Source: Dehalococcoidia bacterium (GTDB taxonomy: Bacteria; Chloroflexota; Dehalococcoidia; GIF9; AB-539-J10). From it: a stretch of DNA of 64,000 nt. The stretch spans positions 35,623 through 99,622 of the forward strand of contig JBATUN010000021.1 of assembly GCA_049671165.1 (NCBI GenBank), written 5' to 3'. Shown here piece after piece: positions 1-64,000 of the stretch. A model generated the notes under the pieces. The model saw nothing but the letters and a program-made list of their open reading frames with translations, had not been told where the DNA came from and did not search any database. Both the position numbers and the translations under genes were made by a program. The stretch's first letter is position 1. Each line of letters begins with the position of its first letter.

Positions 1-748
1 GCTGCATTTCCCCGTATTTGATAAACAGAATCACATAACGAGGGCCAGTGAAGTGGATATCTTCACCGGTGAGAATTATGTTGTCACCGTTCATTGCTCT
101 GGCGACCTCAAGCCACTGACTAAATTTTTCCAGGAATGCGAGACTGACAAGGAAAGCCGCAAACGTTACCTGGGGCGAAGTTCAGGATTTCTTCTCTATC
201 ACATTCTTGATAGATTGGGCAGCTATTGCTTCCCTATACTTGACAAAATTACCCAAAATATTGAGGATATAGAGGACGTTATTTTTGATAAGACTGGTCC
301 ACAAACTGTCCGCGAGATTTCCCTGATTCGCCGGGACCTTATTTCCTTTCGCCGCGTCATTCATCCCCAAATTGCGGTAATCGAGACACTAGAGAAAGGG
401 GAATATCCTTTCTTAAAGGAGGAGGAGGAAATCTATTTTGGTGATATTGCTGACCACATTCGCAAAATCTGGGGCGGCCTGGAGGACTGCAAAGAGGTCA
501 TAGATGGACTTGCTGATACCAGCAACTGGTTAACCTCACACCGAATTCAAGAGATAATGCGGATACTGACTATCATTATGGGACTCTTGGCACCGCCCAC
601 CTTGATAGCCAGTATTTACGGTATGAATATCCCACTACCTGGTGGAGTGAACTCTGGCAGTCTTTTGCCCTTGGGTATTCTGTTTGCTCTCATGGCGATT
701 ACAGCGGGAGGCATATTCTTTTACATGCACCGTCGGGGTTACCTCTAA
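1..748 (+). CDS. corA: Mg2+/Co2+ transporter CorA, 5'-truncated at the window edge (frame open back to nt 2)
   Basis: C-terminal YGMNIPLPG (GMN motif) followed by two hydrophobic helices; no in-frame stop upstream to the window start. Confidence 0.8.
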   Translation, partial: LHFPVFDKQNHITRASEVDIFTGENYVVTVHCSGDLKPLTKFFQECETDKESRKRYLGRSSGFLLYHILDRLGSYCFPILDKITQNIEDIEDVIFDKTGPQTVREISLIRRDLISFRRVIHPQIAVIETLEKGEYPFLKEEEEIYFGDIADHIRKIWGGLEDCKEVIDGLADTSNWLTSHRIQEIMRILTIIMGLLAPPTLIASIYGMNIPLPGGVNSGSLLPLGILFALMAITAGGIFFYMHRRGYL

Positions 749-772
749 ATCGTCCAGCCAAATCAATTTCTC

Positions 773-1285
773 TTGTTCGAACCAGCTATGGAAATTAAAT
801 TCGTTGCCGATAACAACGTGGGCAAACTAACTCGATGGTTAAGGCTGATGGGCTATGATACTGTGCTGTTTAGGGAGAAAGACGATGGTCAAATGATTAA
901 GATAGCTCTTAGTGAGGACAGGGTGATTCTGACTAAAGATGGCCAGTTTATGAAAAGACGCTTGGTCACAAACGGCGCACTCAAAACCATACACATCAAA
1001 CAGGACGACCCTAGACTCCAGGTGCAGGAAGTGGTGACAACATTGAAGTTAGATTATCATTTCAAACCTTTCTCGCTTTGCCTCGAATGCAATCGACAGT
1101 TAATGACTCGGGATAAAGAAGAGGTGAAAGACCTGGTCCCCGCTCACGTTGTTGAAACTCAAACTCAATATACGCAATGTCCCGGCTGCCAGCGTATCTA
1201 CTGGCCGGGCACACACTGGCAGGCCATGGTGAAGAAGTTGCAGGACCTGCAAAGCGGGGGTGGCGAAAATCATGCTTCTGGCTGA
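773..1285 (+). CDS. Mut7-C RNase-domain (DUF82) protein with C-terminal Cys4 zinc ribbon
   Basis: N-terminal KFVADNNVGKLTRWLRLMGYDT is typical of Mut7-C/DUF82; C-terminal CLECN...CPGCQ. Confidence 0.6.
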   Translation: MFEPAMEIKFVADNNVGKLTRWLRLMGYDTVLFREKDDGQMIKIALSEDRVILTKDGQFMKRRLVTNGALKTIHIKQDDPRLQVQEVVTTLKLDYHFKPFSLCLECNRQLMTRDKEEVKDLVPAHVVETQTQYTQCPGCQRIYWPGTHWQAMVKKLQDLQSGGGENHASG

Positions 1286-1375
1286 TGTCAGTCTTCTCAG
1301 AGTTTCAATAGTGGCACGGATTGGATAGTAGTGCTATACTCAGCCCACAATGCGAGGGGATACGGATAAAGCTAA

Positions 1376-2152
1376 ATGTCTATGTTATTGGCAATTGATA
1401 TCGGGAACACCAACGTTAAGATTGGTGTATTTGACGGTGATGAGTTAAAGGCTACGTGGAACTTAGCTACCGGCATTCACCGCACTTCAGACGAGTACGC
1501 TGGGATATTGCTCAACCTCATGGAGCGAAGAAGGGTCTCAGCTTCGAAAATCACCGGGGTAGCGGTGTGCAGTGTTGTGCCACCGCTGTTGCCTGCATTC
1601 GTGGAACTATGCAGGAAATACTTGAATACTAAACCCCTGGTGGTCGAAGCTGGTGTTAAGACAAGCATGCGTATCCGTTTGGATAACCCGAGGGAGGTTG
1701 GTCCTGACCGCGTGGTTAATGCCGTAGCTGCACAGCATCTTTATGGAAAACCGTTAATAATTATTGACGTTGGCACAGCCACTACCTTCGATGTTGTCTC
1801 TCGGGAAGGGGATTACCTTGGGGGGGCTATTGCCCCGGGGATTGTCATAGCTACGGAAGGTTTATACGCTCGTACTGCTGCGCTCCCTCGAATCAGGCTA
1901 AGCCGCCCGGAGCAAGCTATCGGCAAGAATACTATCTCGGCTATGCAATCGGGTATAATATTTGGCTATATCGGGCTCATTGAGGGCATGATCCGACGCA
2001 TAGAGCAAGAATTGACAAGCAAAGCCAAGGTGATAGCTACGGGTGGTCAGGCTCACCTTCTGGCCCATGAAATACCGGCAATAGAAATAGTAGATCTTGA
2101 TTTAACCTTGGTTGGATTGCGTCTGATTTATGAAATGAACAAGGAGCCGTAA
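1376..2152 (+). CDS. coaX: type III pantothenate kinase
   Basis: LLAIDIGNTNVKIGVF N-terminus, actin-like fold motifs, ~258 aa. Confidence 0.9.
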   Translation: MSMLLAIDIGNTNVKIGVFDGDELKATWNLATGIHRTSDEYAGILLNLMERRRVSASKITGVAVCSVVPPLLPAFVELCRKYLNTKPLVVEAGVKTSMRIRLDNPREVGPDRVVNAVAAQHLYGKPLIIIDVGTATTFDVVSREGDYLGGAIAPGIVIATEGLYARTAALPRIRLSRPEQAIGKNTISAMQSGIIFGYIGLIEGMIRRIEQELTSKAKVIATGGQAHLLAHEIPAIEIVDLDLTLVGLRLIYEMNKEP

Positions 2153-3366
2153 TGCTTAAAAATAGGACCGTAGTCCTGGGAGTGACAGGGAGTATTGCCG
2201 CTTACAAAGCAGCAGAGATTGCCAGCCAGCTCACTCAGTCAGGGGCCAATGTGAATGTAATTGTGACCGAAGAGGCCGTCCAGTTTATATCACCTGTTAC
2301 CTTCCGAGCGATTACGGAGAGGCCGGTAGTCACTGAAATGTTTGACTTAGCCTCTGAATTCAGTATTGAGCATGTCTCATTGGCCAAGGCTGCTGATATA
2401 GTAGTCATTGCTCCTGCTACCGCCAATATCATTGCCAAGCTGGCGGCTGGCATTGCTGACGATATGCTATGCTGCACGGTATTGGCTACCAAGGCGCCGG
2501 TGCTTATCGCCCCAGCTATGGAAACCAATATGTATACTAATCCAATCACTCAGGATAATTTATCTAAGCTCAGAGCTCGCGACTTCATAATTGTTGGTCC
2601 GACCACAGGCCGGTTGGCCTCGGGCAAAGAGGGGTTGGGGAGACTCGCCGACATAAATGATATTATCGACAGCATTCACCAGGTGTTGGGTAGGGGGGGA
2701 GATCTGGTCGGCAGACATATCGTGGTCACCGCCGGCGGTACGCAGGAGCCTATTGACCCGGTTCGCTACGTGAGCAATCGCTCATCCGGTAAGATGGGCT
2801 ATGCTCTGGCTGAGGCAGCGCGTGACCGCGGAGCCAAAGTAACGCTGGTTACAGCCCCTACTTCGTTACCGGAGCCCGTAGGCACTGATGTCGTCCGGGT
2901 CGGCGCAGCTGAGGAGATGCGTCAAGCAGTGGAGAATGTGCTTCCCCAGGCTGACGCCCTGATTATGGCTGCTGCCGTAGCCGATTATCGCCCGGTGAAG
3001 GCAGCTAAAGATAAGATAAAAAAAGGAAAGGCGGGGCTGAGCTTAGAGATGGAATGCACCCAGGACATTCTGGGCACTGTTAAGGGAAATTTCGTCAAAG
3101 TGGGTTTCGCCGCCGAAAGCAGCAACCTGGTGAAAAATGCCAAGGGAAAGCTGAAGCAAAAGAGGCTTGACTTTATCGTAGCCAATGACATTACTGCTAA
3201 GGATAGTGGATTTGACACTGAAACCAATCGAGTGATCATAATTGACCGCACGGGAAAGGTCTACAAGCTACCCCTCCTGCCCAAGGGAGAGGTGGCGAAC
3301 AAGGTTTTGGATAGGGTGGCTATGCTTTTTCCAATGCCGAGACCCCGCCGAGTAAGCAAGCCTTGA
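2152..3366 (+). CDS. coaBC: bifunctional phosphopantothenoylcysteine decarboxylase / phosphopantothenate-cysteine ligase
   Basis: Flavoprotein N-domain (VLGVTGSIAAYKA) plus DFP C-domain; start overlaps the coaX stop (TAATG). Confidence 0.9.
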   Translation: MLKNRTVVLGVTGSIAAYKAAEIASQLTQSGANVNVIVTEEAVQFISPVTFRAITERPVVTEMFDLASEFSIEHVSLAKAADIVVIAPATANIIAKLAAGIADDMLCCTVLATKAPVLIAPAMETNMYTNPITQDNLSKLRARDFIIVGPTTGRLASGKEGLGRLADINDIIDSIHQVLGRGGDLVGRHIVVTAGGTQEPIDPVRYVSNRSSGKMGYALAEAARDRGAKVTLVTAPTSLPEPVGTDVVRVGAAEEMRQAVENVLPQADALIMAAAVADYRPVKAAKDKIKKGKAGLSLEMECTQDILGTVKGNFVKVGFAAESSNLVKNAKGKLKQKRLDFIVANDITAKDSGFDTETNRVIIIDRTGKVYKLPLLPKGEVANKVLDRVAMLFPMPRPRRVSKP

Positions 3367-3428
3367 ATTTGTTCAGGTACAAGATTTCTTTTGGCTGACA
3401 GCCGACAACTAAGACAGGGTTAGAGTCA

Positions 3429-6107
3429 ATGTCCGAGATACCAAAAGCCTATGAGCCGGGCAAGATAGAAAAGAGGTGGTATGATTTCTGGCTCAAGCAG
3501 GGCTACTTTGCTCCGAAAACAGACACTAACAAGAAACCTTTTGTTATCGTTATGCCGCTTCCCAACGTCACTGGTGACCTCCACGTAGGACATGCCCTGT
3601 TTGTGACGCTGCAGGATATGATGACCAGGTGGCACAGGATGATGGGGGAGCCTACCTTGTGGTTGCCGGGAACCGACCATGCTGGTATTGCCACGCAGGT
3701 GATTGTCGAACGGCAGCTGGCAAAGCAGGGCAAGACCAAAGAGGAGATCGGGCGCGAAGAATTCACGAAATCGATCTTAAGATGGGCCGATAAGAACAGG
3801 CATGACATCAGGCACCAACAACAGTTGCTGGGGGCTTCCTGCGATTGGACCAGGGAGAAATTCACGCTGGATGCAGGTCCCAGCAGGGCGGTGCGGACTG
3901 CTTTTGTGCGTTTGTACAATAAAGGCTTGATCTACCGTGGGGAGCGCATGATAAATTGGTGTCCCCGCTGCGGAACAGCACTCTCCGACCTCGAGGTTGA
4001 ACATAAAGATGTTGCTGGACACCTTTATTATATTCGTTATCCCCTAGCTGCAAGCGAAGGGTTCGCAACGGTAGCTACTACCCGACCGGAGACTTTTTTC
4101 GGTGATACAGCTGTGGCGGTGAACCCAGAAGACGAGCGCTACAAGAATCTGATAGGCAAGAGTGTCATCCTCCCTATTATCGATAAGGAAGTTCCCATAA
4201 TCGGTGATGATGCGGTTGATACTTCCTTCGGCACAGGAGCATTGAAAATAACTCCAGCCCATGACCCCACGGACCTCGAAATAGCTCGGCGACATAATCT
4301 GCCGCTGGTAGCGATCATGAACCCCGATGCTACTATGAATGGGAACGCCGGGCCCTATCGAGGATTGGAGAGGTTTGTCTGCAGGGATAGGGTATTGGCC
4401 GATCTGGAAGAGATGAAGCTCCTCGAGAAAATCGAGCCCTACTCTCATTCCGTCGGGCATTGCGGCCGTTGCCAGACGATGATTGAACCTGCAGTTAGTC
4501 TGCAGTGGTTCGTTCAGACACAACCTTTAGCTAAAGCTGCCATCGCGGCTGTTAAAGACGGCAGGATCACCATAATTCCGGAGCGCTTCGCCAAGATATA
4601 TTTTGACTGGATGGAAAACATCAGAGATTGGTGTATCAGCCGACAGCTATGGTGGGGACACCGCATTCCAGTATGGTATTGTCAGGACTGTGGCAAGTTG
4701 ACGGTATCGGCAGACGGACCTTCGGCTTGTACTCATTGTGGTTCAAAACAACTTGTTCAGGACCCTGATGTCCTCGACACCTGGTTTAGCTCAGCCCTAT
4801 GGACACATTCCGCGCTGGGCTGGCCGGAGGACACTGATGACCTTCGCCGTTTCTATCCTGGCTCGGTAATGGAAACAGGCTATGACATCCTTTTCTTTTG
4901 GGTCGCTAGGATGATCATGATGGGCCTGGAGAACACGGGCGAGGTACCATTCCACACTGTTTACCTCCATGGGCTGATTAGGGATAAGGGTGGAGAGAAG
5001 ATGAGCAGAAGTAAACTGCAAGCAAACGCTATGAGCCCCGCCGAGCCTATAAGCCAGTATGGTGTCGACGCTCTCCGGTTCGCTCTGAGTGTAGGCAGTA
5101 CGGCAGGTAACGATATGAGTCTCGGCCAAGATAAATTGGAATCCGGCCGCAATTTCGTCAACAAAGTGTGGAATGCCGCCAGGTTTATCCTGCAGTGCCT
5201 GGAGTCTGAAAGGCTGGAAGCTCAGACAATGGAGCTCCGACCGCATATAATAGAGGACCAATGGATCAACAGCCAGTTGAGCCGCCTTATCAGAAGTGTT
5301 ACCGGGCTAATGGAGAACTGCCAATTCGGCGAAGCCGAGCAGCAGATTTACGATTTTGTCTGGTCGAAGTTCTGTGACTGGTATATCGAAATTGCCAAGA
5401 TACGACTCCGCAGCCAATCGACTCCTTCGCCCCTGCCCTTCCTGGCCAATACATTGGAAAAATCACTGCGTCTTTTGCATCCTTTCATGCCTTTCGTTAC
5501 CGAGGAATTGTGGCAAAGTTTGAAGCAATATCTACCTGACAAAGGCCAAATGCCGGCTTCCATAATGATAGCTCCTTATCCCATTGCTGATGATAAGGCC
5601 TTTGCTCCAGAGGCAGAGCGGGTGATGGACGCCATTATAGAGGTTGTCCGCTCTATCCGTAACGTTCGGGCTCAATATAAGGTGAAGCCAAGCAAATGGA
5701 TTGAAGCCCGAGTTTATACTGGTGAGCTTCTTTCGAGTCTTAGCGCTGAAGCAAGTATGATAGAAACACTGGCTAAAGTCCGGCCCTTAGCAATACTCGG
5801 TCGCCAGAAAAGGGAATCCACTAAAGATAGAGACCTAGTCTTAGTGTTGAAAGAAGCTGAAATAGTTGTGCCTTTGGTGGGCATGGTGGACCGCCTTGCT
5901 GAGGAACAGCGACTGACAAAGGAAAGTGAAGAAATCAAAGAGAGAATTGCCCAACTTGAAACCAGGCTAAGAGACCAAGCCTTTCTGAACAAGGCGCCGT
6001 CTCAAATTGCTGAAAAAGAGAAGCAGAAGCTTTCTATGCTTGAAGATAAATTGAGAAGATTGAACCAGGAATTGTCTCAACTGAGCTCATCGTCGGTTGA
6101 TAGCTGA
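3429..6107 (+). CDS. valS: valine--tRNA ligase
   Basis: 892 aa; HIGH-type motif PNVTGDLHVGHAL, KMSRSK (KMSKS), C-terminal coiled coil. Confidence 0.95.
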   Translation: MSEIPKAYEPGKIEKRWYDFWLKQGYFAPKTDTNKKPFVIVMPLPNVTGDLHVGHALFVTLQDMMTRWHRMMGEPTLWLPGTDHAGIATQVIVERQLAKQGKTKEEIGREEFTKSILRWADKNRHDIRHQQQLLGASCDWTREKFTLDAGPSRAVRTAFVRLYNKGLIYRGERMINWCPRCGTALSDLEVEHKDVAGHLYYIRYPLAASEGFATVATTRPETFFGDTAVAVNPEDERYKNLIGKSVILPIIDKEVPIIGDDAVDTSFGTGALKITPAHDPTDLEIARRHNLPLVAIMNPDATMNGNAGPYRGLERFVCRDRVLADLEEMKLLEKIEPYSHSVGHCGRCQTMIEPAVSLQWFVQTQPLAKAAIAAVKDGRITIIPERFAKIYFDWMENIRDWCISRQLWWGHRIPVWYCQDCGKLTVSADGPSACTHCGSKQLVQDPDVLDTWFSSALWTHSALGWPEDTDDLRRFYPGSVMETGYDILFFWVARMIMMGLENTGEVPFHTVYLHGLIRDKGGEKMSRSKLQANAMSPAEPISQYGVDALRFALSVGSTAGNDMSLGQDKLESGRNFVNKVWNAARFILQCLESERLEAQTMELRPHIIEDQWINSQLSRLIRSVTGLMENCQFGEAEQQIYDFVWSKFCDWYIEIAKIRLRSQSTPSPLPFLANTLEKSLRLLHPFMPFVTEELWQSLKQYLPDKGQMPASIMIAPYPIADDKAFAPEAERVMDAIIEVVRSIRNVRAQYKVKPSKWIEARVYTGELLSSLSAEASMIETLAKVRPLAILGRQKRESTKDRDLVLVLKEAEIVVPLVGMVDRLAEEQRLTKESEEIKERIAQLETRLRDQAFLNKAPSQIAEKEKQKLSMLEDKLRRLNQELSQLSSSSVDS

Positions 6108-6113
6108 CAACTT

Positions 6114-6815
6114 TCAGCCTTCAAGGGCGGAAGTATAAGCTGGCCTGGCTTTCAGGTCTAACAGCTGATGCAGCTTGCTCAGAGCTTTTTTGGTATCGCT
6201 AGCCACGCGGGATTTATCGCGAGTCTTTATCCGATATTTGAATAGCCAATAGGTAAATTCATTGAGCTCGCTGAGTCTCATAGACCTGAGCTGAGGATAA
6301 TGCCGCTCCTTTCTAAATTGCTTTAGAAGGGCAGATTGGGAGGCACCATAAACACGCTGGTAGGCGTCGTCCACTACTCCGTTATCGTTGTGCAAACCTA
6401 AAACTCTCTTTTTCTTTCGTATCTCTTCAGTTACAGACAAAAGGAGAAACTTTTCCACAAGAATGCCATAGAAATAATTGAGATGAGCCTGGTATTTAGA
6501 AGCACCGATAAGATTCTTAAATTCGTCTTTAGATAATTCTACTGGTGGTATACCGAAGAAGAGAAGATTCGTCCGCTCCTTTTCGGGAATAAGTCCATCG
6601 AGCTCTTCACATAACCTCTCGGTCAGGACTAGCCAATCGAAAGCTTCATTGTCAACAAGATACTGATAATGTCGCCCGTCGTAGTCCTCTTCAAGACTAC
6701 TCCATAGGCAAATGGCTTCGAGTACGGCCACGTACCAGTTCTTGCCTTCAGCAATAGCACTTTTCAGCTCTTGGATTGCCTGAGTATCTCGAGTAGACAC
6801 TCCAGCCACCTCCAT
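6114..6815 (-). CDS. hypothetical protein
   Basis: 233-aa ORF convergent with valS; no recognisable motif. Confidence 0.45.
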   Translation of the reverse strand: MEVAGVSTRDTQAIQELKSAIAEGKNWYVAVLEAICLWSSLEEDYDGRHYQYLVDNEAFDWLVLTERLCEELDGLIPEKERTNLLFFGIPPVELSKDEFKNLIGASKYQAHLNYFYGILVEKFLLLSVTEEIRKKKRVLGLHNDNGVVDDAYQRVYGASQSALLKQFRKERHYPQLRSMRLSELNEFTYWLFKYRIKTRDKSRVASDTKKALSKLHQLLDLKARPAYTSALEG

Positions 6816-6905
6816 AATTATTCTAGAAACCTATATTATATCTCCATCAGTCCGAGGGCTCAAGGCACAGCATCGTCGTTCAATACCTTAGCCAGCCCTC
6901 TCTCA

Positions 6906-7050
6906 TCATTGCGACAAGCGATGCCGGAGCTGCGAGCGAAGCGTGGCAGGATGAAGCAATCTCTAAGCCAGGTTCCTTAGTCCAACCATAGCAGGCTTGA
7001 GGTTCACAATGAGATTGCCACGCCCCGACAGGTCAGTGCTCGCAATGACA
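6906..7050. repeat. nested palindromic MITE-like repeat, copy A (outer arms tcattgcga / tcgcaatga, inner arms gaagcaatctc / gagattgc)
   Basis: Inverted arms read directly from the sequence; homologous to 10839-10965. Confidence 0.5.
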
Positions 7051-7105
7051 GGGAAGATATTACCCAATGTCACAAACATAACTAGTCTATCCACAATTGA
7101 TAGCA

Positions 7106-8113
7106 TTACTGCGTTGCGACATCAGTTGGCTTGCGCAGCGGCTTGAAGGTGCCGCCGGCGGCTATCCTGGAGACAACTTCCTCAGCTTCCTTGATTATCC
7201 TGTCTATCAACTCCTTGACCGTGGGAATATCATGAACAAGGCCTATTACCTGCCCCACGCTAAGCAGTCCGTTATCGACATCACCTGCTTCAAGCAATTT
7301 CAGTCCTACTCTGCCGCTGATGAGCGATTCCAATTGATGTATATCGGCGCCTTGCTTTTCCAGCTCGAGCACTTTTTCGGATGTCGGGTTTTTCAATGCT
7401 CTCATCGTGTTGCGGAATGAGCGCAGCACCAATACGGTGTCACGCTCCGATGCTGTTGTTAGCAATTCTTTCACTTTGGGATGTCCTGGTGCCTCTTTAG
7501 TTGCCATAAAGCGGGTACCCATATTGACCGCTTCTGCTCCCAGTGCCAGGGCGGCAACAAGACCACGCGCATCGCCGAAGCCTCCAGACGCGATAACAGG
7601 AATATCCACAGTATCCACAGTTAACGGAATCAGGACGAGGGAGGTAACATCCTCCTCGCCAGGGTGTCCGGCGCACTCAAAACCATCAATGCTAACGGCG
7701 TCGCAACCTATTCGCTGAGCAGTGCGAGCGAAGCGGACTGCGGTGCACTTGTGTATCACCTTTACGCCAGCCGCCTTGAGCCGCTCCATATATGGCTCCG
7801 GGCTTCTGCCGGCTGTTTCCACAATCTTTATTCCAGAATCGATAACCGTATTCAAATAGCCGTCAATATCGACAGGGCGAAGAGTGGGCAACAGGGTTAT
7901 ATTTACTCCGAAGGGTTTATCGGTGAGTTCTCTAGTCTTTTTGATTTCAGCAGCCAGTTCCGCAGGAGTCGGAAATGTAAAGGCCGTGATTATGCCGAGC
8001 CCGCCGGCGTTGGACACTGCGGATACCAGCTCTGCCCGGGAAATCCACATCATTCCGCCCTGGGTGATGGGATACTTGATGCCGAAAAGCTCGGTTATGC
8101 GCGTTTTGAACAT
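7106..8113 (-). CDS. nitronate monooxygenase / FabK-family FMN oxidoreductase
   Basis: MFKTRITELFGIKYPITQGGM...GGLGII, the NMO/2-nitropropane dioxygenase signature. Confidence 0.85.
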   Translation of the reverse strand: MFKTRITELFGIKYPITQGGMMWISRAELVSAVSNAGGLGIITAFTFPTPAELAAEIKKTRELTDKPFGVNITLLPTLRPVDIDGYLNTVIDSGIKIVETAGRSPEPYMERLKAAGVKVIHKCTAVRFARTAQRIGCDAVSIDGFECAGHPGEEDVTSLVLIPLTVDTVDIPVIASGGFGDARGLVAALALGAEAVNMGTRFMATKEAPGHPKVKELLTTASERDTVLVLRSFRNTMRALKNPTSEKVLELEKQGADIHQLESLISGRVGLKLLEAGDVDNGLLSVGQVIGLVHDIPTVKELIDRIIKEAEEVVSRIAAGGTFKPLRKPTDVATQ

Positions 8114-8310
8114 CGTGTTTCCTCCTTCTGATATTTGTGGCTAATTATACCACTTGCTAGTTTGGTGAAGTTTGAGCATAGCTTGAGACTTCATCAGATG
8201 CTTGACAAGTATATGTGAGCAAACTATATTTCCTCTTCATCAACCTACGATAGCCTGAAGAACTGCGCCCAAAAGCCTGCGGGATAAAGTCTTGACAAAG
8301 GAGGGCCAAG

Positions 8311-8625
8311 ATGGGAAAAGAAATCTCTATTTACAACCTGGCCGATGGTGTGACTGATGAGCACTACCAAGAGTACGTTAAGAATATTAAGGGCCCCTTT
8401 CTGGAGAGCCTGCCTTCGGTTAGCAAGTTCGAGCTGGTCAGGATAAAGGGGGCGGTGACGGGGGAATCCCCCTATACCTATGTCGGCATCCTGCATGTGG
8501 ACAACCTAGATGAATTCTACCAGAGAGATGTCCCATCTCAGCAATTCCAGGACTTTCTAAAGGAAGTGATGCCGATGATTAAGCAGGAAGGTTATCACAT
8601 GATGTACGGGGAGGAAATCTACTAA
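8311..8625 (+). CDS. small hypothetical protein (possibly dimeric alpha/beta-barrel-like)
   Basis: 104 aa with AGGAGG ribosome-binding site 8 nt upstream; fold assignment is a guess. Confidence 0.45.
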   Translation: MGKEISIYNLADGVTDEHYQEYVKNIKGPFLESLPSVSKFELVRIKGAVTGESPYTYVGILHVDNLDEFYQRDVPSQQFQDFLKEVMPMIKQEGYHMMYGEEIY

Positions 8626-8917
8626 TATTCGAAAGGCACTGTGTTTCGTTGGCGGCAAGGGCATGAGGCTTTGTCGGAGGATTGAGCAACTTTTGGGAAC
8701 ACATTTGACTCTCGTCACTTCTGACGACGAAGTAGGAAGGATGCAAACAAATGGTGCTCGAATTTGGTCAGCTGATGGGATATTATCTCCCGGCCCCCTC
8801 CTTGAAATGTATCCACACCTTTGTTCGCAATTCTGCCGTAGTCTGTCAAAGACCAGCCATTCCCTCGGGATTTCTGGGACGAAACGCCATCCAAGTCGAG
8901 CTCGCCAACAGAGCTAG

Positions 8918-10642
8918 TTAGCTCTTCCTATTCAAAGTGGCTAGCAATTCTTCTAGCGGTAATGTATTTAATATATGCTGTGGCTCGCACCAAGCGCGCC
9001 GCGCAACGCCAACCCCGAATCGCATAAAGCCCAGATGGGCAATGCTATGAGCGTCCGTTCCGATGGCGAGCTTTACCCCCAATTCTCGAGCACGAAAAGC
9101 ATGGGTGTCGTTTAAATCGAGGCGGTCAGGCATGGCGTTGATTTCCAAAACCTTATTATACTTGGCTGCCGCCCGGAAGACGGCTTCCAAGTCTATGGCT
9201 ACGGGCTCCCGCTCTCCTATAAGGCGGCAAGTAGGGTGGGCAATCATGTCGACATCGGGATTCTCTATGGCGTTTATTACCCTCCGGGTCATCTTTTCCT
9301 CACTTTGGCTCATGGCGGAGTGCACAGCGGCATTCACTATATCCAGTTCGGATAAAATCTCGTGTGGCAGGTCCAGGCTACCATCCGCCCGAATATCCAC
9401 CTCGATGCCTGTAAGCACATGAATCCCGATCAAGCGCTCGTTAAGAGCTTTGATTTCACCAATCTGCTGCCTCAGCCTATCCACATCGAGACCGTGAGCA
9501 ATACCACGTCCAGCGGAATGTTCCGTGATTGCGATATATTGATAGCCCATGTCTTGGGCCGCCCGAGCCAGCTCCTCGATGGAATTGTGCCCATCACTCC
9601 ATTCAGTGTGTGTATGAAGGTCGCCCTTTATGTCGGATAACTCCACAAGCTCTGGTATAGCTCCCTGCGCAGCCTTTTCTATTTCACCCTGTGCCTCTCT
9701 GAGTTCCGGTGGGATGTACTGAAGCCCCAGCCGATGATAGAATTCCTCCTCCGTAGCAAATCTTTCCAGCTTGTCTGTGGCTACAACGCTTATCCCGTAT
9801 TCACTCAGCTTTAAACCCTGCTTATGCCATTTCTCTCTCAGGGAAATGTTGTGCTGTTTGCTGCCGGTGAAATACTGAAGTAGAGAACCGAAGGAGTCAT
9901 GCTCCACCATCCTCAAGTCAACTTGCATTCCGCCGCTGACAATAACAGTGGCTTTGGTTGACCCCTGGGCCAGCACCTGTCTTACTTGAGGGAGTGCCAC
10001 GAGCGCATCTATCACGTCCTTGGGGTTATCGGCAGTGCCCATCAGGTCAATATCGCCCACTGTTTCTCGAAAGCGACGCAAGCTGCCGGCGGGAGTGAGA
10101 TTCTTCACCCCGGGGACAGAGTGGAGGCCAGCTATGATCTCCTCGACAATGGGCAGGGCCTCGCCAATGGGAATGCGCTGGTCTTTGCGGCGCAATGCCT
10201 GAATCTGGTGGAGGATATTATCGGCAGTCTTTTCGCCTAGTCGGAAGAGCTTAGCTACTCGCCTATCATTGATTGCTCGCTCCAGTTCATCTACCGAGCT
10301 TATCCCTAATTCGCTGGAAAGCTTGTTAGCCGTCTTAGGGCCAATCCCTGGTATGGTCAGAAGATTTGTTATCCCCTGGGGAAACTCCGCCTTCAGGTCG
10401 TCATAATAACCCAGTCTACCAGTCGTTATTAGCTCGGTGGTTTTCTTGGCTATTGCCTCACCCACGCCCGGAACACTGTGCAAGTCCTCCCCATCGTCGA
10501 TCATGGCCTCTAATTCTCTGGGGTGATGCTCGATAGCCCGGGCTGCCTTCTGATAGGCGCGAATCTTGAAGACATTCTCTCCTTTAAGCTCCAGAAGATC
10601 AGCAATATCCTGAAATACCTTGGCCACCTCGCTGTTTTTCAT
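8918..10642 (-). CDS. polX: DNA polymerase X family protein with C-terminal PHP phosphoesterase domain
   Basis: N-terminal helix-hairpin-helix (KIRAYQKAARAIE), pol-beta-like core, C-terminal PHP His/Asp motifs (HTHTEWSDG). Confidence 0.9.
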   Translation of the reverse strand: MKNSEVAKVFQDIADLLELKGENVFKIRAYQKAARAIEHHPRELEAMIDDGEDLHSVPGVGEAIAKKTTELITTGRLGYYDDLKAEFPQGITNLLTIPGIGPKTANKLSSELGISSVDELERAINDRRVAKLFRLGEKTADNILHQIQALRRKDQRIPIGEALPIVEEIIAGLHSVPGVKNLTPAGSLRRFRETVGDIDLMGTADNPKDVIDALVALPQVRQVLAQGSTKATVIVSGGMQVDLRMVEHDSFGSLLQYFTGSKQHNISLREKWHKQGLKLSEYGISVVATDKLERFATEEEFYHRLGLQYIPPELREAQGEIEKAAQGAIPELVELSDIKGDLHTHTEWSDGHNSIEELARAAQDMGYQYIAITEHSAGRGIAHGLDVDRLRQQIGEIKALNERLIGIHVLTGIEVDIRADGSLDLPHEILSELDIVNAAVHSAMSQSEEKMTRRVINAIENPDVDMIAHPTCRLIGEREPVAIDLEAVFRAAAKYNKVLEINAMPDRLDLNDTHAFRARELGVKLAIGTDAHSIAHLGFMRFGVGVARRAWCEPQHILNTLPLEELLATLNRKS

Positions 10643-10838
10643 GTCCTTGCTCGCCTCCTCCCCCCTCTATTATACCCTTGCTTCCTCGGCCTGTGATAGC
10701 TGAGAGTATTTCCCCTCCTCTCACTTTGACAAGCTCGGAGCTACGGGTCATTACCCTGAATAGCGGGAGCCATCGTAGATCTCCCCGCCTTGGTCAATGC
10801 CGTTTAGTAGCTACTCAATGTATTGGGTTCTTTCCTTC

Positions 10839-10965
10839 TGTCACTGCGAGGCGTGCTCTCCCCTTGTCATTGCGAGGAGCGAAGCGACGAAGCAATCCCG
10901 GCGGCGTTATTGTGGGCTAAGATTGCCGCGCAACTTTCAGGTGCTCGCGACGACACGAAATAGAT
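10839..10965. repeat. nested palindromic MITE-like repeat, copy B (tandem left arms tgtcactgcgag / tgtcattgcgaggagcgaagcgacgaagcaatc)
   Basis: Homologous to 6906-7050; followed by further hairpins (cagtcggctc / gagccgac) up to ~11140. Confidence 0.5.
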
Positions 10966-11234
10966 ATCCTTCTGAGCCGAGGGCGACAAATCTTTCCTCT
11001 CCTCGGCCGTGTCCTGAGCGAAGCCGAGGAGATAAACTCCGCGTGGCAATCCGATTGACAGGCGTCAGAGTCAGTCGGCTCATCGCGTGTGCCGGTAGAA
11101 TGACATCAAAAGAGCCGACCGTGCTCTGCACAGTCGGCTCCGAGCGTGACCAGCGTCATGCCCCATGCTGAGTTGGAGTCTCACCTGCTGTTGCCGATCG
11201 AACTCCTCCGTACAACCCAGCACTCTACATCACA

Positions 11235-12785
11235 CTAGTTCCGCCACATATCTCCAGTAACTTCAACCACCCAAACAATGGGGTCAATCAGGAGTTCCCT
11301 CACCAACATGCTGGCAAAGTTATGTTCTGATATGAAGTCTGCGATAGGCGGGCTGACTTGATAGTAAAGGTCAACAAATCGGGAGCCCACGGTGCTTTTC
11401 AGCAACACGTCATCTCTGAAGTCTCGCAACAGATCTGGCTGTTTGGCAGTGGAAGTTCCATAGGCTGCGGTGGCGATGAAGCACCAGCCGGAAGGCTCTT
11501 CTGGCTCCTCTGGCTCCTCTTCTGATTTAACCTGGAAATTGGCTGTGATTGCGTAATCTCTGTTCGGGGTGATGGTCATAGTGGTTGTGGCGGCATCGAC
11601 ATCCGCGATGGTACTCACATCGCCAGTCCAGTTGACAAACTCCCAGCTACTGCTCTTTGGCACGCCCTCTAGGTCGACCACAGTGTCACCGGTGCCGGCA
11701 CCGAAGAACATATAAGCTCCGGTGCTTTCGACATTGGCGAACGTATTCTGGCCAGGTGTGCTTACATCGCCACCGAGAGTACTGCTTATTTCCAGGTAAT
11801 ATTTTTCCGGTGGCAGGTGTTTCCATATTAGTGCGCTGCCGTCGATATGAGTGGTAACGGCGCCAACATACGACGAATATAGCAGCCCGCCTGGCCAAGT
11901 ATGCCCACCGCCTTCAACCTTAAACAGTATCACTTCGGTCCCGTCCGTTCCCCCGCTGTAAACATAGCGATGAACTACGGTCGAGTCTCGGCTAGTTGGT
12001 CCCCATACAGTTTCCACCGGCTCGGATGCGATGTTATCGACGTCAAGCCAGGAATTGACGGTATCATCCATAGAACCATATGCATAAGCTGAGCCATCAT
12101 AATTAACGATCGGGTCGGCTGTGCCCATCATCATTATCACGGTTAGCGGAGGGACGCCTTCAAATTCAAACCCATTTACCGTCATTGGTGAACAAACTGG
12201 TGCGATGCCTGCAAATGTGCCCGGCAGCATGAGAGCCACATAGTATGAAAACATAGCGCCATTGGACATCCCCGTGACGTAAATACGGTTTTCATCAATG
12301 TTATGGTTAGTTTCAAACCAGTCGACCATGTCGGAAACAAATCCTACATCATCAATATCTGCACAATATTGTAAGGTCCAGTTTAAGCCAATATTCCACA
12401 TGATGTTAGCACCGGGGAGGTCTGGTAAATACTGTGCACAGTCGGGATAATCCTCCGGATCTAATGCTGTCGCTTTCGGAAACACAGCAATGAGTCCTTC
12501 TTGTTCGGCAAGTGCGTCAAAGCTAGTCAGTTCGATCTGGCCTTCTGGGTCACTGCCCAGCCCATGAAACGAGAACAACAGCGGGACCGCTTCTGACCCG
12601 TCGTAACTGGACGGAATATAGTATTCATAAGTACGATTATACGTGATGTTATTCCCACCGAGTTCCAGCATCCAACCCGTGTGGAGTCCAGATGAGTATT
12701 CTTGGCCGACGACAGTACTCCCCACGGGCACCATCATCACGACAATTGCCAAGACAGCGATAATGCAATATTTCTTTGAAGCCAT
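11235..12785 (-). CDS. secreted esterase (PHB-depolymerase / feruloyl-esterase family) with acidic linker and CFIATAAYG-type C-terminal tail
   Basis: Signal peptide; FHGLGSD...GMSNG (GxSxG) esterase core; C-terminal EEPEEPEEPSGWCFIATAAYG. Confidence 0.75.
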   Translation of the reverse strand: MASKKYCIIAVLAIVVMMVPVGSTVVGQEYSSGLHTGWMLELGGNNITYNRTYEYYIPSSYDGSEAVPLLFSFHGLGSDPEGQIELTSFDALAEQEGLIAVFPKATALDPEDYPDCAQYLPDLPGANIMWNIGLNWTLQYCADIDDVGFVSDMVDWFETNHNIDENRIYVTGMSNGAMFSYYVALMLPGTFAGIAPVCSPMTVNGFEFEGVPPLTVIMMMGTADPIVNYDGSAYAYGSMDDTVNSWLDVDNIASEPVETVWGPTSRDSTVVHRYVYSGGTDGTEVILFKVEGGGHTWPGGLLYSSYVGAVTTHIDGSALIWKHLPPEKYYLEISSTLGGDVSTPGQNTFANVESTGAYMFFGAGTGDTVVDLEGVPKSSSWEFVNWTGDVSTIADVDAATTTMTITPNRDYAITANFQVKSEEEPEEPEEPSGWCFIATAAYGTSTAKQPDLLRDFRDDVLLKSTVGSRFVDLYYQVSPPIADFISEHNFASMLVRELLIDPIVWVVEVTGDMWRN

Positions 12786-13349
12786 TTTTCCTCCTCCCTT
12801 TTGGATTCTCTTTACATAAAAAGCCTGATAAAGGTCACAGAACCATATTTACCCAATAATCCTCACCTCCTTCATAGTATGTATCTATGAAATGCCAGCA
12901 ACTATTGCTTAGAAAGTCATGCGCACAGCTTTTCGGGAGGTTTCACATTACGGTACTCTACAGATTGCTGCAGATGGTATTTCTTCATTATAAGAAGGAT
13001 ATGAGGAGACCTTTCCTTATTTACATAGTCTTAATGAAAATGCTAGCAGATTTTTGCTTTGAATGTCAACGGCCAACGCTGGATAGTTGCTGCGCCGCAC
13101 TTGCCCCGGGGCGTACGCTTCGTGACCACACCCACCCAGTCTGACATACCGAGATAGACACGCCCTTCGCCCTCGCCAACGGCACCCGCCCCAACCGCAG
13201 CGCAGGGAGCATCCCCGGCGGCTTTGTTTTGAGCTATGTGGCGTACAGAAGGAGGTCATTTTTACCTTGTCTTATCATGAATTTGGCATCTAGGCGATGA
13301 CGTTCCCTTTTACCAACTACTAGGGCTTCGGTGTAGTTCTGTGTTCTGC

Positions 13350-14126
13350 TTAGAACGGGAAATAGGGGAGCACATTGGCAGGGAACAGGGCCAGGAGGAT
13401 GCCGATAATTGCCGGCCACTGGGCAAGGTATAACACCAGCGGGTGTCTTCCCGGCAAAGTCAGCGTTGAGGTAACAGGGTCGTTGAATTCATGAATATTG
13501 AATCGTCTGTTTCCTTGCGGGTATAGCATTTTGCCACAGAACATCCCCACAAGGAAGAGGCCAAACCACGGCAGCAGGGGCCAGTAGTCCATCGTCCAAA
13601 AACCGCGCGGCAACAACCCCAGCCAGAGCAGCCAGGGAAAGTCAACAAGAACCCTCTGTTCCTGCAAGTAAATGCCTATTGCCATCAGAGCAGCACCCAG
13701 TAGCAGATTGATGAAGCGGAATCTTGTAAAGAAAGGGGCGAGCATGAATGCAATCCCGAAGAAGTGAAGTATGCCAAATCGGACGTACCCTGTTCTGGAG
13801 ATCAGCCATGTAATCAGAGTAATCCCCATGCCCCAGGCGAATATCTTCAAGCCTCTGAGCATAAAGCCGGAGATTCTCTTTGACCTGGAATCAGTGATTG
13901 TGAGCGATATTCCCGCGACGAAGATGAAAGTCCCTCCGGTCACTCTGGGAAACCACCACCAGAACCCATGAGGCGAAGCAGGCACGCCGGTGTTCTGGAT
14001 GTCAAAGTAGTTAAGTAGATAGAGCGTGTGGAAGGTTATCATCATTGCTATGGCGACGGTGCGTAAGAGGTCTATCTCCCAGAAACGGCTACGCCTGGTT
14101 GTGCTGGTCTGAGCGGTATCTGCCAT
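13350..14126 (-). CDS. DUF1624-family (HGSNAT-like acyltransferase) polytopic membrane protein
   Basis: WEIDLLRTVAIAMMI N-terminal motif; multiple predicted TM helices. Confidence 0.6.
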   Translation of the reverse strand: MADTAQTSTTRRSRFWEIDLLRTVAIAMMITFHTLYLLNYFDIQNTGVPASPHGFWWWFPRVTGGTFIFVAGISLTITDSRSKRISGFMLRGLKIFAWGMGITLITWLISRTGYVRFGILHFFGIAFMLAPFFTRFRFINLLLGAALMAIGIYLQEQRVLVDFPWLLWLGLLPRGFWTMDYWPLLPWFGLFLVGMFCGKMLYPQGNRRFNIHEFNDPVTSTLTLPGRHPLVLYLAQWPAIIGILLALFPANVLPYFPF

Positions 14127-14194
14127 CTGTCAAGCTTTCCGGCATGATTCTATCACGTTTTGATGATTGGGCGTTGGCGTTGTTTAAGAGCTCG

Positions 14195-14231
14195 GCGAAG
14201 CCATAGTATAATAAGGCTGTGGCCAAGGAGA
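14195..14231. repeat. 37-bp copy of the polA promoter/5' end (gcgaagccatagtataataaggctgtggccaaggag)
   Basis: 33/37 identical to 16301-16337, which includes the polA GTG start. Confidence 0.55.
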
Positions 14232-14601
14232 TTGACAACTATACAAGTCAAGAACGGTCTAAATAGGGAGCTTATTACATGGATGCTATACCTAGGGAAA
14301 TGGCTCTGCAACTGTGTGCTGAAATCCGTGAGGAGAATCGTGGTAAGTGGTATAGATTTGCTCACATGCAGTGCTTGGGGCTGCATGACCTATGCTAAAG
14401 GGAACACTGACAAGATGTGTTTAAGTAGCTAGGAAGGTTATCGTGGCTGCAATCTAATCAACAAACGCTATGTCCAACGGTCGGCGGATTGATTAGGAGT
14501 TCGGGGCAGTTGCTCTGCCCTCTCGCTAAAGCCAATTTTCGCCCTGAATAGTAAATGGCTAAAAAGTTAAAGTGGGGCAAGCAAATTAGCGGAAGTGAAT
14601 C

Positions 14602-15171
14602 ATGTTGCCTATACCAGCCTCTGAGATAGGTGTCTGGAACGCCTGGATTTTCATGCTTGTTGATGCATTAACTATTCCTGTCTTCCTGCGTATTGTTAAA
14701 AATAGACAGTCACCCTCCCCAGACAAGGCAATGGCTGGCATGTCTAGGGTTGAGAAGATAATCCTCTACGCCTCAAAGGCAATGTTTGTTCCCGCCCTGA
14801 TATACTCTATTTTCCTGCCGTTAAAATTAGGGACGATGTGGTTCTACATAGGTCTGCCAATTACTTTAATAGGGTTAATTGCAGGCGTGATGGTCTTGGT
14901 GAATTGGGCTACTACCCCACCTGATGAGCCGGTTACCAGAGGACTATATCGTTATTCCAGACATCCAATGTATGTCGCCGCTTTTTTGACGTATGTAGGG
15001 TTGGGTATAGCCTGCGCTTCGTGGGTTTTTCTGTTGTTTGCTGTTGTATTTACAGTTGTTTCGTTTGTCTATGCCGATGCTGAAGAACAGCTAACTCTTG
15101 AGATGTACGGTGACCCGTATCGTGAATATATGAATAGGACCCCAAGATATATAGGGATACCGAAATCCTAA
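14602..15171 (+). CDS. isoprenylcysteine carboxyl methyltransferase (ICMT/PEMT) family membrane methyltransferase
   Basis: YRYSRHPMYVAAFL motif; multi-TM. Confidence 0.75.
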   Translation: MLPIPASEIGVWNAWIFMLVDALTIPVFLRIVKNRQSPSPDKAMAGMSRVEKIILYASKAMFVPALIYSIFLPLKLGTMWFYIGLPITLIGLIAGVMVLVNWATTPPDEPVTRGLYRYSRHPMYVAAFLTYVGLGIACASWVFLLFAVVFTVVSFVYADAEEQLTLEMYGDPYREYMNRTPRYIGIPKS

Positions 15172-15182
15172 TAAAGGAGGCC

Positions 15183-15623
15183 GTGAAAATTATGAGAGCT
15201 GATCCCAAGACAGAAGGCGCAGTGGTGAACATAGTCAAACAGGGCTTTGAAGCATTCACAAAAAGAGACTTGGATGCAGTTCTAGCGTTCTTCGCGCCAG
15301 ACCCTGATGTGGTTGTCATTGGTACGGGAGGGGATGAGAAATGCGTCGGGCTTGCCGAGATTAGGAACATATTCGAACGTGCCTTTGCGCAATTCGAGGA
15401 AGCATCTTTTAAGTTCGGTTGGCATTCAGTCTCAGCGGCAGGTTCAGTGGCATTGCTGGCAACTGATGTTACCCTCTACGTGAAGACCAGTGACCGGCAA
15501 ATAAGTGAGCAAGTACGATTAACGGTTGTGCTTGAGCAGCGGGGAGACAGATGGCTCATCATACAGTGGCATGATTCTTTGCCGGCTGCTGGGCAGAAAG
15601 ATGGTCAAGCATTCGCAACCTAG
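15183..15623 (+). CDS. NTF2-like / SnoaL-like (DUF4440) protein
   Basis: 146 aa; FEAFTKRDLDAVLAFFAPD...IGTG pattern typical of SnoaL-like fold. Confidence 0.65.
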   Translation: MKIMRADPKTEGAVVNIVKQGFEAFTKRDLDAVLAFFAPDPDVVVIGTGGDEKCVGLAEIRNIFERAFAQFEEASFKFGWHSVSAAGSVALLATDVTLYVKTSDRQISEQVRLTVVLEQRGDRWLIIQWHDSLPAAGQKDGQAFAT

Positions 15624-15702
15624 TCTTTCTAGAGACAATAGTCCGTTAGATTACAACGCGCGTATTTTTATTCGGAAGATGGAGAAAAGGAAGTAAAACA
15701 TC

Positions 15703-16299
15703 ATGTTGCTTGTACCCGCTTTTCAAATAGGTGTCTGGAACGCCTGGATTTTTGTGATTTGGCCGTGGGTAGATATGCTCGCAGTAAGGCTTGTTGGGTT
15801 AGATGTATATCGGAGAGCGTCAGGGCTACCTTCTGAAATGAAAACTAGCCATCGATACAGGGTAGTCAGCTATGTATCTATGGTAATAGAGACTATGGCT
15901 GTCGCGTATTCCATTTTTTTACCACTCAAATTAGGCACAATATGGTTCTATGCCGGTCTTGCCATTTTCTTAACAGGCCTGGTGGTGCTTACGGCTGCTA
16001 CAGTTAACTTTGCCAGGACACCGATGGATGTACCGATCACCAGGGGGATATACCATTATTCGAGACACCCATTGTATTTAGCGTCGTTGTTGATATATTT
16101 TAGCGTTGGCATAGCTTCAGCCTCGTGGGTCTTTCTGTTGATTTTTGTGGTACAGTCAGTCTCGATAAGAATTGCGGCAGTTGGAGAGGAACGCTTCTGC
16201 CTTGGGAAATATGGCGACGCCTATCGTGAGTATATGAATAAGACGCCGAGATGGATAGGAATACCGAAATCGGGAGGAAGTGATCGGCAGGCAATGTAG
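15703..16299 (+). CDS. ICMT-family membrane methyltransferase, paralog of 14602-15171
   Basis: Shares QIGVWNAWIF...YSRHPLY...RTPRWIGIPKS with its neighbour. Confidence 0.75.
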   Translation: MLLVPAFQIGVWNAWIFVIWPWVDMLAVRLVGLDVYRRASGLPSEMKTSHRYRVVSYVSMVIETMAVAYSIFLPLKLGTIWFYAGLAIFLTGLVVLTAATVNFARTPMDVPITRGIYHYSRHPLYLASLLIYFSVGIASASWVFLLIFVVQSVSIRIAAVGEERFCLGKYGDAYREYMNKTPRWIGIPKSGGSDRQAM

Positions 16300-16300
16300 G

Positions 16301-16337
16301 GCGGAGCCATAGTATAATGAGGCTGTGGCCGAGGAAG
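16301..16337 (+). promoter_or_regulatory. polA promoter region (TATAAT at 16313-16318) running into the polA GTG start; second copy of the 37-bp repeat
   Basis: Direct repeat of 14195-14231. Confidence 0.45.
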
Positions 16338-19054
16338 AAAAACCGCTTTTGCTGCTCTTTGACGGCAATGCCCTGGTGCACCGCGCCTTTCATGCCCTGC
16401 CTCCGCTAACACAGCACAAGACCGGAGAGCTGGTAAATGCCGTCTACGGCTTTGCCAGTACCCTGCTCAAAGTAGTTGCTGATTTCAAGCCCACTCACTG
16501 GGCCATCGCCTTTGACCGTCCCACCCCGACCTTCAGACACGAAATGTTCGAGGAGTATAAGGCCCAGCGTCCGGCCACGCCTGAGGAATTGAAAAGCCAG
16601 ATAAAAAAGGTCCACCAGTTGGTGGAAGCTTTCCATATCCCCGTTTTTGAAATCGACGGCTTCGAGGCCGACGATGTCCTGGGCACGTTGAGCAGGCAGG
16701 CTGACGAGCAGGGCATTGAGACCATCATTGTTACCGGGGACAACGATATGCTGCAGTCTGTCTTGCCTCGAGTCAAAACCCTAGCTCCCAGGCGGACCTT
16801 CACCGACACCATCCTTTATGATGAAGAAACAGTAGAGCAGAAATATGGCATCAAGCCGGAACAACTCGCCGACCTGAAAGCGCTGGCCGGCGACGTCTCG
16901 GATAATATACCCGGTGTGCCGGGCGTCGGTGAGAAGACAGCCACTAAGTTACTTCAGCAGTACGGCAGTCTCCAGGCAATCTACGACCATATCGAAGACA
17001 TAACGCCGGCCAAGTTGCAGAACACGCTGCGCGAATATCGCACTCAGGCTTTCCAGAGCAAAGAGCTGTCCACAATAGTGAAAGATGTTCCTATCAAGCT
17101 GGACTTGAAAACCTGCCAGGTGAGCCACTATGACCGGAACGAGGTAGCCAGGCTTTTCCAGGAGCTTGAGTTCATTAACCTGCTTCCCAGGCTGCCCCAG
17201 ATGAAAGCTGAGGGCTCCCCCTCGGTAGGCGCAGGTCTTGTACCCGCGCACCCATCGGCAGTCAGGAGCCAAATAGTGAACAGCGAAACAGACTTGGAAC
17301 AGCTTGTAGGCGAACTGGAAAAAGCACAGGACCTTGCTATCGAAGTTGAGACTACTGGCGAAAAGGCTATGATGGCAGGTTTGATAGGGATGGCCATATC
17401 GCCAGGCCGAAGGGAGGCGTTCTATATACCTCTGGGCCACCAGGGTTTAAATCAGCCGCCGCAAATGCCGCTAGCCCAGGTCACAGCCCGGCTCAAACCA
17501 GTTTTGGAAAACGCCAGTGTAGGCAAGGTTGCCCATAACGGCAAGCATGTTATAGCGGTACTGGCTGGGTGCAGTGTGAAGCTTGAGAATTTGAATTTCG
17601 ACTCCATGCTCGCCGCTTATCTCCTGGGTGAAAAGAATCTAGGTCTTAAAGCTTTGGCCTTTAATAAACTGGGCGTCGAGCTTACAGCCCCCGCTGAATT
17701 AACCGGCACAGGAAAGAAACAAAGCTCCCTGGCCCTGCTAGACGCGAACCGAGTTGCCGGCCATGCCTGCGCCAGCGTGGATATCCTTTGGAGCCTAAAA
17801 GAGACTTTGGAAGCCGAGCTACGACAGCAAGGCTTGGGGCGGCTTTTCACCGAAGTAGAGATGGCTTTGGTCCCAGTGTTAGTAGCTATGGAAGATAATG
17901 GCATTCTTCTGGATACCGACCTGCTCCGTGAGATGTCCCTGGAGATGGGTAAGGAGCTGCTGAGGCTGGAGAAGGAAATCTATGGCAGCGTCGGGCACCA
18001 GTTTAATATCAACTCGCCCCAGCAATTGGGCAAGGTGCTTTTTGAGGACCTCAGGCTGCCCCAGTCCCGCAGAACGAAGACCGGCTATTCCACCGAAGCC
18101 TCGGTCATGGAAGCGTTGAGAGGCGTTCATCCCGTAATCGAATTCATACTGCAATACCGCCAGCTCAGTAAGCTCAAGTCAACCTATGTTGATGCCCTGC
18201 CCGCGCTTGTTAACCGTAAGACGGGGAGGGTGCACACCACCTTCAACCAGACAGGCACGACTACCGGCCGGCTTTCCTCCAGCGACCCCAACCTCCAGAA
18301 TATACCTATAAGGACTGAGATGGGGAATAAGATAAGAAAGGCCATCATAGCTCCGCCCGGGACATACCTTCTAAGTGCCGACTACTCCCAGATTGACCTC
18401 AGAGTCCTGGCTCACCTCTCTCAAGACTCCGGCCTCATTGCCGCCTTTGCCCGGGACGAGGATATACATGCCACGACCGCCTCTAAGCTCTTCGGCATCC
18501 CCAATGATGCAGTGACTCCCGAGATGCGCCGGAATGCCAAAACGGTCAATTTTGGAGTTATTTATGGTATGAGCGATTACGGATTGGAGCAAGCTACCAA
18601 TCTCAGCCGGGAGGAAGCCGCCCAATTCATCGCCCTGTATTTCGAGAAATATCCCAAGGTGAAGGCATATCTCGAGGCAACCAAGGAACAAGCTAGGAAG
18701 ATGGGCTATGTGCAAACAGTGTTGGGGAGGCGACGGTTCCTGCCCGAAATTAATTCTTCCAACCGGATGGTCAGGGAGGCGGCCGAGCGCATGGCTATAA
18801 ATGCCCCGGTGCAGGGCAGCTCTGCCGATATCATAAAAATCGCCATGATAAATCTGTACCGGGAAATGAAGAAGCGGGATCTGAAGAGCAAGATGTTGTT
18901 ACAAATACACGACGAATTGCTGTTCGAGGTGCCGGAGGGTGAGGTGGAGGAAATAAAGTCCCTGGTCAGCGAGCTTATGCCCCATGCCTTCGAGCTTTGT
19001 GTTCCTGTGAAGATAGACATCAAGCTGGGCAAGAACTGGGCCGAGATGGGATAG
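16325..19054 (+). CDS. polA: DNA polymerase I
   Basis: 909 aa; 5'-3' exonuclease N-domain (LLLFDGNALVHRAFHAL), 3'-5' exo domain, Klenow polymerase motifs (RRxAKxxNFGxxYG, HDEL). Confidence 0.95.
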   Translation: MAEEEKPLLLLFDGNALVHRAFHALPPLTQHKTGELVNAVYGFASTLLKVVADFKPTHWAIAFDRPTPTFRHEMFEEYKAQRPATPEELKSQIKKVHQLVEAFHIPVFEIDGFEADDVLGTLSRQADEQGIETIIVTGDNDMLQSVLPRVKTLAPRRTFTDTILYDEETVEQKYGIKPEQLADLKALAGDVSDNIPGVPGVGEKTATKLLQQYGSLQAIYDHIEDITPAKLQNTLREYRTQAFQSKELSTIVKDVPIKLDLKTCQVSHYDRNEVARLFQELEFINLLPRLPQMKAEGSPSVGAGLVPAHPSAVRSQIVNSETDLEQLVGELEKAQDLAIEVETTGEKAMMAGLIGMAISPGRREAFYIPLGHQGLNQPPQMPLAQVTARLKPVLENASVGKVAHNGKHVIAVLAGCSVKLENLNFDSMLAAYLLGEKNLGLKALAFNKLGVELTAPAELTGTGKKQSSLALLDANRVAGHACASVDILWSLKETLEAELRQQGLGRLFTEVEMALVPVLVAMEDNGILLDTDLLREMSLEMGKELLRLEKEIYGSVGHQFNINSPQQLGKVLFEDLRLPQSRRTKTGYSTEASVMEALRGVHPVIEFILQYRQLSKLKSTYVDALPALVNRKTGRVHTTFNQTGTTTGRLSSSDPNLQNIPIRTEMGNKIRKAIIAPPGTYLLSADYSQIDLRVLAHLSQDSGLIAAFARDEDIHATTASKLFGIPNDAVTPEMRRNAKTVNFGVIYGMSDYGLEQATNLSREEAAQFIALYFEKYPKVKAYLEATKEQARKMGYVQTVLGRRRFLPEINSSNRMVREAAERMAINAPVQGSSADIIKIAMINLYREMKKRDLKSKMLLQIHDELLFEVPEGEVEEIKSLVSELMPHAFELCVPVKIDIKLGKNWAEMG

Positions 19055-19281
19055 GTTAATAAATCCCAAATCCTACTATCCAAATCCTAAGCAAATTCAA
19101 AAGTCAAAGGCCAAAACAAGGCACACCTCGACACAAGCTCGGGTAAAGGGATTGTCATGAATCTTGTGTTATGATGTGGGGGAGGAGAGGTGATCAGGAA
19201 AGGATTGATGGATGAGATTGACGGGAAAAGGCAGCTTGATTTGGAGTCTGTGCTCGGCGAGGCATTGACAGAAAGGACGGC

Positions 19282-19971
19282 ATGATGAGCAAAGCAGTGG
19301 CCATAAATGGTAGCCCTCGAATGGAACGAGGGAATACAGCGATGGTTCTTAATCCTTTCGTTGAGGGCATGATGGATGCCGGGTCCCATGTCGAGCTGTT
19401 CTACGCGAGCCGCCTCAAAGTCAAGCCGTGCGCTTGCGGGACTATGTACTGCTGGACTGAGATGCCCGGAGAATGTTGCATCAAGGATAAGATGGAGCTG
19501 CTCTATCCAAGGCTGAAGGAGTCAGATATTCTTGTCCTGGCCACCCCGGTTTACATCCCCCTGCCTGGCGACATGCAGAACATCATAAACAGGCTTTGTC
19601 CTTTGCTTGATCCGGTGCTCGAGTTTCGCAAGGGACGCACGCGGGCGATATTTCGCAAGGATGGCCGGATCCGAGCAATCGTGCTTGTCTCCACGGGTGG
19701 CTGGTGGGAGAAAGGAAATTTTGGAACGGTAGTGCGTATCGTCAAAGAGCTCGCTGAAGATGCCAGTGTGAACTTCGCCGGGGCGGTGCTCCGACCGCAT
19801 GTCCACGCCATGAGACGGAAAGGAGAATTGACGCAGGACGGCAGAGCTGTTCTGAACGCAGTGCGAAAAGCGGGCTATGAGTTGGTCAAAGACGGTGCGA
19901 TGAAGCGGGAGACCCTCGCGGCGGTAAGCCGCCCGCTTATCTCCCGGGCCGAATTCTGGCGTGAATGGTGA
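19282..19971 (+). CDS. NADPH-dependent FMN reductase-like flavoprotein (iron-sulfur flavoprotein family)
   Basis: Flavodoxin-like AINGSPR...ATPVY pattern with Cys cluster CACGTMYC. Confidence 0.65.
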   Translation: MMSKAVAINGSPRMERGNTAMVLNPFVEGMMDAGSHVELFYASRLKVKPCACGTMYCWTEMPGECCIKDKMELLYPRLKESDILVLATPVYIPLPGDMQNIINRLCPLLDPVLEFRKGRTRAIFRKDGRIRAIVLVSTGGWWEKGNFGTVVRIVKELAEDASVNFAGAVLRPHVHAMRRKGELTQDGRAVLNAVRKAGYELVKDGAMKRETLAAVSRPLISRAEFWREW

Positions 19972-20079
19972 GCATCGTAAGTCTGAGTGTATTGCCGAGG
20001 GAGTTCGATCCTGGCTCCAGACCTGCTCGATGGAATGGCCGATTGAGTTATTGATGCCGTATTGCCACGCTAACCTGAA

Positions 20080-20199
20080 ATGCCGGAGCTACCTGAGGTA
20101 GAAACGATCAGGAACGAGCTTGCGCCCTGGATCGTGGGGCAAAGCTTCGCTCAGGTCACTATCCCCGATTCTGAGCTGGTGTGTGTTGTTTTGCTATGA
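20080..20199 (+). pseudogene. fpg 5' fragment (first ~35 codons, MPELPEVETIRNELAPWIVGQSF...) ending in a premature stop
   Basis: ~85% nt identity to the 5' end of the intact fpg at 21062; 39-aa ORF. Confidence 0.7.
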
Positions 20200-20231
20200 T
20201 GTGAATGAGGCAGGCAAGGAGGAGAGAGCCG

Positions 20232-20867
20232 ATGGATGAAATCAGTGTCAAGAATGTTACACAAGAGAACGTAGATGACCTGTGCCGGGTGTGTGTCACA
20301 TCCTGCGTAAGAGATGACCCTGACTGGATAAGAGGCGCGGCAGACAAAAAGAAATGGGCTGCTGAGATGTTACCCAAATGGGGTTCATTCGCCAAGGTAG
20401 CCTACGAGAATCGCAATCCAGCGGGGATGATTCAGTACCGGCCGTCTCCCGAGGAACGAGTTGTTCGTATTGACTGCATTTATGTCCCCGTTCAGAGTTG
20501 CTGGGGGAAAGGGATTGCAAGCCGGCTCTTGGGCAGCCTGATGGAAGATGTGCAAAAACCAATGAGCTGGTTCGATAATAGGCGACCATTGGCACTCGTG
20601 ACCACGACGTTTCCCGGCGGAGCCCCCGAACAATATACAGCCCGGGAGTTCTTCACCAGAAAAGGCTTCAAGCAGATAGGGGAAGACCCTGATTATCTGT
20701 ATTACCCTCTGCAGCCAGGTTTTGTCTACAAGCCTGCTGCCAAGAAAGAAGTAAGGTATGTTCCCCAGGATGAAGATAGGGATAAGGTTGTGATTGTTTG
20801 CGGCCCTGATTACTGCCCTGCCACCTACCCTTATTTTCTCAAGAGAATGGAGAGGTACGTCAGATAA
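20232..20867 (+). CDS. GNAT-family N-acetyltransferase-like protein
   Basis: AGGAGG ribosome-binding site before ATG 20232; IDCIYVPVQSCWGKGIASRLL resembles GNAT motif A. Confidence 0.55.
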   Translation: MDEISVKNVTQENVDDLCRVCVTSCVRDDPDWIRGAADKKKWAAEMLPKWGSFAKVAYENRNPAGMIQYRPSPEERVVRIDCIYVPVQSCWGKGIASRLLGSLMEDVQKPMSWFDNRRPLALVTTTFPGGAPEQYTAREFFTRKGFKQIGEDPDYLYYPLQPGFVYKPAAKKEVRYVPQDEDRDKVVIVCGPDYCPATYPYFLKRMERYVR

Positions 20868-21061
20868 ATATACCCGGACGTTCCTATCAGGTGGATAGAC
20901 TCGTCTGAAGAACCTGAAGAGCCAAGAAAGCGCAATATTGGTGTCGGGACCTGTATCGTGAATGCTAAGCTCATCAAATCCTATGTCCTTGACAAAGATA
21001 ACTTCCAGAAGGAAGTAAAGGCAGCGCTCGAGTAGAAGGGGCTCGACAGGGGGACCGAGAG

Positions 21062-21889
21062 ATGCCGGAACTGCCTGAGGTAGAGACCATCAAGAACGAG
21101 CTTGCGCCCTGGGTCGTGGGGCAAAGCTTCACCAAAGTCACTATCTCTGATGCCAAGCTGGTGTGCGGTGGTTCTGCTCAGGAAGTCCGTCGCGGATTAA
21201 TCCGGCAGAAGATAGAAAGCCTGGGACGCCGGGGAAAGTATCTCATCTTTCACCTATCGAATGGCAGGTCACTGGTTATACATCTCAGGATGACCGGCAG
21301 CTTGCTGTTAAATCCCAAAGAGGTTGACCGCTATGCCCGGGCAGTTTTTCGCCTTTCCAACGGGCACCGCCTTGTTTTCAGTGACCGGCGCCGCCTGGGG
21401 GTGCTGTGGCTGGCAGACGATGCCGGTACTGTCGTTTGTAAGCTGGGTCCCGAGCCGCTGGATAAAGCCTTCACGCCGAACGTTCTGAAGCAAAGGCTAA
21501 GCTGGCATCACATCCCGATAAAAGCCGCGCTTCTCGACCAGCGTATCGTCGCTGGAATCGGCAATATGTATGCCGATGAAGCCCTCTTTGCCGCTCGTAT
21601 TCAGCCACTGAGGAAAGCAGACGACTTGTCGCCCAAAGAAGTACGAACTTTACATAATTGCATCCGCAGGATTCTTCGGGCAGCCATCGGCAGCAAAGGC
21701 GCCAGCGTGGATACCTACGTCCGCCCCGAAGGCGAGCTGGGCACAGCCCATTTCGATTTTAAGGTTGCTCATAAGGGAGGCGAACCCTGCCCCGTTTGCG
21801 GCAGCACCATCGAGCGGGTCGTGGTGCAAAACCGCGGCACTTACTTCTGCCCCCGATGCCAACGTCTCAAACCCGGGCACTCAAAATAA
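21062..21889 (+). CDS. fpg: formamidopyrimidine-DNA glycosylase (Fpg/MutM family)
   Basis: N-terminal MPELPEVE (catalytic Pro2/Glu3), H2TH, C-terminal CxxC...CxxC zinc finger; 275 aa. Confidence 0.9.
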   Translation: MPELPEVETIKNELAPWVVGQSFTKVTISDAKLVCGGSAQEVRRGLIRQKIESLGRRGKYLIFHLSNGRSLVIHLRMTGSLLLNPKEVDRYARAVFRLSNGHRLVFSDRRRLGVLWLADDAGTVVCKLGPEPLDKAFTPNVLKQRLSWHHIPIKAALLDQRIVAGIGNMYADEALFAARIQPLRKADDLSPKEVRTLHNCIRRILRAAIGSKGASVDTYVRPEGELGTAHFDFKVAHKGGEPCPVCGSTIERVVVQNRGTYFCPRCQRLKPGHSK

Positions 21890-22033
21890 GAGCTGACGGC
21901 GGCGGGATTTGCGCCAGCGACTAAGGGCTTCCCAACGCCTTGGCTCATCCTGCCGTATCTTTACCCTATGGGTAGCCTTGCCGATCCCCCAGCAAACCAC
22001 CCCGCTATCCTCAAGCTTCACTTAGCTAGCAAG

Positions 22034-22042
22034 TGGTATAAT
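22034..22042 (+). promoter_or_regulatory. extended -10 promoter element TGGTATAAT for the radical-SAM operon
   Basis: Perfect TGnTATAAT ~65 nt upstream of ATG 22108, with a GAGAGGAAA ribosome-binding site in between. Confidence 0.35.
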
Positions 22043-22107
22043 TTAGGAATAAGATTTAATCTACAAATTCATAAGATAGTTTGGACTTACGAAAAGAGAG
22101 GAAATAG

Positions 22108-23403
22108 ATGAGTGAACAGGGAGTCAAGCATATAACCGTGCCAGGACTCAGGCTACATCTCAGAAGGGATGATAACCACAGTATTCTCTGGATAAACAGC
22201 CAAAAAGTATTAATACTTAATACCACAGCGGCTGATTATGTCGAAGCATATATTGATGCTATGCGTTCTACCTCACAATTTGACCAATCGGTAGTCAAGT
22301 CTAAGATTGTAAAAGCAATAGAAGAGAAATACCCTACAGTCACTAAGGAGAGAATACTCAGCGACTTTGATACTTTGTATGCTCAAATACTTGCGATAGC
22401 TGAAAACAAATGTCCGGTTTATGACCTGGGAATTGGACAGCAAGTTATGGATATAAACAAACTAACGGCACCACCAAGAGTAGACCTGGCACTAACTTAT
22501 AGATGCAATAATAAATGTTCCTACTGCTATACAGGTGGCTCGCGTAAGACTAAGGAATTAGACACAACGGATTGGACACAAATACTTGATAAGCTTTGGA
22601 AAGCCGGGGTACCTCAAGTAGTATTTACCGGTGGAGAGCCTACGTTAAGAGACGACTTGGTCCCACTGGTGAGTCATGCTGAAGAGTTCGTGACTGGCTT
22701 GGTCACAAATGGACGTTTGCTACATAAGCTATCTAAGGGCTTAAAGGAGGTAAGCTTAGATTACGTTCAAGTTAGTATTGAATCCAATTCCCAGTCTATA
22801 CACGATGAGATGACGGGTGTGTCCAACTCCTGGGCGGAGACCGTAAATGGGATCAGGGCAGCAGAAAAAGAAGGTTCAAATGTCTACACCAATACTACCC
22901 TTACCAAGCGTAATGCGGACCATTTTACCTCTACTATGGAATTTCTAGCCTCCCTGGGGGTCAAAGGTATAGCTTGTAACAGTCTAATATGTAGTGGCTT
23001 AGGGTGTAAGGCAATTGAAAAGGATGGGCTAAGCGAGGAAACGTTAAAGGGCATTTTACAGGATGCCTGTGACAAAGCCAGAGAGCTAAAGATAGAGTTT
23101 AATTGGTATACCCCTACTTGTTATAAGAAGTTGAACCCCATAGATTTGGGCTTGGGAATAAAAAGCTGCTCGGCTGCTCAGTATAATGTAACCATTGAAC
23201 CAGATGGGACTGTTATTCCATGTCAGTCACTCTTCAACCACAAAATGGGGCATATTATGAAGGATAGCTGGGAAAAGATTTGGGGTAATGAGTTTGCGAA
23301 AAAGATTAGAAATCACTACTTCATCAGTGAGGAATGTAAGTCCTGTAGTTTTCTAGAGACTTGCGGAGGTAGCTGTCCTTTGGCGACCGGAGAATTGAAA
23401 TGA
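22108..23403 (+). CDS. radical SAM / SPASM-domain maturase with N-terminal PqqD-like RiPP recognition element
   Basis: N-terminal ~100 aa PGLRLHLRRDDNHSILWINSQKVLILNTTAADYVEAYIDAM (PqqD-like); CNNKCSYC (Cx3Cx2C); C-terminal Cys clusters CKSCSFLETCGGSCP (SPASM). Confidence 0.85.
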   Translation: MSEQGVKHITVPGLRLHLRRDDNHSILWINSQKVLILNTTAADYVEAYIDAMRSTSQFDQSVVKSKIVKAIEEKYPTVTKERILSDFDTLYAQILAIAENKCPVYDLGIGQQVMDINKLTAPPRVDLALTYRCNNKCSYCYTGGSRKTKELDTTDWTQILDKLWKAGVPQVVFTGGEPTLRDDLVPLVSHAEEFVTGLVTNGRLLHKLSKGLKEVSLDYVQVSIESNSQSIHDEMTGVSNSWAETVNGIRAAEKEGSNVYTNTTLTKRNADHFTSTMEFLASLGVKGIACNSLICSGLGCKAIEKDGLSEETLKGILQDACDKARELKIEFNWYTPTCYKKLNPIDLGLGIKSCSAAQYNVTIEPDGTVIPCQSLFNHKMGHIMKDSWEKIWGNEFAKKIRNHYFISEECKSCSFLETCGGSCPLATGELK

Positions 23404-24584
23404 GAAGAGTCCTACTGATAGCTGCCGTATTTCTTATTGCTTTAGCTTTGCTGCCTGTTCCGATATACGCTGATACCGGTACCTATGACATACTAGATTA
23501 CGTAGTAGAACTAACTCCCTTGGATGATGGTACTGTACATATGACGTACTACCAGGAATGGCTATGTACCGGGGGTCATATACCCTGGGTGACAGTCGGC
23601 ACTGCAAATAGTCATTTTGACATCATAAGTACTGGAGGCAATGTTGAATCTGCCAGAGACAACAGTAGCGGTGGTTGGCAGGGAGTCTACCTGACACTGG
23701 ATAAAGACTATACTTCCGGTGAGAAGTTTACTATATCTTTTTCAATAGTCCAGCGAGATCTCCTGGAAAGGTTAACCAATGAAGGAAAGTGGAGAATAGA
23801 TTTTACCCCCGGGTGGTATGATAATTGCGTTACAGATAACCTTACTATCACACTGAACTCGCCAGTGTCAGTTAGCACATATAGTTTTGCACCGCAACCT
23901 GCTCAAGTAATAGATAATATCGTCACCTGGCAAACCAGTTTAGCTAGAGGAGATAGGTTTAACGTTAGGATGGGATCCTATGATGGAAGTTTTCTTCAAC
24001 CTACAGAACCTACTGGTCCCAGCTTTAATTGGGTATGGGTATTAATACCCGTTTTTGTAGTTGGATTCTTACTCGTTATGTTTGTTAGAAGCAGGAAAAG
24101 AGAAGAATCTACTACTTCGGAAGAGTATATCTTTGATGAGAAGGGTAATCTAGATGATAGGTTAAAAGAGGCAAAGGAGAAGTGGGATAAAGATAAGAAA
24201 GATACTAAGTTCTCTGACACAGAACAAGCTAGATTTGATGAGTTTGTGGCTGAGAAAAGGCTGGAACCTGATATTAACGGAAACTACTATTACAATGGTA
24301 ACTTCATCAACCCCTGGATATTGTTCGGGGCTTTAAATAGTCTTTCTTACCGTAAACCTAACATGAATGTATTTACAACGAGGGGTGCAGGGGCCAGAGG
24401 CGGTTCATCTTGCATTGCTGTTTCCTGCGCTTGTGTAGCGTGTGCTTGTGCCTGTGCTTGCGCATGCGCAGGAGGTGGTGCTGCTGGTTGTGCAAAGAAA
24501 CTGGATTATTACGATGGTATAGAATCCGGCGAGAAGGGCTGCACTATGGGGAATTCCAATCTAGCAAGCCGTTCTGGGGACTAG
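23400..24584 (+). CDS. single-pass membrane protein with predicted cytoplasmic C-terminal (Cys-Ala)n tail
   Basis: Signal peptide, ~190-aa ectodomain, TM helix (WVWVLIPVFVVGFLLVMFV + RSRKREE), tail ...SSCIAVSCACVACACACACACAGGGAAGCAKK; start overlaps the radical-SAM stop (ATGA). Confidence 0.7.
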   Translation: MRRVLLIAAVFLIALALLPVPIYADTGTYDILDYVVELTPLDDGTVHMTYYQEWLCTGGHIPWVTVGTANSHFDIISTGGNVESARDNSSGGWQGVYLTLDKDYTSGEKFTISFSIVQRDLLERLTNEGKWRIDFTPGWYDNCVTDNLTITLNSPVSVSTYSFAPQPAQVIDNIVTWQTSLARGDRFNVRMGSYDGSFLQPTEPTGPSFNWVWVLIPVFVVGFLLVMFVRSRKREESTTSEEYIFDEKGNLDDRLKEAKEKWDKDKKDTKFSDTEQARFDEFVAEKRLEPDINGNYYYNGNFINPWILFGALNSLSYRKPNMNVFTTRGAGARGGSSCIAVSCACVACACACACACAGGGAAGCAKKLDYYDGIESGEKGCTMGNSNLASRSGD

Positions 24585-24587
24585 AAT

Positions 24588-24751
24588 TCGAGGGCGAATT
24601 GAGCACAGCCCATTTCGATTTTAAGGTTGCTCATAGGGGAGGCGAACCTTGCCCCGTTTGTGGCGGCACCATCGAGCGGGTCCCGGTGCAGAACCGCGGC
24701 ACCTACTTTTGCGCCAGATGCCAGCCTTTGGGTCGCGGGCCTCTGATATAA
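24588..24751 (+). pseudogene. fpg 3' fragment (zinc-finger end, ...EGELSTAHFDFKVAHRGGEPCPVCGGTIERV...)
   Basis: High nt identity to 21725-21889 of intact fpg; no 5' part attached. Confidence 0.7.
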
Positions 24752-24755
24752 AAGC

Positions 24756-24811
24756 TGGCAATGGCTGGATTTGAACCAGCGATTAAGGGATTCCTAAGCC
24801 CCTGGTTCATC
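24756..24811 (-). repeat. tRNA-like 3' half (T-arm + acceptor), ~24/27 identical to the tRNA-Met 3' end at 44440
   Basis: tggcaatggctggatttgaaccagcga versus tggcagcgggtggatttgaaccaccga; a degenerate homolog follows the intact fpg at ~21899. Confidence 0.35.
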
Positions 24812-24938
24812 TACGAGCACTAGTGTTCTGAAGCTCCTTCTCCAAGGACTTCCATCTGCCCAGGTCTTTTATAGTTGTGAAAAGTTCGTTAGCAAAAATG
24901 TTAGCAGAATACATAACCTTTGTTTTAGGGCTTGTGCG

Positions 24939-25427
24939 ATGTATAATTGGTGGAAAGTTGCAGAAGTCGAAGGAATCATGCCTCGACGAGAGTACGTGCC
25001 CAGTCCAATAGATACGCTTAGTCCAGAAGCAAGAAGCAAACGAATGAGCCTTGTTAAGGGGCGTGATACTAAGCCTGAGCGACATGTTCGTGAAATATTA
25101 AAGAAACTGGGCTATCGCTATCGATTACAATATTCAAGGTTACCTGGCAAACCTGATTTTGCTTTGCCTGGAAAGCGTAAGGCCATTTGGGTTCATGGGT
25201 GTTTCTGGCACCGCCATGAAAATTGCTCATTGGCTAGGTTACCTAAGGGGGGCCAGGATTTCTGGATACCGAAATTGGAGGGGAATAGGAAGCGTGATTT
25301 GGAGCATCAGGATAAAGTAAGACAAATGGGGTGGCAAATTTTGGTGATATGGGAATGCGAATTGAGCAATCAACCTTCAGTAGAATCTAAGATAAAGCAG
25401 TTCTTGGAGAATCATGAGATCAATTGA
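24939..25427 (+). CDS. vsr: very-short-patch repair endonuclease
   Basis: ARSKRMSLVKGRDTKPERHVR...WVHGCFWHRHENC; start may be an internal Met (MPRRE). Confidence 0.8.
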   Translation: MYNWWKVAEVEGIMPRREYVPSPIDTLSPEARSKRMSLVKGRDTKPERHVREILKKLGYRYRLQYSRLPGKPDFALPGKRKAIWVHGCFWHRHENCSLARLPKGGQDFWIPKLEGNRKRDLEHQDKVRQMGWQILVIWECELSNQPSVESKIKQFLENHEIN

Positions 25428-26466
25428 GTTGTTCACCGGAGCCGGTGGTTTGGCGTTGGGAATTCATTTAGCTGGATTCGAGCATCAATTACTAGTCGAA
25501 GCGGACGACGATGCCTGTGAGACGTTAGTTCATAATAGTAAAAACGAAACGGTTTCAGGAATATCGAGATGGCCAATAGTTCGCGATCTAGTTGAATTGG
25601 TTGATCTAAGCAGTTATCAGAAAATTGATTTGCTGGCCGCAGGCATTCCGTGCCAACCGTTCAGTAACGGAGGGAAGCGCGGTGGCATTGAGGACGATAG
25701 GAATATGTTTCCTGTATTCGCTAGAGTCCTTGCCGCCTTAAAGCCGCAGGCTTTTCTGCTGGAGAATGTGAACGGACTAATAAACGGCAAACTTGCAAGC
25801 CACATGGAATATATTATTTTGCAGCTACGGCATCCTTGGAATTTGGCAAGGAATGGCCAAACGTGGAAAGATCATTTAGAAGAATTGCGATACATAACTG
25901 AAAAAGATATAAGGAAAGACACGGACTATAAAGTGTATTTCCAAGTTTTGGATGCTGCCAATTATGGAATTCCGCAGATTAGGAAGCGCGTCTTCGTTGT
26001 TGGATTCCGAAGGGATTTAGAGACCAACTGGAATTTTCCGACAGCCACTCACTCAAAGGAAGCACTTTTGACCAACAATAAAAAGGCGTGGCTAACCGTC
26101 CGTGACGCCATCAGAGGTCTACCGAAGAGTGGCACCAAAGCCGCCGCCGGTATTCAACACGTTATGGTCCCTGGAGCTAGGAGCTACAAGGGACACACTG
26201 GCAGTGTCTTAGACTGGCCAGCCAAGTCATTGAAGGCTGGGAATCATGGAGTTGGGGGTGGAGAGAACACGTTACGTTATCAGAATGGTCGTGTCAGGTA
26301 TTTCACGGTAAGAGAGTGTGCGCGCTTGCAGACCTTTCCGGACTCTTGGGTATTCAAAGGACCTTGGTCCAGCGTGACAAGACAAATTGGTAACGCCGTG
26401 CCGGTAAAGATGGCTACCGTAGTGGCGAAGTCAATAAGAGAACTGTTGGGGAATTCGGTAGAATAA
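25414..26466 (+). CDS. dcm: DNA (cytosine-5)-methyltransferase
   Basis: Motif I FTGAGG, PCQPFS catalytic motif, ENV, QIGNAV; overlaps the vsr stop. Confidence 0.9.
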   Translation: MRSIELFTGAGGLALGIHLAGFEHQLLVEADDDACETLVHNSKNETVSGISRWPIVRDLVELVDLSSYQKIDLLAAGIPCQPFSNGGKRGGIEDDRNMFPVFARVLAALKPQAFLLENVNGLINGKLASHMEYIILQLRHPWNLARNGQTWKDHLEELRYITEKDIRKDTDYKVYFQVLDAANYGIPQIRKRVFVVGFRRDLETNWNFPTATHSKEALLTNNKKAWLTVRDAIRGLPKSGTKAAAGIQHVMVPGARSYKGHTGSVLDWPAKSLKAGNHGVGGGENTLRYQNGRVRYFTVRECARLQTFPDSWVFKGPWSSVTRQIGNAVPVKMATVVAKSIRELLGNSVE

Positions 26467-26478
26467 GTATAGGGATTA

Positions 26479-27609
26479 CTAGGACGACTTATTGTAACTT
26501 GGTAAGCTAACTTTAAAAACTGATTGAAAGTATTCACTCATATAGTCGTATTGACGCTTTATTGCTCCAGCATCGTTCGGAGACTGTTTCTCGCGGTCAA
26601 AGTACACCAGAATCTGTTCAAGTTGGGACAATGGTTCTTTTGTAGTCCCTGCTGCGAGTCTCTGCGATTTTTTACGAGCAGCGGTTAATTCATCGTTGAA
26701 CTGTTCAAGCGTCTGCTTGGTGAAAGGCACTGGAATACTAGATTCTTGACAAATTCGGAAGATGTGGAAGTATAGAGTCATTCTTCCCTGACTGGCTAGT
26801 AACGGGTCTTTGTGATCAAAGAATTCATTCATTTTGTCCATGATTTTGGTTGTATTGGATTGCATAGATTGTAAATGCTCGGGGGATGCCTCGGGTTGTT
26901 TCATGTCGCGATACTCGCGGAACTTAGTCACGAATTCATCTAGCATCTTTTTCTTGGTGGATTCGATGGAATTAACGTAGGTTAGATACAAGAACTTAGC
27001 CGCCAAGTCAAAGTGTTGCCTGCGTTTGTTAGTTATGCGGACTGATTGCTGGAAGAAGGCGTGGAATCCTATTTTTTGAATGACGAAGGGTAGGGGCCCG
27101 CCGAGAGCGTTTCGTCTTTCACCAGCACTAAGTGATACTTGTATATTGAGGCGTGAGAAAAGGTCATCAATGAAGTCTGTGTCATCTGTTTGAACGACTG
27201 TGACTGGTAAGTCGAAGCCATCAAACCGAGCACGCAAGCGAGGGAACTTAGACATTAGCTCATCATATTTAGCCCCTCCAGCTTCTATGGACTCATCGTC
27301 ATAGAAGATGAAGTTTTTGGGAAGAGATAGTTCATTTTCCATGAATCTCCACAAGGAATATAGACGTTGTTTGCCGTCAATAACGGCATACCTGTATTTG
27401 CCAGTCTGGTTAGGCGTTGGCGGAATCTGATAAAAATATAGCTTAGGGACATCAAAGCCGTTAAGTATGGAATCAATGAAACATTGCTGTTGCCCTTCAT
27501 CCCAGATCGAAAAACGTTGGTAGGGGGGGTCAAGGTCAATCTGGTCTTTCCATTCATACAATTGTAATATATTGTTTGCCCTCAACGGGTACATTTTGAA
27601 GCGTGGCAT
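26479..27609 (-). CDS. DUF262 (ParB-like nuclease superfamily) protein, candidate restriction/defense nuclease
   Basis: DPPYQRFSIW...IDGKQRL motifs at the N-terminus. Confidence 0.7.
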   Translation of the reverse strand: MPRFKMYPLRANNILQLYEWKDQIDLDPPYQRFSIWDEGQQQCFIDSILNGFDVPKLYFYQIPPTPNQTGKYRYAVIDGKQRLYSLWRFMENELSLPKNFIFYDDESIEAGGAKYDELMSKFPRLRARFDGFDLPVTVVQTDDTDFIDDLFSRLNIQVSLSAGERRNALGGPLPFVIQKIGFHAFFQQSVRITNKRRQHFDLAAKFLYLTYVNSIESTKKKMLDEFVTKFREYRDMKQPEASPEHLQSMQSNTTKIMDKMNEFFDHKDPLLASQGRMTLYFHIFRICQESSIPVPFTKQTLEQFNDELTAARKKSQRLAAGTTKEPLSQLEQILVYFDREKQSPNDAGAIKRQYDYMSEYFQSVFKVSLPSYNKSS

Positions 27610-28499
27610 TAGTCACCTCCCAGAAGATCTTTTGCTTCTCTGGCGACATTGTCAAGTTCTGGGAAAAGTATTCTTCTATTAACTCCGATTCTTCCAAGCT
27701 CCTGATATATCGGTTCTTTGTGTTCTTGAGGTATCTTATATCTCCAGATATGCGTGCCATCCTTGAGCGCCTGTTCGACCGGAGTTTTATTATTGACATG
27801 ATGTATAGTGAAAACGCTCATTTGCACCTGCATACGGCGGTTAGTGCGTGGCGCTATACCCGCAGCGGGCAATCGGCCGGGAGGCAAATCCTCACTGATT
27901 GTTGTTGGCAGATAAAGGTCAATTGTCTCACCTGCACCGCGTGAGACTTCTTCTGGATTGCCAGAAAGCATCGGAAGCGTGTAATCGTCATTTGGCCATT
28001 TAAGTGAAACAACATTAAGACGATTCGGTAGCAAACACCATAAGACACCGTCATCGGCATATGGATTTTTAGGGTCTTCTCTTGGATAGACGGCGAAGTA
28101 TAAGGCTACCAAAGGATTTTCGGTCCAATCAAGCAAGCGTGAAGGCGCCTTATGATGACGCATGAGAAACATCCACTCCCATATGCTGTTGGGAATTTGG
28201 GCAAGGATTTCGTGTGCATTCTGTTTAAACAGGTTCATGAGATAAATTTCGTCCTTGATATCAACCTTGCATTCCTTCCTATAGAAGGTGGGTAATAATT
28301 TGCGGCTGATTTTTCTCAAGCCCCTATACCAAATCGGAGGTTTAGAGTAGTTACCTTTAAGAGGGGTCTCACCTGCAGGATGTTGCCTAGAAGTACGTTT
28401 TGGCTCAAGCGCCTCGCGTAATCTCTCCTCATCTTTCTGTAATGCAGCTAATAAGTCGGCGACGCTCGTTATTTTATCTTCATCAAAAAGGTAGGCCAT
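27609..28499 (-). CDS. FRG-domain protein
   Basis: IWYRGL...LLPTFYR and ...HHKAPSRLLDWTENPLVALYFAV match the FRG-domain core. Confidence 0.6.
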   Translation of the reverse strand: MAYLFDEDKITSVADLLAALQKDEERLREALEPKRTSRQHPAGETPLKGNYSKPPIWYRGLRKISRKLLPTFYRKECKVDIKDEIYLMNLFKQNAHEILAQIPNSIWEWMFLMRHHKAPSRLLDWTENPLVALYFAVYPREDPKNPYADDGVLWCLLPNRLNVVSLKWPNDDYTLPMLSGNPEEVSRGAGETIDLYLPTTISEDLPPGRLPAAGIAPRTNRRMQVQMSVFTIHHVNNKTPVEQALKDGTHIWRYKIPQEHKEPIYQELGRIGVNRRILFPELDNVAREAKDLLGGD

Positions 28500-28873
28500 A
28501 TGTTCTAACCCACGTTATGAAGGTTATGAACGAAATTATATGCCTTAAGAGAATTGAGCGCAATAGATAAAGGGGATGCGGATTAATAATTACATCGGAG
28601 TGACGATAAGAAACTGTCAGTAACGATCAAAAGTCGGCCGTAGCTTTATTCTTGACGGCTGGTGAGTGGGCGGATAATGAAGAGAGAGGAGCTAATGCGA
28701 CCCCCCTTATTATTTCATAGTGGTAAAATTGTGACTTTTGAGTATTGCCATCCTAATCAAAAGTCAGGCAGACTGTTTGAATCAAAAGTTGTCGATCAAC
28801 GAATAACGTTTGTGACTCTCTATCGCACCGTAGCATCCCGCCGCCTGGCAATATCGATTAGTCACCATCAACG

Positions 28874-29210
28874 TTGACAGAAAGCCTACCTCAAATTATT
28901 ATCTTCTGTTTCTAATAGCTTCCATTACCGAAAGAAGAACTCCGACACCTATGAGAGAGTAACCTATCGCACGAGAATCACCGAAGATAATCCCCAGAAC
29001 CACTAAGGACATACCAAGTATAGCGAGGTTTGATGGTTGTTGATATTGCCTTCCCCTGGCTATAAGCAGAAGAACCACAATAACAACCAGGGCAATGATT
29101 GAAATGGTTATCCACACGGGTTCCATGAATACCTCCTTTTAGAAGTACTGGCTACTTTCAAAAATTATAGCACTGAGGGCAAAGAGAAGATGTATTATTG
29201 CCAGGGAAAA
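28874..29210. repeat. ~335-bp direct repeat R1 (carries the small membrane-protein gene)
   Basis: ~90% identical to 31166-31500. Confidence 0.7.
28899..29126 (-). CDS. small two-TM membrane protein (75 aa)
   Basis: MEPVWITISIIALVVIVVLLLIARG...; paralog at 31188. Confidence 0.55.
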   Translation of the reverse strand: MEPVWITISIIALVVIVVLLLIARGRQYQQPSNLAILGMSLVVLGIIFGDSRAIGYSLIGVGVLLSVMEAIRNRR

Positions 29211-29354
29211 AATCGGGATGTCTGTCTAGCGACGCATATAAATACTTGATACCGTTTTCAGTGTCTACCTCAAGAGATAAATAGGCCGAGGCCAGAAAGC
29301 AACCTGCTACCAGGTATACATCATATATAGAGTACTAAGACCCCGAAATAGCCT

Positions 29355-30929
29355 TCACGGAGTGCTGGCTACAAACTTCTTTTTATCCTTTTTACAGATA
29401 ATTTGTATCGTATGCCGACCCGACATAACCGCCGTAGGCATTCCGCCGCCCGGATTGACCCACTGCCCGGCCATGTAGAAATTGTCAAGTCCCGGCAGAG
29501 TCTTGCTCATCTGCATCATGAGAGTCTTGGGGGTAATCATCCATCCTTCATAGCTGCCCTTCCAGTTACCGGTATAACGTACCCATGTCATCGGAGTAGC
29601 TACGTCACGCATCTCTACCTGGGCTGCCAGTCCCGGAAAGCGCTTATCGAGAAGGGCAACCACCGTATCTGCTATCTGCTCTTTCTCCGCTTTATATCGT
29701 TCGGGCTCTTTGTATAACCTCTCCCAGTAATCGTAATCCGTATTGAACTGGACCTTGACCACGGTCTTGCCCTCCGGCGCCAGGGTGGGGTCGAAATTGT
29801 AAATGAGTACGCCGAGTGTTTTCTGTGCTTTGCCGGCAATAGTTACGGGTTTCTCCAGAGGGAAAGTAAGACCGCCTACCGAGGGCGGCACATCATCGAA
29901 TTTACGAGCCACTCCCAGGCCGATATATACCAGCGGTGGAAACAATTGGAGATTGTCATAATAGCCGCGTATCTTGTCATCGATGTATTTACCATCCAGC
30001 ATATCGAAAATGGTGGTATGACCATCGGCGGCAGAGATAACGATGTCGCCCCGGTGTTCCGTACCATCCGCCAGCCTTGTGCCTACAGCTTTATCGTTTT
30101 CTACCAGTACTTTTTCTACCCTTGCCTTGAGATGCAGTTTGCCGCCAAGGTCAAGGTAGCGTCGCTGAATATAGCTGACAAGGGCCAGGGCGCCGCCGAT
30201 GACATAGCCGGCTGCCTGCTGGTGTTGCCAGGCAAGCATCATCGGCATGGTTATCGCGGGCATGTCGGCGAAGTCATCCTCGGGATCTACGTTGACAACT
30301 TTACGAAGTAAGGGGTTTTTAAAGCGCTGAGCGAAATCGGCCGTGCGAATTTCAGCCCACTTTCGTATGAACCTTAAATAAGGCAGCATTTTGACCGTCT
30401 TGATGCCATCGATTAGGCTATAAAGCTCCTGGGGCTTATCTACAGGCATGTCGGATCGAGCGAGATAGCGTATTGCTTTGGTGAACTCGCGGATGACCGC
30501 TTCATCCTCGGGGGCAAATTCCATCATCTGCTGTTCGAGGCGGTTGACATCGGAATACATGTTAAAAACCTTACCACTTTCATCTTCAATGATAGTGAAC
30601 TGGTCAAGATTGATAACTTTCCACTGCTGCGCCGCCCCAAGCTCTTCCCACAACTTGTAAAAGCTGGTTCCCGGTTTGGTGCCCACCAGCCAGTTCATTG
30701 CGCCATCAATGGTGTAGCCCTTGCGTTGCCAGCCGGTGCATACCCCGCCAGCCTTATCATGCATCTCAAAAACAGACGTACGGTAACCGTTCATCCGACC
30801 GTAGCACCCCGCCGCCAGACCGGTGAGTCCACCCCCGATGATGATTATTGACTTTTCCACATTTCTTCCTTTTCGGCTTAGATTATTAACAGGATAGTGC
30901 ATGCTATATTGATGTCTGCTAATTGTCAA
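29355..30929 (-). CDS. FAD/NAD(P)-binding oxidoreductase, phytoene-desaturase (CrtI) family
   Basis: IIIIGGGLTGLAAGCYG Rossmann motif near the N-terminus; ~524 aa. Confidence 0.8.
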   Translation of the reverse strand: MTISRHQYSMHYPVNNLSRKGRNVEKSIIIIGGGLTGLAAGCYGRMNGYRTSVFEMHDKAGGVCTGWQRKGYTIDGAMNWLVGTKPGTSFYKLWEELGAAQQWKVINLDQFTIIEDESGKVFNMYSDVNRLEQQMMEFAPEDEAVIREFTKAIRYLARSDMPVDKPQELYSLIDGIKTVKMLPYLRFIRKWAEIRTADFAQRFKNPLLRKVVNVDPEDDFADMPAITMPMMLAWQHQQAAGYVIGGALALVSYIQRRYLDLGGKLHLKARVEKVLVENDKAVGTRLADGTEHRGDIVISAADGHTTIFDMLDGKYIDDKIRGYYDNLQLFPPLVYIGLGVARKFDDVPPSVGGLTFPLEKPVTIAGKAQKTLGVLIYNFDPTLAPEGKTVVKVQFNTDYDYWERLYKEPERYKAEKEQIADTVVALLDKRFPGLAAQVEMRDVATPMTWVRYTGNWKGSYEGWMITPKTLMMQMSKTLPGLDNFYMAGQWVNPGGGMPTAVMSGRHTIQIICKKDKKKFVASTP

Positions 30930-31138
30930 GCATTATGGAAAGCATATATGTAGCAGAACGTATGATTACCGAGAAAACGAAAAAAGAGTATAAATAATCC
31001 CTCAGTAGTCCGGAGGTGCAATTAGTCCGTCACCACTGGACAAACATCGGGATATGGTTACGAATTTAGATACAATCAAGATTTCAATACAACACACCGG
31101 TGAGGTATAATTCAAGAAACAGATACGTTGAAGGGCAC

Positions 31139-31172
31139 ATGAAACCGTTAGTAGTTTATTATTCTTTGACAG
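31139..31172 (+). pseudogene. flavodoxin 5' fragment (MKPLVVYYSLT) fused to repeat R2
   Basis: 29/34 nt identical to the start of the flavodoxin gene at 31903. Confidence 0.45.
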
Positions 31173-31500
31173 AAAGCCTACCTCACATTATTGTTTTCTG
31201 TTTCTAATAGCATCAATTACTGAAAGAAGAACTCCGACACCTATGAAAGAGTAACCTATCAGACGATCATCACCGAAAATAATCCCCAGCACCACAAAGG
31301 ACAGGCCAACTATAGCGAGGTTTGAGGGTTTATGATATCGCTTTCCCCTGGCTATAAGCAAAAGCACCACAATAACAACCAGGGCAATGATTGAAATGGC
31401 TATCCACACGGGTTCCATGAATACCTCCTTTTAGAAGTACTGGCTACTTTCAAAAATTATAGCACTGAGGGCAAAGAGAAGATGGATTATTACCACGGAA
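31166..31500. repeat. ~335-bp direct repeat R2
   Basis: Pairs with 28874-29210. Confidence 0.7.
31188..31418 (-). CDS. small two-TM membrane protein (76 aa), paralog of 28899-29126
   Basis: ~85% aa identity to its paralog. Confidence 0.55.
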   Translation of the reverse strand: MEPVWIAISIIALVVIVVLLLIARGKRYHKPSNLAIVGLSFVVLGIIFGDDRLIGYSFIGVGVLLSVIDAIRNRKQ

Positions 31501-31869
31501 ATCCACCAATCGCTTGTTTTATCGTAAAGTTGGGGATCCCGGGTCGGCTAACCGGGACCCCCATAGAGAAAGGAGGGGAAGAGTGAACACAATAGCAGAG
31601 GAAGCCTTGCTATCGCGTCCGGCCTATGCCGGTGACTATATGCTACCATTACCATCATGAACCCTCCATGAACTCTCTATGAATTCCTCCTGAATTTTGT
31701 CCTACCCCTGCGGACTCGATACTGGTCAGCCTGCAAAAGGCTTTGGGCCTTGCCAGGCCGATATCGCCTCTCAGAGCCAATTCTTCACAAAAGTTGTTCT
31801 ATACTGTTGACCGATAAAGCCTTGAGCCATCCTGAAATTCAGTGAGTTGCTGCATTCGGGGTTGGTCGG

Positions 31870-32382
31870 ATGTATAATTCAGTTAGCCAAATTGGAGGGG
31901 GCATGAAATCGCTGGTAGTTTATTACTCTTTGACAGGTAAAACGAAGCTGGTATCTCAAGTAATCGCCGAAGCACTGAATGCAACGCTAGTGGAGATTGA
32001 GGAGAGAAGGCCCATACCCATACCCTTCGTCTATTTGAGTGGCGGCTTCGCAGCTATAACGAACAGGGGGACTAAGATAAATCCCATAGATGTCGATTTA
32101 AAGCAATATGAAAGGATATTCATCGGCTCTCCAATGTGGGGTCCGAGACCAGCACCGGCTGTTAACTCATTTATATACCAGACAGATTTCGAAGGTCGGA
32201 GCACTATTCCATTCTTTACCATGGGTGGCGACAATGCAAAGAAAGCGCTGGCGAACATGACGGCTAAGATAGAGAGACGCCAGGGCAAAGTAGTCGGCTC
32301 CTTTGCCATAACGTCGTACAAAGTGTCCGACGAGGAAATCATAGCGCGAGCTAAAGAGGCTATAAAGGAGTATTCAAGCTAA
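31870..32382 (+). CDS. flavodoxin-family protein
   Basis: VVYYSLTGKTK flavodoxin signature; possible start at Met 31903 (MKSLVVYY). Confidence 0.75.
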   Translation: MYNSVSQIGGGMKSLVVYYSLTGKTKLVSQVIAEALNATLVEIEERRPIPIPFVYLSGGFAAITNRGTKINPIDVDLKQYERIFIGSPMWGPRPAPAVNSFIYQTDFEGRSTIPFFTMGGDNAKKALANMTAKIERRQGKVVGSFAITSYKVSDEEIIARAKEAIKEYSS

Positions 32383-32416
32383 GCACGATTCATCGAACGA
32401 TGCCACTAGCCCATAG

Positions 32417-32809
32417 ATGCGGACAGCAGTAAAGAGAAGGCTTCTGATCGGAGCAGGGACCTTATGCACAGGACTGGGGATTATCGGTATTTTTGTTCCA
32501 ATTCTGCCGACAACTCCATTCCTGTTACTCGCCGCTGCCTGCTATATGCGGAGCTCTGAACGCTTTTATCAATGGCTCATAAATAACAGGATATTCGGGG
32601 CCTATGTCAGGAACTACATTGAAGGCAGAGGAATGCCTGTAAGAATAAAGATATTTACCATCCTTCTACTCTGGCTAACTATCGGACTCACTATAGCTTT
32701 TGGAGTACAGAACACAATTATCAGGATAGTGCTGGTTTGTATTGCCATTGGGGTTACAGTGCATATTGTTCTAATCAGAAAAAGGAAAGCTAAAGTTATT
32801 CAGAGGTAA
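32417..32809 (+). CDS. DUF454 (YbaN-like) inner-membrane protein
   Basis: LLLAAACYMRSSERFYQWL motif. Confidence 0.7.
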   Translation: MRTAVKRRLLIGAGTLCTGLGIIGIFVPILPTTPFLLLAAACYMRSSERFYQWLINNRIFGAYVRNYIEGRGMPVRIKIFTILLLWLTIGLTIAFGVQNTIIRIVLVCIAIGVTVHIVLIRKRKAKVIQR

Positions 32810-32924
32810 GACTAGGCGGCACTGGCGGGATTTGCATCGGCGTACAAACAGTAAGCTATAATGGCCAGGAATATGCCGTGCGAGATTTCCGGGCTGAACA
32901 AATTATCAAGGAGTCGCGTAATCT

Positions 32925-34337
32925 GTGCTGGCTAAACTGACATTTCTGGGGGCGGCGCGGAATGTCACAGGCTCCTGCTATCTCTTAGAGAGCCGGGATA
33001 GCCGTGTGCTTATAGACTGCGGCATGTATCAGGAGCGGAAATACCAGGAGAGAAACTGGCAGCCATTTCCATTTGACCCTCAGTCCCTTGATGCTGTTTT
33101 CTTGACTCATGCCCATCTTGACCACTGTGGACTTTTACCTAAGCTGGTGCGGGATGGTTACAAGGGCAAGATATACTGCACCCAGGCGACGGCTGATATA
33201 GCCCAGATTATCCTTCTTGACGCCGCAAAGCTGCAGGAAGAAGACGCTATATATAAGGCAAAACGCCATAAAAGGGAAGGACGCCGTGGTCCTTACCCTG
33301 AAATACCTCTTTACGCTGTAGAAGACGCCGAAGCAGTTCAGCCGCATTTTTCCGCCGTAGAATTTCTGAGCTGTGTCACAGTTAATAGCAATGTCGAAGG
33401 CTGTTATTATGAAGCAGGCCATGTGCTTGGGGCGGCAGTCATAAATATGAATATCCGACAAGACGGCAAGAACCACAGAGTGATTTTTTCGGGTGATATC
33501 GGCGAGCCTGACCGCCCGATAATAAATGACCCAACCCTTTTCGATGAGGCCGAATATATAGTCATGGAGGCAACCTATGGCGACCGTACTCACGAAGAAC
33601 ACGAGAACACCGATATTCAAAGGCAATTACGCGATTGTATCAACAGGACGGTAAGCGCCGGAGGCAACATCATTATTCCCAGTTTCGCTCTGGAGCGGAG
33701 CCAGGAGTTACTGTATCACCTGAACGAGTTATTTTTACGCAAAGAAATTCCAGCCATAACTGTCTTTCTGGATAGCCCTATGGCTATACGAATTACCGAA
33801 GTATTTAAACGTCACGCTGAACTCTTCGACGAAGAGATGATGCAACGTCTGCGCCAGGGTAATTCCTTTTTCAGTTTTGAAAACCTCAGAATGGTACAGA
33901 GTGTGGAAGAGTCTAAATCCATTAACAACATAAAGGAAAGCAGTATCATCATAGCCGGCAGCGGTATGGTAACCGGCGGCCGTGTAAAGCACCATATTGT
34001 CAATAACATCGGAAGGGCAGAAAGCACAATATTATTTGTGGGCTATCAAGCGGAGGGAACGCCGGGCAGAATATTGCTGGATGGCGCCCAGGAAGTCCGT
34101 CTTTTAGGGCAAACGCATCGGGTGAAAGCAAACATTGAAAAAATCGATGGTTTCTCTGCGCATGCCGACCGCGACGGACTACTAGAGTGGCTATCCGATA
34201 TTCGTATCCCGCCGCGCTGTGTATTCATAACTCACGGGGAAGAAAAAGCAGCCACCAGCTTTGCCAAGCTCTTGAACGAGAAGACCGGCTGGACCGCAAA
34301 AGTCCCCGAATACAAGGATACTGTGGAGCTACTCTAA
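32925..34337 (+). CDS. MBL-fold beta-CASP RNA-metabolising hydrolase (CPSF/RNase J-like)
   Basis: HAHLDHCG motif; beta-CASP and RMMBL-like C-terminus. Confidence 0.85.
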   Translation: MLAKLTFLGAARNVTGSCYLLESRDSRVLIDCGMYQERKYQERNWQPFPFDPQSLDAVFLTHAHLDHCGLLPKLVRDGYKGKIYCTQATADIAQIILLDAAKLQEEDAIYKAKRHKREGRRGPYPEIPLYAVEDAEAVQPHFSAVEFLSCVTVNSNVEGCYYEAGHVLGAAVINMNIRQDGKNHRVIFSGDIGEPDRPIINDPTLFDEAEYIVMEATYGDRTHEEHENTDIQRQLRDCINRTVSAGGNIIIPSFALERSQELLYHLNELFLRKEIPAITVFLDSPMAIRITEVFKRHAELFDEEMMQRLRQGNSFFSFENLRMVQSVEESKSINNIKESSIIIAGSGMVTGGRVKHHIVNNIGRAESTILFVGYQAEGTPGRILLDGAQEVRLLGQTHRVKANIEKIDGFSAHADRDGLLEWLSDIRIPPRCVFITHGEEKAATSFAKLLNEKTGWTAKVPEYKDTVELL

Positions 34338-34559
34338 ATCGCTAGAGGGCGTTTGGTTGTGAAAAAGCGAAAGTGGGGCTCTGGACTTGGACCAACGCCC
34401 AAGGCCCTCACAGGATACGCAACATGCCCCTGGGCGTTCCTGCTCAAGGGCATATTCTTTTGTTTTACATGCAGGTATAATGCGTGAAAGCTATGTGGCG
34501 TCGAAGGCTGTATGTATGACGAATTGAATGGCAATTAATCTAAAGCATAGGAGGAGTCT

Positions 34560-35351
34560 ATGGTAGATTACATGATCAACTATTTCCTCTCGTTCTTTCA
34601 AAATCCCAGCGCCTGGGGCATTGGGCTAGCCATAGGGTTCGGTGTGGTCTGGCTGGCCTGTTACCGGGCACCACTCTTCAGAAAACCCTGGCTCTGGGCG
34701 GTCCTCGCAAGCAGTGCCTTTTTTACCCTGGCTGCTGTTTGCTTTATTCAAATTCCGCTCCAAACCTGGGCGGGACAGGCACTGGGCCATTTCTGGAGCC
34801 TGGAGGTCCTCATACGCTGGATTCTTGTGGCGGCGATACCGCAAATATTCCTCAGCGGACTGGTGCAGGAAGGGGCAAAGCTGGTGCCCGTAGTCGTGTA
34901 CTGGGGGCGTAGCGGCAAAAGTCTTGATCCCAAGCTGGGACTGGCCATCGGCGCTGTGGCCGGAGCTGGATTTGGCATCTTCGAAGCGCAGTGGGCGCAC
35001 AATCTCATCTTCGCATCGGGGTGGACCTGGGCATCAGTGCAGGCTGGCGGATTCTGGGCACTGGCTGCATTTTGGGAGAGATTCTTCGCCGTAGCCGCTC
35101 ATATCGCTTTTTCCGGCCTGGCCGGGTATGGTCTGGCGAGGGGCTGGGGATGGCGGTTCTACCTCATAGCAGCAGCGCTGCACGCCTTACTGAACTATAG
35201 CATAGTTTTGGCGCAGGCAGGACTCCTTACCCCCACCGTCCAGGTGGAAATCTATGTTGCCGTGGTAGCCGTGGCAGTAACTGCCTGGGCCCTGTGGCTC
35301 CGCTGGAGAAAAAGGACAACTACGGCTGAGCCTGAGATATCAGCCATGTGA
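34560..35351 (+). CDS. PrsW/YhfC-like putative intramembrane metalloprotease
   Basis: QEGAK, FGIFE and HALLN motifs resemble the EExxK / FxxxE / HxxxN pattern; multi-TM. Confidence 0.5.
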   Translation: MVDYMINYFLSFFQNPSAWGIGLAIGFGVVWLACYRAPLFRKPWLWAVLASSAFFTLAAVCFIQIPLQTWAGQALGHFWSLEVLIRWILVAAIPQIFLSGLVQEGAKLVPVVVYWGRSGKSLDPKLGLAIGAVAGAGFGIFEAQWAHNLIFASGWTWASVQAGGFWALAAFWERFFAVAAHIAFSGLAGYGLARGWGWRFYLIAAALHALLNYSIVLAQAGLLTPTVQVEIYVAVVAVAVTAWALWLRWRKRTTTAEPEISAM

Positions 35352-35355
35352 AGTT

Positions 35356-35895
35356 ATGGCCCCGAAAAAAAGCATTTTGCGCTGGGAGTTAGGGGGGATT
35401 GCCTTCATAGTTGTTTTGGGGTCGTTGCTGCACTTTGCCTTCGAGTGGTCCGGTCGCGCGATTCCCATCGCCCCGATTGCCGCCGTGAATGAGAGTGTGT
35501 GGGAACATCTCAAGCTGGGTTTCTGGCCAGCATTGGTATATGCGGTTCTGGAATATAGCCGCTTTGGGAAGTCGGCGAACAATTTTTTCTTTGCCAAGAC
35601 TCTCGGAATTTATCTAATACCAATCACTATTGTGGTCCTTTTCTATTCGTACACAGCTATCCTGGGGCACGATCTCCTGATAGTTGACATTGCGAGTTTC
35701 GTTGTAGCTGTCATAGTCGGGCAGCTGGTGAGCTATAAATTGCTACTTGCCTCTCCATTACCGGAAAGGCTTAACCGTTTCGCCCCGATTGCTTTGGCGG
35801 TACTGGGCATTCTCTTTGTGCTGTTTACTTTCTATACACCACAATTGTCACTCTTCAGAGACCCCGTCACCGGTGGCTATGGCATTGTCGGATAG
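35356..35895 (+). CDS. hypothetical polytopic membrane protein
   Basis: 179 aa, hydrophobic throughout. Confidence 0.45.
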   Translation: MAPKKSILRWELGGIAFIVVLGSLLHFAFEWSGRAIPIAPIAAVNESVWEHLKLGFWPALVYAVLEYSRFGKSANNFFFAKTLGIYLIPITIVVLFYSYTAILGHDLLIVDIASFVVAVIVGQLVSYKLLLASPLPERLNRFAPIALAVLGILFVLFTFYTPQLSLFRDPVTGGYGIVG

Positions 35896-35998
35896 TGCTG
35901 AGAAAAAATAGGTCTTGCTATCCCGTGGACTTGGCATTAAGATATTGCGGAGAAAATCATCAAATAAAGAAGAGATTGTCTTATAAAAGGAGAAGAAC

Positions 35999-36166
35999 AT
36001 GGCAGAGGAAGAAAGACGCTGGTACCGCCGCCGCTCCGTGACTTTGGCAGGCCCTATCTGGTTCATCGGCTTGCTATTTACAATTGGTTTCGCCAACCTG
36101 GTCTGGTGGCAGATTTTGCTGGCCATCGTAATCTGGCCGTACTTTCTAGGCCAAGCACTGGGCTAA
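35999..36166 (+). CDS. small membrane protein (55 aa), absent from the ORF track
   Basis: AAGGAG ribosome-binding site 6 nt before the ATG; MAEEERRWYRRRSVTLAGPIWFIGLLFTIGFANLVWWQILLAIVIWPYFLGQALG. Confidence 0.4.
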   Translation: MAEEERRWYRRRSVTLAGPIWFIGLLFTIGFANLVWWQILLAIVIWPYFLGQALG

Positions 36167-36305
36167 CCGGGCAAGGAGCGTTCTCTAATTCCAGCTATCA
36201 GAAGAAAAGCAGTGGTGGTGGCTGGATATGACCGATTGTGCATTCGTGGATTCGGAAACCATCAGGTTATCTCCCCGTTCTCTGTCTAGTATTACTGAAT
36301 TACTA

Positions 36306-38084
36306 TTATCCTTTACTCAAGTAATACGCATACATTTCATATACCGGTCTTATTGGGTTGTAAACAAAACCCTGTATCCAGTCTCGAAAGAAATAGACAC
36401 CCAATATTTGAGACATCATGATGCTGGGGACTTCGTTATAATATAATTCTGCTATCTGATCATAAAGTATTTGCCTTTCTGAATGGCTACTTGAGGAGAT
36501 TGCCTGTTCAATAAGATCATCTACTACTTCATTACTATATCGCTGCGCTTGTGCGAATACACCTTTACTATGCATATAAGGAAAGACGAAATTGTGGGGA
36601 TCAGGATAGTCAGCAGTCCAACCATTTACATACATAGGTAAACGTCCTAACACCATCTCACTGAGTATGGTTGGCCACCCCATTAGCTGAATATTTATCT
36701 TAAATAGTGGATTGATCTCAAATAGATTATTTTGCAGTATTTCACAGGCAATCTTTCCCGTGATGTCTCCTGATGCATATACAAGTGTCATTTCAAAACC
36801 ATTCTCCCATAGTAATCCGTCCCAAGCCGCTTTCAAGTGCTCCTCTGCTTGCACCAGATCCAGTTCATAACTTGGCCAGTCGGGCTCATAGTAAGGTATA
36901 CCTTTGACTATCGGTGAAGATATTTGCTCCCCATAACCTGTCAGTGCATCATCAATATAAGTATCCCAATCGAAAGCATAGGCAAAACCCTTGCGTACAT
37001 CAATATCGCTGAAAAAATTCATGGGTATACCATTGCCATCTAACTGGCCACTGCCGATCAATGTGCTGGTAAGATCAATATCAAATTGGAAGAAGAACGC
37101 TTGATTGAGCAACGTAGGTACATTTTCATAAACTAGGATTCCTGGCATTTCTTTTGCTTCTTGGATTCCGGCATTTGGAACAAAAGCACAATCAACGTCA
37201 CCCAATCCTAGCATCAATTTTCTGGTGCCCCATTCGTCAACTATTTGGGTGACAACTCTCTCAAAACTGGCTGGTGCACCCCAATAGTCATCATTTCTTA
37301 CTAACCTTACTGCAATTCCTGGTTCCCAAAGCTCTAACATGAATGGGCCAGTGCCATCAGCTATCGAATGGATCGGAGAGCCACCAGGACCAGGGTTATT
37401 CAAAGCTTCATATGATTCCTCAGTTCCATTCCAATCGCCATTCTGTATACACCAATCCATATCAACTATAGAACCCCAGGAAGAGGCAAGAATCTGTAAG
37501 AACGGTTCATATGGGGTAGCCAGATTGAATTGTACCCATTGGCCGTCGACTTCTACTTTGCTCTTGATCTCCTCAAGCGGGATCAGACCATTGTCGGTTC
37601 GAGAGGTGTAATTCCCCAAACCAAAAAGGGGTTCAAAAAACATCCATTGTGGTCCAAGGACGTAATCTTGAACCATCCCCCTTTCAAATGAATATTCCAC
37701 ATCTTCGGGGGTTAATGGATTTCCACTATGAAAACTTACTCCATCGCGAATCTTAAATCTATAGGTCTTTCCATCTTCAGAAATCGTCCAGTCTGTCGCC
37801 AGCGATGGAATAAACTCGCTTGTACTATTGCCATGAAATTCAACTAGTGTTTCATAAATGTTTTGTATTTGACCAGCACTTGCAGTATCATAGCCATAGG
37901 CGGGATCTAAACTGGCAATATCGAAAGCGTCCGCTATGACAAAGATATCGGGATTCTTGATTTCTGAAGGCCCGCCATTGCAGGAAAAAGATCGTGATAC
38001 TAATACAGAGATACATATGACAACTATTATGCTAACTGTAATTATAGTAGCTACTCTTTTCGTCACCGTTTTCTTGCTCCTCAA
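36306..38084 (-). CDS. ABC-transporter substrate-binding lipoprotein, family 5 (peptide/nickel); no adjacent permeases
   Basis: Lipobox (..FSC), SBP_bac_5-like sequence. Confidence 0.8.
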   Translation of the reverse strand: MRSKKTVTKRVATIITVSIIVVICISVLVSRSFSCNGGPSEIKNPDIFVIADAFDIASLDPAYGYDTASAGQIQNIYETLVEFHGNSTSEFIPSLATDWTISEDGKTYRFKIRDGVSFHSGNPLTPEDVEYSFERGMVQDYVLGPQWMFFEPLFGLGNYTSRTDNGLIPLEEIKSKVEVDGQWVQFNLATPYEPFLQILASSWGSIVDMDWCIQNGDWNGTEESYEALNNPGPGGSPIHSIADGTGPFMLELWEPGIAVRLVRNDDYWGAPASFERVVTQIVDEWGTRKLMLGLGDVDCAFVPNAGIQEAKEMPGILVYENVPTLLNQAFFFQFDIDLTSTLIGSGQLDGNGIPMNFFSDIDVRKGFAYAFDWDTYIDDALTGYGEQISSPIVKGIPYYEPDWPSYELDLVQAEEHLKAAWDGLLWENGFEMTLVYASGDITGKIACEILQNNLFEINPLFKINIQLMGWPTILSEMVLGRLPMYVNGWTADYPDPHNFVFPYMHSKGVFAQAQRYSNEVVDDLIEQAISSSSHSERQILYDQIAELYYNEVPSIMMSQILGVYFFRDWIQGFVYNPIRPVYEMYAYYLSKG

Positions 38085-38307
38085 TATTCAAGTTCAGGCA
38101 ACCAGCATTATGATCGACACCAGTTTATAGCAAATACTGATGGTTTTGTAAATCTATTTAGAATGTCTAAATCTTCTGGTGATACAAAAAAGGGCATTAG
38201 AAAACAGGGAGTGATGTTTATCCTATTAATATTAATCACCAGATAAAATAGGTGACTTAGCTTTGTGCTGTTCACTTTGCCAGTATCCCCATGAGTGAAA
38301 CAATAAG

Positions 38308-38332
38308 TGGCAGCGGCTGGACTTGAACCAGT
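38308..38332 (-). repeat. tRNA-Met 3'-end remnant a (att-like)
   Basis: tggcagcggctggacttgaacca versus tRNA tggcagcgggtggatttgaacca. Confidence 0.6.
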
Positions 38333-38381
38333 ATCTAAACTGCAAGTGATATAATTATACTCATAGTTATGTTGACTGGAA

Positions 38382-38810
38382 TTGGCAATGCCGCGTAGGA
38401 GAAAACGAGTATCGTTCCGCACCTCAGAGGTATCACATGTGGTCGGCGCTACCCATAACCAGCTTGTGTATTGGGACAAGACGGGCCTGGTGAGCCCGGG
38501 TCTGAGAGCAGCATCCGGTAGAGGTTCACGCCGTCTCTATTCTGTGGAAGACATTTTCGAATTGAAGATACTGATGAAGTTGCTGGATAGCTCGCTGTCT
38601 CTGCAGCGCATACGGTCGAGTTTCCGCTTTATACGAGGTCAATCTAAGGCTTTATCGTCGTTCGTAGTGCTCACGGATGGGAAGACAGTCTATTTCTACG
38701 AGGATTATGATGTTCTTGTGGACACGCTGAAGGAAGGTCAGACAGTGTTGCGCATCGCAGTTCAAGACCTGATTGCAGAAGTGCAAGCCAAGTTGACCGG
38801 TGGGCAGTGA
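38382..38810 (+). CDS. MerR-family helix-turn-helix transcriptional regulator (possibly excisionase-like)
   Basis: MerR-type helix-turn-helix VVGATHNQLVYWDKTGLVSP. Confidence 0.7.
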   Translation: MAMPRRRKRVSFRTSEVSHVVGATHNQLVYWDKTGLVSPGLRAASGRGSRRLYSVEDIFELKILMKLLDSSLSLQRIRSSFRFIRGQSKALSSFVVLTDGKTVYFYEDYDVLVDTLKEGQTVLRIAVQDLIAEVQAKLTGGQ

Positions 38811-38847
38811 ACATGGAAGGTGCTCAGCCTGTGCCAGCTGCAGAATA

Positions 38848-38873
38848 TGGCAGCGGCTGCATTTGAACCAAAC
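38848..38873 (-). repeat. tRNA-Met 3'-end remnant b
   Basis: tggcagcggctgcatttgaaccaaac. Confidence 0.6.
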
Positions 38874-38891
38874 AAAAGGAGCTTTTGAGAT

Positions 38892-39380
38892 ATGACAAAT
38901 TATGCCGAAACGCAGTGCTGTCCCAAGTTTGATCCGGAACCATGGCATGACAAAGAAATAAGGTGGGAAGACAAGCTCTTTATCAGGGACACTATGATGC
39001 AATTCATGCATATGCCGCTACCCGGAACATTCGGTAAAACAGTCGGAAGGATGTGGAAGAAGATTGAAGACGCGGGAGCAAATCCAGATATCAAGGACTT
39101 TATCATGCTTGCCACCGAATCATCACCCTGGAAAGGTGAAGTATATATAAATGTGACAAAAGAAATCCCGAACGCCGAAAACGTCAAACTATCAGGAACA
39201 TATATCACCAAAGTTTTCGATGGTCCGTATAATGACGTACCAAAATGGATTAAAGACATGGATCAATATGTAAACCGGAAGGGCAAGACAGTCAAGAAGT
39301 ATTATTTCTACTATACGACCTGCCCCAGGTGCGCCAAGATCTACGGCCATAATTATGTGGTAGCATTTGCAGAGGTGTAG
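38892..39380 (+). CDS. hypothetical protein
   Basis: 162 aa, Cys-containing; no motif assigned. Confidence 0.45.
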   Translation: MTNYAETQCCPKFDPEPWHDKEIRWEDKLFIRDTMMQFMHMPLPGTFGKTVGRMWKKIEDAGANPDIKDFIMLATESSPWKGEVYINVTKEIPNAENVKLSGTYITKVFDGPYNDVPKWIKDMDQYVNRKGKTVKKYYFYYTTCPRCAKIYGHNYVVAFAEV

Positions 39381-39487
39381 GATACCATCTTCTTGAATAT
39401 GGGAAATGTTGAAGTGAACGGTGGTATTGACAACAAAAGCGTGGATGGCTATTCTGAACCTACCACGCTGATATAAAGAAGGTTGGT

Positions 39488-40537
39488 ATGGGATTATCAC
39501 CTGAAGAAAAAAAGAAAATCTATGAGGAAGAGAGAGCGCGGATTGAGGCACGGGAAAAGATAGAGCGCGAGAAACTGACAGAGCTGGGAAGTACAAGCAC
39601 AGGGCTGTCGCCAAATATTGCAGGACTATTGTGCTATGTTGGTGGATGGATAAGCGGCATCATTTTTCTCGTTTTAGAGCAGAGAAACAAATTTGTTCGT
39701 TTCCACGCGACGCAGTCAATTGTTGCCTTCGGCACCATCACAGTTGCCGGGATTGTACTCGGCTTGATACCGGTGGTCGGTGTTGCTTTCTCTTCAATCA
39801 TAGGAATTATAGGGTTCATTGTTTGGATAATAATGATAGTCAAGGCTTCCAGTGGTGAGTGGTATAAACTGCCCTGGGCTGGTGATGCTGCTGAGAAGAT
39901 GGTCGCTTCTTCAAGGGTAGCAGGTGAATACCCTGAACCTCCACCCCCAGAACCAACAGCAGAATCAGAGGCAGCAGCATCTACACCACCGCCCACTGCA
40001 GATTCAGGTAAACGAATCGAAGACAAAGTAGACGCTCATTTCAAAAGTAGAAGTGGGAGAATAGTGGCTTCCGCTTTTGCCGTCGCCTGGAGTATCGTTT
40101 TATTAATATTCTTCAACTTTTTTAATCAATACGTAGCCTATTATCAGTCGGAAACAGTGGGCGGCATTACTACGTGGACGAGATATCCGTTCTTTACGGA
40201 AGACGTCAGTCTATGGCTACCGATTCTGACAACAACTCTAATTATAACTATTATCGGTCACATTATTTTGATTATCCTTGATAGGTATGTACTGCATGAA
40301 ATGATTCATATCGTTATAAATGCATTTTCACTTTGGACGGTTTTAACCCTTCTATCTATCTTTCCTTTCGACTTCAGTGTAATACCTAGCACTACTGCGG
40401 CTGAGGCCACTTATTTAGGCGTCAAAATATTCTTGATTTTTATTTCAGTTGTGGTAGGAATCGCACTACTGGTCAGGGTAATAAAGTTAATTGTTAATGT
40501 AGTCAGGGGAACTGCTACTTACGAGGAGCATATTTAA
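39488..40537 (+). CDS. membrane protein with DUF4870-like N-terminal domain
   Basis: LCYVGGWISGIIFLVLEQRNKFVRFHATQS; multi-TM C-terminal part. Confidence 0.55.
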   Translation: MGLSPEEKKKIYEEERARIEAREKIEREKLTELGSTSTGLSPNIAGLLCYVGGWISGIIFLVLEQRNKFVRFHATQSIVAFGTITVAGIVLGLIPVVGVAFSSIIGIIGFIVWIIMIVKASSGEWYKLPWAGDAAEKMVASSRVAGEYPEPPPPEPTAESEAAASTPPPTADSGKRIEDKVDAHFKSRSGRIVASAFAVAWSIVLLIFFNFFNQYVAYYQSETVGGITTWTRYPFFTEDVSLWLPILTTTLIITIIGHIILIILDRYVLHEMIHIVINAFSLWTVLTLLSIFPFDFSVIPSTTAAEATYLGVKIFLIFISVVVGIALLVRVIKLIVNVVRGTATYEEHI

Positions 40538-40554
40538 CTAAAAGGAGGTGTGAT

Positions 40555-41283
40555 ATGAAGAAGGCAATAATAATAGTTGCAATAGTGGCAGCGGCAGCGA
40601 TTATCTGTACCTTGTTAATTGTAAGGGGTTGGCCGGGAGGTCTGATTGGGTCCGGAAATCTCGAGACTGAAGAGTATGCTTTCAGTAATTTCACTAGAGT
40701 TGAGATCAGCAGCGCTTTTGAATTTGAAATTCAACAATCCAGCTCGTACAACATAAGTGTCACCGCGGACGATAATGTAATGGAGTACGTCCAGGTTTCT
40801 CAAGTCGGTCAGACTTTGAAGATAGGGCTCAGGACAGTCACATGGTTTGGGCCCGTAACTTTGAGGACTTCGGTGACTATGCCTGAGCTTCGCGGCCTGA
40901 CTGTCTCTGGAGCATCGCGCGGTGATATTTACGACTTCAGTTCCACTGGGGATGTAGATATCACGGTATCTGGAGCCAGCAGGGTTAATGGTGACATCAC
41001 AGCAGGCAATGTCGAGTTTGACATAAGTGGAGCAAGCACTATTCAGTTGGACGGGTCCGCTAACGACATGGTCGCTAGTGTGAGTGGTGCTAGCCGTTTG
41101 AATCTTGACGACTTCACAGTTAATAATGCCGATGTCAATTTTAGTGGTGCCAGCTCGGGAACTATAAACCTGGATGGCAGACTGGATGCTGACCTTAGCG
41201 GTGCATCAAGACTATCGTACATTGGCGAGCCTACAATGGGCACTATCAATACATCCGGTGCGTCTACACTTAGTAAGAAATAA
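40555..41283 (+). CDS. DUF2807 (putative adhesin head/GIN-domain) protein, membrane-anchored
   Basis: Repeated (V/I)SGASR beta-strand repeats; N-terminal TM. Confidence 0.55.
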   Translation: MKKAIIIVAIVAAAAIICTLLIVRGWPGGLIGSGNLETEEYAFSNFTRVEISSAFEFEIQQSSSYNISVTADDNVMEYVQVSQVGQTLKIGLRTVTWFGPVTLRTSVTMPELRGLTVSGASRGDIYDFSSTGDVDITVSGASRVNGDITAGNVEFDISGASTIQLDGSANDMVASVSGASRLNLDDFTVNNADVNFSGASSGTINLDGRLDADLSGASRLSYIGEPTMGTINTSGASTLSKK

Positions 41284-41322
41284 AAACTTCACCGGTGCGA
41301 CTGAGTCGGGGCAAATGGCTAT

Positions 41323-41739
41323 CTATGCTTTTAGCACGGCATTCCGTCCAAGATTAAGCACAAACAGAATAAAGCTGACGACTGCAAGCACTATGAAAGC
41401 CATCGAGTATCCCGTGATGGCCCCGGTGTTCAGGCCGCTGAAAGTACGGATAATGAGGATTAGAGTAAAAATACCAAGTATCTGCCCGGCGATTGTAATA
41501 GGGTGAGCATGTCTTTTCCATCTCCATTTAGTCGGCCTGAACCGAAGGGTGCTCTGCACTTCATTAACTGCGCAGCCAATACCCCCGATAACGACCAGGA
41601 CAATAAAGCTCGTTTGGCCGCCTCCGGCAAACGGGACTTTCATACCGGTTAGAACGGCAACGACGAAGAACACTGCCACCAATCCAAGCACTATTGAAAA
41701 TACATTGTTCCAACGTGTGGTTGAGAATCGTGCCTTCAT
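41323..41739 (-). CDS. hypothetical membrane protein
   Basis: 138 aa, four hydrophobic segments. Confidence 0.4.
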   Translation of the reverse strand: MKARFSTTRWNNVFSIVLGLVAVFFVVAVLTGMKVPFAGGGQTSFIVLVVIGGIGCAVNEVQSTLRFRPTKWRWKRHAHPITIAGQILGIFTLILIIRTFSGLNTGAITGYSMAFIVLAVVSFILFVLNLGRNAVLKA

Positions 41740-42020
41740 AGTATTCCTCCTTGCTATATTATTTAGTTATATTTTTGTGGGCTATTCTACTACCTCCGCT
41801 TAATCTGTCAAGAGATATATATGAACACTATTTGCGCTGGAGCCAGCGTGCACTTTAGGCATCTTTCGTAAGCATATCGTTATAAATGCAAGCTTCATAT
41901 ACTTTTTGACCACCTATAAAAAGGCAGTAAAAATTCAAAAAGTACCTAGTAAAAACTCTGTATTGTTCTGAAGCTAAAATAAACATCGGTCTGCTAAGCC
42001 CTTGGTTCGCTTAATCTGCC

Positions 42021-42335
42021 TTATTTACGCCTGAGAGGTAGTAGCTGGACATTGGAAGTTGCTATCAGGGAAATCCCAACAATCCCTATGACTGTGGAAA
42101 TACCTGTGTTATTTTCTCCCAGGATATCGCCATCGAACATAAAAATAGCAGCTACTAATGCTACGACAACCCCTATTATCCATTGTGCGAAGAATGCTTT
42201 CTTCCGTTTATTGCTTATTCCTTCTAGCTTTACCTCTTTTCGCCTCCTCCAAACTAATAATGCTAACACTACCAATATAACACCAATAACAATAATCACA
42301 ATCGGTATGCTATTGATCATCTTCAACACCTCCAA
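42021..42335 (-). CDS. hypothetical small membrane protein
   Basis: 104 aa, three TM segments. Confidence 0.4.
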   Translation of the reverse strand: MEVLKMINSIPIVIIVIGVILVVLALLVWRRRKEVKLEGISNKRKKAFFAQWIIGVVVALVAAIFMFDGDILGENNTGISTVIGIVGISLIATSNVQLLPLRRK

Positions 42336-42395
42336 TTATTGTTTTTCCAGCATACTAAGTTCCATCTCCCCAAGTTGTCAAGTGGACTGAATTTC

Positions 42396-42421
42396 TGGCA
42401 GCGGCCGAATTTGAACCACCT
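42396..42421 (-). repeat. tRNA-Met 3'-end remnant c
   Basis: tggcagcggccgaatttgaaccacc. Confidence 0.6.
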
Positions 42422-42449
42422 GGGATGGAAAGCCAGCCTCGAAAAGGGT

Positions 42450-42632
42450 TCATTTATCTGAGAAAACAGCTGCAATGCCAACAATCGCCAGTACTATCCC
42501 GATTCCCATTAGCACTAGTGGGAAGTAGCCACTGCCAGGATCTTTGCTGGACAGATATGCCAGGATAAAAAGCACTGTGCTAAGACCGAATGGTGCAATG
42601 ATTCTAGCTACCTTCATTTGCCCTCCTTCCAA
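42450..42632 (-). CDS. hypothetical small membrane protein (60 aa)
   Basis: Hydrophobic ORF; weak. Confidence 0.3.
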   Translation of the reverse strand: MEGGQMKVARIIAPFGLSTVLFILAYLSSKDPGSGYFPLVLMGIGIVLAIVGIAAVFSDK

Positions 42633-42637
42633 ATCGG

Positions 42638-42904
42638 TTAGCCATTTAGATACCCCTGCTCTTGTTTTTGTCTTTTGACAAGTTTATATATTCCAAGAGC
42701 AACTAATAATGTGACGGCGATACCGGCTGACATATACGGATCCATCATTGCCGTGAATAATACAATGAGTGCTGCGGCAATAGCAAAGATGCTGTCCATT
42801 TTAGCTTTCGCTACATTCTTGATGAACCTTGCCAGACACATGAACACTCCCTTATCAATACTAGAATGAAGAAGTCCGAAAAAGGTTGCATTATTCCGTT
42901 CCAT
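42638..42904 (-). CDS. hypothetical small membrane protein (88 aa)
   Basis: Hydrophobic ORF. Confidence 0.35.
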   Translation of the reverse strand: MERNNATFFGLLHSSIDKGVFMCLARFIKNVAKAKMDSIFAIAAALIVLFTAMMDPYMSAGIAVTLLVALGIYKLVKRQKQEQGYLNG

Positions 42905-43007
42905 TTCATATATCCGCCAAGAAAAAGTCCCTGTTGGGAATTTACGAGTTGCTACGCTTGTAGAATTTGAGTAATGCCTTGGTCGGTTAGATAGGATGTA
43001 TGCATAT

Positions 43008-43036
43008 TGGTGGGAGTGGTTGGATTTGAACTAGTT
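43008..43036 (-). repeat. divergent tRNA 3'-end-like remnant d
   Basis: tggtgggagtggttggatttgaactagtt (shares GGATTTGAAC and the terminal TGG). Confidence 0.45.
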
Positions 43037-43523
43037 AATGGGCGATGTACTTTTCCATTTCAATGAAGTCTACCTGCCCGATATGGGTATCCCTGACCGT
43101 CTTGTTAGTCTCTACAAAACCTGCTCTTTGATAGACCTTTATAGCGCGCTGGTTAAAAAGAGCAACTGCAAGTTTAATGGTGTGTTTAGTCAATTTGTAC
43201 TGCAATATTGCATATCTTACACACTCCGATACAAATTCTTCACCTAGTCCTTGGCCAGCTAGGTCAGGTCTTAGACCTAATGATAGCCAGAATTCATCGT
43301 TTTCAGTATAAAAAGAGGCCCATCCTACCAATTCGTCATTTTCATTCAACACAGCCCTAATAGTATTCTGCCAGTTCTTAGCGTCCATAAATATCCTGAG
43401 GTCATCTTCATCTGCCGCCATATCGTAAAACGAATAGACATCATCATAGTGCCAATTGGAGATAATATCATTTGCATATTTCTCGTTCATAGGGATAAAA
43501 ATATATTTCATTTCATACTCCAA
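43035..43523 (-). CDS. GNAT-family N-acetyltransferase
   Basis: QGLGEEFVSE...AIKVYQRAGF motifs A/B. Confidence 0.75.
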   Translation of the reverse strand: MEYEMKYIFIPMNEKYANDIISNWHYDDVYSFYDMAADEDDLRIFMDAKNWQNTIRAVLNENDELVGWASFYTENDEFWLSLGLRPDLAGQGLGEEFVSECVRYAILQYKLTKHTIKLAVALFNQRAIKVYQRAGFVETNKTVRDTHIGQVDFIEMEKYIAH

Positions 43524-43678
43524 ATGCTTGTTTAATTGTAGTAGACATTGAACGTCACCTTCTCTTATTCGAGATGCGAGACGATATATGAGAATCGGCA
43601 GAAGGTCAATAAGGATATGAGACTATTTACAGGCTCGAAAACGATAGAGCTATCTCTCGAGTATTTCTTGTTCCAAGG

Positions 43679-44002
43679 CTAATTACTCGAACCTTTGAAC
43701 AGCAATACCACCCCTATTATTAATGCGGCTATAGGAGATACGAGGTAGAGGATGAATTCAGTAGGCCCGAGAAGGTCTTTAAGCATCACGGCACCAACTA
43801 TCCAGCCTAATGTGAAGACAATCCCCGAGAATCTGAAAGTGAAGAATAAAACGATTGATGCTAAAAAGCCCACAACTGTAAACAGAATAACTAGAAATGA
43901 CGGTATGAGTCCCTCTTCAGCGAAAGCAGCTAATAGAGCGCTGATTATGATGCCACCTATGATACCTGTTACAGCTTCAACAAAACCTCGTTGAAAGTTC
44001 AT
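43679..44002 (-). CDS. hypothetical membrane protein
   Basis: 107 aa, three TM segments. Confidence 0.4.
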   Translation of the reverse strand: MNFQRGFVEAVTGIIGGIIISALLAAFAEEGLIPSFLVILFTVVGFLASIVLFFTFRFSGIVFTLGWIVGAVMLKDLLGPTEFILYLVSPIAALIIGVVLLFKGSSN

Positions 44003-44075
44003 CTTAGTACCTCCTCTTTGTTTTGATAATATATCTTAGCAGATGATTTGCAAGGAAAACAAGTCATAAAAGAAG

Positions 44076-44089
44076 TGGCAGCGGCTGAT
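44076..44089 (-). repeat. truncated tRNA-Met 3'-end remnant e
   Basis: tggcagcggctga. Confidence 0.45.
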
Positions 44090-44102
44090 TGCTAGATCTC
44101 AA

Positions 44103-44306
44103 TTATATATACCCAACAGCCACCAATACTCCAACAACGATAACAATTACTCCGACAATCTGGTGGAAACGATATATATTATCGCCCCATAGTATCTTTG
44201 AGCGAGCAACTATTAACCGATAGATAAAGAAATCGCTTTTTAATCTGCCGCAGACCAGTAAGAACAGGCCTGCCAAAACTATCAAAATACCCCATAGTAA
44301 GTGCAT
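44103..44306 (-). CDS. hypothetical small membrane protein (67 aa)
   Basis: Two TM segments. Confidence 0.35.
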   Translation of the reverse strand: MHLLWGILIVLAGLFLLVCGRLKSDFFIYRLIVARSKILWGDNIYRFHQIVGVIVIVVGVLVAVGYI

Positions 44307-44439
44307 TCTCCCTCCCCTAACCAGTTATATGAAGGGTTATTCTGGACGCTTCGTCATTATTTAAATAACAATCCATCAAATGCTGATTTTGGGCATTTTA
44401 ACCCAGTGGCTACGCAAAAAGACTAAACAAATAAACAAA

Positions 44440-44511
<72 letters not shown>

Positions 44512-44627
44512 CGAAAATAGTTTAGCATTGGCTAGAGGAGACGGTCAAATTAGGGGACACAATGACAAGGAGAATTTGAGCAGTTATAATCTAATGCGGC
44601 GATGTCAAGCTGTACAGGAGGCGTAGA

Positions 44628-45230
44628 TTGAGAGAGCCGTTTGCGAAATTCGTAGAAGGCGAGCTGGGGGCTGGTGTTTTGCTTACCACCTGTGGCTTGC
44701 CGGGCACCTGGAAAACTGAGACGAGTGAGGAGATTTCCAGGATTAAGGGCTACCCTATCCTGCGGTCCGACCTGATTAGACTGGAAGTGCTGAAAGGCGA
44801 GAACATATTCGATGAGAAAGTCGCCTCGGATATGAGCAAACGAACGATGGTCTATGATGAGACGTTCCGGCGGGCAGACGAGGCCTTGAATAAGGACGAT
44901 AGTGTAATACTCGATGCCACCTTCCTCACCCAATCGTTGAGAAGACGGGCTGCTGAGGTAGCGGCCAAGCATAATAAGACATTCGTTATCCTGCAGACTC
45001 ATTGCCCGCAAGAGATAGCCATCGCCCGGATATTAAGACGTACCCAGGAGGACTACGAATCGAATGCCCTCACCGAGCAGGCCTACCTCAACAATAAGAA
45101 GAAGTTCGAAGAGGTGGATGTGGACGACCTGAAGCGATTGTATCCCGGACTCAATATCATCCACCTGACAGTTGATACCGAGCACGACCCGCCCGAAGAT
45201 TGGTATATCATCGGCATGGAAAAGAAATAG
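44628..45230 (+). CDS. P-loop NTPase / predicted kinase (AAA_33-like)
   Basis: GLPGTWKT Walker A-like motif. Confidence 0.6.
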   Translation: MREPFAKFVEGELGAGVLLTTCGLPGTWKTETSEEISRIKGYPILRSDLIRLEVLKGENIFDEKVASDMSKRTMVYDETFRRADEALNKDDSVILDATFLTQSLRRRAAEVAAKHNKTFVILQTHCPQEIAIARILRRTQEDYESNALTEQAYLNNKKKFEEVDVDDLKRLYPGLNIIHLTVDTEHDPPEDWYIIGMEKK

Positions 45231-45251
45231 AAGTGAAAATCAATCTGAGGT

Positions 45252-45937
45252 GTGAAGGAATCCTTTCCTTCACAAGTTCAAGTTGTAGCAGAGGGAATGG
45301 ATACTCTGTCCTCAAAATGAGGTATTATCCACATCTTAAGGGCATGGTTTATGGCACCATACAAATCATTCCCTGAAAAAGAGCACCTCTATTTTGTGAC
45401 TAGCTCAATTGTTGGTCACAAATACCTTTTTCACAAGCCCGAGTATGCTCAAATCATTCTTGATAGCTTGAGCTTCCTGCGAAGTCAGAGGAGAATTAAG
45501 CTTTATGCTTTTGTAATAATGCCTAACCATTTCCACTTGATTATCAAAGTACTTGGTGCTTCTAATATCTCGAAATTAGCCCACGACCTCAAACTATTTA
45601 CAGCAAATCAAATTATTAAGAGGTTGCAGACAAATAGAGAATTGCATTTGCTGGATTATTTTAAGCAGCAAGCCAAGGGCATTAAAAAACAGAAGCACAA
45701 AGTTTGGGAAACTGGATTTTGGGACAAAAACATCTTTTCGGAAAAATTTCTGCAAGAAAAGATGGAATACATTCACAACAACCCAATCAATAAGAACTGG
45801 TGTCTAGTTGAAGAGAGGTCAGAGTACCCTTTTTCCAGCGCCCGGTTTTATGACAAAGGAAAAGAGGCCATTGTTGATATTGATGATGTCCGAGAACTCG
45901 TGTGCTAATATGCTGGCGGGAATCCTTTCCCGCCAGC
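45252..45937 (+). mobile_element. IS200/IS605-like minimal element or REP/RAYT unit: tnpA flanked by hairpins sharing the core GGAATCCTTTCC
   Basis: Hairpins 45252-45273 (gtgaagga-atcctt-tccttcac) and 45912-45937 (gctggcggga-atcctt-tcccgccagc). Confidence 0.6.
45351..45908 (+). CDS. tnpA: Y1 HuH transposase (IS200-like / REP-associated tyrosine transposase)
   Basis: VIMPNHFHLII HuH motif; C-terminal EYIHNNP catalytic-Tyr motif. Confidence 0.75.
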   Translation: MAPYKSFPEKEHLYFVTSSIVGHKYLFHKPEYAQIILDSLSFLRSQRRIKLYAFVIMPNHFHLIIKVLGASNISKLAHDLKLFTANQIIKRLQTNRELHLLDYFKQQAKGIKKQKHKVWETGFWDKNIFSEKFLQEKMEYIHNNPINKNWCLVEERSEYPFSSARFYDKGKEAIVDIDDVRELVC

Positions 45938-45968
45938 CTCAAAAGGGTGACTTATTATTAAGGGTAGA

Positions 45969-46832
45969 ATGAAGATAGATTTGCACATCCATACCAAGAC
46001 CGGCTCGGATGGCAATCTCCCTATTGAAGAGGTTTTCCAAGAAGCCAAAAATAGAAACATCGATTTAATCTCGATAACTGACCACGATTCTATAGACTGC
46101 CAGGAAAGAGCTATCGCCCTGGCGAGAAAGCACGGCATGTCTTACATCACAGGGGTGGAATTAAACGTGACTTTCCATTATCCTGAGGGCAATAAAGATG
46201 TTTCCCTGGATTTCCTGGGATACGGGTATGACATCGGCAATCAAGAGCTAAAGAGCAAGCTTCAATTGATAAAAGAACACAGGAAAGGAAGGGCGCGCCA
46301 GATTTTAGAAAACCTGAACGTTGAGTTCGATAAAGAGGGTATTGAAAGATCTACCGAGGAAGACCTCAGGAAAATAGAGGATAGTGTAGACGGCGTGTTC
46401 GGGCGACCCCATATAGCGAACTACCTAAAGGAAAAGGGCATTGTAAAGGATAAGCAAGAGGCCTTCGATAAATATCTGGTCAAGTGCGATGTCCCCAAGT
46501 ACCCACTCTCTCTGGCTGAAGCATCAAAGCTGATCAGGAACGCCGGCGGTATGCTGGTACACGCCCACCCCAATGACCCCAACGGAACATCCCTGGCAAG
46601 CATAACTCATGATTTGGACGAGCAAACGAGGGTCATAGAAAAATATATGCTAAAATACATCGATGGTGTCGAGTGCTGGCATACGAGACATGACGAAAAA
46701 ACCACAGCACACTATATTGAATTTGCCAGAAAGCACAATATGCTCATGACCGGCGGCAGTGATTGTCATCAAAAACCGCTTCTTATGGGCACATTGGATA
46801 TACCTGATTGGGTTGCTGAACAGTTCAGCTAA
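45969..46832 (+). CDS. PHP-domain metal-dependent phosphoesterase
   Basis: MKIDLHIHTKTGSDG...ISITDHD. Confidence 0.8.
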   Translation: MKIDLHIHTKTGSDGNLPIEEVFQEAKNRNIDLISITDHDSIDCQERAIALARKHGMSYITGVELNVTFHYPEGNKDVSLDFLGYGYDIGNQELKSKLQLIKEHRKGRARQILENLNVEFDKEGIERSTEEDLRKIEDSVDGVFGRPHIANYLKEKGIVKDKQEAFDKYLVKCDVPKYPLSLAEASKLIRNAGGMLVHAHPNDPNGTSLASITHDLDEQTRVIEKYMLKYIDGVECWHTRHDEKTTAHYIEFARKHNMLMTGGSDCHQKPLLMGTLDIPDWVAEQFS

Positions 46833-46856
46833 TGCAATTTTCAAGGAGCCAAAAAG

Positions 46857-48113
46857 ATGAAGAACTATGACATTAAAGACTCTTCCCTAGCCCGAGAGGG
46901 CAAACTTCGCATTGACTGGGCTGACAAGGAAATGCCAGTCGTCAGGCGAATAAGGACAAGATTCCGCAAAGAAAGACCCCTGGCGGGAGTACGTATTTCT
47001 GCTTGCCTCCATATCACCACAGAAACAGCCAATTTAGCTCTGGCTTTGAAAGCAGGTGGGGCTGAAGTAGTCCTGTGTGCCTCCAATCCTTTGAGTACCC
47101 AGGACGATGTAGCTGCTGCCCTGGTGGACTATGGCATTCCCGTCAACGCCATAAAGGGAGAGGATAATAAGACTTACTACAAACATATCATAACCGCCCT
47201 GAAACATGAGCCACAGATTACTATGGACGATGGGGCAGACCTGGTTTCCACCCTTCATAAAGACTACACCAAACTGGCTGCTAACGTCATTGGCGGCACC
47301 GAGGAAACCACCACGGGAGTCATCAGGCTGAGGAACATGGCCAGGGATGGCAAGTTGATTTATCCTATTGTCGCCGTGAACGATGCACAAACTAAACATT
47401 TATTTGACAATAAATATGGAACGGGACAAAGCGCAATTGATGGCATCACCAGGGCTACCAATATACTCTGGGCGGGGAGGAAAGTGGTTGTTTGTGGCTA
47501 TGGCTGGTGTGGCAGGGGAATAGCCAGGCGGGCTCAAGGGCTAGGAGCGCACATTATCATCACCGAGGTGCAGCCTATCCCGGCTCTGGAAGCGGCCATG
47601 GATGGCTATCAGGTGATGCCTCTGATCAAGGCGTGTGAGATAGGAGAGGTCTTCATCACCGCCACGGGCGATATGAACGTCATTGATAAGGCACACATTT
47701 CGAGGATGAAAGACGGGGCTATTCTGGCCAATAGCGGCCACTTCAACGTAGAAATAAATATCGCAGCCCTGGAAAGCCTGGCCAAATCGAAGAAGCGAAT
47801 ACGTTCTTCCGTTGATGAGTACACTTTGGGCGATGGACGGCGTATCTATCTGCTAGGCGAGGGCAGGTTAATCAATCTAGCCGCTGCCGAGGGACACCCG
47901 GCTAGCGTTATGGACATGAGCTTTGCCAACCAGGCTCTATGTCTAGAATATCTCACCAAGATGAAGGGAAAACTTAAGCCTGCGGTCTATCCTGTACCTG
48001 AAGAAATTGACCAGGAGGTAGGTAAACTGAAGCTCGCCTCTATGAATATCGCCATTGATTCTCTGACCAGGGAGCAGAAAAAATACCTGGAAAGCTGGGA
48101 AGAAGGAACATAG
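46857..48113 (+). CDS. ahcY: adenosylhomocysteinase
   Basis: NAD-binding GYGWCGRG segment and conserved SAH-hydrolase blocks. Confidence 0.95.
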
Positions 48114-48125
48114 AAAGGAGTAAGA

Positions 48126-49340
48126 ATGCCGAATAGCTTTAACCAGTCGGATTCCTATTTAGCCACTGCGGAGTGCGTCACCGAGGGACATCCTGATAAG
48201 CTGTGCGACCAGATTTCAGACGCTATCCTCGACGCCATGCTGGAACAGGACCCCTTTGCCCATGTAGCCTGCGAAGTCTCTGTGGCCATGGGCATGGTCA
48301 TAGTTCTTGGTGAGGTTACCTGCAAGGGTTACGTGGAGATTCCGGACATCGTGCGCCAAGTAATCAAAGAGGCAGGCTATACCAAACCTGAATATGGCTT
48401 TGATTATCGGACCTGTGGAATCATGGTTTCCCTCAAGGGACAGTCAAGCGACATTGCTGCCGGAGTTGATCAATCTTTGGAAACAAGAACAGGAGAGGCA
48501 ACCGACGAAGTCTTAGACAAAACCGGCGCCGGTGACCAGGGAATGATGGTTGGCTTTGCCTGTAGAGAAACACCTGAGCTCATGCCTTTGCCTGTTGCAC
48601 TGGCGCACAAGCTATGCCGGCGCTTGGCTCAGGTAAGAAAAGAGGGGATCGTGCCTTATCTGAGGCCCGATGGTAAGTCCCAGGTGACTATAGAATACAC
48701 CCGTGGCATACCCAAGAGGGTGGTCTGTGTTGTTATCGGTGCTCATCACGACCCGGGAGTGGAACGTAAAATTATGGAGCATGACCTTATAGAGCAGGCG
48801 ATTAAGAAGGTCATTCCTGCCAACTTGCTGGATAACGAGACTGAATACTACATCAACAGCGCCGGCCAGTTTGTCATCGGTGGGCCGGTGAGCGACACCG
48901 GTTTCACCGGGCGCAAAATCATTGCCGATACTTACGGCAGTGCCTGTGGACATGGTGGAGGCTCTTTTTCAGGCAAAGACCCTACTAAGGTAGACCGCTC
49001 CGCTGCTTATATGGCTAGATATGTTGCCAAGAATATTGTAGCTGCCGGACTTGCTGATTACCTCGAGCTTCAGGTTGCCTATACTATCGGAAAAGCTTAT
49101 CCCCTGTCATTATCCATCGAGACATTCAGCACAGGACAGGTCCCTGATGAAGTCATATCAAATCTCGTCAACAAGCATTTCGACTTCCGTCCCGAGGCTA
49201 TCATAAGGACTTTGGACCTGCGCCGGTCTATTTACCGCCAAACTGCTACTTATGGACACTTCGGCAGAGAAGACCTCGACTTTCCCTGGGAGAGAACGGA
49301 TAAGGCCGAAATCCTAAGAAAAGAAGCGGGCCTGCAATAG
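48126..49340 (+). CDS. metK: S-adenosylmethionine synthase
   Basis: [24 protein letters not shown]. Confidence 0.95.
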
Positions 49341-49371
49341 CCCAGACCACAGGACGGAGTCAAGACCCCCC

Positions 49372-49388
49372 GCAGGACCATGTCCTGC
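49372..49388 (+). terminator. weak hairpin after metK (gcaggac-cat-gtcctgc)
   Basis: 7-bp stem; no clear U-tract. Confidence 0.25.
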
Positions 49389-49603
49389 CTTAATAATTCA
49401 TCAGTTCGTGCATTGCTAAGATTACGTATGTTTGAGCATAATGTGGTACATAATGTGGTATAATTGGAAGGCTAACCTAGAACCTCAATGGGCACCTGAG
49501 TGATCGGGAGTGAACCAGTGTGGACAAAGCTGTTATAGCGTGCCTCTATCTTAACTGCTCGGAGGCGGACTTTGTGTTTTTGTATTTGGCGAGATGAGGT
49601 CAC

Positions 49604-50557
49604 ATGAGTTTGATACAGGTGGATGATTTAGCCAAAAGTTATGGCAGGGTGGTTGCTGTGGATGGGCTCTCTTTGAGGGTGGAGGAGGGCAGCATTATGG
49701 GGCTCATAGGTCCCAACGGCGCTGGAAAAACCACCGCAATAAAGATAATCTTGGGCTTGCTTAAGCAGGATAGGGGGTTTGTCAGGGTTTTTGACGAGGA
49801 ACCATGGGACAACCCGGATATCAAACCGAAGATAGGAGTAATCTATGAAAGAGCCTACTTCCCATCCCGTCATAAGGTATTCGACTACCTGAAGAGGGTG
49901 TGTAGGATCTTTGGCAAACCTGAGTCCCGAGCCCGTGAAGTTTTAGCTTTGACGAGACTTGAGGATGCCCATGACAGAACCATAAAAGCGTTGTCGGCCG
50001 GGATGCTCCAAAAGTTCGCCGTAGCCCATGCCCTGATCAAAGAGCCGCGTCTCATCATTGCTGATGAACCTACATCAAACCTTGACCCTGAGGCCAGGAG
50101 AGAGTTGTTAGATTTAATCCTGAAACTTCACCGCGACGAAAATGTAACTTTTCTCATCTCCTCGCACGTACTTCCTGAGTTGAGCAGAGTTTGTGAATCC
50201 GTGGCGATAATTAATGAGGGCAAGGTCTGGGCCGCGGGAAGCTTGACGGAACTTTCGGAGAAGCTTGGAACCAGAACTACGAGGATAGCTACTGATAATC
50301 CTGAGGCGCTTGGAGAGCTGGTAAGAAAACTGGAATATGTTAACCGGGTGGAAGTAGATAGCAGGGGAGTTTCTGTAGGTGTGCTTGCCGGCGAAGATGA
50401 AAGGCTTTACGAAGACGTTCCCAGACTTGCTAAGAAAGCAGAGGCCAAAATTGTGGGAATAGAGACCGGAACTGCTTCCCTTGAAGAACTCTTTAGACTG
50501 GCCGTTAAGTCCGGACAAGGAGAAGGTCATAGATGGGAAAAGGCCGACCATTCTTAG
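49604..50557 (+). CDS. ABC transporter ATP-binding protein
   Basis: Walker A GPNGAGKTT, LSAGMLQK signature, Walker B IIADEPT. Confidence 0.9.
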   Translation: MSLIQVDDLAKSYGRVVAVDGLSLRVEEGSIMGLIGPNGAGKTTAIKIILGLLKQDRGFVRVFDEEPWDNPDIKPKIGVIYERAYFPSRHKVFDYLKRVCRIFGKPESRAREVLALTRLEDAHDRTIKALSAGMLQKFAVAHALIKEPRLIIADEPTSNLDPEARRELLDLILKLHRDENVTFLISSHVLPELSRVCESVAIINEGKVWAAGSLTELSEKLGTRTTRIATDNPEALGELVRKLEYVNRVEVDSRGVSVGVLAGEDERLYEDVPRLAKKAEAKIVGIETGTASLEELFRLAVKSGQGEGHRWEKADHS

Positions 50558-51336
50558 AAATCTTCACCTATGCCCTCGATGAAGATTACAGGTTCCCGAT
50601 CCTGGAGATTTTTGCTTTCCTTTTCGCACTGGGGACATTTGTCTTCGCGGATTTTGCGTTGTTATACGGCCAGACTGGAGAAGCCCTCGCGTACAGCTTG
50701 GTTAGCACTTTATGTGGATTTCCGCTTTTGTTCATCTTTGTGGTCTTAATTCTAAAGAACGTGGCCTACGGTCTGGGTGGCGATTTGGACAAAGGTGTGA
50801 TGCAAACCCTGTTCTCATATCCTTTGAAGAGGCGATACATTCTCACGGCAAAACTTCTCTCAGGTTTAGGCATAGCGTTGCTCTTATTCTTGGGAATCCA
50901 GATTTTTGGTCTCTTTCTGTTAGCCCCGAATGTCATTCTCACCTATCCCGGCACGGTTTTCTTGACCTATGCTGCTAATCTCTGTAGCCCGGCACTTTTG
51001 CTGGCTGGTCTCGTGCTGCTTTTGACTTTACGACTGAAACGAGGGGGACTCGCTGTCGTCATCGGATTCGTTCTTTTCCTTGCGGGGTTGGTAGTCTCTG
51101 GATTGGTGACCTCCATCGCTTACGGAACAGGCTCCGATGTGGCCCTAAAAATCTGGGCTGTAATCAACCCTAACTCAGCTCTCCAGTATTATCATATGGG
51201 CGCAGTAGGTTTTCCCTCTGAAACTTGGGTTCCGAGCTTTTCCGAGGTCCTCATTTACTTGGGGGCAGGATACCTGATCGTGGCTGCGATTTTCACCGCT
51301 GGATACATCTACTTCGAGAGGAGATTGGAAATATGA
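50533..51336 (+). CDS. ABC-2-type transporter permease
   Basis: Six hydrophobic segments; overlaps the ATPase stop. Confidence 0.6.
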   Translation: MGKGRPFLEIFTYALDEDYRFPILEIFAFLFALGTFVFADFALLYGQTGEALAYSLVSTLCGFPLLFIFVVLILKNVAYGLGGDLDKGVMQTLFSYPLKRRYILTAKLLSGLGIALLLFLGIQIFGLFLLAPNVILTYPGTVFLTYAANLCSPALLLAGLVLLLTLRLKRGGLAVVIGFVLFLAGLVVSGLVTSIAYGTGSDVALKIWAVINPNSALQYYHMGAVGFPSETWVPSFSEVLIYLGAGYLIVAAIFTAGYIYFERRLEI

Positions 51337-52019
51337 GGTGGATAACTCTGCTGGGGAGAATAGGCACCGTAATTTTAGCGATAGGCTTAGCTCTCCTCAT
51401 CGCCTGGCTCATCCCCTCAGGTAGCGGATCTTGGTCTGGGTGGAGTCAGCCTATCGAGCCTGAACAATATATAATTGAGAGGTTAGGGGTTTATTCGCCT
51501 CAAACTGGATTTCAAATCTCCGTGGAGTCTACCGATAACATCCGCGTTTATCTCCTCGGAGTAAACTCAGTTGAACTCGATAACTGGAGAACATCGGTTA
51601 GGGAGGCATATCCTGATTTAGATGATATGTGGATTAGAATCTTTACCGTGCCGCTGATTTTTGTTAGGGAAGCATATCCCGATTTAGATGATCCTCAAAT
51701 CGAGGATATCATGGATATCGTGTGGAACGTATCCGTCTTAGACAAGGGTCTGCAAACACACCCTGAGATTATCTTGTGGGACCCGCCTCCGAGCAGCTCG
51801 TTTTCCCACGAGTTGTTTCCAGCGGATACCCTTGACATCATGGCCGTAGTTGCCAATCCATCCTCTAATACGGTGGAAGTCGAAACGAGGATAACGGATT
51901 TAACAGCGCTCGCACCAAAAGAGAGGGTTATCCTCCCAGCCATATTGCTCATTTCAATAGGCATTGCGTTAGCCATTCCATGGTTAATCTCGAGAAAAGT
52001 AAAAAAGAGCACCTTCTGA
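51333..52019 (+). CDS. hypothetical exported/membrane-anchored protein; start reassigned to ATG 51333 (ATGA overlap with the permease stop)
   Basis: MRWITLLGRIGTVILAIGLALLIAWL signal/TM; C-terminal TM; internal REAYPDLDD duplication. Confidence 0.5.
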   Translation: MRWITLLGRIGTVILAIGLALLIAWLIPSGSGSWSGWSQPIEPEQYIIERLGVYSPQTGFQISVESTDNIRVYLLGVNSVELDNWRTSVREAYPDLDDMWIRIFTVPLIFVREAYPDLDDPQIEDIMDIVWNVSVLDKGLQTHPEIILWDPPPSSSFSHELFPADTLDIMAVVANPSSNTVEVETRITDLTALAPKERVILPAILLISIGIALAIPWLISRKVKKSTF

Positions 52020-52074
52020 TAGAGGGCAACTTTCGTCTTGGGTACCGTAAAGACATTAGGTTTGCGACGCCCCA

Positions 52075-52182
52075 TTTACCGCCAAACTGCTACCTATGGA
52101 CACTTTGGGAGGGAAGACCTCGACCTTCCCTGGGAGAGAACGGATAAGGCCGAAATCCTAAGAAAAGAAGCAGGCTTGTAGA
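52075..52182 (+). pseudogene. duplicated metK 3' end (~36 codons, ...[35 protein letters not shown])
   Basis: ~93% nt identity to 49231-49340. Confidence 0.75.
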
Positions 52183-52261
52183 AGTCCCAACCATCCTCAC
52201 CAGCCGTGTTGAAGTTACCAGTAGGGGGGCAAGGAGATTTGGGTAATGATAATCCAGCTTC

Positions 52262-53458
52262 TCAAACCTGGTGTGTTCTACCACAATGTGGGCACTTGAT
52301 TTGTGGGTCTTTGAAGCGAGGTGGCACCCGTAACTTGGCACCGCAGTCACATGTGATGGTGTTGTAGTTGCTCAGCCGCCACATTACATCTGAGGTCTCG
52401 CGAGCCTGCTGTACCTCATTTAGTTCACCTGCTTCACCCTCCAGTCTTGTTGTTGCTATCGGGACTGTTGCGGCGGCAAGACTGGCGGCGGGTATAACCC
52501 CTTTACCTCCATGGACCTGGCGGTAAACCTGGTCATAATCGTTAAAGGAAGCACCGGCCATGGCACGCAGGATGCGTATCCTCTCTGATATAGGGGGGTG
52601 GGTGCCGGTGAGATCGCTGGCTTTCAAGCCTTTCTTGCGGAAAGGATTGACGATATACATAGGGGCTGTGGCCTTATTGGCTGATTTCAATTGCCCCGTT
52701 GAGGCACCCAGCTTTTCCAGGGCTGAGGCCAGTCCTTCAGGGTATCTGGTGTAGAGGGCCGCCGAGGCATCTGCCAGGTATTCTCTCTTCCGAGAGATGG
52801 CGAAGTAGATAAGCTGCGCAAAAATCGGCGCCAGTATCATAAATACAAGTCCCACGATCAGAATTATTAACTGAGCTCCCCCACCGCCTCCTGATGATGA
52901 GCTTCTTCTTGACCCGGCGCCGCCAAAAATCAGGAAGCGCGATCCGTACCAGGCCAGGATGACGATGGTGCCGAGCAGGACACCGCACATCGCCATGAGC
53001 AGTACATCCTGGTTCTTGATATGGGATATCTCGTGGCCAATGACCCCCTGCAATTCGTCGCGGTTCAGTTTTTGTAGCAGTCCCGAGGTGATAGCTACGG
53101 ATGCCTTATTGGGGTTACGACCGGTGGCGAAGGCATTCAGTGCTGGGTCGTCAATGATGTATATGTCAGGCATCTTCTCCAGGCCGGAGGCAATCTTCAT
53201 CTCCTCAACCACATTGTACAGACGGGGGTGGTCATCACGACTAATTTTCTTCGCCCTCGACATGCCGAGCAGTATACTATCACCCTGGAAATAGGCAGCC
53301 AGACTCAAGATCACCCATAATAATATGGCGATGACCAAGCCCGTGATAGCGCTATCGAAGTACAGGCCCAGGAAATAGCCGATGAGGATCAGCAGTGCTC
53401 CCATGCCTATTGTCAGCACTACCGACCTTATCTGGTTAGACCTAATCTGTTCCCACAC
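52262..53458 (-). CDS. htpX: M48-family zinc metalloprotease HtpX homolog with C-terminal zinc ribbon
   Basis: HEISH (HExxH), multi-TM, C-terminal CDCG...CPHCG. Confidence 0.85.
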   Translation of the reverse strand: MWEQIRSNQIRSVVLTIGMGALLILIGYFLGLYFDSAITGLVIAILLWVILSLAAYFQGDSILLGMSRAKKISRDDHPRLYNVVEEMKIASGLEKMPDIYIIDDPALNAFATGRNPNKASVAITSGLLQKLNRDELQGVIGHEISHIKNQDVLLMAMCGVLLGTIVILAWYGSRFLIFGGAGSRRSSSSGGGGGAQLIILIVGLVFMILAPIFAQLIYFAISRKREYLADASAALYTRYPEGLASALEKLGASTGQLKSANKATAPMYIVNPFRKKGLKASDLTGTHPPISERIRILRAMAGASFNDYDQVYRQVHGGKGVIPAASLAAATVPIATTRLEGEAGELNEVQQARETSDVMWRLSNYNTITCDCGAKLRVPPRFKDPQIKCPHCGRTHQV

Positions 53459-53473
53459 AGTTGAGCTATCCGC

Positions 53474-54040
53474 TTACTGAGTGAAACTCACCTTGGGCGC
53501 TTCTCTTTCGGCGGCTAGAGTAACCTCGAAGAATTCGCCAGCCTTAAACCTGAACATGCTGGCTACAATGTTGGATGGAAACATGTGCGTCTTGTTGTTG
53601 AACTTCAGAACTGAATCATTGTAGAACTGGCGGGAAAAGCTTATCTTGTTCTCGGTTGAGGTAAGCTCCTCCTGAAGTGCCAGAAAGTTCTGATTGGCTT
53701 TCAGATCGGGGTAGCGTTCCACTACAACCAGCAAACGGGATAGGGCTGAACTCAGCTCACCTTCGGCCTTGGCTCGCTCGCCGGCTCCAGCAGATGACGC
53801 TTGCTGGGCAATATTGCGGGCTTTGGTCACCGCTTCCAGGGTTTCCCGCTCGTGTTTCATATACCCCTTGACGGTTTCCATCAGGTTGGGAATCAGGTCA
53901 TAGCGTCGTTTCAGCTGGACGTCAATCTGCGCCCAGGCGTTCTTGACTTGATTACGAAACCTGACCAGGCCGTTGTAGTTAGCCCATAAGAATATCCCAA
54001 CAACCACGACAATGACACCGATAATAATACCTGGAATCAT
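53474..54040 (-). CDS. lemA: LemA-family protein
   Basis: N-terminal TM followed by WAQIDVQLKRRYDLIPNL. Confidence 0.85.
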   Translation of the reverse strand: MIPGIIIGVIVVVVGIFLWANYNGLVRFRNQVKNAWAQIDVQLKRRYDLIPNLMETVKGYMKHERETLEAVTKARNIAQQASSAGAGERAKAEGELSSALSRLLVVVERYPDLKANQNFLALQEELTSTENKISFSRQFYNDSVLKFNNKTHMFPSNIVASMFRFKAGEFFEVTLAAEREAPKVSFTQ

Positions 54041-54077
54041 ACTAAACCTCCTTTAACTATTATTCTCCGAGTATCGC

Positions 54078-54515
54078 TTAATCGCCATTGCTATTCTGTC
54101 CTGAGGCTCCGAATACTTCTTCTAAGAAACCGACGACCTGTCCCCTGGAATCATGTTTTGGCGGATGTTCCCCATCCAGACGTCGTATCAGTTGACCGAC
54201 CTCACCCCCGTCAAACCACAATCCATGTTTATCACGGCATATGTCGATGAGGGTTTCAGGCTGTCCGCCTATCGCTGTTTTTTTCATTTTATGGCCACAG
54301 ATGGGGCAATTCCGTTTCTTTTCTGATGAAGGGGCTTCCTGAGAGTTGAAGATGCCATCAAAGAACGCCTTTGGCTCTTCAAGACCCTGCGACTTAAGCA
54401 AAAGCCCAAGCTCTCCAGAGTCAAACCACACCCCCTTGCAGCTATTACAATAATCAAGCTCAATATTGTGATACTCAACGACCAGCATATCGTATTTACA
54501 AACAGGGCATATCAT
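54078..54515 (-). CDS. tandem zinc-ribbon (zf-TFIIB-like, PF13453-type) protein
   Basis: Two CPxC...GVWFD.GEL units. Confidence 0.6.
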   Translation of the reverse strand: MICPVCKYDMLVVEYHNIELDYCNSCKGVWFDSGELGLLLKSQGLEEPKAFFDGIFNSQEAPSSEKKRNCPICGHKMKKTAIGGQPETLIDICRDKHGLWFDGGEVGQLIRRLDGEHPPKHDSRGQVVGFLEEVFGASGQNSNGD

Positions 54516-54629
54516 CGCTTTCAGACCTCATCTCAGGCAGTCTCAATAGTGTAGATATCTTCGGAAGTCATGTCAAGGTTGTTGTTGTATGAGCTTGGAA
54601 TAATACCGGTGAGGTAAATGCATTGAGAA

Positions 54630-55388
54630 TTAGGTCTTAGCCCTTCGGCGTCTTCTGAGCCAGATTACCAAAGGTGGCACCCAGGCCCAGCAGAAAATGC
54701 CAAGCCAGATGAGCACGGTGGCCAACCCTCTGCCAAATGTTGTCAGTCCACGCACTGCCGATTGCAAAGCAGCGGAGGCGCTCCAGGGTTCAGCCAATCC
54801 CTGTGTTTCCTGCAAGTTTACTTCAATAAGTGATGTCTCTGAGGTTTGCTCCAAATACTTTATGTGGCCTTCAATTTGCTCAATTTGCCCTCTCACACTG
54901 GAAAGCTCTTTCTGCACCTTCAACATGTCCTCTACCGTCTCTGCCTTCTCCAGCAAGGCCAGATACTGGGCTTCGGTCGCCAGAAGGTTGCTTAGCTGAG
55001 CTTCCAGGTCAACATATTCCTCAGTTACATCCTCTGCCGTGGTAGTCTCGTAGGGCACGGCTACAGCCAACTGGCGCAGTCTGACAAAAGCCTCTTCAAA
55101 TTTTTCAACAGGAATGCGAATGGTAATGTGACCGGAGACCCCCCGTTCATATTCATGCTTATATGAGGAAACTACATAGCCGTTGAGCTCGTCAGCCATT
55201 TCAGCAACTTCATCCATAGTCTCCGCTATATCTTCCACCTCCAAAGTTATGGAGCCTTCCTTTACGATTTTGCGGTCTTCCGTTGAGTCTCCAGGAATCT
55301 CCCCTTCACCTTGCCCTCCTTCACTACGTTCAGATTCTTCCTGTGGCGGTGCTACTGAGGGCGAAGCACCGCAGCCGCTTATTAGCAC
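54630..55388 (-). CDS. DUF4349-domain protein (C-terminal TM)
   Basis: Coiled-coil middle region and hydrophobic C-terminus. Confidence 0.6.
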   Translation of the reverse strand: MLISGCGASPSVAPPQEESERSEGGQGEGEIPGDSTEDRKIVKEGSITLEVEDIAETMDEVAEMADELNGYVVSSYKHEYERGVSGHITIRIPVEKFEEAFVRLRQLAVAVPYETTTAEDVTEEYVDLEAQLSNLLATEAQYLALLEKAETVEDMLKVQKELSSVRGQIEQIEGHIKYLEQTSETSLIEVNLQETQGLAEPWSASAALQSAVRGLTTFGRGLATVLIWLGIFCWAWVPPLVIWLRRRRRAKT

Positions 55389-55586
55389 TAACCCCAGAAT
55401 TAACAGTATTGGAATTGAAACTCTGAGTAGCTTACTAATTTTTGCCCCCTTCTATTACTGTAAATGCAGAAGGCCCCGAAAGGTTGCATTATCTAACCCA
55501 AAAAGTCTTTCGACCTTTATTCCAGCAACCCCCCAAAAGCAACTCAGCAATATTATAACATGGTAAGCTGGAATCTTGAGGGAGGT

Positions 55587-56378
55587 TTAAACAACCTCTA
55601 TCTCTATGTCGTCCGCGCTCTTCGCCGGTTTCTTCAAATCAACCAGGGCTATGGTGCGCTCCGAAATGTAATGGCGATAAGCTGAAGAGGTGAATATGGT
55701 GAGGCACCTTTTGCCATACATGGTGGGGGGAGCATCCGGCTGGTGAGACCTTATCAAGACATTCTTGCCCAGGCGGGACATGATTTCGTTGAACCAGCCT
55801 CGCCCGAATTGAGGTCTCCCGGTGTAGGGATCGATTCCCAGAGACTTTCCCACCCTTTCCTGCCAGTCTCCCCAGGTTATCTGATGCCATTCGGCACTAC
55901 CTGGCTTTATCCGGGCTATATCTTCCAAACGCGACACACCGGGAAGTGCTCCATGCAGAGCAATGATTCCATTTGGCGTAGACACTGCAAGCGGCAGCTT
56001 GGAAAGGACCTCACCATATCGCTGGCGAAGCTCGGTATCCAGTGCCTCCCAGAAGTCGGCGGGGTGGAAGCTACCCATGGCATAGCCCTCGTGATTTCCC
56101 ATAAGCAGGTGAAGGGAATCGGGGTGCTCAGATTTCTGTTCAAGCAAGAAGTTGATGTTCTCTAGGGAAGCTGGTCCCCGGTCAACATAGTCTCCCAAAA
56201 AAACCAGCTTGTTCTCCGGCTTGAGATACCTGCGGATAATTTTCTGCGTGGCTTCGAGGTCACCATGGGTATCGCCAACGAAAATAACCCTGCCGGATTC
56301 CAGCTGTATCAACTTTGGTTCCGAGGCAAACTTCTTCTCTGCCCAGTTGAGCAACTCTTTTATTTTCTCTCTGGTCAT
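55587..56378 (-). CDS. PPP-family metallophosphoesterase (Ser/Thr phosphatase-like)
   Basis: GDTHGD, GDYVDRG, GNHE motifs. Confidence 0.8.
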   Translation of the reverse strand: MTREKIKELLNWAEKKFASEPKLIQLESGRVIFVGDTHGDLEATQKIIRRYLKPENKLVFLGDYVDRGPASLENINFLLEQKSEHPDSLHLLMGNHEGYAMGSFHPADFWEALDTELRQRYGEVLSKLPLAVSTPNGIIALHGALPGVSRLEDIARIKPGSAEWHQITWGDWQERVGKSLGIDPYTGRPQFGRGWFNEIMSRLGKNVLIRSHQPDAPPTMYGKRCLTIFTSSAYRHYISERTIALVDLKKPAKSADDIEIEVV

Positions 56379-56512
56379 ACTACAAAGCCTGCCGGTTCGA
56401 AGAAGTATACACTTTCATCAGCATAGATGTTTTTCGTGGTAAAAAGCAACACTTGCTCTGGAAAGCCTCCCCATAATTGTTTTTGCTTGAATGCTTTTGA
56501 TATGATGCGAGT

Positions 56513-57547
56513 ATGAAAGCAGGCCTGGTTTATGACCCAATCTATCTGGAACATGATACCGGCGACCACGTAGAGAATTCTCGCAGGCTGGTAGATGCGA
56601 TGTCCTATTTGAAAGAGACGGGAATTAAGGAGAAACTCATCTCTCTGCCTGCGCGCCCCGCCTTGCTAGAAGAACTGGAGATGATACATGCGCCGGAGTA
56701 TATCTCCCATGTTAACAGTAAAGCAGAAAACGGTGGTGGTTGGCTGGACCCTGATACAGTAATGTCTCCGAAATCCTACGAAGCAGCCCTATATGCTACC
56801 GGTGGACTCCTGGTGGCTGTAGAAGGGGTGATGAAGAAAGAAGTGGATAACGCCTTTGCTGTAGTCAGACCACCAGGGCATCACGCTGTTCAAAGTCGAG
56901 CAATGGGCTTTTGTATTTTCAATAATGTGGCCATCGCCGCTAAATTTGCGCTAAGCAAGTTCAGTCTCAAGCGCATTCTTATCGCTGATTTCGATGTCCA
57001 TCATGGCAATGGGACACAGGATGCCTTTTATGCTGACCCAAAAGTCCTTTACTTCTCCACCCACCAGTATCCCTTCTATCCCGGGACAGGGTGGATGGAT
57101 GAGACTGGAACAGGCGAAGGAGAAGGCACTACGGTGAATTTTCCTATGGCTGCCGGCTGGGGTGATGAGGAATACTTGCGAGCTTTCAATGAGGTCCTGG
57201 TTCCGATCGCCCGGAGATTTCAACCGCGGCTCATTCTGGTTTCTGCTGGCTTCGATGCTCACTGGGCTGATCAACTAGCTATGATGAGGGTAACTGTCAA
57301 GGGTTTTGCTCAAATGGCGCTGATATTGAAGGAACTGGCTGCCGAACTATGCCAGGGACGTCTCGTTTTCACTTTGGAAGGTGGCTATAACCTTCGCGTG
57401 GTTGCTTCTTCCACAAAGGCTGTCTTTGATGTGCTTCTAGGTACTAGGGAGATAGAAGACCCTTTGGGAAAAGCATCAATGGCAAGAAAGCCCGAGGGAT
57501 TTGACGAGCATATCGAGGCAATAAAAAGAATACACCATGTTGGCTGA
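56513..57547 (+). CDS. histone deacetylase / acetoin utilisation (AcuC) family amidohydrolase
   Basis: Conserved HDAC blocks (VRPPGHHA, DFDVHHGNG). Confidence 0.85.
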   Translation: MKAGLVYDPIYLEHDTGDHVENSRRLVDAMSYLKETGIKEKLISLPARPALLEELEMIHAPEYISHVNSKAENGGGWLDPDTVMSPKSYEAALYATGGLLVAVEGVMKKEVDNAFAVVRPPGHHAVQSRAMGFCIFNNVAIAAKFALSKFSLKRILIADFDVHHGNGTQDAFYADPKVLYFSTHQYPFYPGTGWMDETGTGEGEGTTVNFPMAAGWGDEEYLRAFNEVLVPIARRFQPRLILVSAGFDAHWADQLAMMRVTVKGFAQMALILKELAAELCQGRLVFTLEGGYNLRVVASSTKAVFDVLLGTREIEDPLGKASMARKPEGFDEHIEAIKRIHHVG

Positions 57548-57567
57548 AGACAGCTCTCGGCTTATGG

Positions 57568-58500
57568 CTATTGCGCTGCTTTCTTAGCCCAGGGCAGCAG
57601 CGCACTCCAGTCCCCTTTTTCCCATACCACGAGGAGCGGGCCGGCGATGCACACCGAGCTGTAGGTGCCGATGATAACGCCGAGGAGCAAGACCAGGACG
57701 AAATAGTGTATGGTGGCTCCGCCAAAAAGGAACAAGGCTAGGAGCACAAAAAGGGTGGTCAGGGCAGTATTCAGACACCTCGCCAGAGTGTCTATGAGGC
57801 TATCGTTTACCGTCTCGCCGAAATCAGGTCTAACGTGCCTTGATACATTCTCCCGAATGCGGTCGAAGACAACCACGATATTATTGACGCTGTAACCTAC
57901 AATTGTAAGCAGTCCGGTGATAAACAGGGCATCAATCTCCACCCCAGCAAGCCAACCCAGGAAGGAGAAAATGCCTACTATTATGAACACATTGTGGATA
58001 AGGGCGATGACGGCACAACTGCCCCAACGAAAAGGCTTGGGCATGCGGCGAAACGCCCAGACAATGTAGAACAGCATCGCTATAGATGCTACAATTATGG
58101 CAATGAGAGCACTGCGTGCTGTTGCTGCTCCTACTGTTGCGGAAGCCAGGTAATAATCAGTTACTTCAACCTGAGAATTCAATTCTGCGCCGAGTTCCTG
58201 CGCCAGCGCCGTTGCCTCATCTGAGGTTATGTCCCTGGTATGGATGATGAAATTTCCCTCGCCGGCATTCTGAATAGTTGCCTCGTCGTATCCCAGCCTA
58301 GATATCTGCTCCCGCAGCTGGCCTTGCTCCACCGCTGGGCTGAATTGAAGAGTCATGGATGTGCCACCGGCAAAATCGGGCCCCAATCGCAGAGGAGTTC
58401 CAAGCTGTATCTGAGAGATGACTAGAGAAGCTATTCCAACAATTACAAGTATCCAGGAAATCAAGAAAAACCACCGCTTCTTGCCAACGAAATCTATCAT
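57568..58500 (-). CDS. secF: protein translocase subunit SecF; start reassigned to MIDFVGKK (ATGA overlap with the secD stop), so the 69-aa N-terminal extension in the ORF track is not used
   Basis: SecF TM pattern, LLLGVIIGTYSSVCIAGPLL. Confidence 0.85.
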   Translation of the reverse strand: MIDFVGKKRWFFLISWILVIVGIASLVISQIQLGTPLRLGPDFAGGTSMTLQFSPAVEQGQLREQISRLGYDEATIQNAGEGNFIIHTRDITSDEATALAQELGAELNSQVEVTDYYLASATVGAATARSALIAIIVASIAMLFYIVWAFRRMPKPFRWGSCAVIALIHNVFIIVGIFSFLGWLAGVEIDALFITGLLTIVGYSVNNIVVVFDRIRENVSRHVRPDFGETVNDSLIDTLARCLNTALTTLFVLLALFLFGGATIHYFVLVLLLGVIIGTYSSVCIAGPLLVVWEKGDWSALLPWAKKAAQ

Positions 58501-59873
58501 TTCGCATTCCTCGCTGTCTGAACTGATGTTACTCCGTAAGCTGCTGGGTTTGTGACTACCTGGCTGCCTATAATCAGGCGGAGGAAGGTTCTGGTAACGG
58601 TGATGGCGGTGAACATGGATAACGCCACACCAATAAACAAAATCAGCGCGAAGCCTCGGACCATAAAAGCACCCAGCGTACCGCCGAGCCAGAACAGAAC
58701 GATGCAAGCGATGAAAGTCGTGATGTTGCTATCCCTGATAGCTGTCCACGCGCGGTTGAATCCAGCCTCAACAGCAGCCGCTAAGGTGCGTCCCCCTCGC
58801 AATTCCTCCTTCATGCGCTCAAAGATAAGGACGTTGGCATCTACAGCCATGCCTAGAGAGACAATAAAACCAGCGAGGCCAGGCAAAGTGAGGGTTATGG
58901 GGACAATCTTGAAAATGGCTAGAAGCACGACTCCATAAACCCCTAAACTAAGGCAAGCCACTAAGCCGGGCAGCCGATAATAGACAAGCATAAATATTAG
59001 CAATAGCACTATCCCAATCCCTGCTGCCGTTACGCTCTTCCTGATAGAATCGGCACCTAACGTAGCATCTACAGTTCGTTCGTACAGTGGAATGCTAGGT
59101 TCAAATTCTCCGTTCTGCCACCTCCCTAATGGGACGTCAATACGCCCGGCATTGAGCAAGTCTTTCAGTACGGTGGCATCAGCAAGGCTCAGCCCTTCAA
59201 TCTGTCCCCTGTCTTCTATCACCGCCTGGACTACGGGGGCGATAATGTGTCCATCTTCCCCTCGAAGTGGCTCATCGCCAAGGTAAATAGCCAATTGTTT
59301 GTTAAGAAGGCGGGTTGTGATTTGTTCGGAAAGTTGGGCTCCTATTTCGTCCCATTCGAACACCAAAAAAGGTTTGCCATATTGGTCGACGGAAATGTCG
59401 GTGTTCTGTTTGAAATATCTGCTGGTGAGGGTCAGTGTCTCGTTATTGACTGTTCCGGTAGCAGGAGTCCAATTTCCTGCAGCATCCTGCTCCCGGAATT
59501 CGAGTATGGTGAAGAGTCCGACCGTCTCCTTGGCTTTCTCAATGTCAGCGATGCCAGGCAGTTGGATGACAATGTTGTATTCCCCTTCGTGTTTCTGTAT
59601 TTCGACGACTGGCTCAGTTATGCCCAGAGCATTGATACGCCTTTCTATGACCCCCTTCACACCTTCCATAACGTCATCGGCCGTGCCGGGCTCGATATTG
59701 CCGAGATCAGCCTGATAGACCAGGTAGCTACCACCGGCTAGGTCAAGCCCCAGCCTCAGTCCTTCTCTGCCTAAGACATTCCTATCCAACGGGACTGCGG
59801 ACCACAAAGCGAAGCCGGACAAAACCAGGATGAAAATCAGTAGATAAACCGTTCCTCTTCTCAATTTAGTCAA
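58497..59873 (-). CDS. secD: protein translocase subunit SecD
   Basis: Periplasmic domain plus C-terminal 6-TM SecD_SecF domain. Confidence 0.9.
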   Translation of the reverse strand: MTKLRRGTVYLLIFILVLSGFALWSAVPLDRNVLGREGLRLGLDLAGGSYLVYQADLGNIEPGTADDVMEGVKGVIERRINALGITEPVVEIQKHEGEYNIVIQLPGIADIEKAKETVGLFTILEFREQDAAGNWTPATGTVNNETLTLTSRYFKQNTDISVDQYGKPFLVFEWDEIGAQLSEQITTRLLNKQLAIYLGDEPLRGEDGHIIAPVVQAVIEDRGQIEGLSLADATVLKDLLNAGRIDVPLGRWQNGEFEPSIPLYERTVDATLGADSIRKSVTAAGIGIVLLLIFMLVYYRLPGLVACLSLGVYGVVLLAIFKIVPITLTLPGLAGFIVSLGMAVDANVLIFERMKEELRGGRTLAAAVEAGFNRAWTAIRDSNITTFIACIVLFWLGGTLGAFMVRGFALILFIGVALSMFTAITVTRTFLRLIIGSQVVTNPAAYGVTSVQTARNAK

Positions 59874-61509
59874 CCTTTGCGTTAGGGATTGTCTCTACTC
59901 CGTATTTCCCGGATTTTTGGGCAACCTTTGTGTGCTGCTTGTTCACAGTTGATAACTCCCTTTGCACCAAGGATAATGCTTCTTCTCTAGTGCTTAACTC
60001 GCCGCCAGCATGAGCCTCGTTGACCATGCCCAGGAGTTTGCCGATGAGCGGTCCTGGTGCTAAGTCAAATGTGTCCATTATATCATCGCCATCAATGACT
60101 TTCACCGGCAGGATTTTGACCTGCTGCTTGTCATGCTCTGCCAATATATAGTTTACCAATTGGCAATGTTTTCTCCATTCCTCCATAGATGCCAGGGGCC
60201 CGCGGCTGGCCAGATAATCGGCCAAAGCCAGGAGTAGGATATCAATACCGGCCTCGCCGGTATCCCGAAAGTAGCGATAAATTGCCCGTTGAGTGGGCAA
60301 TTCATCAGCTGCCATCTGAACTGGACGGAGGTGATGATAGACAAGGCTTTCCACTAGGCTTATTTCCCGCTTGCTGAACCGCAACCGTTCCAAAATGCGC
60401 GCAGTTATGGCTGCCCCTTCTTTGGTGTGCCCCAAGAATCTGGCTCTGCCCGTTTCATCAATAGACTTTGTCCTTGGTTTGGCAATATCATGAAATAACG
60501 CACCTAACTTGAGTAGAACCTTATGGTTACTTCCGCTGGAAACTTCCTGGGACAAGTGCCTTTCTATTGCGTTGGACCACGGAACAGTAGACAGCATATC
60601 TTCGTTGCTGTACTCCCAGTCGCTTTCTCTAAAAAGGAATTCCACCGCTGCTACGGTCTGTAAGGAATGGTCGAAGACATCCCAGAAGTGCACCGTTGGT
60701 TGTTCTACCCCCTTGCTCTCGGCTAACTCGGGGATTAGAGCGAGCAGCAGGCCGAGTTTATCTAGGTATCGCAGGTAGTAAGCCGCTCGGGGCAGGGTGA
60801 GCAAACGAAGCAACTCTTCTCTAACCCTCTCCCCCGCGACTTCGATGATAGCCTGGGAATAGCGGCGGATTAAAGACTCTGTGTCCGGCTCTATAGTGAA
60901 GTCGAGGTCAGCAGCCAGCCTTACTGCCCGCAAGAGTCTGGCGGCGTCGGCTTCAAATATCTGCTCGCTTACCTTTCGCACTATTTTGCCCCTCAAATCC
61001 TCCTTACCGGAAAAGGGGTCGATAAGCTTCAGGGCAGGCCGCTTTCCAGCCGCAGCAGCAGCCGATTTTCGGGACCTCATCTTGGTGGCCGTCCAGGCAG
61101 CGGCAAATTGGCTGAGTTCCACAGCCATAGCATTTATGGTGAAATCGCGGCGGGCAAGATCAGATTTAATATCCCCCCTGAAAGCAGAAAAATCGAAATG
61201 CCACTCTATACCACGTAATTCCTGGTCTCGTGCAGTCTTTCCTGGCTGCTCGTTTTCAATCACCACCACCCTAGCTACATTGTTGACATCATCGAGGAGC
61301 ACAAATGTGCCCCCTATTTCTCTGGCTATCTTGCGGGCTATGCTTATGGCATCACCGCTTACAGCAATATCTATATCGTTGGTCTCTCTTTTCAAAAGCC
61401 GGTCACGGATGAAGCCACCAACAATATAGCTTTGCTTCTTCTGGATAGCTAGCAGTTGAGATATCTTGGGGAGGATGGCAGACAAGCCGGCACTTCTTAT
61501 AGAGGACAT
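59866..61509 (-). CDS. cca: CCA-adding tRNA nucleotidyltransferase / poly(A) polymerase family with HD domain
   Basis: GGFIRDRLL...DIDIAV Pol-beta-like head; HD motif (HDIAK). Confidence 0.85.
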   Translation of the reverse strand: MSSIRSAGLSAILPKISQLLAIQKKQSYIVGGFIRDRLLKRETNDIDIAVSGDAISIARKIAREIGGTFVLLDDVNNVARVVVIENEQPGKTARDQELRGIEWHFDFSAFRGDIKSDLARRDFTINAMAVELSQFAAAWTATKMRSRKSAAAAAGKRPALKLIDPFSGKEDLRGKIVRKVSEQIFEADAARLLRAVRLAADLDFTIEPDTESLIRRYSQAIIEVAGERVREELLRLLTLPRAAYYLRYLDKLGLLLALIPELAESKGVEQPTVHFWDVFDHSLQTVAAVEFLFRESDWEYSNEDMLSTVPWSNAIERHLSQEVSSGSNHKVLLKLGALFHDIAKPRTKSIDETGRARFLGHTKEGAAITARILERLRFSKREISLVESLVYHHLRPVQMAADELPTQRAIYRYFRDTGEAGIDILLLALADYLASRGPLASMEEWRKHCQLVNYILAEHDKQQVKILPVKVIDGDDIMDTFDLAPGPLIGKLLGMVNEAHAGGELSTREEALSLVQRELSTVNKQHTKVAQKSGKYGVETIPNAKVD

Positions 61510-61570
61510 AACAGGGCATTATAGTTTGGATAGCCCGAATTGTAAAGGTCTGTTCAGTTTCCCGGAGCCG

Positions 61571-62368
61571 TTATCTTAGCTTGTCAATTGGAGTACATTT
61601 CATCAGAATAACGTCTGCCAGTGAGGGAAAAGGTCGGCCTAATTTATCTAATGTCTTCAGAAGAGCGTAAGAAACAGAATGGGGAAGTCTGGAAAGAAGA
61701 CTACCCCACAGGGGAAGTCCAAAAAAGAGGGATATGCCCTTTGTTTCCTTAATTTCAAAATGCTGCTTCACCAAGCTGCCCAGTAATGGGTAGTCAAATT
61801 CATATTTGTGGTCTAGTGGTAGCTCCCATGGCTTCCTCTCCTTAGCCAGAGAAGGGGAAAGAAACTGTGTTACCGGATATAACCTCTTCCCCAGGCGGAA
61901 ACCCAGACTATTAAAGTTAGCTATGGAGATTATCATCTCTCCTTGAGGTTTGAGTACGCGGGCAATCTCCTCCATTGTTTTGCTGGGGGAGAAAAAATGG
62001 TCTAACGCTCCCTTACACATAACTTTGTCGAAGGAGTGCGGCTTGAAGGGTAAATTCTCCCCTACTCCCTGGGCTAAAGCTACCCGGGCATTCCTTTCAC
62101 TGAGATACTCTGTCGCTCGAACTATCATCACGTGAGAAGGTTCAAGCCCGATAACCTGTGCTCCTTTTTCCCATAGCCGTGCACCGTCGATAGCTCTGCC
62201 GCAGCCGACATCGAGTATTAGCTCACCGTGACCTGGTGCTACTTCTCTCAGAGTCAAATGGAGCATTTGCTGGAATAAGAAGTCCAGGTTAGGGCAAACA
62301 ACGTCGGGGACCACATCGTCGTCATTCCATTCCAGGTCGATTTTCTGTGTGTTGTGATCTTGTATCAT
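61571..62368 (-). CDS. class I SAM-dependent methyltransferase
   Basis: Motif I LDVGCGRAIDG. Confidence 0.8.
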   Translation of the reverse strand: MIQDHNTQKIDLEWNDDDVVPDVVCPNLDFLFQQMLHLTLREVAPGHGELILDVGCGRAIDGARLWEKGAQVIGLEPSHVMIVRATEYLSERNARVALAQGVGENLPFKPHSFDKVMCKGALDHFFSPSKTMEEIARVLKPQGEMIISIANFNSLGFRLGKRLYPVTQFLSPSLAKERKPWELPLDHKYEFDYPLLGSLVKQHFEIKETKGISLFFGLPLWGSLLSRLPHSVSYALLKTLDKLGRPFPSLADVILMKCTPIDKLR

Positions 62369-62432
62369 GGTTTGGATTCGCGATTCTTATTGCGCGGTTA
62401 TCAACTTTGCGAAGACCCGTAGTCTGATGGCT

Positions 62433-63863
62433 TCATTTAGCCTCCTGCCAGCAAGAATATTGATTGAGCCTGCAAATGGCTTTAGCAGCACGTTCCATGG
62501 AACAAAAGACCGGGATGGAAGCTGTCAGGAGTTTCTGCTCTATCTGCAGTCTTTCTGCTTCAACAGAGCCGGGCGGCAAAACGACTATTATGGGTTTATT
62601 CTGCCTCCCTCCAAGCTCTATGAGGAATTGATTTATTTCCTCGAGCCCTTGCCGAGAGTATATTGGTAAGAGAATCTCTACATCCTCTTGAATTAAGACG
62701 ATGTCGCTAATGCTATCTCTTACTACCAAATCTATGGCTTCAAATAGAGTTGCCAGACCTCGGAATTGTGCCTGGCTGACATCTACTGGATTACACAAGA
62801 TGCTGCCCACTTCTCCCAGAAGCTCGTTCAATCTTTGCTTTGTCTCGAAGGAGAGAGCCGGGATCTTGAGTCCATGCTCCATGCAGGCATCGCCAGCGGC
62901 TACTGAGTTGCCGCCGCCCCCATCAGCCAGGCCACCAATAATGGCTGCGCGGGTACCTTGCCCGTGTCCAAGCTGTTGGAAAATAAGCAAAGTATCTGTC
63001 AATTCCTCCAGACTATGCACTTCTACGACACCAGCTTGCTTCAGCATGGCTGACCAGATGGCAGCTGAGCTGGCTAGAGAACCGGTGTGGGACATGGCAG
63101 CCTGAGCGCCAGCTTCTGTTCTCCCTCCTTTCCAGACAACCAAAGGCTTGACCTCGGCCACTTTTCTCATCGTCTTGAAAAGACGGGTTCCGTCTCTTGT
63201 TCCCTCGAGATACGCACCAATGACTTTGGTCTTGGGGTCAGCAGCCAGGTACTGCAGAAAATCGCTGGCATCCAAATCAGTGCCATTGCCGAAGCTGACT
63301 CCTTTGCTGTAGTTGATGCGGCGGGCTATCCCGATTGTCACCAATTTGGTGGCAACGCCGCCGCTTTGAGAGACGAAGCCCACAGAACCATCTTCACCGA
63401 GTATCCCCATGAGGAATGGAATTTTGTGTTCCGGGCAATATACACCTATGCAATTTGGGCCGATAATACGAACGTTTCCCTGTCGTGCTTTCTCAAGCAT
63501 CTGTTCTTCTAGCTTGCGCCCCTGTTCTGTATCCGTCTCGCTGAATCCAGCAGTGAAGAAATGGACAGCTTTGACATTTTTGGCTGTACAATCATCGAGG
63601 AGCTCCAATGCAGATTGTCGAGGAATAGATACAATAACGTAATCCACTTCCCCGGGTATCAGCCGGAGGTTGGGGAAAATCTCGAGGTCGGCGATGCGAC
63701 CGCCGCTAGAACCAACGGGATAAATGAGTCCCGGGAAACCAGCAGAACGCAAGTCCCTCACCCATAGAGAGCCGGCTTTTATTGAGGTAGCTGATACACC
63801 CACGACCGCAATAGATTTGGGGTAGAAGATAGGCTCGAATTCCTTAAGTTTTTCCTCGAACAA
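62433..63863 (-). CDS. CoA-binding protein, ADP-forming acyl-CoA synthetase alpha-domain family
   Basis: N-terminal CoA-binding PKSIAVVGVS; succinyl-CoA-synthetase-like flavodoxin domain. Confidence 0.7.
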   Translation of the reverse strand: MFEEKLKEFEPIFYPKSIAVVGVSATSIKAGSLWVRDLRSAGFPGLIYPVGSSGGRIADLEIFPNLRLIPGEVDYVIVSIPRQSALELLDDCTAKNVKAVHFFTAGFSETDTEQGRKLEEQMLEKARQGNVRIIGPNCIGVYCPEHKIPFLMGILGEDGSVGFVSQSGGVATKLVTIGIARRINYSKGVSFGNGTDLDASDFLQYLAADPKTKVIGAYLEGTRDGTRLFKTMRKVAEVKPLVVWKGGRTEAGAQAAMSHTGSLASSAAIWSAMLKQAGVVEVHSLEELTDTLLIFQQLGHGQGTRAAIIGGLADGGGGNSVAAGDACMEHGLKIPALSFETKQRLNELLGEVGSILCNPVDVSQAQFRGLATLFEAIDLVVRDSISDIVLIQEDVEILLPIYSRQGLEEINQFLIELGGRQNKPIIVVLPPGSVEAERLQIEQKLLTASIPVFCSMERAAKAICRLNQYSCWQEAK

Positions 63864-64000
63864 AGTGAAGCCTCGGGTACCTCAATATGTCTGGTGAAAA
63901 CCACATTTAGCAACTTCTGGCTATTGGGACAGCGGCCTTTGGATTGTCATTCCAGGATTATTCGGGCATCAACAGCTACAGCCTTATCAGGATAGGCGAA

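Follow-up and report, generated by a model that had tools for sequence, protein, structure and literature searches.

A Dehalococcoidia genome region composed of small exchangeable gene cassettes at the ends of tRNA-Met and several housekeeping genes

The DNA analyzed here (a stretch of 64 kb from an uncultured Dehalococcoidia lineage, referred to below as the window) is a mosaic of small exchangeable gene cassettes located at the ends of tRNA-Met and several housekeeping genes, where each cassette has brought along an extra copy of the end that it interrupted (Table 1). The region is probably an additive flexible island, formed by serial site-specific integration of small cassettes with surrogate gene ends and later blurred by gene conversion. 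Repeated insertions, at fixed points within gene termini, would have added cassettes of 0.35-4 kb that harbor 1-5 genes. Because each insert comes with a replacement for the gene end that it disrupts, the target gene remains intact, and the old gene end would stay beyond the cargo as a diverged direct repeat.

Table 1. Cassettes, gene-end copies and integrase fossils of the window, in order of position (strand left empty where none is assigned).
Feature	Position	Strand	Content
polA 5' copy 1	14194-14229	+	-10 box and first 11 nt of polA coding sequence; HGSNAT side of insertion
polA-5' cassette	14230-16299	+	PEMT 14602-15171, SnoaL 15183-15623, PEMT 15703-16299 (Pfam)
polA 5' copy 2	16300-16335	+	working promoter and GTG start of polA (16325-19054)
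polA-fpg gap, variable cargo	19055-20076	+	FMN reductase 19282-19971
Partial fpg 5' copy	20077-20195	+	38 codons, open reading frame, 10 non-synonymous differences
GNAT cassette	20196-21058	+	GNAT 20205-20867
fpg 5' end, intact gene	21059-21178	+	fpg 21062-21889
fpg 3' end, intact gene	21727-21949	+	includes tRNA-Met-like 3' half 21894-21930 (antisense)
Cassette	21950-24588	+	radical SAM/SPASM 22108-23403, 394-aa ORF 23400-24584
Displaced fpg 3' end	24589-24811	+	zinc finger intact; tail CQPLGRGPLI matches relatives; tRNA-like 3' fragment 24756-24792
Defence-type cassette	24812-28787		Vsr, Dcm, GmrSD_N, FRG
Integrase 3' fossil	28788-28877	-	last ~30 codons, XerC/D-like tyrosine recombinase (P0223 family); abuts TTGACAG junction
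Flavodoxin-5' unit 1	28874-31172		small membrane ORF 28899-29126(-), amine oxidase 29355-30929(-), flavodoxin promoter and 11 codons 31128-31172, end TTGACAG
Flavodoxin-5' unit 2	31166-31936		small membrane ORF 31188-31418(-), 390-nt spacer, working flavodoxin promoter and 5' end (ATG 31903), to TTGACAG
DUF454 cassette, between flavodoxin and beta-CASP	32383-32842	+	DUF454 32417-32809; degenerate tRNA-like fragment ~32813-32842
tRNA-Met 3' fragment	38308-38331	-	24 nt, 3 mismatches
MerR cassette	38332-38847	+	discrete unit
tRNA-Met 3' fragment	38848-38870	-	
Cassette	38871-42395		Bact_hydrolase, DUF4870, DUF2807, two small minus-strand ORFs
tRNA-Met 3' fragment	42396-42420	-	
Cassette	42421-43010	-	small membrane ORFs
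tRNA-Met 3' fragment	43011-43034	-	5 mismatches
Cassette	43035-44075	-	GNAT 43035-43523, 107-aa membrane ORF 43679-44002
Integrase 5' fossil	43516-43619	-	promoter, ribosome-binding site, first 11 codons (MSTTIKQAFGV*); fused upstream of GNAT
tRNA-Met 3'-end stub	44076-44087	-	12 nt
tRNA-proximal cassette	44088-44439	-	small membrane ORF
Intact tRNA-Met(CAT)	44440-44511	-	array anchor
Displaced PHP-gene 5' end	45233-45247	+	GTGAAAATCAATCTG
IS200/IS605-like insertion	45248-45964	+	Y1_Tnp ORF 45351-45908; hairpins 45251-45272, 45913-45936
Surrogate PHP 5' end	45965-45983	+	ATG at 45969
metK 3' end, intact gene	49196-49349	+	metK 48126-49340
metK-3' cassette	49350-52039	+	ABC ATPase 49604-50557, two ORFs without Pfam match
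Displaced metK 3' end	52040-52193	+	MetK residues 360-403; continuous with M48-side flank of empty sites

All six gene-end duplications that a preliminary description of this DNA had listed were found, with copies of 36-336 nt and 81-92% identity, and the count proved too low: additional sites are the PHP-gene 5' end, the flavodoxin/beta-CASP junction and six tRNA-Met 3' fragments in a single orientation. The duplications exceed chance expectation: a comparison of the window with itself gave 9 direct repeat pairs vs 1 inverted pair. The proposed high plasticity, with repeated insertion at gene termini, was borne out by the relatives, which have a common backbone (PolX, Rce1, HGSNAT, polA, fpg, flavodoxin, beta-CASP and, further on, tRNA-Met, AAA_33, PHP, AdoHcyase, MetK and M48), but differ in the cargo at each site, some sites being empty. 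Other cargo is found at the same sites, in the same style of duplication, in ~100 independently assembled relatives (Dehalococcoidia metagenome contigs). The G+C content is 0.42-0.46 in the cargo vs about 0.51-0.57 in the backbone.

These data bear on two explanations that involve no insertion of cassettes. The first, also raised in the preliminary description, is an assembly artefact, i.e., collapsed or chimeric strain variants. The source is a metagenome-assembled genome and the repeats are located in a strain-variable region, but the copies are 8-19% diverged with differing flanks, empty and occupied sites align cleanly, and the same architecture recurs across many samples and pipelines in independent JGI, ENA and NCBI assemblies (e.g., L001 has three fpg 3' copies, 7 relatives have metK copies, and the tRNA fragments are confined to one strand); we therefore give this explanation almost no credence. 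The second, independent local tandem duplication of gene ends followed by divergence, without imported cargo, is very improbable. The PEMT paralogues (14602, 15703) and the two membrane-ORF modules do resemble local duplicates, but the cargo between repeats is unrelated to the flanking genes, is lower in G+C and varies among relatives at the same site, one and the same cassette is found in several flank backgrounds, and at fpg it is the displaced tail that is ancestral and the working tail that is foreign.

A single large cassette array spans the region between the fpg 3' end and tRNA-Met. As the main array of the proposed island, it would begin at the fpg stop codon and end at tRNA-Met(CAT). 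The repeat at which its cassettes recombine as discrete units would comprise the final 24 nt of tRNA-Met or, in fewer cases, the final 36-54 nt. The 24-nt repeat derives from the T-arm and acceptor end of tRNA-Met. In the window, this 24-nt end (≤7 mismatches) gave 7 matches on one strand and 0 on the other, and nearly all long loci among 80 AAA_33-anchored relatives harbor 2-8 tRNA-Met 3' fragments per 10 kb, on one strand only. Across 127 distinct fragments the conservation is 80-99% at positions 1-23, ~50% at position 24 and 40-60% further on; the exact 24-nt end is found in 66% of them. The cassettes behave as units, as illustrated by the MerR cassette, which in relatives has at least 7 distinct neighbors on its left and at least 6 on its right, with all junctions within the 24-nt repeat. 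Cassette order and copy number vary between loci, with fragments in between (MerR, hydrolase-DUF4870-DUF2807, c88, GNAT, DUF454, PrsW, SBP, beta-CASP and flavodoxin). At the position of the DUF454 cassette, L001 has a tRNA fragment; in L089 flavodoxin directly adjoins beta-CASP. There is good support for a tyrosine recombinase acting site-specifically at the tRNA-Met sites.

The preliminary description stated that the region lacks a resident integrase. This statement holds for intact genes, as Pfam scans of all major ORFs in the 64 kb identified no intact recombinase except for a weak Y1_Tnp match, but not for remnants: two integrase fossils, both derived from one XerC/D-like tyrosine recombinase, are located at cassette boundaries. 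The family of the 3' fossil has 349 full-length members (70-92% identity) and is linked to tRNA-Met. In three other lineages (L176, L179 and L180) the full-length integrase is found 1.5-3.5 kb downstream of tRNA-Met; L179 harbors a 10.8-kb integrase element between perfect 46-bp att repeats of the tRNA 3' part, and in L176 every fragment has the T-arm/acceptor allele of the resident tRNA (mutual match 96-100%). The likely array enzyme would be a XerC/D-like tyrosine recombinase of this family (P0223). No intact integrase was found up to 10 kb from fpg (5 relatives) or around AAA_33/metK (80 relatives), and a similarity search for integrase remnants returned C-terminal parts only, never central parts. 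In L174 and L180 the arrays contain repeats of the integrase 3' end itself, a pattern not predicted by simple decay. Neither excised circles nor reads of empty sites were observed. Because the integrase of the window survives only as two fossils, the cassettes may be non-autonomous, i.e., mobilized in trans by an integrase encoded at another genomic location, or they may be reduced remnants of integrase-carrying elements.

At the fpg 3' end, the C-terminal tail of the intact gene (CQRLKPGHSK) is unlike that of relatives, and the 3' end of the intact gene is therefore the surrogate; the two copies are 81% identical. The radical SAM/SPASM cargo between them has an 87% identical counterpart in L090, there 9 kb away from fpg; the adjacent defence-type cassette has no homolog in the fetched relatives. 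The site resembles the tRNA-Met att, with the observed score reached in 0/300 shuffles, and so the tyrosine-recombinase reading presumably applies here too.

The remaining sites have the same anatomy and are also polymorphic. The 36-nt polA 5' copies are 92% identical. Their cassette is missing in four relatives, where HGSNAT adjoins polA; copy 1 runs on from the HGSNAT-side sequence that is homologous to the empty L001, L087, L089 and L090 sites, and in an alignment with four empty sites the polA site resembles attL/attR flanking a 38-nt common segment. The polA-fpg gap contains DUF3795 or antitoxin and ParE in relatives, and its FMN reductase cargo has no homolog among the fetched relatives' loci. 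The fpg 5' copies are 83% identical. At PHP, the repeat pair 45233-45247/45969-45983 brackets the IS200-like insertion, and the site is empty in L095. The ABC ATPase cassette at metK is found in 5 relatives and missing in at least 9.

It had been suggested that all insertions are due to one recombinase family that targets gene termini with relaxed specificity. Consistent with this suggestion, surrogate end and displaced copy are common to all sites, the integrase family tied to tRNA-Met left fossils in two places (the fpg-flavodoxin region and the tRNA array), and cargo of the PEMT, GNAT and radical SAM types appears at differing sites between genomes. However, only fpg 3' resembles the tRNA-Met att; for polA, fpg 5', flavodoxin, PHP and metK, a fraction of 0.08-0.69 of shuffles scores at or above the observed value (best strand). 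Furthermore, the polA, fpg 5', PHP and metK cassettes contain neither integrase fossils nor tRNA fragments, and L138 bears a second tyrosine-recombinase remnant, unrelated to the first. A single family is thus quite unlikely. Serial integration would instead involve other recombinases at other att sites, giving the polA 5', fpg 5', flavodoxin 5', PHP 5' and metK 3' duplications most likely the same kind of origin; no recombinase was found beside these five sites in 5-17 relatives.

Integrase-independent entry is unlikely and would apply mainly to the long repeats, i.e., fpg 5' and 3', metK 3' and the 336-nt membrane-ORF module (28874-29209/31166-31501, 92% identity). Here, DNA of a related strain, circularized or linear and composed of a gene end plus cargo, would enter by Campbell-type single crossover or unequal exchange in the homologous gene end, and only insertions with an intact gene would survive selection. 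Repeats of 120-336 nt with 81-92% identity suffice for RecA, no relative has an integrase near the long-repeat sites, and the fpg 3' copies differ in their left boundary (-246, -163 and -161 nt relative to the stop codon). The flavodoxin structure, with 5' copies of 84% identity (31128-31172/31892-31936), can also be derived from unequal exchange at the 7-nt TTGACAG microhomology, as expected from its arrangement (B-O-B', P-O-B', P-O-P'). The metK 3' copies of the window are 83-86% identical. Copies of metK within one genome have private variants in common, and therefore homologous recombination, seen as gene conversion, acts on these repeats; 12/19 differences are at third positions, which shows that both copies evolved as working gene ends. 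On the other hand, the repeats of 15-45 nt and 70-92% identity at PHP, tRNA, polA and flavodoxin are too short and diverged for RecA-dependent insertion. Nor does this route explain the sharp 24-nt edge and the junctions always within the repeat, the step that joins cargo to a gene-internal point, or the fixed metK boundary, where the partial copies of 8 genomes, with two cargo types among them, begin at residue 359-365 (residue 368 in the more distant L007). Within the favored scheme of serial site-specific integration, homologous recombination and gene conversion between repeats would act later, homogenizing copies and deleting or duplicating cassettes.

The region described here corresponds to the known additive genomic island, in a dense form that is poor in integrases, and is of the same kind as two other known phenomena, i.e., tycheposons and CIME accretion.

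The duplicated gene ends listed in the preliminary description, where they were ascribed to at least six cargo cassettes, are all present in the window at the expected positions, as summarized in the table below together with the genes identified in Pfam scans. An Rfam search for RNA genes in the window returned tRNA only. The cargo blocks are unrelated to the flanking genes, have a G+C content of 0.42-0.46 and are placed between backbone genes with a G+C content of ~0.51-0.57. When the window was compared with itself, direct and inverted repeat pairs were found at a ratio of 9:1, and a Hamming scan with the last 24 nt of tRNA-Met(CAT), i.e., the T-arm and the acceptor strand, gave seven matches on one strand and none on the other. 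Simple local tandem duplication is a very unlikely origin of these mainly direct repeats, between which unrelated cargo is found. A further footprint is defined by DUF454 (32417-32809), a cassette that separates flavodoxin from beta-CASP and has a degenerate tRNA fragment behind it; at the related locus L089 flavodoxin abuts beta-CASP with no DUF454 between them.

Backbone genes and duplicated gene ends of the window
Feature	Position(s)	Strand	Detail
HGSNAT-like gene	13350-14126	-	Pfam
polA	16325-19054		Pfam
fpg	21062-21889		Pfam
flavodoxin	31903 (true ATG)-32382		Pfam
beta-CASP	32925-34337		Pfam
PrsW and DUF6512 genes			backbone; Pfam
SBP_bac_5	36306-38084	-	Pfam
tRNA-Met(CAT)	44440-44511	-	intact
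AAA_33 kinase, PHP and AdoHcyase genes			backbone; Pfam
metK	48126-49340		Pfam
M48 peptidase gene			backbone
polA 5' duplication	14194-14229 / 16300-16335		36 nt, 92%
fpg 5' duplication	20077-20195 / 21059-21178		83%
fpg 3' duplication	21727-21949 / 24589-24811		81%
flavodoxin 5' duplication	31128-31172 / 31892-31936		84%
membrane-ORF module duplication	28874-29209 / 31166-31501		336 nt, 92%
metK 3' duplication	49196-49349 / 52040-52193		83-86%
tRNA-Met 3' end copies	38308, 38848, 42396, 43011; 44076		12-nt stub at 44076

MetK assigns the source organism to Dehalococcoidia, and more than 100 relatives of Fpg are found at 81-88% identity. Five fpg-centred loci on metagenome contigs of relatives (L001, L087, L089, L090 and variants) have kept the backbone of the window and carry different cargo. 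Here, HGSNAT directly adjoins polA, the gap between polA and fpg holds DUF3795 or antitoxin/ParE, and the interval between fpg and flavodoxin is occupied by 8-10 kb of genes unlike those of the window; L001 has the fpg 3' end three times, and the cargo that separates the copies differs. When metagenomes were scanned with the AAA_33 kinase as a query, 80 relatives were obtained at 84-93% identity, and nearly all of those loci with enough flank harbor 2-8 tRNA-Met fragments on a single strand. Partial copies of the metK 3' end are found in 8 of the 17 genomes of the window's clade that have a complete metK (the window counted), where they always start at MetK residue 359-365, and a weaker partial copy in the more distant L007 starts at residue 368. 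The ABC cassette at the metK 3' end is seen in three different downstream backgrounds, each of which is also known without the cassette. The assembly artefact that was initially offered as an alternative is very unlikely, because the shared backbone, the different cargo and the same style of duplication recur in relatives. For annotation, gene-end repeats of such kind should not be read as misassembly, and short ORFs resembling gene ends or integrase C-termini are footprints, not genes.

The stretch from fpg to tRNA-Met is a single cassette array. Mapping of the window's cassettes (flavodoxin, DUF454, beta-CASP, PrsW, DUF6512, SBP, MerR, hydrolase-DUF4870-DUF2807, small membrane ORFs and GNAT) onto 21 relatives showed that the same cassettes differ in order, copy number and presence or absence, with tRNA fragments in between. 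The MerR cassette is a discrete unit, which has at least seven different left neighbors and at least six different right neighbors, and its junctions are all located inside the repeat TGGCAGCGGCTGGATTTGAACCA. That one cassette is seen beside so many neighbors is indirect evidence that such units may be excised as circles and integrated again. Among 127 distinct tRNA fragments the conservation drops from 80-99% at positions 1-23 to ~50% at position 24 and is 40-60% further on; 66% of the fragments end at 24 nt and the others, of 30-54 nt, extend in the direction of the anticodon loop. Site-specific recombination is expected to give such a fixed, short and sharply delimited junction, whereas random deletion or RecA-dependent exchange is not. 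A tRNA-Met-like 3' half is also found right behind the fpg stop codon, on the strand of the tRNA, and fpg 3' is the only protein-gene site that resembles tRNA-Met (0 of 300 shuffles reach the score). The window displays an intact tRNA-Met at one boundary with direct repeats of its 3' part, as in tRNA-targeting elements, repeats of the 3' end of one tRNA between blocks of strain-variable content, as in additive flexible islands, and cassettes between att sites that carry no recombination or transfer genes, as in CIME/accretion.

The initial statement that the region is without a resident integrase holds in the sense that Pfam scans of the 64-kb window detected no intact tyrosine or serine recombinase, but two integrase fossils, i.e., leftover pieces of such a gene, are found at 28788-28877 and 43516-43619. 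Because a pseudo-alignment Pfam scan of 111 non-core ORFs, which reports the 25 most frequent families only, is blind to single integrases, we used instead the lambda, P2 and phiC31 integrases as queries for phmmer/hmmsearch, and P0223, a full-length XerC/D-like tyrosine recombinase, as a tblastn query. Searches with the lambda, P2 and phiC31 queries gave no intact integrase in ~100 related loci and revealed that a C-terminal remnant (…NGGDSLMLQRLLGHTTLMMTNRYCQAVGCYD…) is conserved immediately behind tRNA-Met in several relatives. Using tblastn, this remnant was found in at least 20 loci; the window copy (28788-28877, minus strand) directly adjoins the first flavodoxin-5' unit on its left side. 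Database matches to the remnant peptide are short ORFs only (34-92 aa), and the full-length family was reached solely via a representative search with an 82-aa remnant. P0223 is composed of 314 aa (PF00589, PF13495) and its family comprises 349 full-length proteins from Chloroflexota metagenomes; no relatives were found among viral contigs. In three separate lineages (L176, L179 and L180) tRNA-Met(CAT) is followed at a distance of 1.5-3.5 kb by the integrase gene, which has the same orientation and is surrounded by tRNA fragments, i.e., the integrase resides inside the element, which is not the case in the window. An apparently intact, 10.8-kb integrated element is found at tRNA-Met in L179 (8444-19268), where att is represented by perfect 46-bp repeats that correspond to the 3' part of the tRNA; in addition to the integrase it carries KAP NTPase, SLFN_AlbA_2, TrmB and AAA_25 genes, a cargo that is defence-like in look. 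L176 harbors seven tRNA-end copies (the gene and six fragments), all with the T-arm/acceptor allele of the resident tRNA and with a mutual identity of 96-100%.

The integrase gene, too, has a duplicated "gene end", namely its 3' end, as seen from the tblastn remnants, which cover integrase residues 223 onward only, and from nine integrase 3' pieces (20-73 codons) found on one strand between small cassettes in L174 (positions 1-13000). No tRNA-Met fragment was detected in this part of L174, where the integrase 3' end appears to serve as the repeat; additional duplicates of the integrase 3' end are found in L180. The window piece at 43516-43619 (minus strand) was identified by DNA comparison, not by tblastn, and is composed of the integrase promoter, the ribosome-binding site and the first 11 codons, fused to a GNAT gene. 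Judging from the sequence, the integrase gene has repeatedly been "hollowed out", such that in the window its promoter and first codons would drive GNAT. In L093 and L132 a small membrane ORF is found between integrase 5' and 3' pieces, and the related protein P0221 is an integrase with an internal deletion. A split of the SSV type, where an att site in the integrase gene yields Int(N) and Int(C) halves, was rejected: at the nucleotide level, the full-length gene and the remnant next to the tRNA are homologous only from the NGGD codons onward, 31 nt past the tRNA, and the homology does not continue through the tRNA. Similarity searches identified no N-terminal integrase halves. L138 (1936-2226) has retained the C-terminal part of another tyrosine recombinase (…HDLRHTFASVMLL…LGH…Y) that is unrelated to the first; this remnant is directed at a tRNA fragment at 1810, an arrangement like that of lambda.

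At the protein-coding genes, the old gene end is displaced to the far side of the cargo. Alignment of the polA insertion with four empty sites gives an attL/attR look around a shared segment of 38 nt. The displaced fpg 3' copy has retained the zinc finger and the C-terminal tail of the relatives, CQPLGRGPLI, while the working fpg now ends in CQRLKPGHSK, which shows that the cassette supplied a new, surrogate end. In the metK copies, 12 of the 19 differences are at third codon positions, indicating that both evolved as working ends, and the copies within one genome have private variants in common, which shows gene conversion. At flavodoxin, the integrase fossil is followed by two units bordered by TTGACAG, the first composed of the membrane ORF, an amine oxidase and the flavodoxin 5' end, and the second of the membrane ORF, a spacer and the flavodoxin 5' end; after the last TTGACAG comes the rest of flavodoxin. 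Recombination at a 7-nt core and unequal exchange at microhomology are both compatible with this structure. Unequal or Campbell-type exchange, independent of any integrase, is the main rival explanation for the long protein-gene repeats; the flavodoxin units agree with it as well, and overall we consider this explanation unlikely. A single recombinase of relaxed specificity acting at all sites, as proposed in the preliminary description, is possible but unsupported, and we regard it as improbable, because only fpg 3' resembles the tRNA att. In local alignments of the tRNA to each duplicated segment, compared with shuffles, fpg 3' alone was significant and an att motif common to all sites was therefore rejected; no resemblance was detected at the polA, fpg 5', flavodoxin, PHP and metK sites, and no recombinase was found near these five sites in any of the 5-17 relatives compared. 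A stretch of ~75 nt past the metK stop codon (window 49341-49415) is conserved in most relatives, whatever comes next, and is missing from loci with M48 immediately behind metK. It could represent a terminator or a small RNA, or belong to an att arm.

Another footprint is seen at the PHP 5' end, where an IS200-like insert (45248-45964) is located between the displaced end GTGAAAATCAATCTG and the surrogate ATGAAGATAGATTTG. It harbors a Y1_Tnp ORF (45351-45908), a weak Pfam match (E=1.3e-7) that is the sole transposase-like match of the window, and two hairpins can be read in the sequence, at 45251-45272 and 45913-45936. L106, L112, L115 and L120 also carry the insert; it is absent from L095 and L008, where L095 represents the empty site. 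Members of the IS200/IS605 family utilize a Y1 HUH transposase, have subterminal hairpins and transpose without making a target duplication. The imperfect duplicate of the PHP 5' end that borders the window insert is unexpected for this family.

Among the cargo, a defence-type cassette (24939-28499) encodes a Vsr endonuclease, a Dcm cytosine methylase, a GmrSD-like type IV restriction enzyme and an FRG-domain protein, for which no homologs were found among the fetched relatives. A radical SAM/SPASM enzyme and a 394-aa ORF without a Pfam match (22108-24584) are possibly a peptide-maturation pair; in L090 (18913-20828) a pair that is 87% identical to that of the window is found 9 kb from fpg, i.e., this cargo occupies a different array position there. 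The polA-5' cassette (14602-16299) has a SnoaL-like gene between two PEMT/DUF1295-type methyltransferase paralogues, which are ~70% identical over 250 nt and 87% at the 5' end; PEMT-type cargo is also found behind fpg in L090 and, in L139, within the tRNA array. A non-coding module of 40-157 nt near NMO/HapK (8143-8325) recurs inverted just past the fpg 3' copy (22004-22043) and at a cassette end in L001 (12011-12167), and may mark a further cassette site at ~8.1-8.9 kb.

The most likely mechanism, which we consider probable, is serial site-specific integration of small cassettes that bring surrogate gene ends. The candidate enzyme at the tRNA-Met sites would be a P0223-type integrase, and by extension also at the tRNA-like fpg 3' end. 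The cassettes, now without an integrase, may have been mobilized in trans or may have arisen by reduction of elements with an integrase, e.g., that of L179, and the repeats would afterwards have been reshaped by homologous recombination. We infer trans-mobilization through a related element's integrase only from the cassette reordering and the existence of the integrase family. A broader proposal, which as a whole we put forward tentatively and with considerable doubt, is an integron-like system without attC, where one chromosomal XerC/D-like integrase beside tRNA-Met would move integrase-less cassettes in trans, the sole requirement in cis being a 24-nt sequence that mimics the T-arm and acceptor end of tRNA-Met. 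Sister cassettes would land via mimics of the polA, fpg, flavodoxin, PHP and metK termini and of the integrase gene, such that gene ends generally would become exchangeable insertion sites and housekeeping-like genes would travel as cassettes too.

Dehalococcoidia are abundant, streamlined and mostly uncultured subsurface bacteria in which gene exchange is poorly understood. The data indicate that their flexible genes are arranged as small, individually exchangeable cassettes, placed at a tRNA and at essential-gene termini, where a surrogate gene end keeps the target working. If movement in trans by a tRNA-Met-linked integrase is true, it would constitute a second, independently evolved cassette-array system beside integrons, and would offer a simple 24-nt site for following gene flow in metagenomes and possibly for engineering Dehalococcoidia.

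As in integrons, arrays of small, mostly integrase-less cassettes are separated by a short recombination site, the order varies between strains, and one tyrosine recombinase is encoded beside the array (L176, L179, L180). Unlike in integrons, the cassettes have their own promoters and are found in both orientations, the integrase is inside the array in the same orientation as the tRNA, and no attC-type imperfect palindromes are apparent. Neither attC nor attI sites form the boundaries, which are tRNA-derived 24-nt repeats or gene-end copies, and the T-stems are broken in several tRNA fragments.

Phage 21/e14 in icd is an insertion that restores the gene end. Islands of this type are also found at the dusA 5' end (PMC4482086) and, for SGI1, at the trmE 3' end (PMC8409611). 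Like these islands, the inserts described here are located in the coding sequence near a terminus, supply a diverged replacement end and leave the old end as a direct repeat. However, the dusA/trmE-type elements are 10-100 kb and carry their own integrase, whereas the inserts here are 0.7-2.7 kb without an integrase, and five such sites are found within 38 kb.

In Dehalococcoides, ssrA islands are arranged in tandem downstream of a single small-RNA gene, whose 3' repeat of 20 bp marks their boundaries; the enzyme, DsiB, is a serine recombinase of the CcrB-like type encoded in a 6-gene module, an att repeat is located inside the integrase gene, and for islands without an integration module the authors suggested cis-mobilizable elements built by accretion (PMC3146451). 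The two systems have in common the bacterial class, tandem units bordered by repeats of a small-RNA 3' end, integrase-less units and an att repeat embedded in the integrase gene. They differ in that the target here is tRNA-Met, not tmRNA (ssrA), the enzyme is a XerC/D-like tyrosine recombinase and the units are far smaller; the 64-kb window contains no tmRNA and no resolvase/recombinase Pfam match.

Tycheposons of Prochlorococcus and other marine or freshwater bacteria utilize a few tRNA targets including tRNA-Met(CAT) and a XerD-like tyrosine recombinase, and their islands harbor scattered partial tRNAs, tandem integrations and degenerate remnants (10.1101/2020.12.28.424599; PMC10872708). The array has the same tRNA-Met(CAT) target and partial tRNAs, and in relatives a XerC/D-like recombinase (P0223) is linked to tRNA-Met; the tycheposon enzyme is a deep-branching tyrosine recombinase. 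Pfam scans detected none of the tycheposon hallmark genes (helicase, primase, excisionase and others) in the window cassettes. The units here, unlike tycheposons, are mostly single-gene cassettes, and protein-gene ends as targets are not among the tycheposon features in the descriptions consulted.

The additive flexible genomic islands, e.g., of 'Ca. Methylopumilus', have 20-bp repeats of tRNA-Lys between blocks of 330 bp-42 kb (PMC10872708). Similarly, the last ~20-24 nt of one tRNA are repeated here in one orientation between variable blocks of similar size (0.35-4 kb), the content is strain-variable and most blocks lack an integrase. In contrast to those islands, the cassette order is shuffled, the array extends into housekeeping-looking genes (flavodoxin, beta-CASP, PrsW), and the window adds duplicated ends at five protein-coding genes, among them 5' ends that come with surrogate promoters. 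In comparison with the known systems, the unusual features are the very small, module-like cassettes in an array that extends into housekeeping-like genes, an integrase gene hollowed out to carry cargo, and at least five protein-gene termini with surrogate ends inside 38 kb.

Follow-up and report, generated by a model that had tools for sequence, protein, structure and literature searches.

Why should an intact fpg (formamidopyrimidine-DNA glycosylase) gene in a Dehalococcoidia bacterium be accompanied by partial copies of its own 5′ and 3′ ends, with other genes lying in between? We examined this question in a window of 64,000 nt, which is the whole stretch of DNA analyzed (GCA_049671165.1 JBATUN010000021.1:35623-99622, one strand), and in about 110 related loci, given L numbers where they have to be told apart. 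The lineage is known from MAGs only, and many related contigs end at the fpg locus. According to the original prediction, the two copies mark two stacked insertions, each bounded by an attachment-site repeat that carries a replacement gene end. Our analysis points to a different answer: fpg is probably the proximal edge of an array of acquired gene cassettes anchored on a tRNA-Met(CAT) gene, and the 5′ fragment is a separate event.

The fpg Gene and Its Partial Copies

The locus is defined by two genes.

16325..19054, + strand: polA (DNA polymerase I)
21062..21889, + strand: intact fpg

The three Fpg domains are all present in the intact gene, which scores above the NCBIfam equivalog cut-offs. 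Repeat searches and alignments confirmed both end copies, with coordinates shifted by only 1–4 nt from those first reported. The 5′ copy (20077-20195) aligns to 21059-21178, corresponding to fpg nt −2..117, with 83% identity across 120 nt (blastn E 3e-30), and its translation yields 39 codons followed by a stop; the 3′ copy (24589-24811) aligns to 21727-21949, corresponding to fpg nt 666..888, with 81% identity across 224 nt (E 1e-55) and codes for the last 53 Fpg residues, zinc finger included. Both repeats have sharp edges, match well beyond chance, and differ from the intact gene to a similar degree (identities of 82-83% and 81-82%, respectively). Segment-wise comparison with 25 relatives gave an even 81-92% nucleotide identity over the full length of the intact gene, with no similarity break at nt 117 or nt 666. 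Given this uniform similarity, the element-derived replacement 3′ end that had been proposed for intact fpg is not demonstrated. In most relatives, the spacing from polA stop to fpg start is 4-10 nt, which is the ancestral, or empty, upstream state. The GC content of fpg and polA is 54-58%, versus 39-44% for the cassette cargo, which has the signature of horizontally acquired DNA.

A tRNA-Met Half Within the 3′ Repeat

The 3′ repeat comprises fpg nt 666-828 and 60 nt of flank, and this flank is the 3′ half of a minus-strand tRNA-Met(CAT) gene. The sequence following fpg aligns to the 3′ ~38 nt of tRNA-Met(CAT), with similarity ending at the anticodon loop. Fragments of this tRNA were sought by nhmmer, using a profile of five intact tRNA-Met genes.

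21893..21930, − strand: tRNA-Met(CAT) 3′-half fragment A (nhmmer hmm 4-38), covering the acceptor 3′ strand and the T arm, up to the anticodon loop
21931..22025, + strand: shared "x" segment, found after tRNA fragments and before many different cargos
24589..24751, + strand: fpg 3′ piece (nt 666-828, last 53 codons and stop codon)
24755..24811, − strand: tRNA-Met 3′-half fragment B and the first ~21 nt of an x segment, where the 3′ repeat ends on the right (nhmmer hmm 2-54, E 3e-5)

Fragment A begins 4 nt past the fpg stop, and the fpg 3′ piece begins 4 nt past the membrane-protein stop. The 3′ repeat appears to be a composite att-type repeat in which 163 nt of fpg tail are joined to the ~38-nt 3′ half of tRNA-Met and the first ~21 nt of x. 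Thus, the fpg 3′ end and the downstream flank that had been described are both present, but the anchor is the tRNA-Met 3′ half rather than fpg. A tRNA-Met 3′ half closes every fpg 3′ piece, and tRNA fragments without any fpg sequence stand at many array boundaries. The x segment is ~60-95 nt long across related contigs; its start forms, together with the tRNA fragment, a dyad of consensus ACCAAGGGCTT-CCT-AAGCCCTTGGT, which is 82% paired and shows no covariation.

Among the 25 closest genome loci, at least 11 contain a displaced 3′ piece of fpg with a tRNA fragment after it. The left edges of these pieces cluster at nt ~585, ~664, ~714, and ~770 instead of a single site, with differing cargos, and could reflect a crossover inside fpg. 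The piece at 24589..24751 has a "type II" tail, as in most relatives; this clade-typical tail is found on the displaced piece of the window, L006, and L020, where the intact gene has a rarer one. To the left of the cassette described below, the fpg tail is type I in the window and type II in L202. As to an element-supplied end of intact fpg, the tail types point in conflicting directions. Several fpg pieces in L004, L005, L007, and L008 are closest to their own genome's fpg; in the comparison of fpg pieces with cassette linkage, all identities lie within the narrow range of 84-96%.

A Recurrent Radical SAM Cassette

The cassette bracketed by the 3′ repeat is 2.86 kb long and encodes a radical SAM (rSAM)/SPASM enzyme and a Cys-rich membrane protein (memCys). 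Together with a weak GNAT match farther upstream, this is the cargo originally described.

22034..22042, + strand: TGGTATAAT, an extended −10-like motif upstream of the rSAM gene, conserved in all cassette copies (alignment)
22108..23403, + strand: radical SAM/SPASM enzyme, cassette cargo
23400..24584, + strand: membrane protein, cassette cargo, with the invariant C-terminal motif SCACVACACACACACAGGGAAGC

The putative promoter element TGGTATAAT was missed by a promoter consensus scan because it has no −35 hexamer at 16-18 nt. Homologues of the rSAM enzyme, 86-99% identical, are found in L008, L014, L202, L203, L206, L208, L217, L221, and L223, and the cassette itself sits at varying array ranks in L008, L014, L201-L206, L208, L217, L221, and L223. 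Its left end (tRNA fragment, x, and TGGTATAAT) is conserved among copies, and its right junction is identical in at least seven other contigs. The join of memCys stop, 4 nt, and fpg nt 666 is also present in L014, L201, and many genomes, and an fpg piece lies 3′ of the cassette in L206, L208, L217, and L223. Similarities among cassettes are incongruent with those among hosts, and the cassette appears to move both between genomes and between array ranks.

An Array Reaching an Intact tRNA-Met Gene

Cargo is indeed flanked by repeats, as first reported, but the array continues far past the region described at that time: an intact tRNA-Met gene lies 22.5 kb from fpg, and at least six tRNA-Met 3′ fragments in the same orientation are found between the two. 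The nhmmer search recovered the intact gene at 44440 and same-strand fragments at 21896, 24756, 38307, 38848, and 42396; weaker or degenerate fragments lie at 32815 and 34374, also on the tRNA strand.

24939..28499, no strand assigned: next cassette(s), encoding Vsr, a C5 DNA methyltransferase, an NsnA-like DUF262 protein, and a PDC-S15/FRG protein
32815..32845, − strand: degenerate tRNA-Met fragment before the β-CASP gene; orthologous position in L007, L202, L203, and L025
34374..34420, − strand: degenerate tRNA-Met fragment past the β-CASP gene (weak nhmmer match); orthologous in L007, L009, and L202
38307..38339, − strand: tRNA-Met 3′ fragment before the MerR gene (nhmmer E 2e-4); orthologous in L203 and L020
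38848..38889, − strand: tRNA-Met 3′ fragment (nhmmer E 1.5e-3)
42396..42420, − strand: short tRNA-Met 3′ fragment (nhmmer E 0.1); the downstream sequence class also occurs at L203 19828
44440..44511, − strand: intact tRNA-Met(CAT) gene, the distal array anchor (ARAGORN; aligned with the tRNA-Met genes of L026 and L019)

Fragment breakpoints fall at profile positions ~36-45 (anticodon loop/stem) or ~26-28 (T arm end). The anticodon loop and the T arm end are positions used by tRNA-targeting integrases. Many boundary fragments are just 25-45 nt long and 80-90% identical. The cassettes, which are not all oriented alike, bring TATAAT-like motifs of their own.

Comparison with relatives, suggested at the outset as a route to an empty site, did reveal empty and near-empty states. 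In the distant relatives L026, L041, and L045, an intact tRNA-Met gene lies 2-80 nt past the fpg stop; the right-hand flanks of these loci are too diverged for a match to the window. In L019, a conserved flavodoxin gene follows fpg directly, and no tRNA fragments are detectable around the conserved cassettes. The order fpg, tRNA fragment, x, cargo recurs in more than 30 related Dehalococcoidia contigs, and fragment arrays are found in most of 31 metagenome contigs as well as in L001-L012, L020, L022, L202, and L203. Fragments around the β-CASP and MerR genes hold orthologous positions among relatives, and the site holds different cargo in every relative.

Pfam searches and phmmer searches with XerD and Hin probes all failed to detect an integrase or recombinase in the window, in agreement with the original prediction. 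No recombinase was found in the about 110 related loci either, except for a truncated tyrosine-integrase C terminus in the L022 array (13952-14212, PF00589, 30.4 bits), which has the tRNA orientation. The probes were validated against the PDB, in which the XerD probe detects IntI4, and positive controls were obtained in viral loci. Primase and helicase domains of replication modules were absent from the window array ORFs and from the tested cargo representatives.

The 5′ Repeat and a Tandem Duplication

The polA-fpg spacer of the window contains the following features.

19164..19230, + strand: what is left of the GNAT promoter, ribosome-binding site, and first ~8 codons, located upstream of the FMN reductase gene at the left end of duplication copy 1
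19282..19971, + strand: NADPH-dependent FMN reductase-like gene (Pfam PF03358), an alternative polA-fpg spacer cassette
20077..20195, + strand: fpg 5′ fragment (nt −2..117), where duplication copy 1 ends on the right
20186..20192, no strand assigned: putative duplication (or circle-closure) junction, where fpg nt ~115 meets the region upstream of GNAT at a TGTGT microhomology
20205..20867, + strand: GNAT-like acetyltransferase gene (Pfam PF00583, weak match, E 3e-6), copy 2 cargo

The left end of copy 1 is 69% identical to 20189-20242 over 55 nt (z = 4.8; 0 of 1,000 shuffles as good) and aligns to the GNAT starts of L014 and L020; a GNAT piece likewise lies upstream of the FMN reductase gene in L025. 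The true GNAT start is likely the ATG at 20232, downstream of GGAGG. FMN reductase-like genes occupy the equivalent place in L012, L017, and L025. Positions 19259-20162 are collinear with L012 4795-5681 and L017 443-1313, where the FMN reductase gene leads into an intact fpg, and positions 20215-21300 are collinear with L014 509-1594, which has the GNAT-fpg arrangement. The two copies have homologous left ends and abut at 20186-20192. Because the window is collinear with both haplotypes and the left ends are homologous, the 5′ repeat is best read as the point in the polA-fpg spacer where the two copies of a ~1-kb tandem duplication meet, one copy having the FMN reductase allele and the other the GNAT allele; the modest extent of the left-end homology (55 nt, 69%) weighs against this reading. 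Among more than 110 related loci, an fpg 5′ fragment upstream of fpg is found in this window alone; L014 has none upstream of GNAT and carries module M there, as in L001 and L011.

The duplicated segment would extend from the GNAT promoter to fpg nt ~115 and lie twice in tandem, with the FMN reductase allele in one copy and GNAT in the other. It could have arisen by single-crossover insertion of a circularized homologous fragment from a related strain or, alternatively, by unequal illegitimate exchange. Because the 3′ structure exists in L208 and L217, where polA and fpg are immediately adjacent, the two repeats appear to be unrelated and to record independent events of different kinds. Two stacked insertions are thus not supported, and the notion of an attachment-site repeat bounding acquired cargo holds for the 3′ repeat but not for the 5′ repeat, where the boundary is a tandem-duplication junction.

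Proposed Model and Alternatives

The following model builds on what the sequences show: that the flank is tRNA-derived, that arrays exist, that fpg and tRNA-Met were ancestrally adjacent, that cassette and junction recur, that the cargo has a foreign GC, and that recombinase genes are lacking. In the ancestral state, fpg and the tRNA-Met gene would have abutted in convergent orientation. Successive insertions at the tRNA, which broke it in the anticodon loop or at the T arm end, would have displaced the intact tRNA by 22.5 kb, each leaving a same-orientation tRNA 3′-half fragment at a cassette boundary, and the 3′ fpg repeat would be one such boundary. Insertion may have been carried out by a tyrosine integrase, since lost or acting in trans; as the arrays contain no recombinase, we infer this step rather than demonstrate it. 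RecA-dependent recombination between the 40-330-nt repeats may also shuffle cassettes. Besides the lack of a recombinase, three observations run counter to this model. Canonical tRNA-targeting elements need not carry a gene extension of 160-290 nt beyond the tRNA 3′ end, and the standard model therefore leaves the fpg pieces unexplained; furthermore, the most variable part of the array adjoins fpg, whereas simple accretion puts the newest insert next to the intact tRNA. The third is L019, whose conserved cassettes have no detectable fragments around them.

One alternative, which we consider unlikely, is that the cassettes spread by RecA-dependent recombination alone, never with a site-specific recombinase, the tRNA fragments serving as portable homology. 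In this scenario, circles arising by recombination between direct repeats, or chromosomal fragments closed illegitimately into circles, would be taken up and inserted by a single crossover at the homologous region of fpg tail, tRNA fragment, and x. The 3′ halves come from one tRNA, in one orientation, and are broken at the anticodon loop or T-arm edge, a pattern left unexplained by RecA-dependent recombination, as is the L022 integrase remnant. Repeats of up to 330 nt are long enough to favor this route, but the many boundary fragments of 25-45 nt and 80-90% identity are poor RecA substrates. The RecA-only alternative gains from the lack of recombinase genes in about 110 arrays, from a fixed and inherited closure-type junction between memCys and fpg nt 666, from the pieces that most resemble their own genome's fpg (L004, L005, L007, and L008), and from the 5′ structure of the same window, which is best explained in this way.

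It is improbable that fpg itself is the attachment site, two integrative elements having each brought a replacement gene end, one at the 5′ end and one at the 3′ end. Both fpg ends are duplicated with cargo between them, but every 3′ piece ends in a tRNA-Met half, many boundaries have no fpg sequence, and the 5′ fragment, unique to the window, is accounted for by the FMN reductase-fpg/GNAT-fpg duplication. The intact gene has no discontinuity at nt 117 or nt 666, and an integrase is absent. Clustering of the left edges at a few fixed fpg positions despite differing cargos would fit such a target, as would the type II tail on the displaced piece in the window, L006, and L020, which would make the displaced piece the native one; however, tail type is not linked to the rSAM cassette (the window has type I, L202 type II).

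A chimera of co-occurring strain variants, produced during metagenome assembly, could be suspected in a MAG-only lineage in which many related contigs break at the locus and the 5′ junction is unique to the window, but it is highly improbable: the repeat copies are just 81-83% identical, the 5′ junction microhomology (≤5-6 nt) is far below any assembler k-mer, and the 3′ architecture with the exact memCys/fpg junction recurs in independent assemblies from many samples. Similarly implausible is a single step in which a donor block of 4.4 kb, carrying GNAT, fpg, a tRNA fragment, rSAM, and the membrane protein, replaced resident fpg nt 116-665, as the near-equal divergence of the two fragments (82-83% and 81-82%) and the GNAT-fpg...rSAM-memCys-fpg-piece order of L014 might suggest; it is essentially refuted by the occurrence of the 3′ junction in L208 and L217, where polA abuts fpg with no GNAT and no 5′ fragment. 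The presence of this junction in L206, L223, and L201 also weighs against a single step, as does L014, which has module M instead of a 5′ fragment upstream of GNAT.

Comparison with Known Systems

An integron was considered and rejected. No IntI or tyrosine recombinase with attI lies beside the array (the XerD probe detects IntI4 in the PDB), and there are no attC-like sites with promoterless, co-oriented cassettes: the dyad is without covariation, TATAAT-like motifs are present, and orientations are mixed.

Heteroallelic tandem duplications (merodiploids) arise by single-crossover integration of circularized or mispaired homologous DNA. The 5′ structure resembles them in having two abutting ~1-kb copies with different internal alleles and a microhomology junction. 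Here it is known from sequence, and its shared ends are 69-83% identical; therefore, the event would be old or the donor divergent.

Phage 21 and e14 insert in icd, bringing a replacement gene end. The dusA-specific islands also insert into a protein gene with a replacement end (PMC4482086). As in these elements, a direct repeat of part of a protein gene flanks the insert at fpg, and the gene stays intact. The icd and dusA elements have a crossover in the protein gene and an adjacent dedicated integrase, whereas the array here has no integrase; in addition, the constant part of the repeat is the tRNA half, the fpg part is variable in length or missing, and no chimerism was detected.

The Prochlorococcus tycheposon islands are tRNA-anchored, with partial tRNA copies alone separating elements; newcomers push older elements inward, degenerate remnants and extra partial tRNAs are scattered, and the cargo consists of defense and niche genes (Hackl et al., bioRxiv 10.1101/2020.12.28.424599). 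The locus described here resembles them in these features. The defining traits of tycheposons are a tyrosine recombinase and a replication module of their own (bioRxiv 10.1101/2020.12.28.424599). We therefore do not assign the array to them, as it has no element-encoded tyrosine recombinase, primase, or helicase (L022 integrase remnant aside) and belongs to another lineage and another tRNA.

An intact tRNA, 3′ repeats, characteristic breakpoints, an empty site, and foreign, variable cargo are all found here, as in tRNA/tmRNA-anchored tandem islands; an integrase in or beside the islands is missing from the window and about 110 loci, the L022 remnant excepted. The closest comparison is with the ssrA (tmRNA) tandem islands of Dehalococcoides mccartyi, which insert in the tRNA-like loop and are each bounded by directly repeated sequence from the 3′ end of ssrA; some lack an integration module and are read as cis-mobilizable or fixed by accretion (McMurdie et al. 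2011, PMC3146451). The target here is tRNA-Met, the repeat combines ~40 nt of tRNA with as much as 290 nt of fpg, versus 20 nt in those islands, and no array has a DsiB-type serine recombinase or six-gene integration module. Units in the arrays are mostly one to three genes, unlike those islands. Both nevertheless come from one bacterial class and consist of multiple tandem islands at the 3′ end of a small stable-RNA gene. The fpg locus is thus probably a fairly ordinary kind of genomic island, formed by the known process of tRNA-anchored island accretion, and its 3′ copy would mark a gene-cassette insertion hotspot on a tRNA-Met gene in uncultured Dehalococcoidia.

Duplicated Ends of fpg

Repeat searches and pairwise alignments place the intact fpg gene, which encodes all three Fpg domains, between two partial copies of its own ends. 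Nucleotides -2 to 117 recur at 20077-20195 (83% identity, E = 3e-30), where translation gives 39 codons and then a stop, and nucleotides 666-828 plus 60 nt past the stop recur at 24589-24811 (81%, E = 1e-55), a copy that encodes the last 53 Fpg residues. The original prediction had described both copies, the premature stop, and GNAT and radical-SAM cargo; all are borne out, the GNAT match being weak.

20077-20195: copy of the fpg 5' end
20205-20867: GNAT gene (weak match)
21062-21889: intact fpg
22108-23403: radical-SAM/SPASM enzyme
23400-24584: membrane protein, 394 aa, no family match
24589-24811: copy of the fpg 3' end plus flank
24939-28499: Vsr, C5 DNA methyltransferase, NsnA-like DUF262 protein and PDC-S15/FRG protein, just right of the 3' repeat

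The GC content of the rSAM cassette (the radical-SAM/SPASM gene plus the membrane-protein gene) is 39-44%, versus 54-58% for polA and fpg.

For comparison, we scanned species-representative genomes with Fpg, which gave 80 loci (all from MAGs of uncultured Dehalococcoidia and Chloroflexota, up to 87% identity), and later added L201-L205 and 31 metagenome contigs (L206-L236). An assembly chimera is an unlikely source of the repeats, since the copies are just 81-83% identical, the microhomology at the 5' junction is at most 6 nt, and the 3' architecture recurs across many independent assemblies. Chimerism was not detected in the intact fpg: similarity does not break at nt 117 or nt 666 of the window gene. 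Many short MAG contigs (L002, L013, L016, L018, L021, and others) have an end at fpg or at the tRNA fragment next to it, and MAG SMAG_U14132 has two short contigs with fpg; this suggests that assemblies are routinely broken at this repeat-rich, strain-variable locus, the content of which is therefore under-sampled. L203 (4106-4932) and L204 (4105-4932) are the same locus in two assemblies, with fpg present as two ORFs in the former and intact in the latter; the split is probably a sequencing frameshift, not a pseudogene.

The 3' Repeat and Its tRNA-Met Anchor

By tblastn and blastn, a displaced fpg 3' piece lies downstream of the intact gene in L001, L002, L004-L009, L012, L014, and L020, and the short stretch right after the fpg stop recurs many times in the relatives' loci. 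This flank reads GCTGGATTTGAACCAGC, an opposite-strand tRNA T arm. Over 19-33 kb, neither ARAGORN nor Rfam (E <= 1) called a tRNA or an RNA family there; the identity of the flank was recognized only through comparison with L026, in which an intact tRNA-Met(CAT) begins 2 nt past the fpg stop, and through a custom profile built from five intact tRNA-Met genes. Each of the two flank copies in the window shares homology with the 3' ~38 nt of the L026 tRNA-Met and of the sole tRNA of the window, a tRNA-Met at 44440-44511 (minus strand), and the similarity stops at the anticodon loop. The five-gene profile and, for the two degenerate fragments, class-specific queries located the following:

21896: tRNA-Met fragment, same strand as the intact tRNA
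24756: tRNA-Met fragment, same strand
~32815: degenerate tRNA-Met fragment, on one side of a beta-CASP gene
~34374: degenerate tRNA-Met fragment, on the other side of that gene
38307: tRNA-Met fragment, same strand
38848: tRNA-Met fragment, same strand
42396: tRNA-Met fragment, same strand
44440: intact tRNA-Met

The two degenerate fragments have counterparts at orthologous positions in L007, L009, L202, L203, and L025, and equivalent arrays run from fpg through to an intact tRNA-Met in relatives such as L022 and L203. Ancestral or empty states, as anticipated by the original prediction, occur as well: the ancestral arrangement, with the tRNA abutting fpg, is retained in L026, L041, and L045, and in L019 a conserved flavodoxin gene directly follows fpg. 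Because the flank is half a tRNA, the fragments share one orientation, relatives carry matching arrays, and ancestral states survive, we read 21890-44511 as a tRNA-Met-anchored array in which the fpg 3' end plus flank is one of the boundary repeats. A T-arm 21-mer scan of viral contigs returned generic phage tRNAs only, with no link to fpg. The L009 array includes a gene for tRNA-Gly(ACC) (2827-2902) that has a TATAAT motif of its own and immediately follows a truncated tRNA-Met fragment; the integration module of the Dehalococcoides ssrA islands has been reported with a tRNA-Gly-like gene (PMC3146451).

The array cargo is a mixture of defense-type and accessory metabolic genes. The gene content of 24939-28499 marks it as a defense-type cluster (Vsr, C5-MTase, NsnA-like, PDC-S15), and the corresponding cargo in relatives includes OLD nuclease, PycTM, HEPN, PLD, and HicAB/ParE/PIN. 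Farther right, paralogous genes for 75-76-aa membrane proteins (28899-29126 and 31188-31418, both minus) flank an FAD amine-oxidase gene (29355-30929, minus) whose protein is 97% identical to that of L009 4474-6048, while adjacent conserved genes reach only 76-88%; judged by sequence, 28899-31418 looks like another recently exchanged cassette with a duplicated gene at its bounds.

A Separate Duplication on the 5' Side

The distance from polA to fpg is 4-10 nt in most relatives; elsewhere the spacer varies, with module M, FMNred, GNAT, or pairs of toxin and antitoxin genes in it. The window spacer is composite. Positions 19259-20162 (FMNred, spacer, fpg 5' fragment) are collinear with L012 and L017, where FMNred leads into an intact fpg, and positions 20215-21300 (GNAT, spacer, fpg) are collinear with L014. 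What is left of a GNAT promoter, with its ribosome-binding site and initial codons, lies ahead of FMNred at 19164-19230; L025 independently carries a GNAT piece upstream of FMNred. These collinearities, together with the shared left ends, identify 19164-20191 and 20189-21173 as abutting copies of one segment, which begins at the GNAT promoter and ends at fpg nt ~115; the copies differ in their internal alleles and meet at a TGTGT microhomology. Such a tandem structure would be produced by single-crossover insertion of a circularized homologous fragment or, alternatively, by unequal illegitimate exchange between two haplotypes.

No other compared locus contains an fpg 5' fragment. In L208 and L217 the 3' structure is present and polA abuts fpg, a state which indicates that the 5' and 3' events are independent and rules out a one-step block insertion. 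The model of fpg as the target of two stacked integrative elements with replacement gene ends is upheld in part: the 3' repeat is an attachment-type boundary, anchored on tRNA-Met and not on fpg, and the 5' repeat is no element footprint, being a separate event that duplicated a spacer segment with FMNred versus GNAT alleles.

Two further features of this region were noted. A conserved module of ~430 nt, missing from the window, separates polA from fpg, or precedes FMNred/GNAT, in several relatives:

L001 9485-9914
L011 1942-2372
L012 4387-4791
L014 1-440
L020 9187-9592

Just upstream of polA, three adjacent ORFs occupy 14602-16299; both ORFs scanned are PEMT/ICMT-family membrane methyltransferase paralogues, and L012 has similar tandem copies.

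Cassette Boundaries and Origin of the fpg Pieces

At many boundaries the tRNA fragment is followed by a common segment of ~60-95 nt, here called x. The start of x and the end of the fragment together make up an 11-bp dyad (82% paired over 16 junctions). No covariation was seen across these 16 junctions; the dyad is therefore a conserved sequence and not a demonstrated structure, and an attC-like structured site is unsupported. Derivation of x from fpg was rejected, as no alignment exceeded z = 3. The left end of the rSAM cassette is conserved as tRNA fragment, x, and then the motif TGGTATAAT; a consensus promoter scan gave matches no more frequent than shuffling predicts. At its right junction, the membrane-protein stop is followed by 4 nt and then by fpg from nt ~666, identically in the window, L014, and L201, with the piece again placed behind the cassette in L206, L208, L217, and L223. 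The cassette stands immediately after fpg in the window, L202, L208, L217, L221, and L226 and behind other cassettes in L008, L014, and L203/L204. L208 and L203 share 94% identity in the fpg 5' part and only 88% in rSAM, while L208 and L217 share 99.5% in rSAM and 95% in fpg; this incongruence indicates horizontal exchange of the cassette. The membrane protein (23400-24584) has more than 900 homologues, matches no Pfam or NCBIfam family, and ends in a motif, SCACV[AS]CACACACACAGGGAAGC[AS][KR]K, that is almost invariant even at 38-44% overall identity. With the radical-SAM/SPASM enzyme (22108-24584 for the two genes) it may form a maturase-substrate pair.

The left edges of the fpg pieces cluster at nt ~585, 664, 714, and 770, with differing left-hand cargos within each cluster. 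When each piece was compared with the intact fpg genes, the host's own gene ranked 12th-21st in the window, L006, L012, L014, and L020, and 1st-3rd in L004, L005, L007, L008, and L202. A comparison of the pieces with the rSAM gene for linkage gave no signal either way, all values falling within 84-96%. Our preferred reading places the crossover inside the tRNA fragment or the x dyad; the alternative places it at the left edge of the piece, inside fpg. Templated repair or illegitimate circularization are possible sources of the pieces themselves.

Search for a Recombinase

The original prediction had reported no integrase, and our searches agree. Pfam detected no recombinase among all array ORFs of the window or among 30 cargo representatives from relatives, and integrase was not among the top 25 families listed in a Pfam summary of 127 proteins. 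Regular expressions for box II and serine recombinases produced only two spurious antisense matches. XerD and Hin phmmer probes, checked against the PDB (1A0P at 2e-190, Gin, gamma-delta resolvase), with matches in viral loci as a further positive control, found nothing in the window array, and among ORFs of at least 80 aa in ~110 related loci they found a single remnant: an 87-aa C-terminal tyrosine integrase piece (PF00589, Phage_integrase) within the array of L022 (13952-14212, minus), whose database homologues are all fragments of 63-74 aa. An IS200/IS605-like Y1 transposase gene lies at 45351-45908, just past the intact tRNA-Met and an AAA_33 kinase gene; it is missing at that position in L019, L025, and L203, which makes it a window-specific insertion, and it was rejected as the array recombinase on this ground.

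We consider it improbable that the arrays are a working, integron-like cassette platform built on the tRNA fragment and served by a trans-acting recombinase in place of a cis-encoded integrase. Small self-promoted cassettes would then carry a composite module of fpg tail, tRNA-Met 3' half, and dyad-forming x, and an unlinked, putative recombinase would capture and exchange them at the fpg-proximal site; the arrays would not be graveyards of decayed integrative elements. Should cassettes move in the absence of an integrase encoded in cis, the locus would offer a tractable case of trans-mobilized cassettes in an unculturable lineage.

Relation to Known Systems

The hotspot is real and recurs across the whole lineage; it belongs to a known kind, here found at a new site and in a new lineage. 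It gives the uncultured, streamlined Dehalococcoidia a concrete insertion hotspot, polA-fpg-[cassettes]-tRNA-Met, with turnover of both accessory metabolic genes and defense genes (Vsr/Dcm, OLD, PycTM, HEPN, PLD, toxin-antitoxin pairs). It also carries a caution: when a protein gene seems to be bracketed by copies of its own ends, the cause can lie in an adjoining tRNA attachment site.

The fpg locus does not fit well with elements that target protein genes (icd, dusA type), as no adjacent integrase was found and no chimerism of the intact gene detected, and it is not an integron, since IntI is missing, cassette orientation is mixed, and cassettes have their own promoter-like motifs. Among known systems, the tandem ssrA islands of Dehalococcoides mccartyi come closest; their direct repeats of the ssrA 3' end are 20 bp long, their recombinase is the serine recombinase DsiB, and some of the islands are missing the integration module (PMC3146451). 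The tycheposon-built islands of Prochlorococcus are also close, their elements being separated by partial tRNAs and accompanied by degenerate remnants (bioRxiv 10.1101/2020.12.28.424599). The fpg locus differs from both in its target, tRNA-Met, in the almost complete absence of recombinase genes, and in a repeat that reaches into the convergent fpg; it resembles them in its anchor, oriented 3'-end repeats, canonical breakpoints, empty sites, and foreign cargo.

What the first reader, a model, noticed from the sequence alone, without database searches (positions are those of the whole stretch)
24939..28499. Defense-type island: vsr + dcm convergent with DUF262 and FRG-domain genes
The Vsr/Dcm pair is solitary (no cognate type II endonuclease is recognisable). 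It is followed on the opposite strand by a DUF262 ParB-like nuclease-family protein (DGQQR-like IDGKQRL) and an FRG-domain protein. Established knowledge: both families are enriched in defense islands, DUF262 in GmrSD-like type IV enzymes. The pairing DUF262+FRG without DUF1524/HNH may be a distinct modification-dependent or abortive-infection module. Inference: the dcm methylation could also be the epigenetic mark that protects against, or is sensed by, the neighbouring nuclease.
Basis: partly seen in the sequence, partly recalled or inferred. Interest (0 to 1): 0.55.

Follow-up and report, generated by a model that had tools for sequence, protein, structure and literature searches.

The report
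Conserved FRG–DUF262 pair beside cytosine methylase
A 4-kb mobile cassette in a Dehalococcoidia genome joins a cytosine methylase and its repair nuclease to a tightly conserved, experimentally unstudied gene pair: a DNA-sensing NTPase and an ADP-ribosyltransferase-like protein that is most likely a new kind of antiviral module.

Summary
The genes are vsr (24939-25427), dcm (25414-26466), a DUF262 gene (26479-27609, minus strand) and an FRG gene (27609-28499, minus strand).

FRG and DUF262 form a real two-gene operon:
- Their stop and start codons overlap (TAATG).
- FRG lies directly upstream of the DUF262 homologue in all 78 informative genome loci, spanning at least 10 phylum-level groups.
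- The two proteins co-evolve (r = 0.89).

The DUF262 protein has a ParB-like NTPase domain and a helical domain, like BrxU and SspE, but no nuclease domain. FRG models as an ADP-ribosyltransferase fold.

The pair is strongly but not obligatorily linked to cytosine-5 methylases: 46 of 84 loci, against 2 of 48 control loci with other DUF262 proteins (p = 5e-10). Those methylases are heterogeneous and usually carry their own restriction enzyme (Eco29kI-like, NotI-like and others). The window cassette has none.

The cassette (24785-28865) moves as a unit. It is 95.5% identical to a relative whose flanking DNA is only 83-85% identical.

Best reading: a DUF262 sensor plus an NAD+-using FRG effector, forming a defence module that rides with m5C restriction-modification systems. 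It is a new variant of a known kind and has not been tested experimentally.

The parts
24785..28865 (.). The mobile four-gene cassette as a whole (vsr-dcm convergent with FRG-DUF262)
   Evidence: One 4081-nt block is 95.5% identical to metagenome contig L135, while the flanking syntenic DNA is only 83-85% identical. In L135-L138, IS (rve) transposases lie beside the cassette. The same four genes in the same order occur in L001 and L002 with unrelated flanks.
24939..25427 (+). vsr, very-short-patch (T:G mismatch) repair endonuclease; probable true start at 24978
   Evidence: PF03852 E=8e-26; TIGR00632 131 bits (cut-off 98). The NCBI protein MGB5925511 is 149 aa. DNA similarity to L001 begins at 24978.
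25414..26466 (+). dcm, DNA cytosine-5 methyltransferase, with no cognate restriction enzyme in this window
   Evidence: PF00145 E=8e-61; PADLOC MTase_II 349 bits. The best solved relative is M.HaeIII, matched in the conserved motifs only, so the target sequence is undetermined. No restriction-enzyme remnant is found.
26479..27609 (-). DUF262 protein: ParB-like NTPase domain plus an all-helical C-terminal domain; predicted DNA or DNA-modification sensor and NTP-driven switch
27609..28499 (-). FRG-domain protein: predicted ADP-ribosyltransferase-fold, NAD+-using effector
27607..27625 (-). Translational-coupling junction: GGAGGTG Shine-Dalgarno sequence, then the FRG stop overlapping the DUF262 start (TAATG)
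   Evidence: Read directly from the sequence. Stop and start overlap in 61 of 76 loci and lie within 20 nt in 73 of 76.
28500..28865 (-). Non-coding leader upstream of FRG, conserved as part of the cassette; presumed promoter or regulatory region
   Evidence: It lies inside the 95.5% identity block with L135. There is no Rfam match. Consensus promoter hits are not above the shuffle expectation.
24589..24811 (+). Duplicated 3' end of fpg, marking the left border of the cassette (insertion hot spot)
   Evidence: A 223-nt direct repeat of 21727-21949, 80% identical ungapped (83% mean column identity in the MAFFT alignment of wider stretches). An fpg 3' fragment also lies near the cassette in L135-L138.

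Best explanation
FRG-DUF262 is an autonomous, horizontally mobile two-gene conflict (antiviral) module.

Proposed mechanism (inferred, not shown):
- The DUF262 protein (ParB-like NTPase plus a helical DNA-binding-type domain) acts as an NTP-dependent sensor and switch. This is the role DUF262 plays in GmrSD, BrxU, SspE and Menshen NsnA.
- By analogy with those systems, it probably responds to foreign DNA carrying unusual cytosine modification or to a related DNA feature.
- The translationally coupled FRG protein, which has an ADP-ribosyltransferase fold, is the effector. It either consumes NAD+ or ADP-ribosylates a nucleic acid or protein target, stopping infection.

The module is preferentially recruited next to cytosine-5 restriction-modification units. 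Here that unit is a vsr-dcm pair that lacks a restriction enzyme, and the four genes travel together as a 4-kb cassette. On this reading the methylase unit and the pair are complementary layers rather than one enzyme system.

Shown: gene content, strict pairing, co-evolution, folds, intact motifs, the Dcm association and cassette mobility.

Inferred: the sensor and effector roles, NAD+ use, the trigger and the defence function.
For: - Pairing: FRG is directly upstream of the DUF262 homologue in 78/78 informative genome loci across at least 10 phylum-level groups, in 4/4 IMG/VR members and in Ralstonia and Hymenobacter replicons.
- Coupling: stop/start overlap in 61/76 loci; TAATG with a Shine-Dalgarno sequence in the window.
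- Co-evolution: pairwise-identity matrices of the two proteins correlate at r=0.89.
- DUF262 protein: folds like BrxU, SspE, ParB and DndI and has no nuclease domain. NTPase motifs are invariant. Closest validated defence profiles are Menshen NsnA and PD-T4-2_A.
- Autonomy: the pair occurs without Dcm in 38/80 loci. L029 is 90% identical to the R-M-linked L028.
- Mobility: a 95.5% identity block against 83-85% flanks, with IS elements adjacent in relatives.
- Selection: all four genes are intact, with dN/dS 0.27-0.55.
- Family size: about 1,200 clusters at 50% identity with E<=1e-30.
Against: - No experiment exists. PADLOC lists FRG proteins only as an unvalidated single-gene candidate.
- The position expected for the catalytic Glu before strand 5 holds an invariant Gln (Q226). 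Canonical ADP-ribosyltransferase chemistry is therefore not assured.
- In Dcm-less loci the neighbours are mostly housekeeping genes, not defence islands. The rest of this window is also housekeeping.
- A strong positive association with m5C methylases is not what a simple m5C-sensing type IV system would show. Simple complementarity does not explain why only C5 methylases are involved; only 2 of 1158 neighbouring ORFs carry N6/N4-methylase motifs.
Confidence: 0.5

Rival explanations
1. Restriction-modification-like reading. Dcm methylation is the self-mark. The DUF262 protein detects unmethylated target DNA and FRG acts in place of a restriction nuclease. The four-gene cassette would then be one complete system whose 'R' arm is not a nuclease.
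For: - Dcm lies within about 5 kb, usually under 1 kb, of the pair in 46/84 loci against 2/48 controls, p=5e-10.
- The association is specific to C5 methylases and holds across unrelated Dcm families.
- Ten Dcm-positive loci, including the window, L001, L002 and L135-L138, have no recognisable restriction enzyme. In these the four genes move as one unit.
- There is a weak PADLOC REase_II hit on the DUF262 N-terminus.
- GGCC is depleted in the window, 206 observed against 329 expected.
Against: - 27 loci carry an Eco29kI-family restriction enzyme next to the Dcm, and others carry NotI-like or other type II enzymes. The methylase therefore already has a partner.
- The pair persists intact without a linked Dcm (L029, L050, 20 Ralstonia megaplasmids).
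- The DUF262 C-terminal domain is conserved regardless of Dcm family, which argues against reading different methylated sequences.
- DUF262 and Dcm co-evolve only at r=0.43.
Confidence: 0.17
2. Toxin-antitoxin or addiction module. FRG is an NAD+-dependent toxin held in check by the DUF262 protein. The pair stabilises itself and the neighbouring restriction-modification cassette on mobile DNA, with no dedicated phage sensing.
For: - It is a compact two-gene, translationally coupled cassette found alone among housekeeping genes and beside IS elements.
- The nearest folds include the TA toxins DarT, RES, ParT and MbcT.
Against: - A 370-aa NTPase with invariant ParB-type motifs, plus a DNA-binding-type domain, is far more elaborate than known antitoxins of ADP-ribosyltransferase-fold toxins (Xre or macro domain).
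- No such antitoxin domain is present.
Confidence: 0.12
3. DNA-damage or repair signalling linked to 5-methylcytosine. The pair marks or processes lesions such as T:G mismatches, nicks or abasic sites, by PARP-like or Tpt1-like ADP-ribosylation of DNA ends, working alongside Vsr and Fpg/Nei.
For: - Vsr accompanies 34 of 42 linked Dcm genes.
- The cassette lies directly downstream of an fpg or nei gene in three unrelated loci: the window, L078 and L045.
Against: - Most loci have no repair gene nearby.
- Vsr is fully explained as a Dcm accessory.
- The pair has a patchy, horizontally transferred distribution typical of conflict systems.
- The fpg adjacency looks like an insertion hot spot, given the duplicated fpg 3' end.
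Confidence: 0.05
4. Regulatory reading. The DUF262 protein is a DndB-like DNA-binding regulator of the adjacent methylase operon, and FRG is an accessory factor.
For: The protein has the same ParB-DUF262 plus helical-domain architecture that PMC12065111 describes for DndB. Its adjacency to dcm is frequent.
Against: The pair is conserved in 38 loci with no methylase to regulate. Its obligate partner is FRG, not Dcm. There is no Pfam DndB match.
Confidence: 0.04

Closest known systems
GmrSD / BrxU / SspE (type IV, modification-sensing DUF262-DUF1524 enzymes)
   Same: They share the N-terminal ParB-like DUF262 NTPase domain with the QR, DG(Q/K)QR and FxxxN motifs, followed by a helical domain. 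BrxU and SspE are the best structural matches.
   Different: This protein has no DUF1524 His-Me nuclease domain. A separate FRG protein takes the effector position. The pair is positively linked to m5C methylases, unlike a modification-dependent nuclease.
Menshen (NsnABC), PD-T4-2 and Dazbog: validated defence systems with a DUF262 protein but no DUF1524
   Same: The logic is the same: a DUF262 plus helical-domain sensor protein works with a separate effector. The best PADLOC hits are NsnA (9e-28) and PD-T4-2_A (2e-16). The architecture is described in PMC12065111 and PMC10952713.
   Different: There is no NsnB ABC ATPase, no NsnC nuclease and no HEPN partner here. The partner is an ADP-ribosyltransferase-fold FRG protein. 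There is no hit to Dazbog profiles.
ADP-ribosyltransferase-fold toxins and effectors (DarT, RES, ParT, MbcT, Tpt1/KptA)
   Same: The FRG model matches these folds. FRG sits in a two-gene cassette. An NAD+-dependent toxic or effector activity is the expected chemistry.
   Different: There is no sequence similarity to any of them. The catalytic Glu position holds Gln. The partner is a ParB-like NTPase rather than an Xre, macro-domain or other known antitoxin.
Eco29kI-type (GIY-YIG) and other type II m5C restriction-modification systems with Vsr
   Same: The vsr-dcm unit is of this kind. In 27 related loci the homologous Dcm (40-50% identity) sits next to an Eco29kI-family endonuclease, often in a single vsr-dcm-REase-FRG-DUF262 operon.
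   Different: The window cassette, and its relatives L001, L002 and L135-L138, lack any endonuclease. The window Dcm is about 40 aa shorter than the Eco29kI-linked ones, so its target may differ.
PADLOC candidate PDC-S15
   Same: The FRG protein matches PDC-S15 profiles (best E=1e-42).
   Different: PDC-S15 is an unvalidated single-gene candidate. In this subfamily the FRG gene always comes with a DUF262 partner.

Membership tests
GmrSD-family type IV restriction enzyme | N-terminal DUF262 domain with QR, DGQQR and FxxxN motifs | tested here: met
   PF03235 E=5e-14. Q31 R32 W36, DGKQR at 78-82 and F151..N155 are conserved; all of these except K80 are identical in 100% of 79 sequences.
GmrSD-family type IV restriction enzyme | C-terminal DUF1524 His-Me finger nuclease domain, fused or as a GmrD partner | tested here: not met
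   There is no DUF1524/HNH hit in Pfam or PADLOC. The C-terminal half is all-helical in the AF2 model, and no such gene lies nearby.
GmrSD-family type IV restriction enzyme | Cleavage of DNA that depends on base modification | not testable with these tools
   Needs enzyme assays on modified and unmodified DNA.
Menshen (NsnABC) | NsnA-like protein (ParB-DUF262 plus helical DNA-binding domain) | tested here: met
   PADLOC NsnA E=9e-28 over residues 12-267. The helical C-terminal domain is seen in the model.
Menshen (NsnABC) | Adjacent NsnB ABC ATPase and NsnC effector | tested here: not met
   The neighbours are FRG and dcm. No recurrent ATPase appears in the 80 loci.
PD-T4-2 | DUF262 protein (A) with its HEPN-containing partner (B) | tested here: not met
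   The A profile matches (2e-16), but FRG has no PD-T4-2_B or HEPN hit. The HEPN domain is listed for PD-T4-2 in PMC10952713.
ADP-ribosyltransferase (ART) superfamily (FRG protein) | Split beta-sheet ART fold | tested here: inconclusive
   [not shown]
ADP-ribosyltransferase (ART) superfamily (FRG protein) | Catalytic triad (H-Y-E or R-S-E) with Glu at the start of strand 5 | tested here: inconclusive
   The invariant R59 on strand 1 fits the 'aromatic-R' motif. The strand-5 position has invariant R222 and Q226 and no invariant Glu there. E84 is invariant elsewhere in the protein and E127 is 95% conserved.
ADP-ribosyltransferase (ART) superfamily (FRG protein) | NAD+ binding and ADP-ribose transfer or NAD+ hydrolysis | not testable with these tools
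   Needs biochemical assays.
Type II restriction-modification system | Active C5 methyltransferase | tested here: met
   PF00145 E=8e-61, and the motifs FTGAGG, PCQ, ENV, QIRKR and GNAVPV are readable in the sequence.
Type II restriction-modification system | Cognate restriction endonuclease next to the methylase | tested here: not met
   There is no restriction-enzyme profile hit and no remnant of the Eco29kI-like or Mrr/helicase partners found in relatives. The criterion is met in many related loci.
Very-short-patch repair (Vsr) | Vsr endonuclease domain, with the gene overlapping dcm | tested here: met
   TIGR00632 131 bits, above the 97.85 cut-off; 14-nt overlap with dcm.
Toxin-antitoxin modules with ART-fold toxins (RES-Xre, DarTG, MbcTA) | Known antitoxin domain (Xre HTH, macro domain or MbcA) as the partner | tested here: not met
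   The partner is a DUF262 NTPase with no such domain.

The most novel reading that the evidence does not exclude
The cassette is a complete self/non-self system without a nuclease. Dcm writes 5-methylcytosine as the self-mark and Vsr limits the mutational cost. The DUF262 NTPase reads cytosine-methylation status on incoming DNA, and FRG executes restriction by NAD+-dependent chemistry: ADP-ribosylating the unmethylated DNA or its ends, or collapsing NAD+. This would be a restriction-modification system whose 'R' is an ADP-ribosyltransferase-fold enzyme. It would explain why the pair associates only with C5 methylases, and why restriction-enzyme-free four-gene cassettes are exchanged as a unit.
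Probability: 0.15. Interest if true: 0.85.

Novelty: new variant of a known kind. Interest (0 to 1): 0.6.

Why it matters
DUF262 sensors are known to drive HNH, HEPN or OLD/BECR nucleases. An obligate partnership with an ADP-ribosyltransferase-fold protein would add NAD+ chemistry to this sensor family. It would also give a function to the large, uncharacterised FRG domain family: about 26,000 clusters at 50% identity, of which about 1,200 belong to this subfamily.

The specific, repeated recruitment of the pair to cytosine-5 methylase units with different restriction enzymes is unexplained. It points to a functional cross-talk between m5C restriction-modification and a second defence layer.

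The pair exists in cultured, tractable bacteria (Ralstonia solanacearum, Vibrio cholerae 35D, Polaromonas JS666, Streptomyces, Mesorhizobium, Sulfitobacter). The question is therefore directly testable.

Tried and rejected
- A hidden restriction enzyme. I searched the window by tblastn with the Eco29kI-like, Mrr-helicase and GHKL partners found in relatives and found nothing.
- The radical-SAM gene at 22108-23403 as a viperin. Its PADLOC pVip hits are generic. NCBIfam places it among SPASM peptide maturases, and it belongs to a separate insertion.
- Inferring the Dcm target from the sequence.
  - CCGCGG is not depleted (7 observed, 9.7 expected).
  - GGCC is depleted, but its deamination products are not enriched.
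  - The M.HaeIII match covers only the conserved motifs.
  - The result is inconclusive.
- A third conserved component. Clustering 1158 neighbouring ORFs gave only Dcm, Vsr and restriction enzymes. The Dcm-less loci have no recurrent neighbour.
- FRG fusions that would reveal partners. There are none among the top 150 representatives.
- Sequence homologues of FRG in the PDB: none.
- Rfam families and promoter/terminator scans of the cassette: nothing above background.
- Literature. No held paper describes an FRG+DUF262 system. Burroughs & Aravind 2020 (J Bacteriol), which first discussed Frg, and their 2015 NAR paper are not held. A prior note of this pairing cannot be excluded.


Full report
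**Observation.**

- Vsr matches PF03852 (8e-26) and TIGR00632 above its cut-off.
- Dcm matches PF00145 (8e-61) and has all catalytic motifs.
- The 376-aa minus-strand protein matches GmrSD_N/DUF262 (PF03235, 5e-14) and contains IDGKQRL.
- The 296-aa protein upstream of it matches the FRG domain (PF08867, 2e-23).

NCBI annotates the four as consecutive proteins MGB5925511-14 of a Dehalococcoidia MAG. vsr overlaps dcm by 14 nt. The FRG stop overlaps the DUF262 start (TAATG), preceded by GGAGGTG. dcm and the DUF262 gene converge with 12 nt between their stops. There is no DUF1524/HNH domain, no restriction-enzyme profile hit and no restriction-enzyme remnant in the window.

**The FRG-DUF262 pair is a real unit.**

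A scan of one genome per species with an alignment of DUF262 homologues returned 80 loci from at least 10 phylum-level groups. These include Chloroflexota, Acidobacteriota, Alpha-, Beta- and Gammaproteobacteria, Actinomycetota, Bacteroidota, Planctomycetota, Verrucomicrobiota, Gemmatimonadota and Vibrio cholerae.
- An FRG homologue lies immediately upstream on the same strand in 78 of them. The other two contigs start at the DUF262 gene.
- Stop and start overlap in 61 of 76 loci.
- The pairwise-identity matrices of the two proteins correlate at r=0.89.
- The pair also occurs in 20 Ralstonia solanacearum megaplasmids and a Hymenobacter plasmid, annotated only as 'FRG domain-containing' and 'DUF262 domain-containing' proteins.
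- The FRG profile finds about 26,000 clusters at 50% identity, 1,200 of them at E<=1e-30. There are no fusions among the best 150.

**What the two proteins are.**

Residues identical in 100% of 74 sequences are W57 R59 G60, E84, F91, H115, R121, D124, F135, N162, R222, Q226 and F230. R59 sits on strand 1, as in R-S-E type enzymes. The usual catalytic Glu position holds Gln, so the chemistry may be non-canonical.

**The link to cytosine methylation.**

A Dcm homologue lies within the fetched flanks in 42 of 80 genome loci. Among loci with at least 5 kb on both sides the figure is 28 of 46. The distance is usually under 1 kb, and 34 loci also have Vsr. All 4 family members in IMG/VR have one too. 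Of 48 control loci holding other DUF262 proteins, 2 have a Dcm and none has FRG. Fisher's exact test gives p=5e-10. Only 2 of 1158 neighbouring ORFs carry N6/N4-methylase motifs.

The methylase units are heterogeneous:
- 27 loci carry an Eco29kI-family GIY-YIG endonuclease, often in a single vsr-dcm-REase-FRG-DUF262 operon.
- L060 has a NotI-like enzyme and L004 another type II enzyme.
- Four loci have an Mrr-helicase plus GHKL ATPase pair.
- Ten loci, including the window, have no recognisable endonuclease.

Dcm identity to the window protein ranges from 28% to 70% and correlates only moderately with DUF262 identity (r=0.43). The pair also survives without a linked methylase. L029 is 90% identical to the R-M-linked L028, and L050 is 87% identical to L055. 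In Dcm-less loci the neighbours are miscellaneous housekeeping genes.

**Mobility and context.**

A close relative (L135-L138) carries the same four genes at 94-95% protein identity. The shared block, window 24785-28865, is 95.5% identical in DNA, while the syntenic flanks are 83-85% identical. IS transposases lie beside the cassette there. L001 and L002 carry the same cassette with unrelated flanks. dN/dS values are 0.27-0.55.

The remainder of the 64-kb window is housekeeping: PolA, aminoacyl-tRNA synthetase, SecDF, and SAM-cycle and CoA-synthesis enzymes. This is a 4-kb cassette, not a large island. It sits at what looks like an insertion hot spot downstream of fpg.

**Interpretation.**

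The best-supported reading is a two-gene conflict module. The DUF262 protein is an NTP-dependent DNA or modification sensor and switch. FRG is an NAD+-using effector. The module is commonly recruited beside m5C restriction-modification units. I give this 0.5.

In its favour are the exclusive association with C5 methylases and the endonuclease-free cassettes. Against it are the loci where Dcm has its own endonuclease and the Dcm-free occurrences. Addiction-module, repair-signalling and regulator readings are less likely.

**Novelty.**

I found no paper in the searchable library describing this pair. PADLOC holds FRG only as the candidate PDC-S15. The 2020 Burroughs & Aravind paper that introduced Frg could not be read. 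I therefore rate this a new variant of a known kind: a DUF262-sensor defence module with a new class of effector.

Noticed in passing
window 21727-21949 and 24589-24811: A 223-nt direct repeat, 80% identical ungapped (83% mean column identity in the MAFFT alignment of wider stretches). It covers the last ~160 nt of fpg plus ~65 nt downstream. The repeat brackets a radical-SAM/SPASM maturase (22108-23403) and a 394-aa membrane protein (23400-24584) with a Cys/Ala-rich tail (CACVACACACACACAGG...). It looks like an element inserted into the fpg 3' end that carries its own copy of that end. No integrase was seen.
   Followed up: partly
window 21062-24811; L078 1622-3436; L045 4937-9149; L135 15904-16129: The FRG-DUF262 cassette lies directly downstream of an fpg or nei glycosylase gene in three unrelated genomes. 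In L078, fpg starts at the DUF262 stop. An fpg 3' fragment also lies near the cassette in L135-L138. This could be an insertion hot spot or a functional link to base-excision repair.
   Followed up: partly
window 28874-29173 and 31166-31465: A 300-nt direct repeat (92% identical) encodes paralogous 75- and 76-aa two-helix membrane proteins. They flank an amine-oxidase/phytoene-desaturase-like gene (29355-30929). The relative L135 has only one copy and different genes in between.
   Followed up: partly
whole window: GATC (100 observed, 255 expected) and GGCC (206 observed, 329 expected) are strongly under-represented, with no excess of the GGCC deamination products. This suggests past or present restriction pressure on these sites from systems not in the window.
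   Followed up: partly
window 21901-21919, 24763-24781, 32824-32842: A 19-mer, GGCGGGATTTGCGCCAGCG, occurs three times (84% identity between copies). Two copies lie just after the two fpg ends and one lies before the beta-CASP gene. It may be an att-like or REP-like element.
   Followed up: no
L003 9480-13597; L007 1308-5395; L016; L048: A recurring pair of a GHKL-ATPase protein (~800 aa) and an Mrr-nuclease/SF2-helicase fusion (~558 aa) sits next to Dcm and the FRG-DUF262 pair. It looks like an ATP-dependent restriction module tied to C5 methylation.
   Followed up: partly
L059 (Vibrio cholerae 35D) 5277-9071: The V. cholerae copy has a dcm split into two ORFs (204 and 203 aa, possibly a frameshift) and an FRG protein with a ~110-aa N-terminal extension (389 aa).
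   Followed up: no
[not shown]
   Followed up: no
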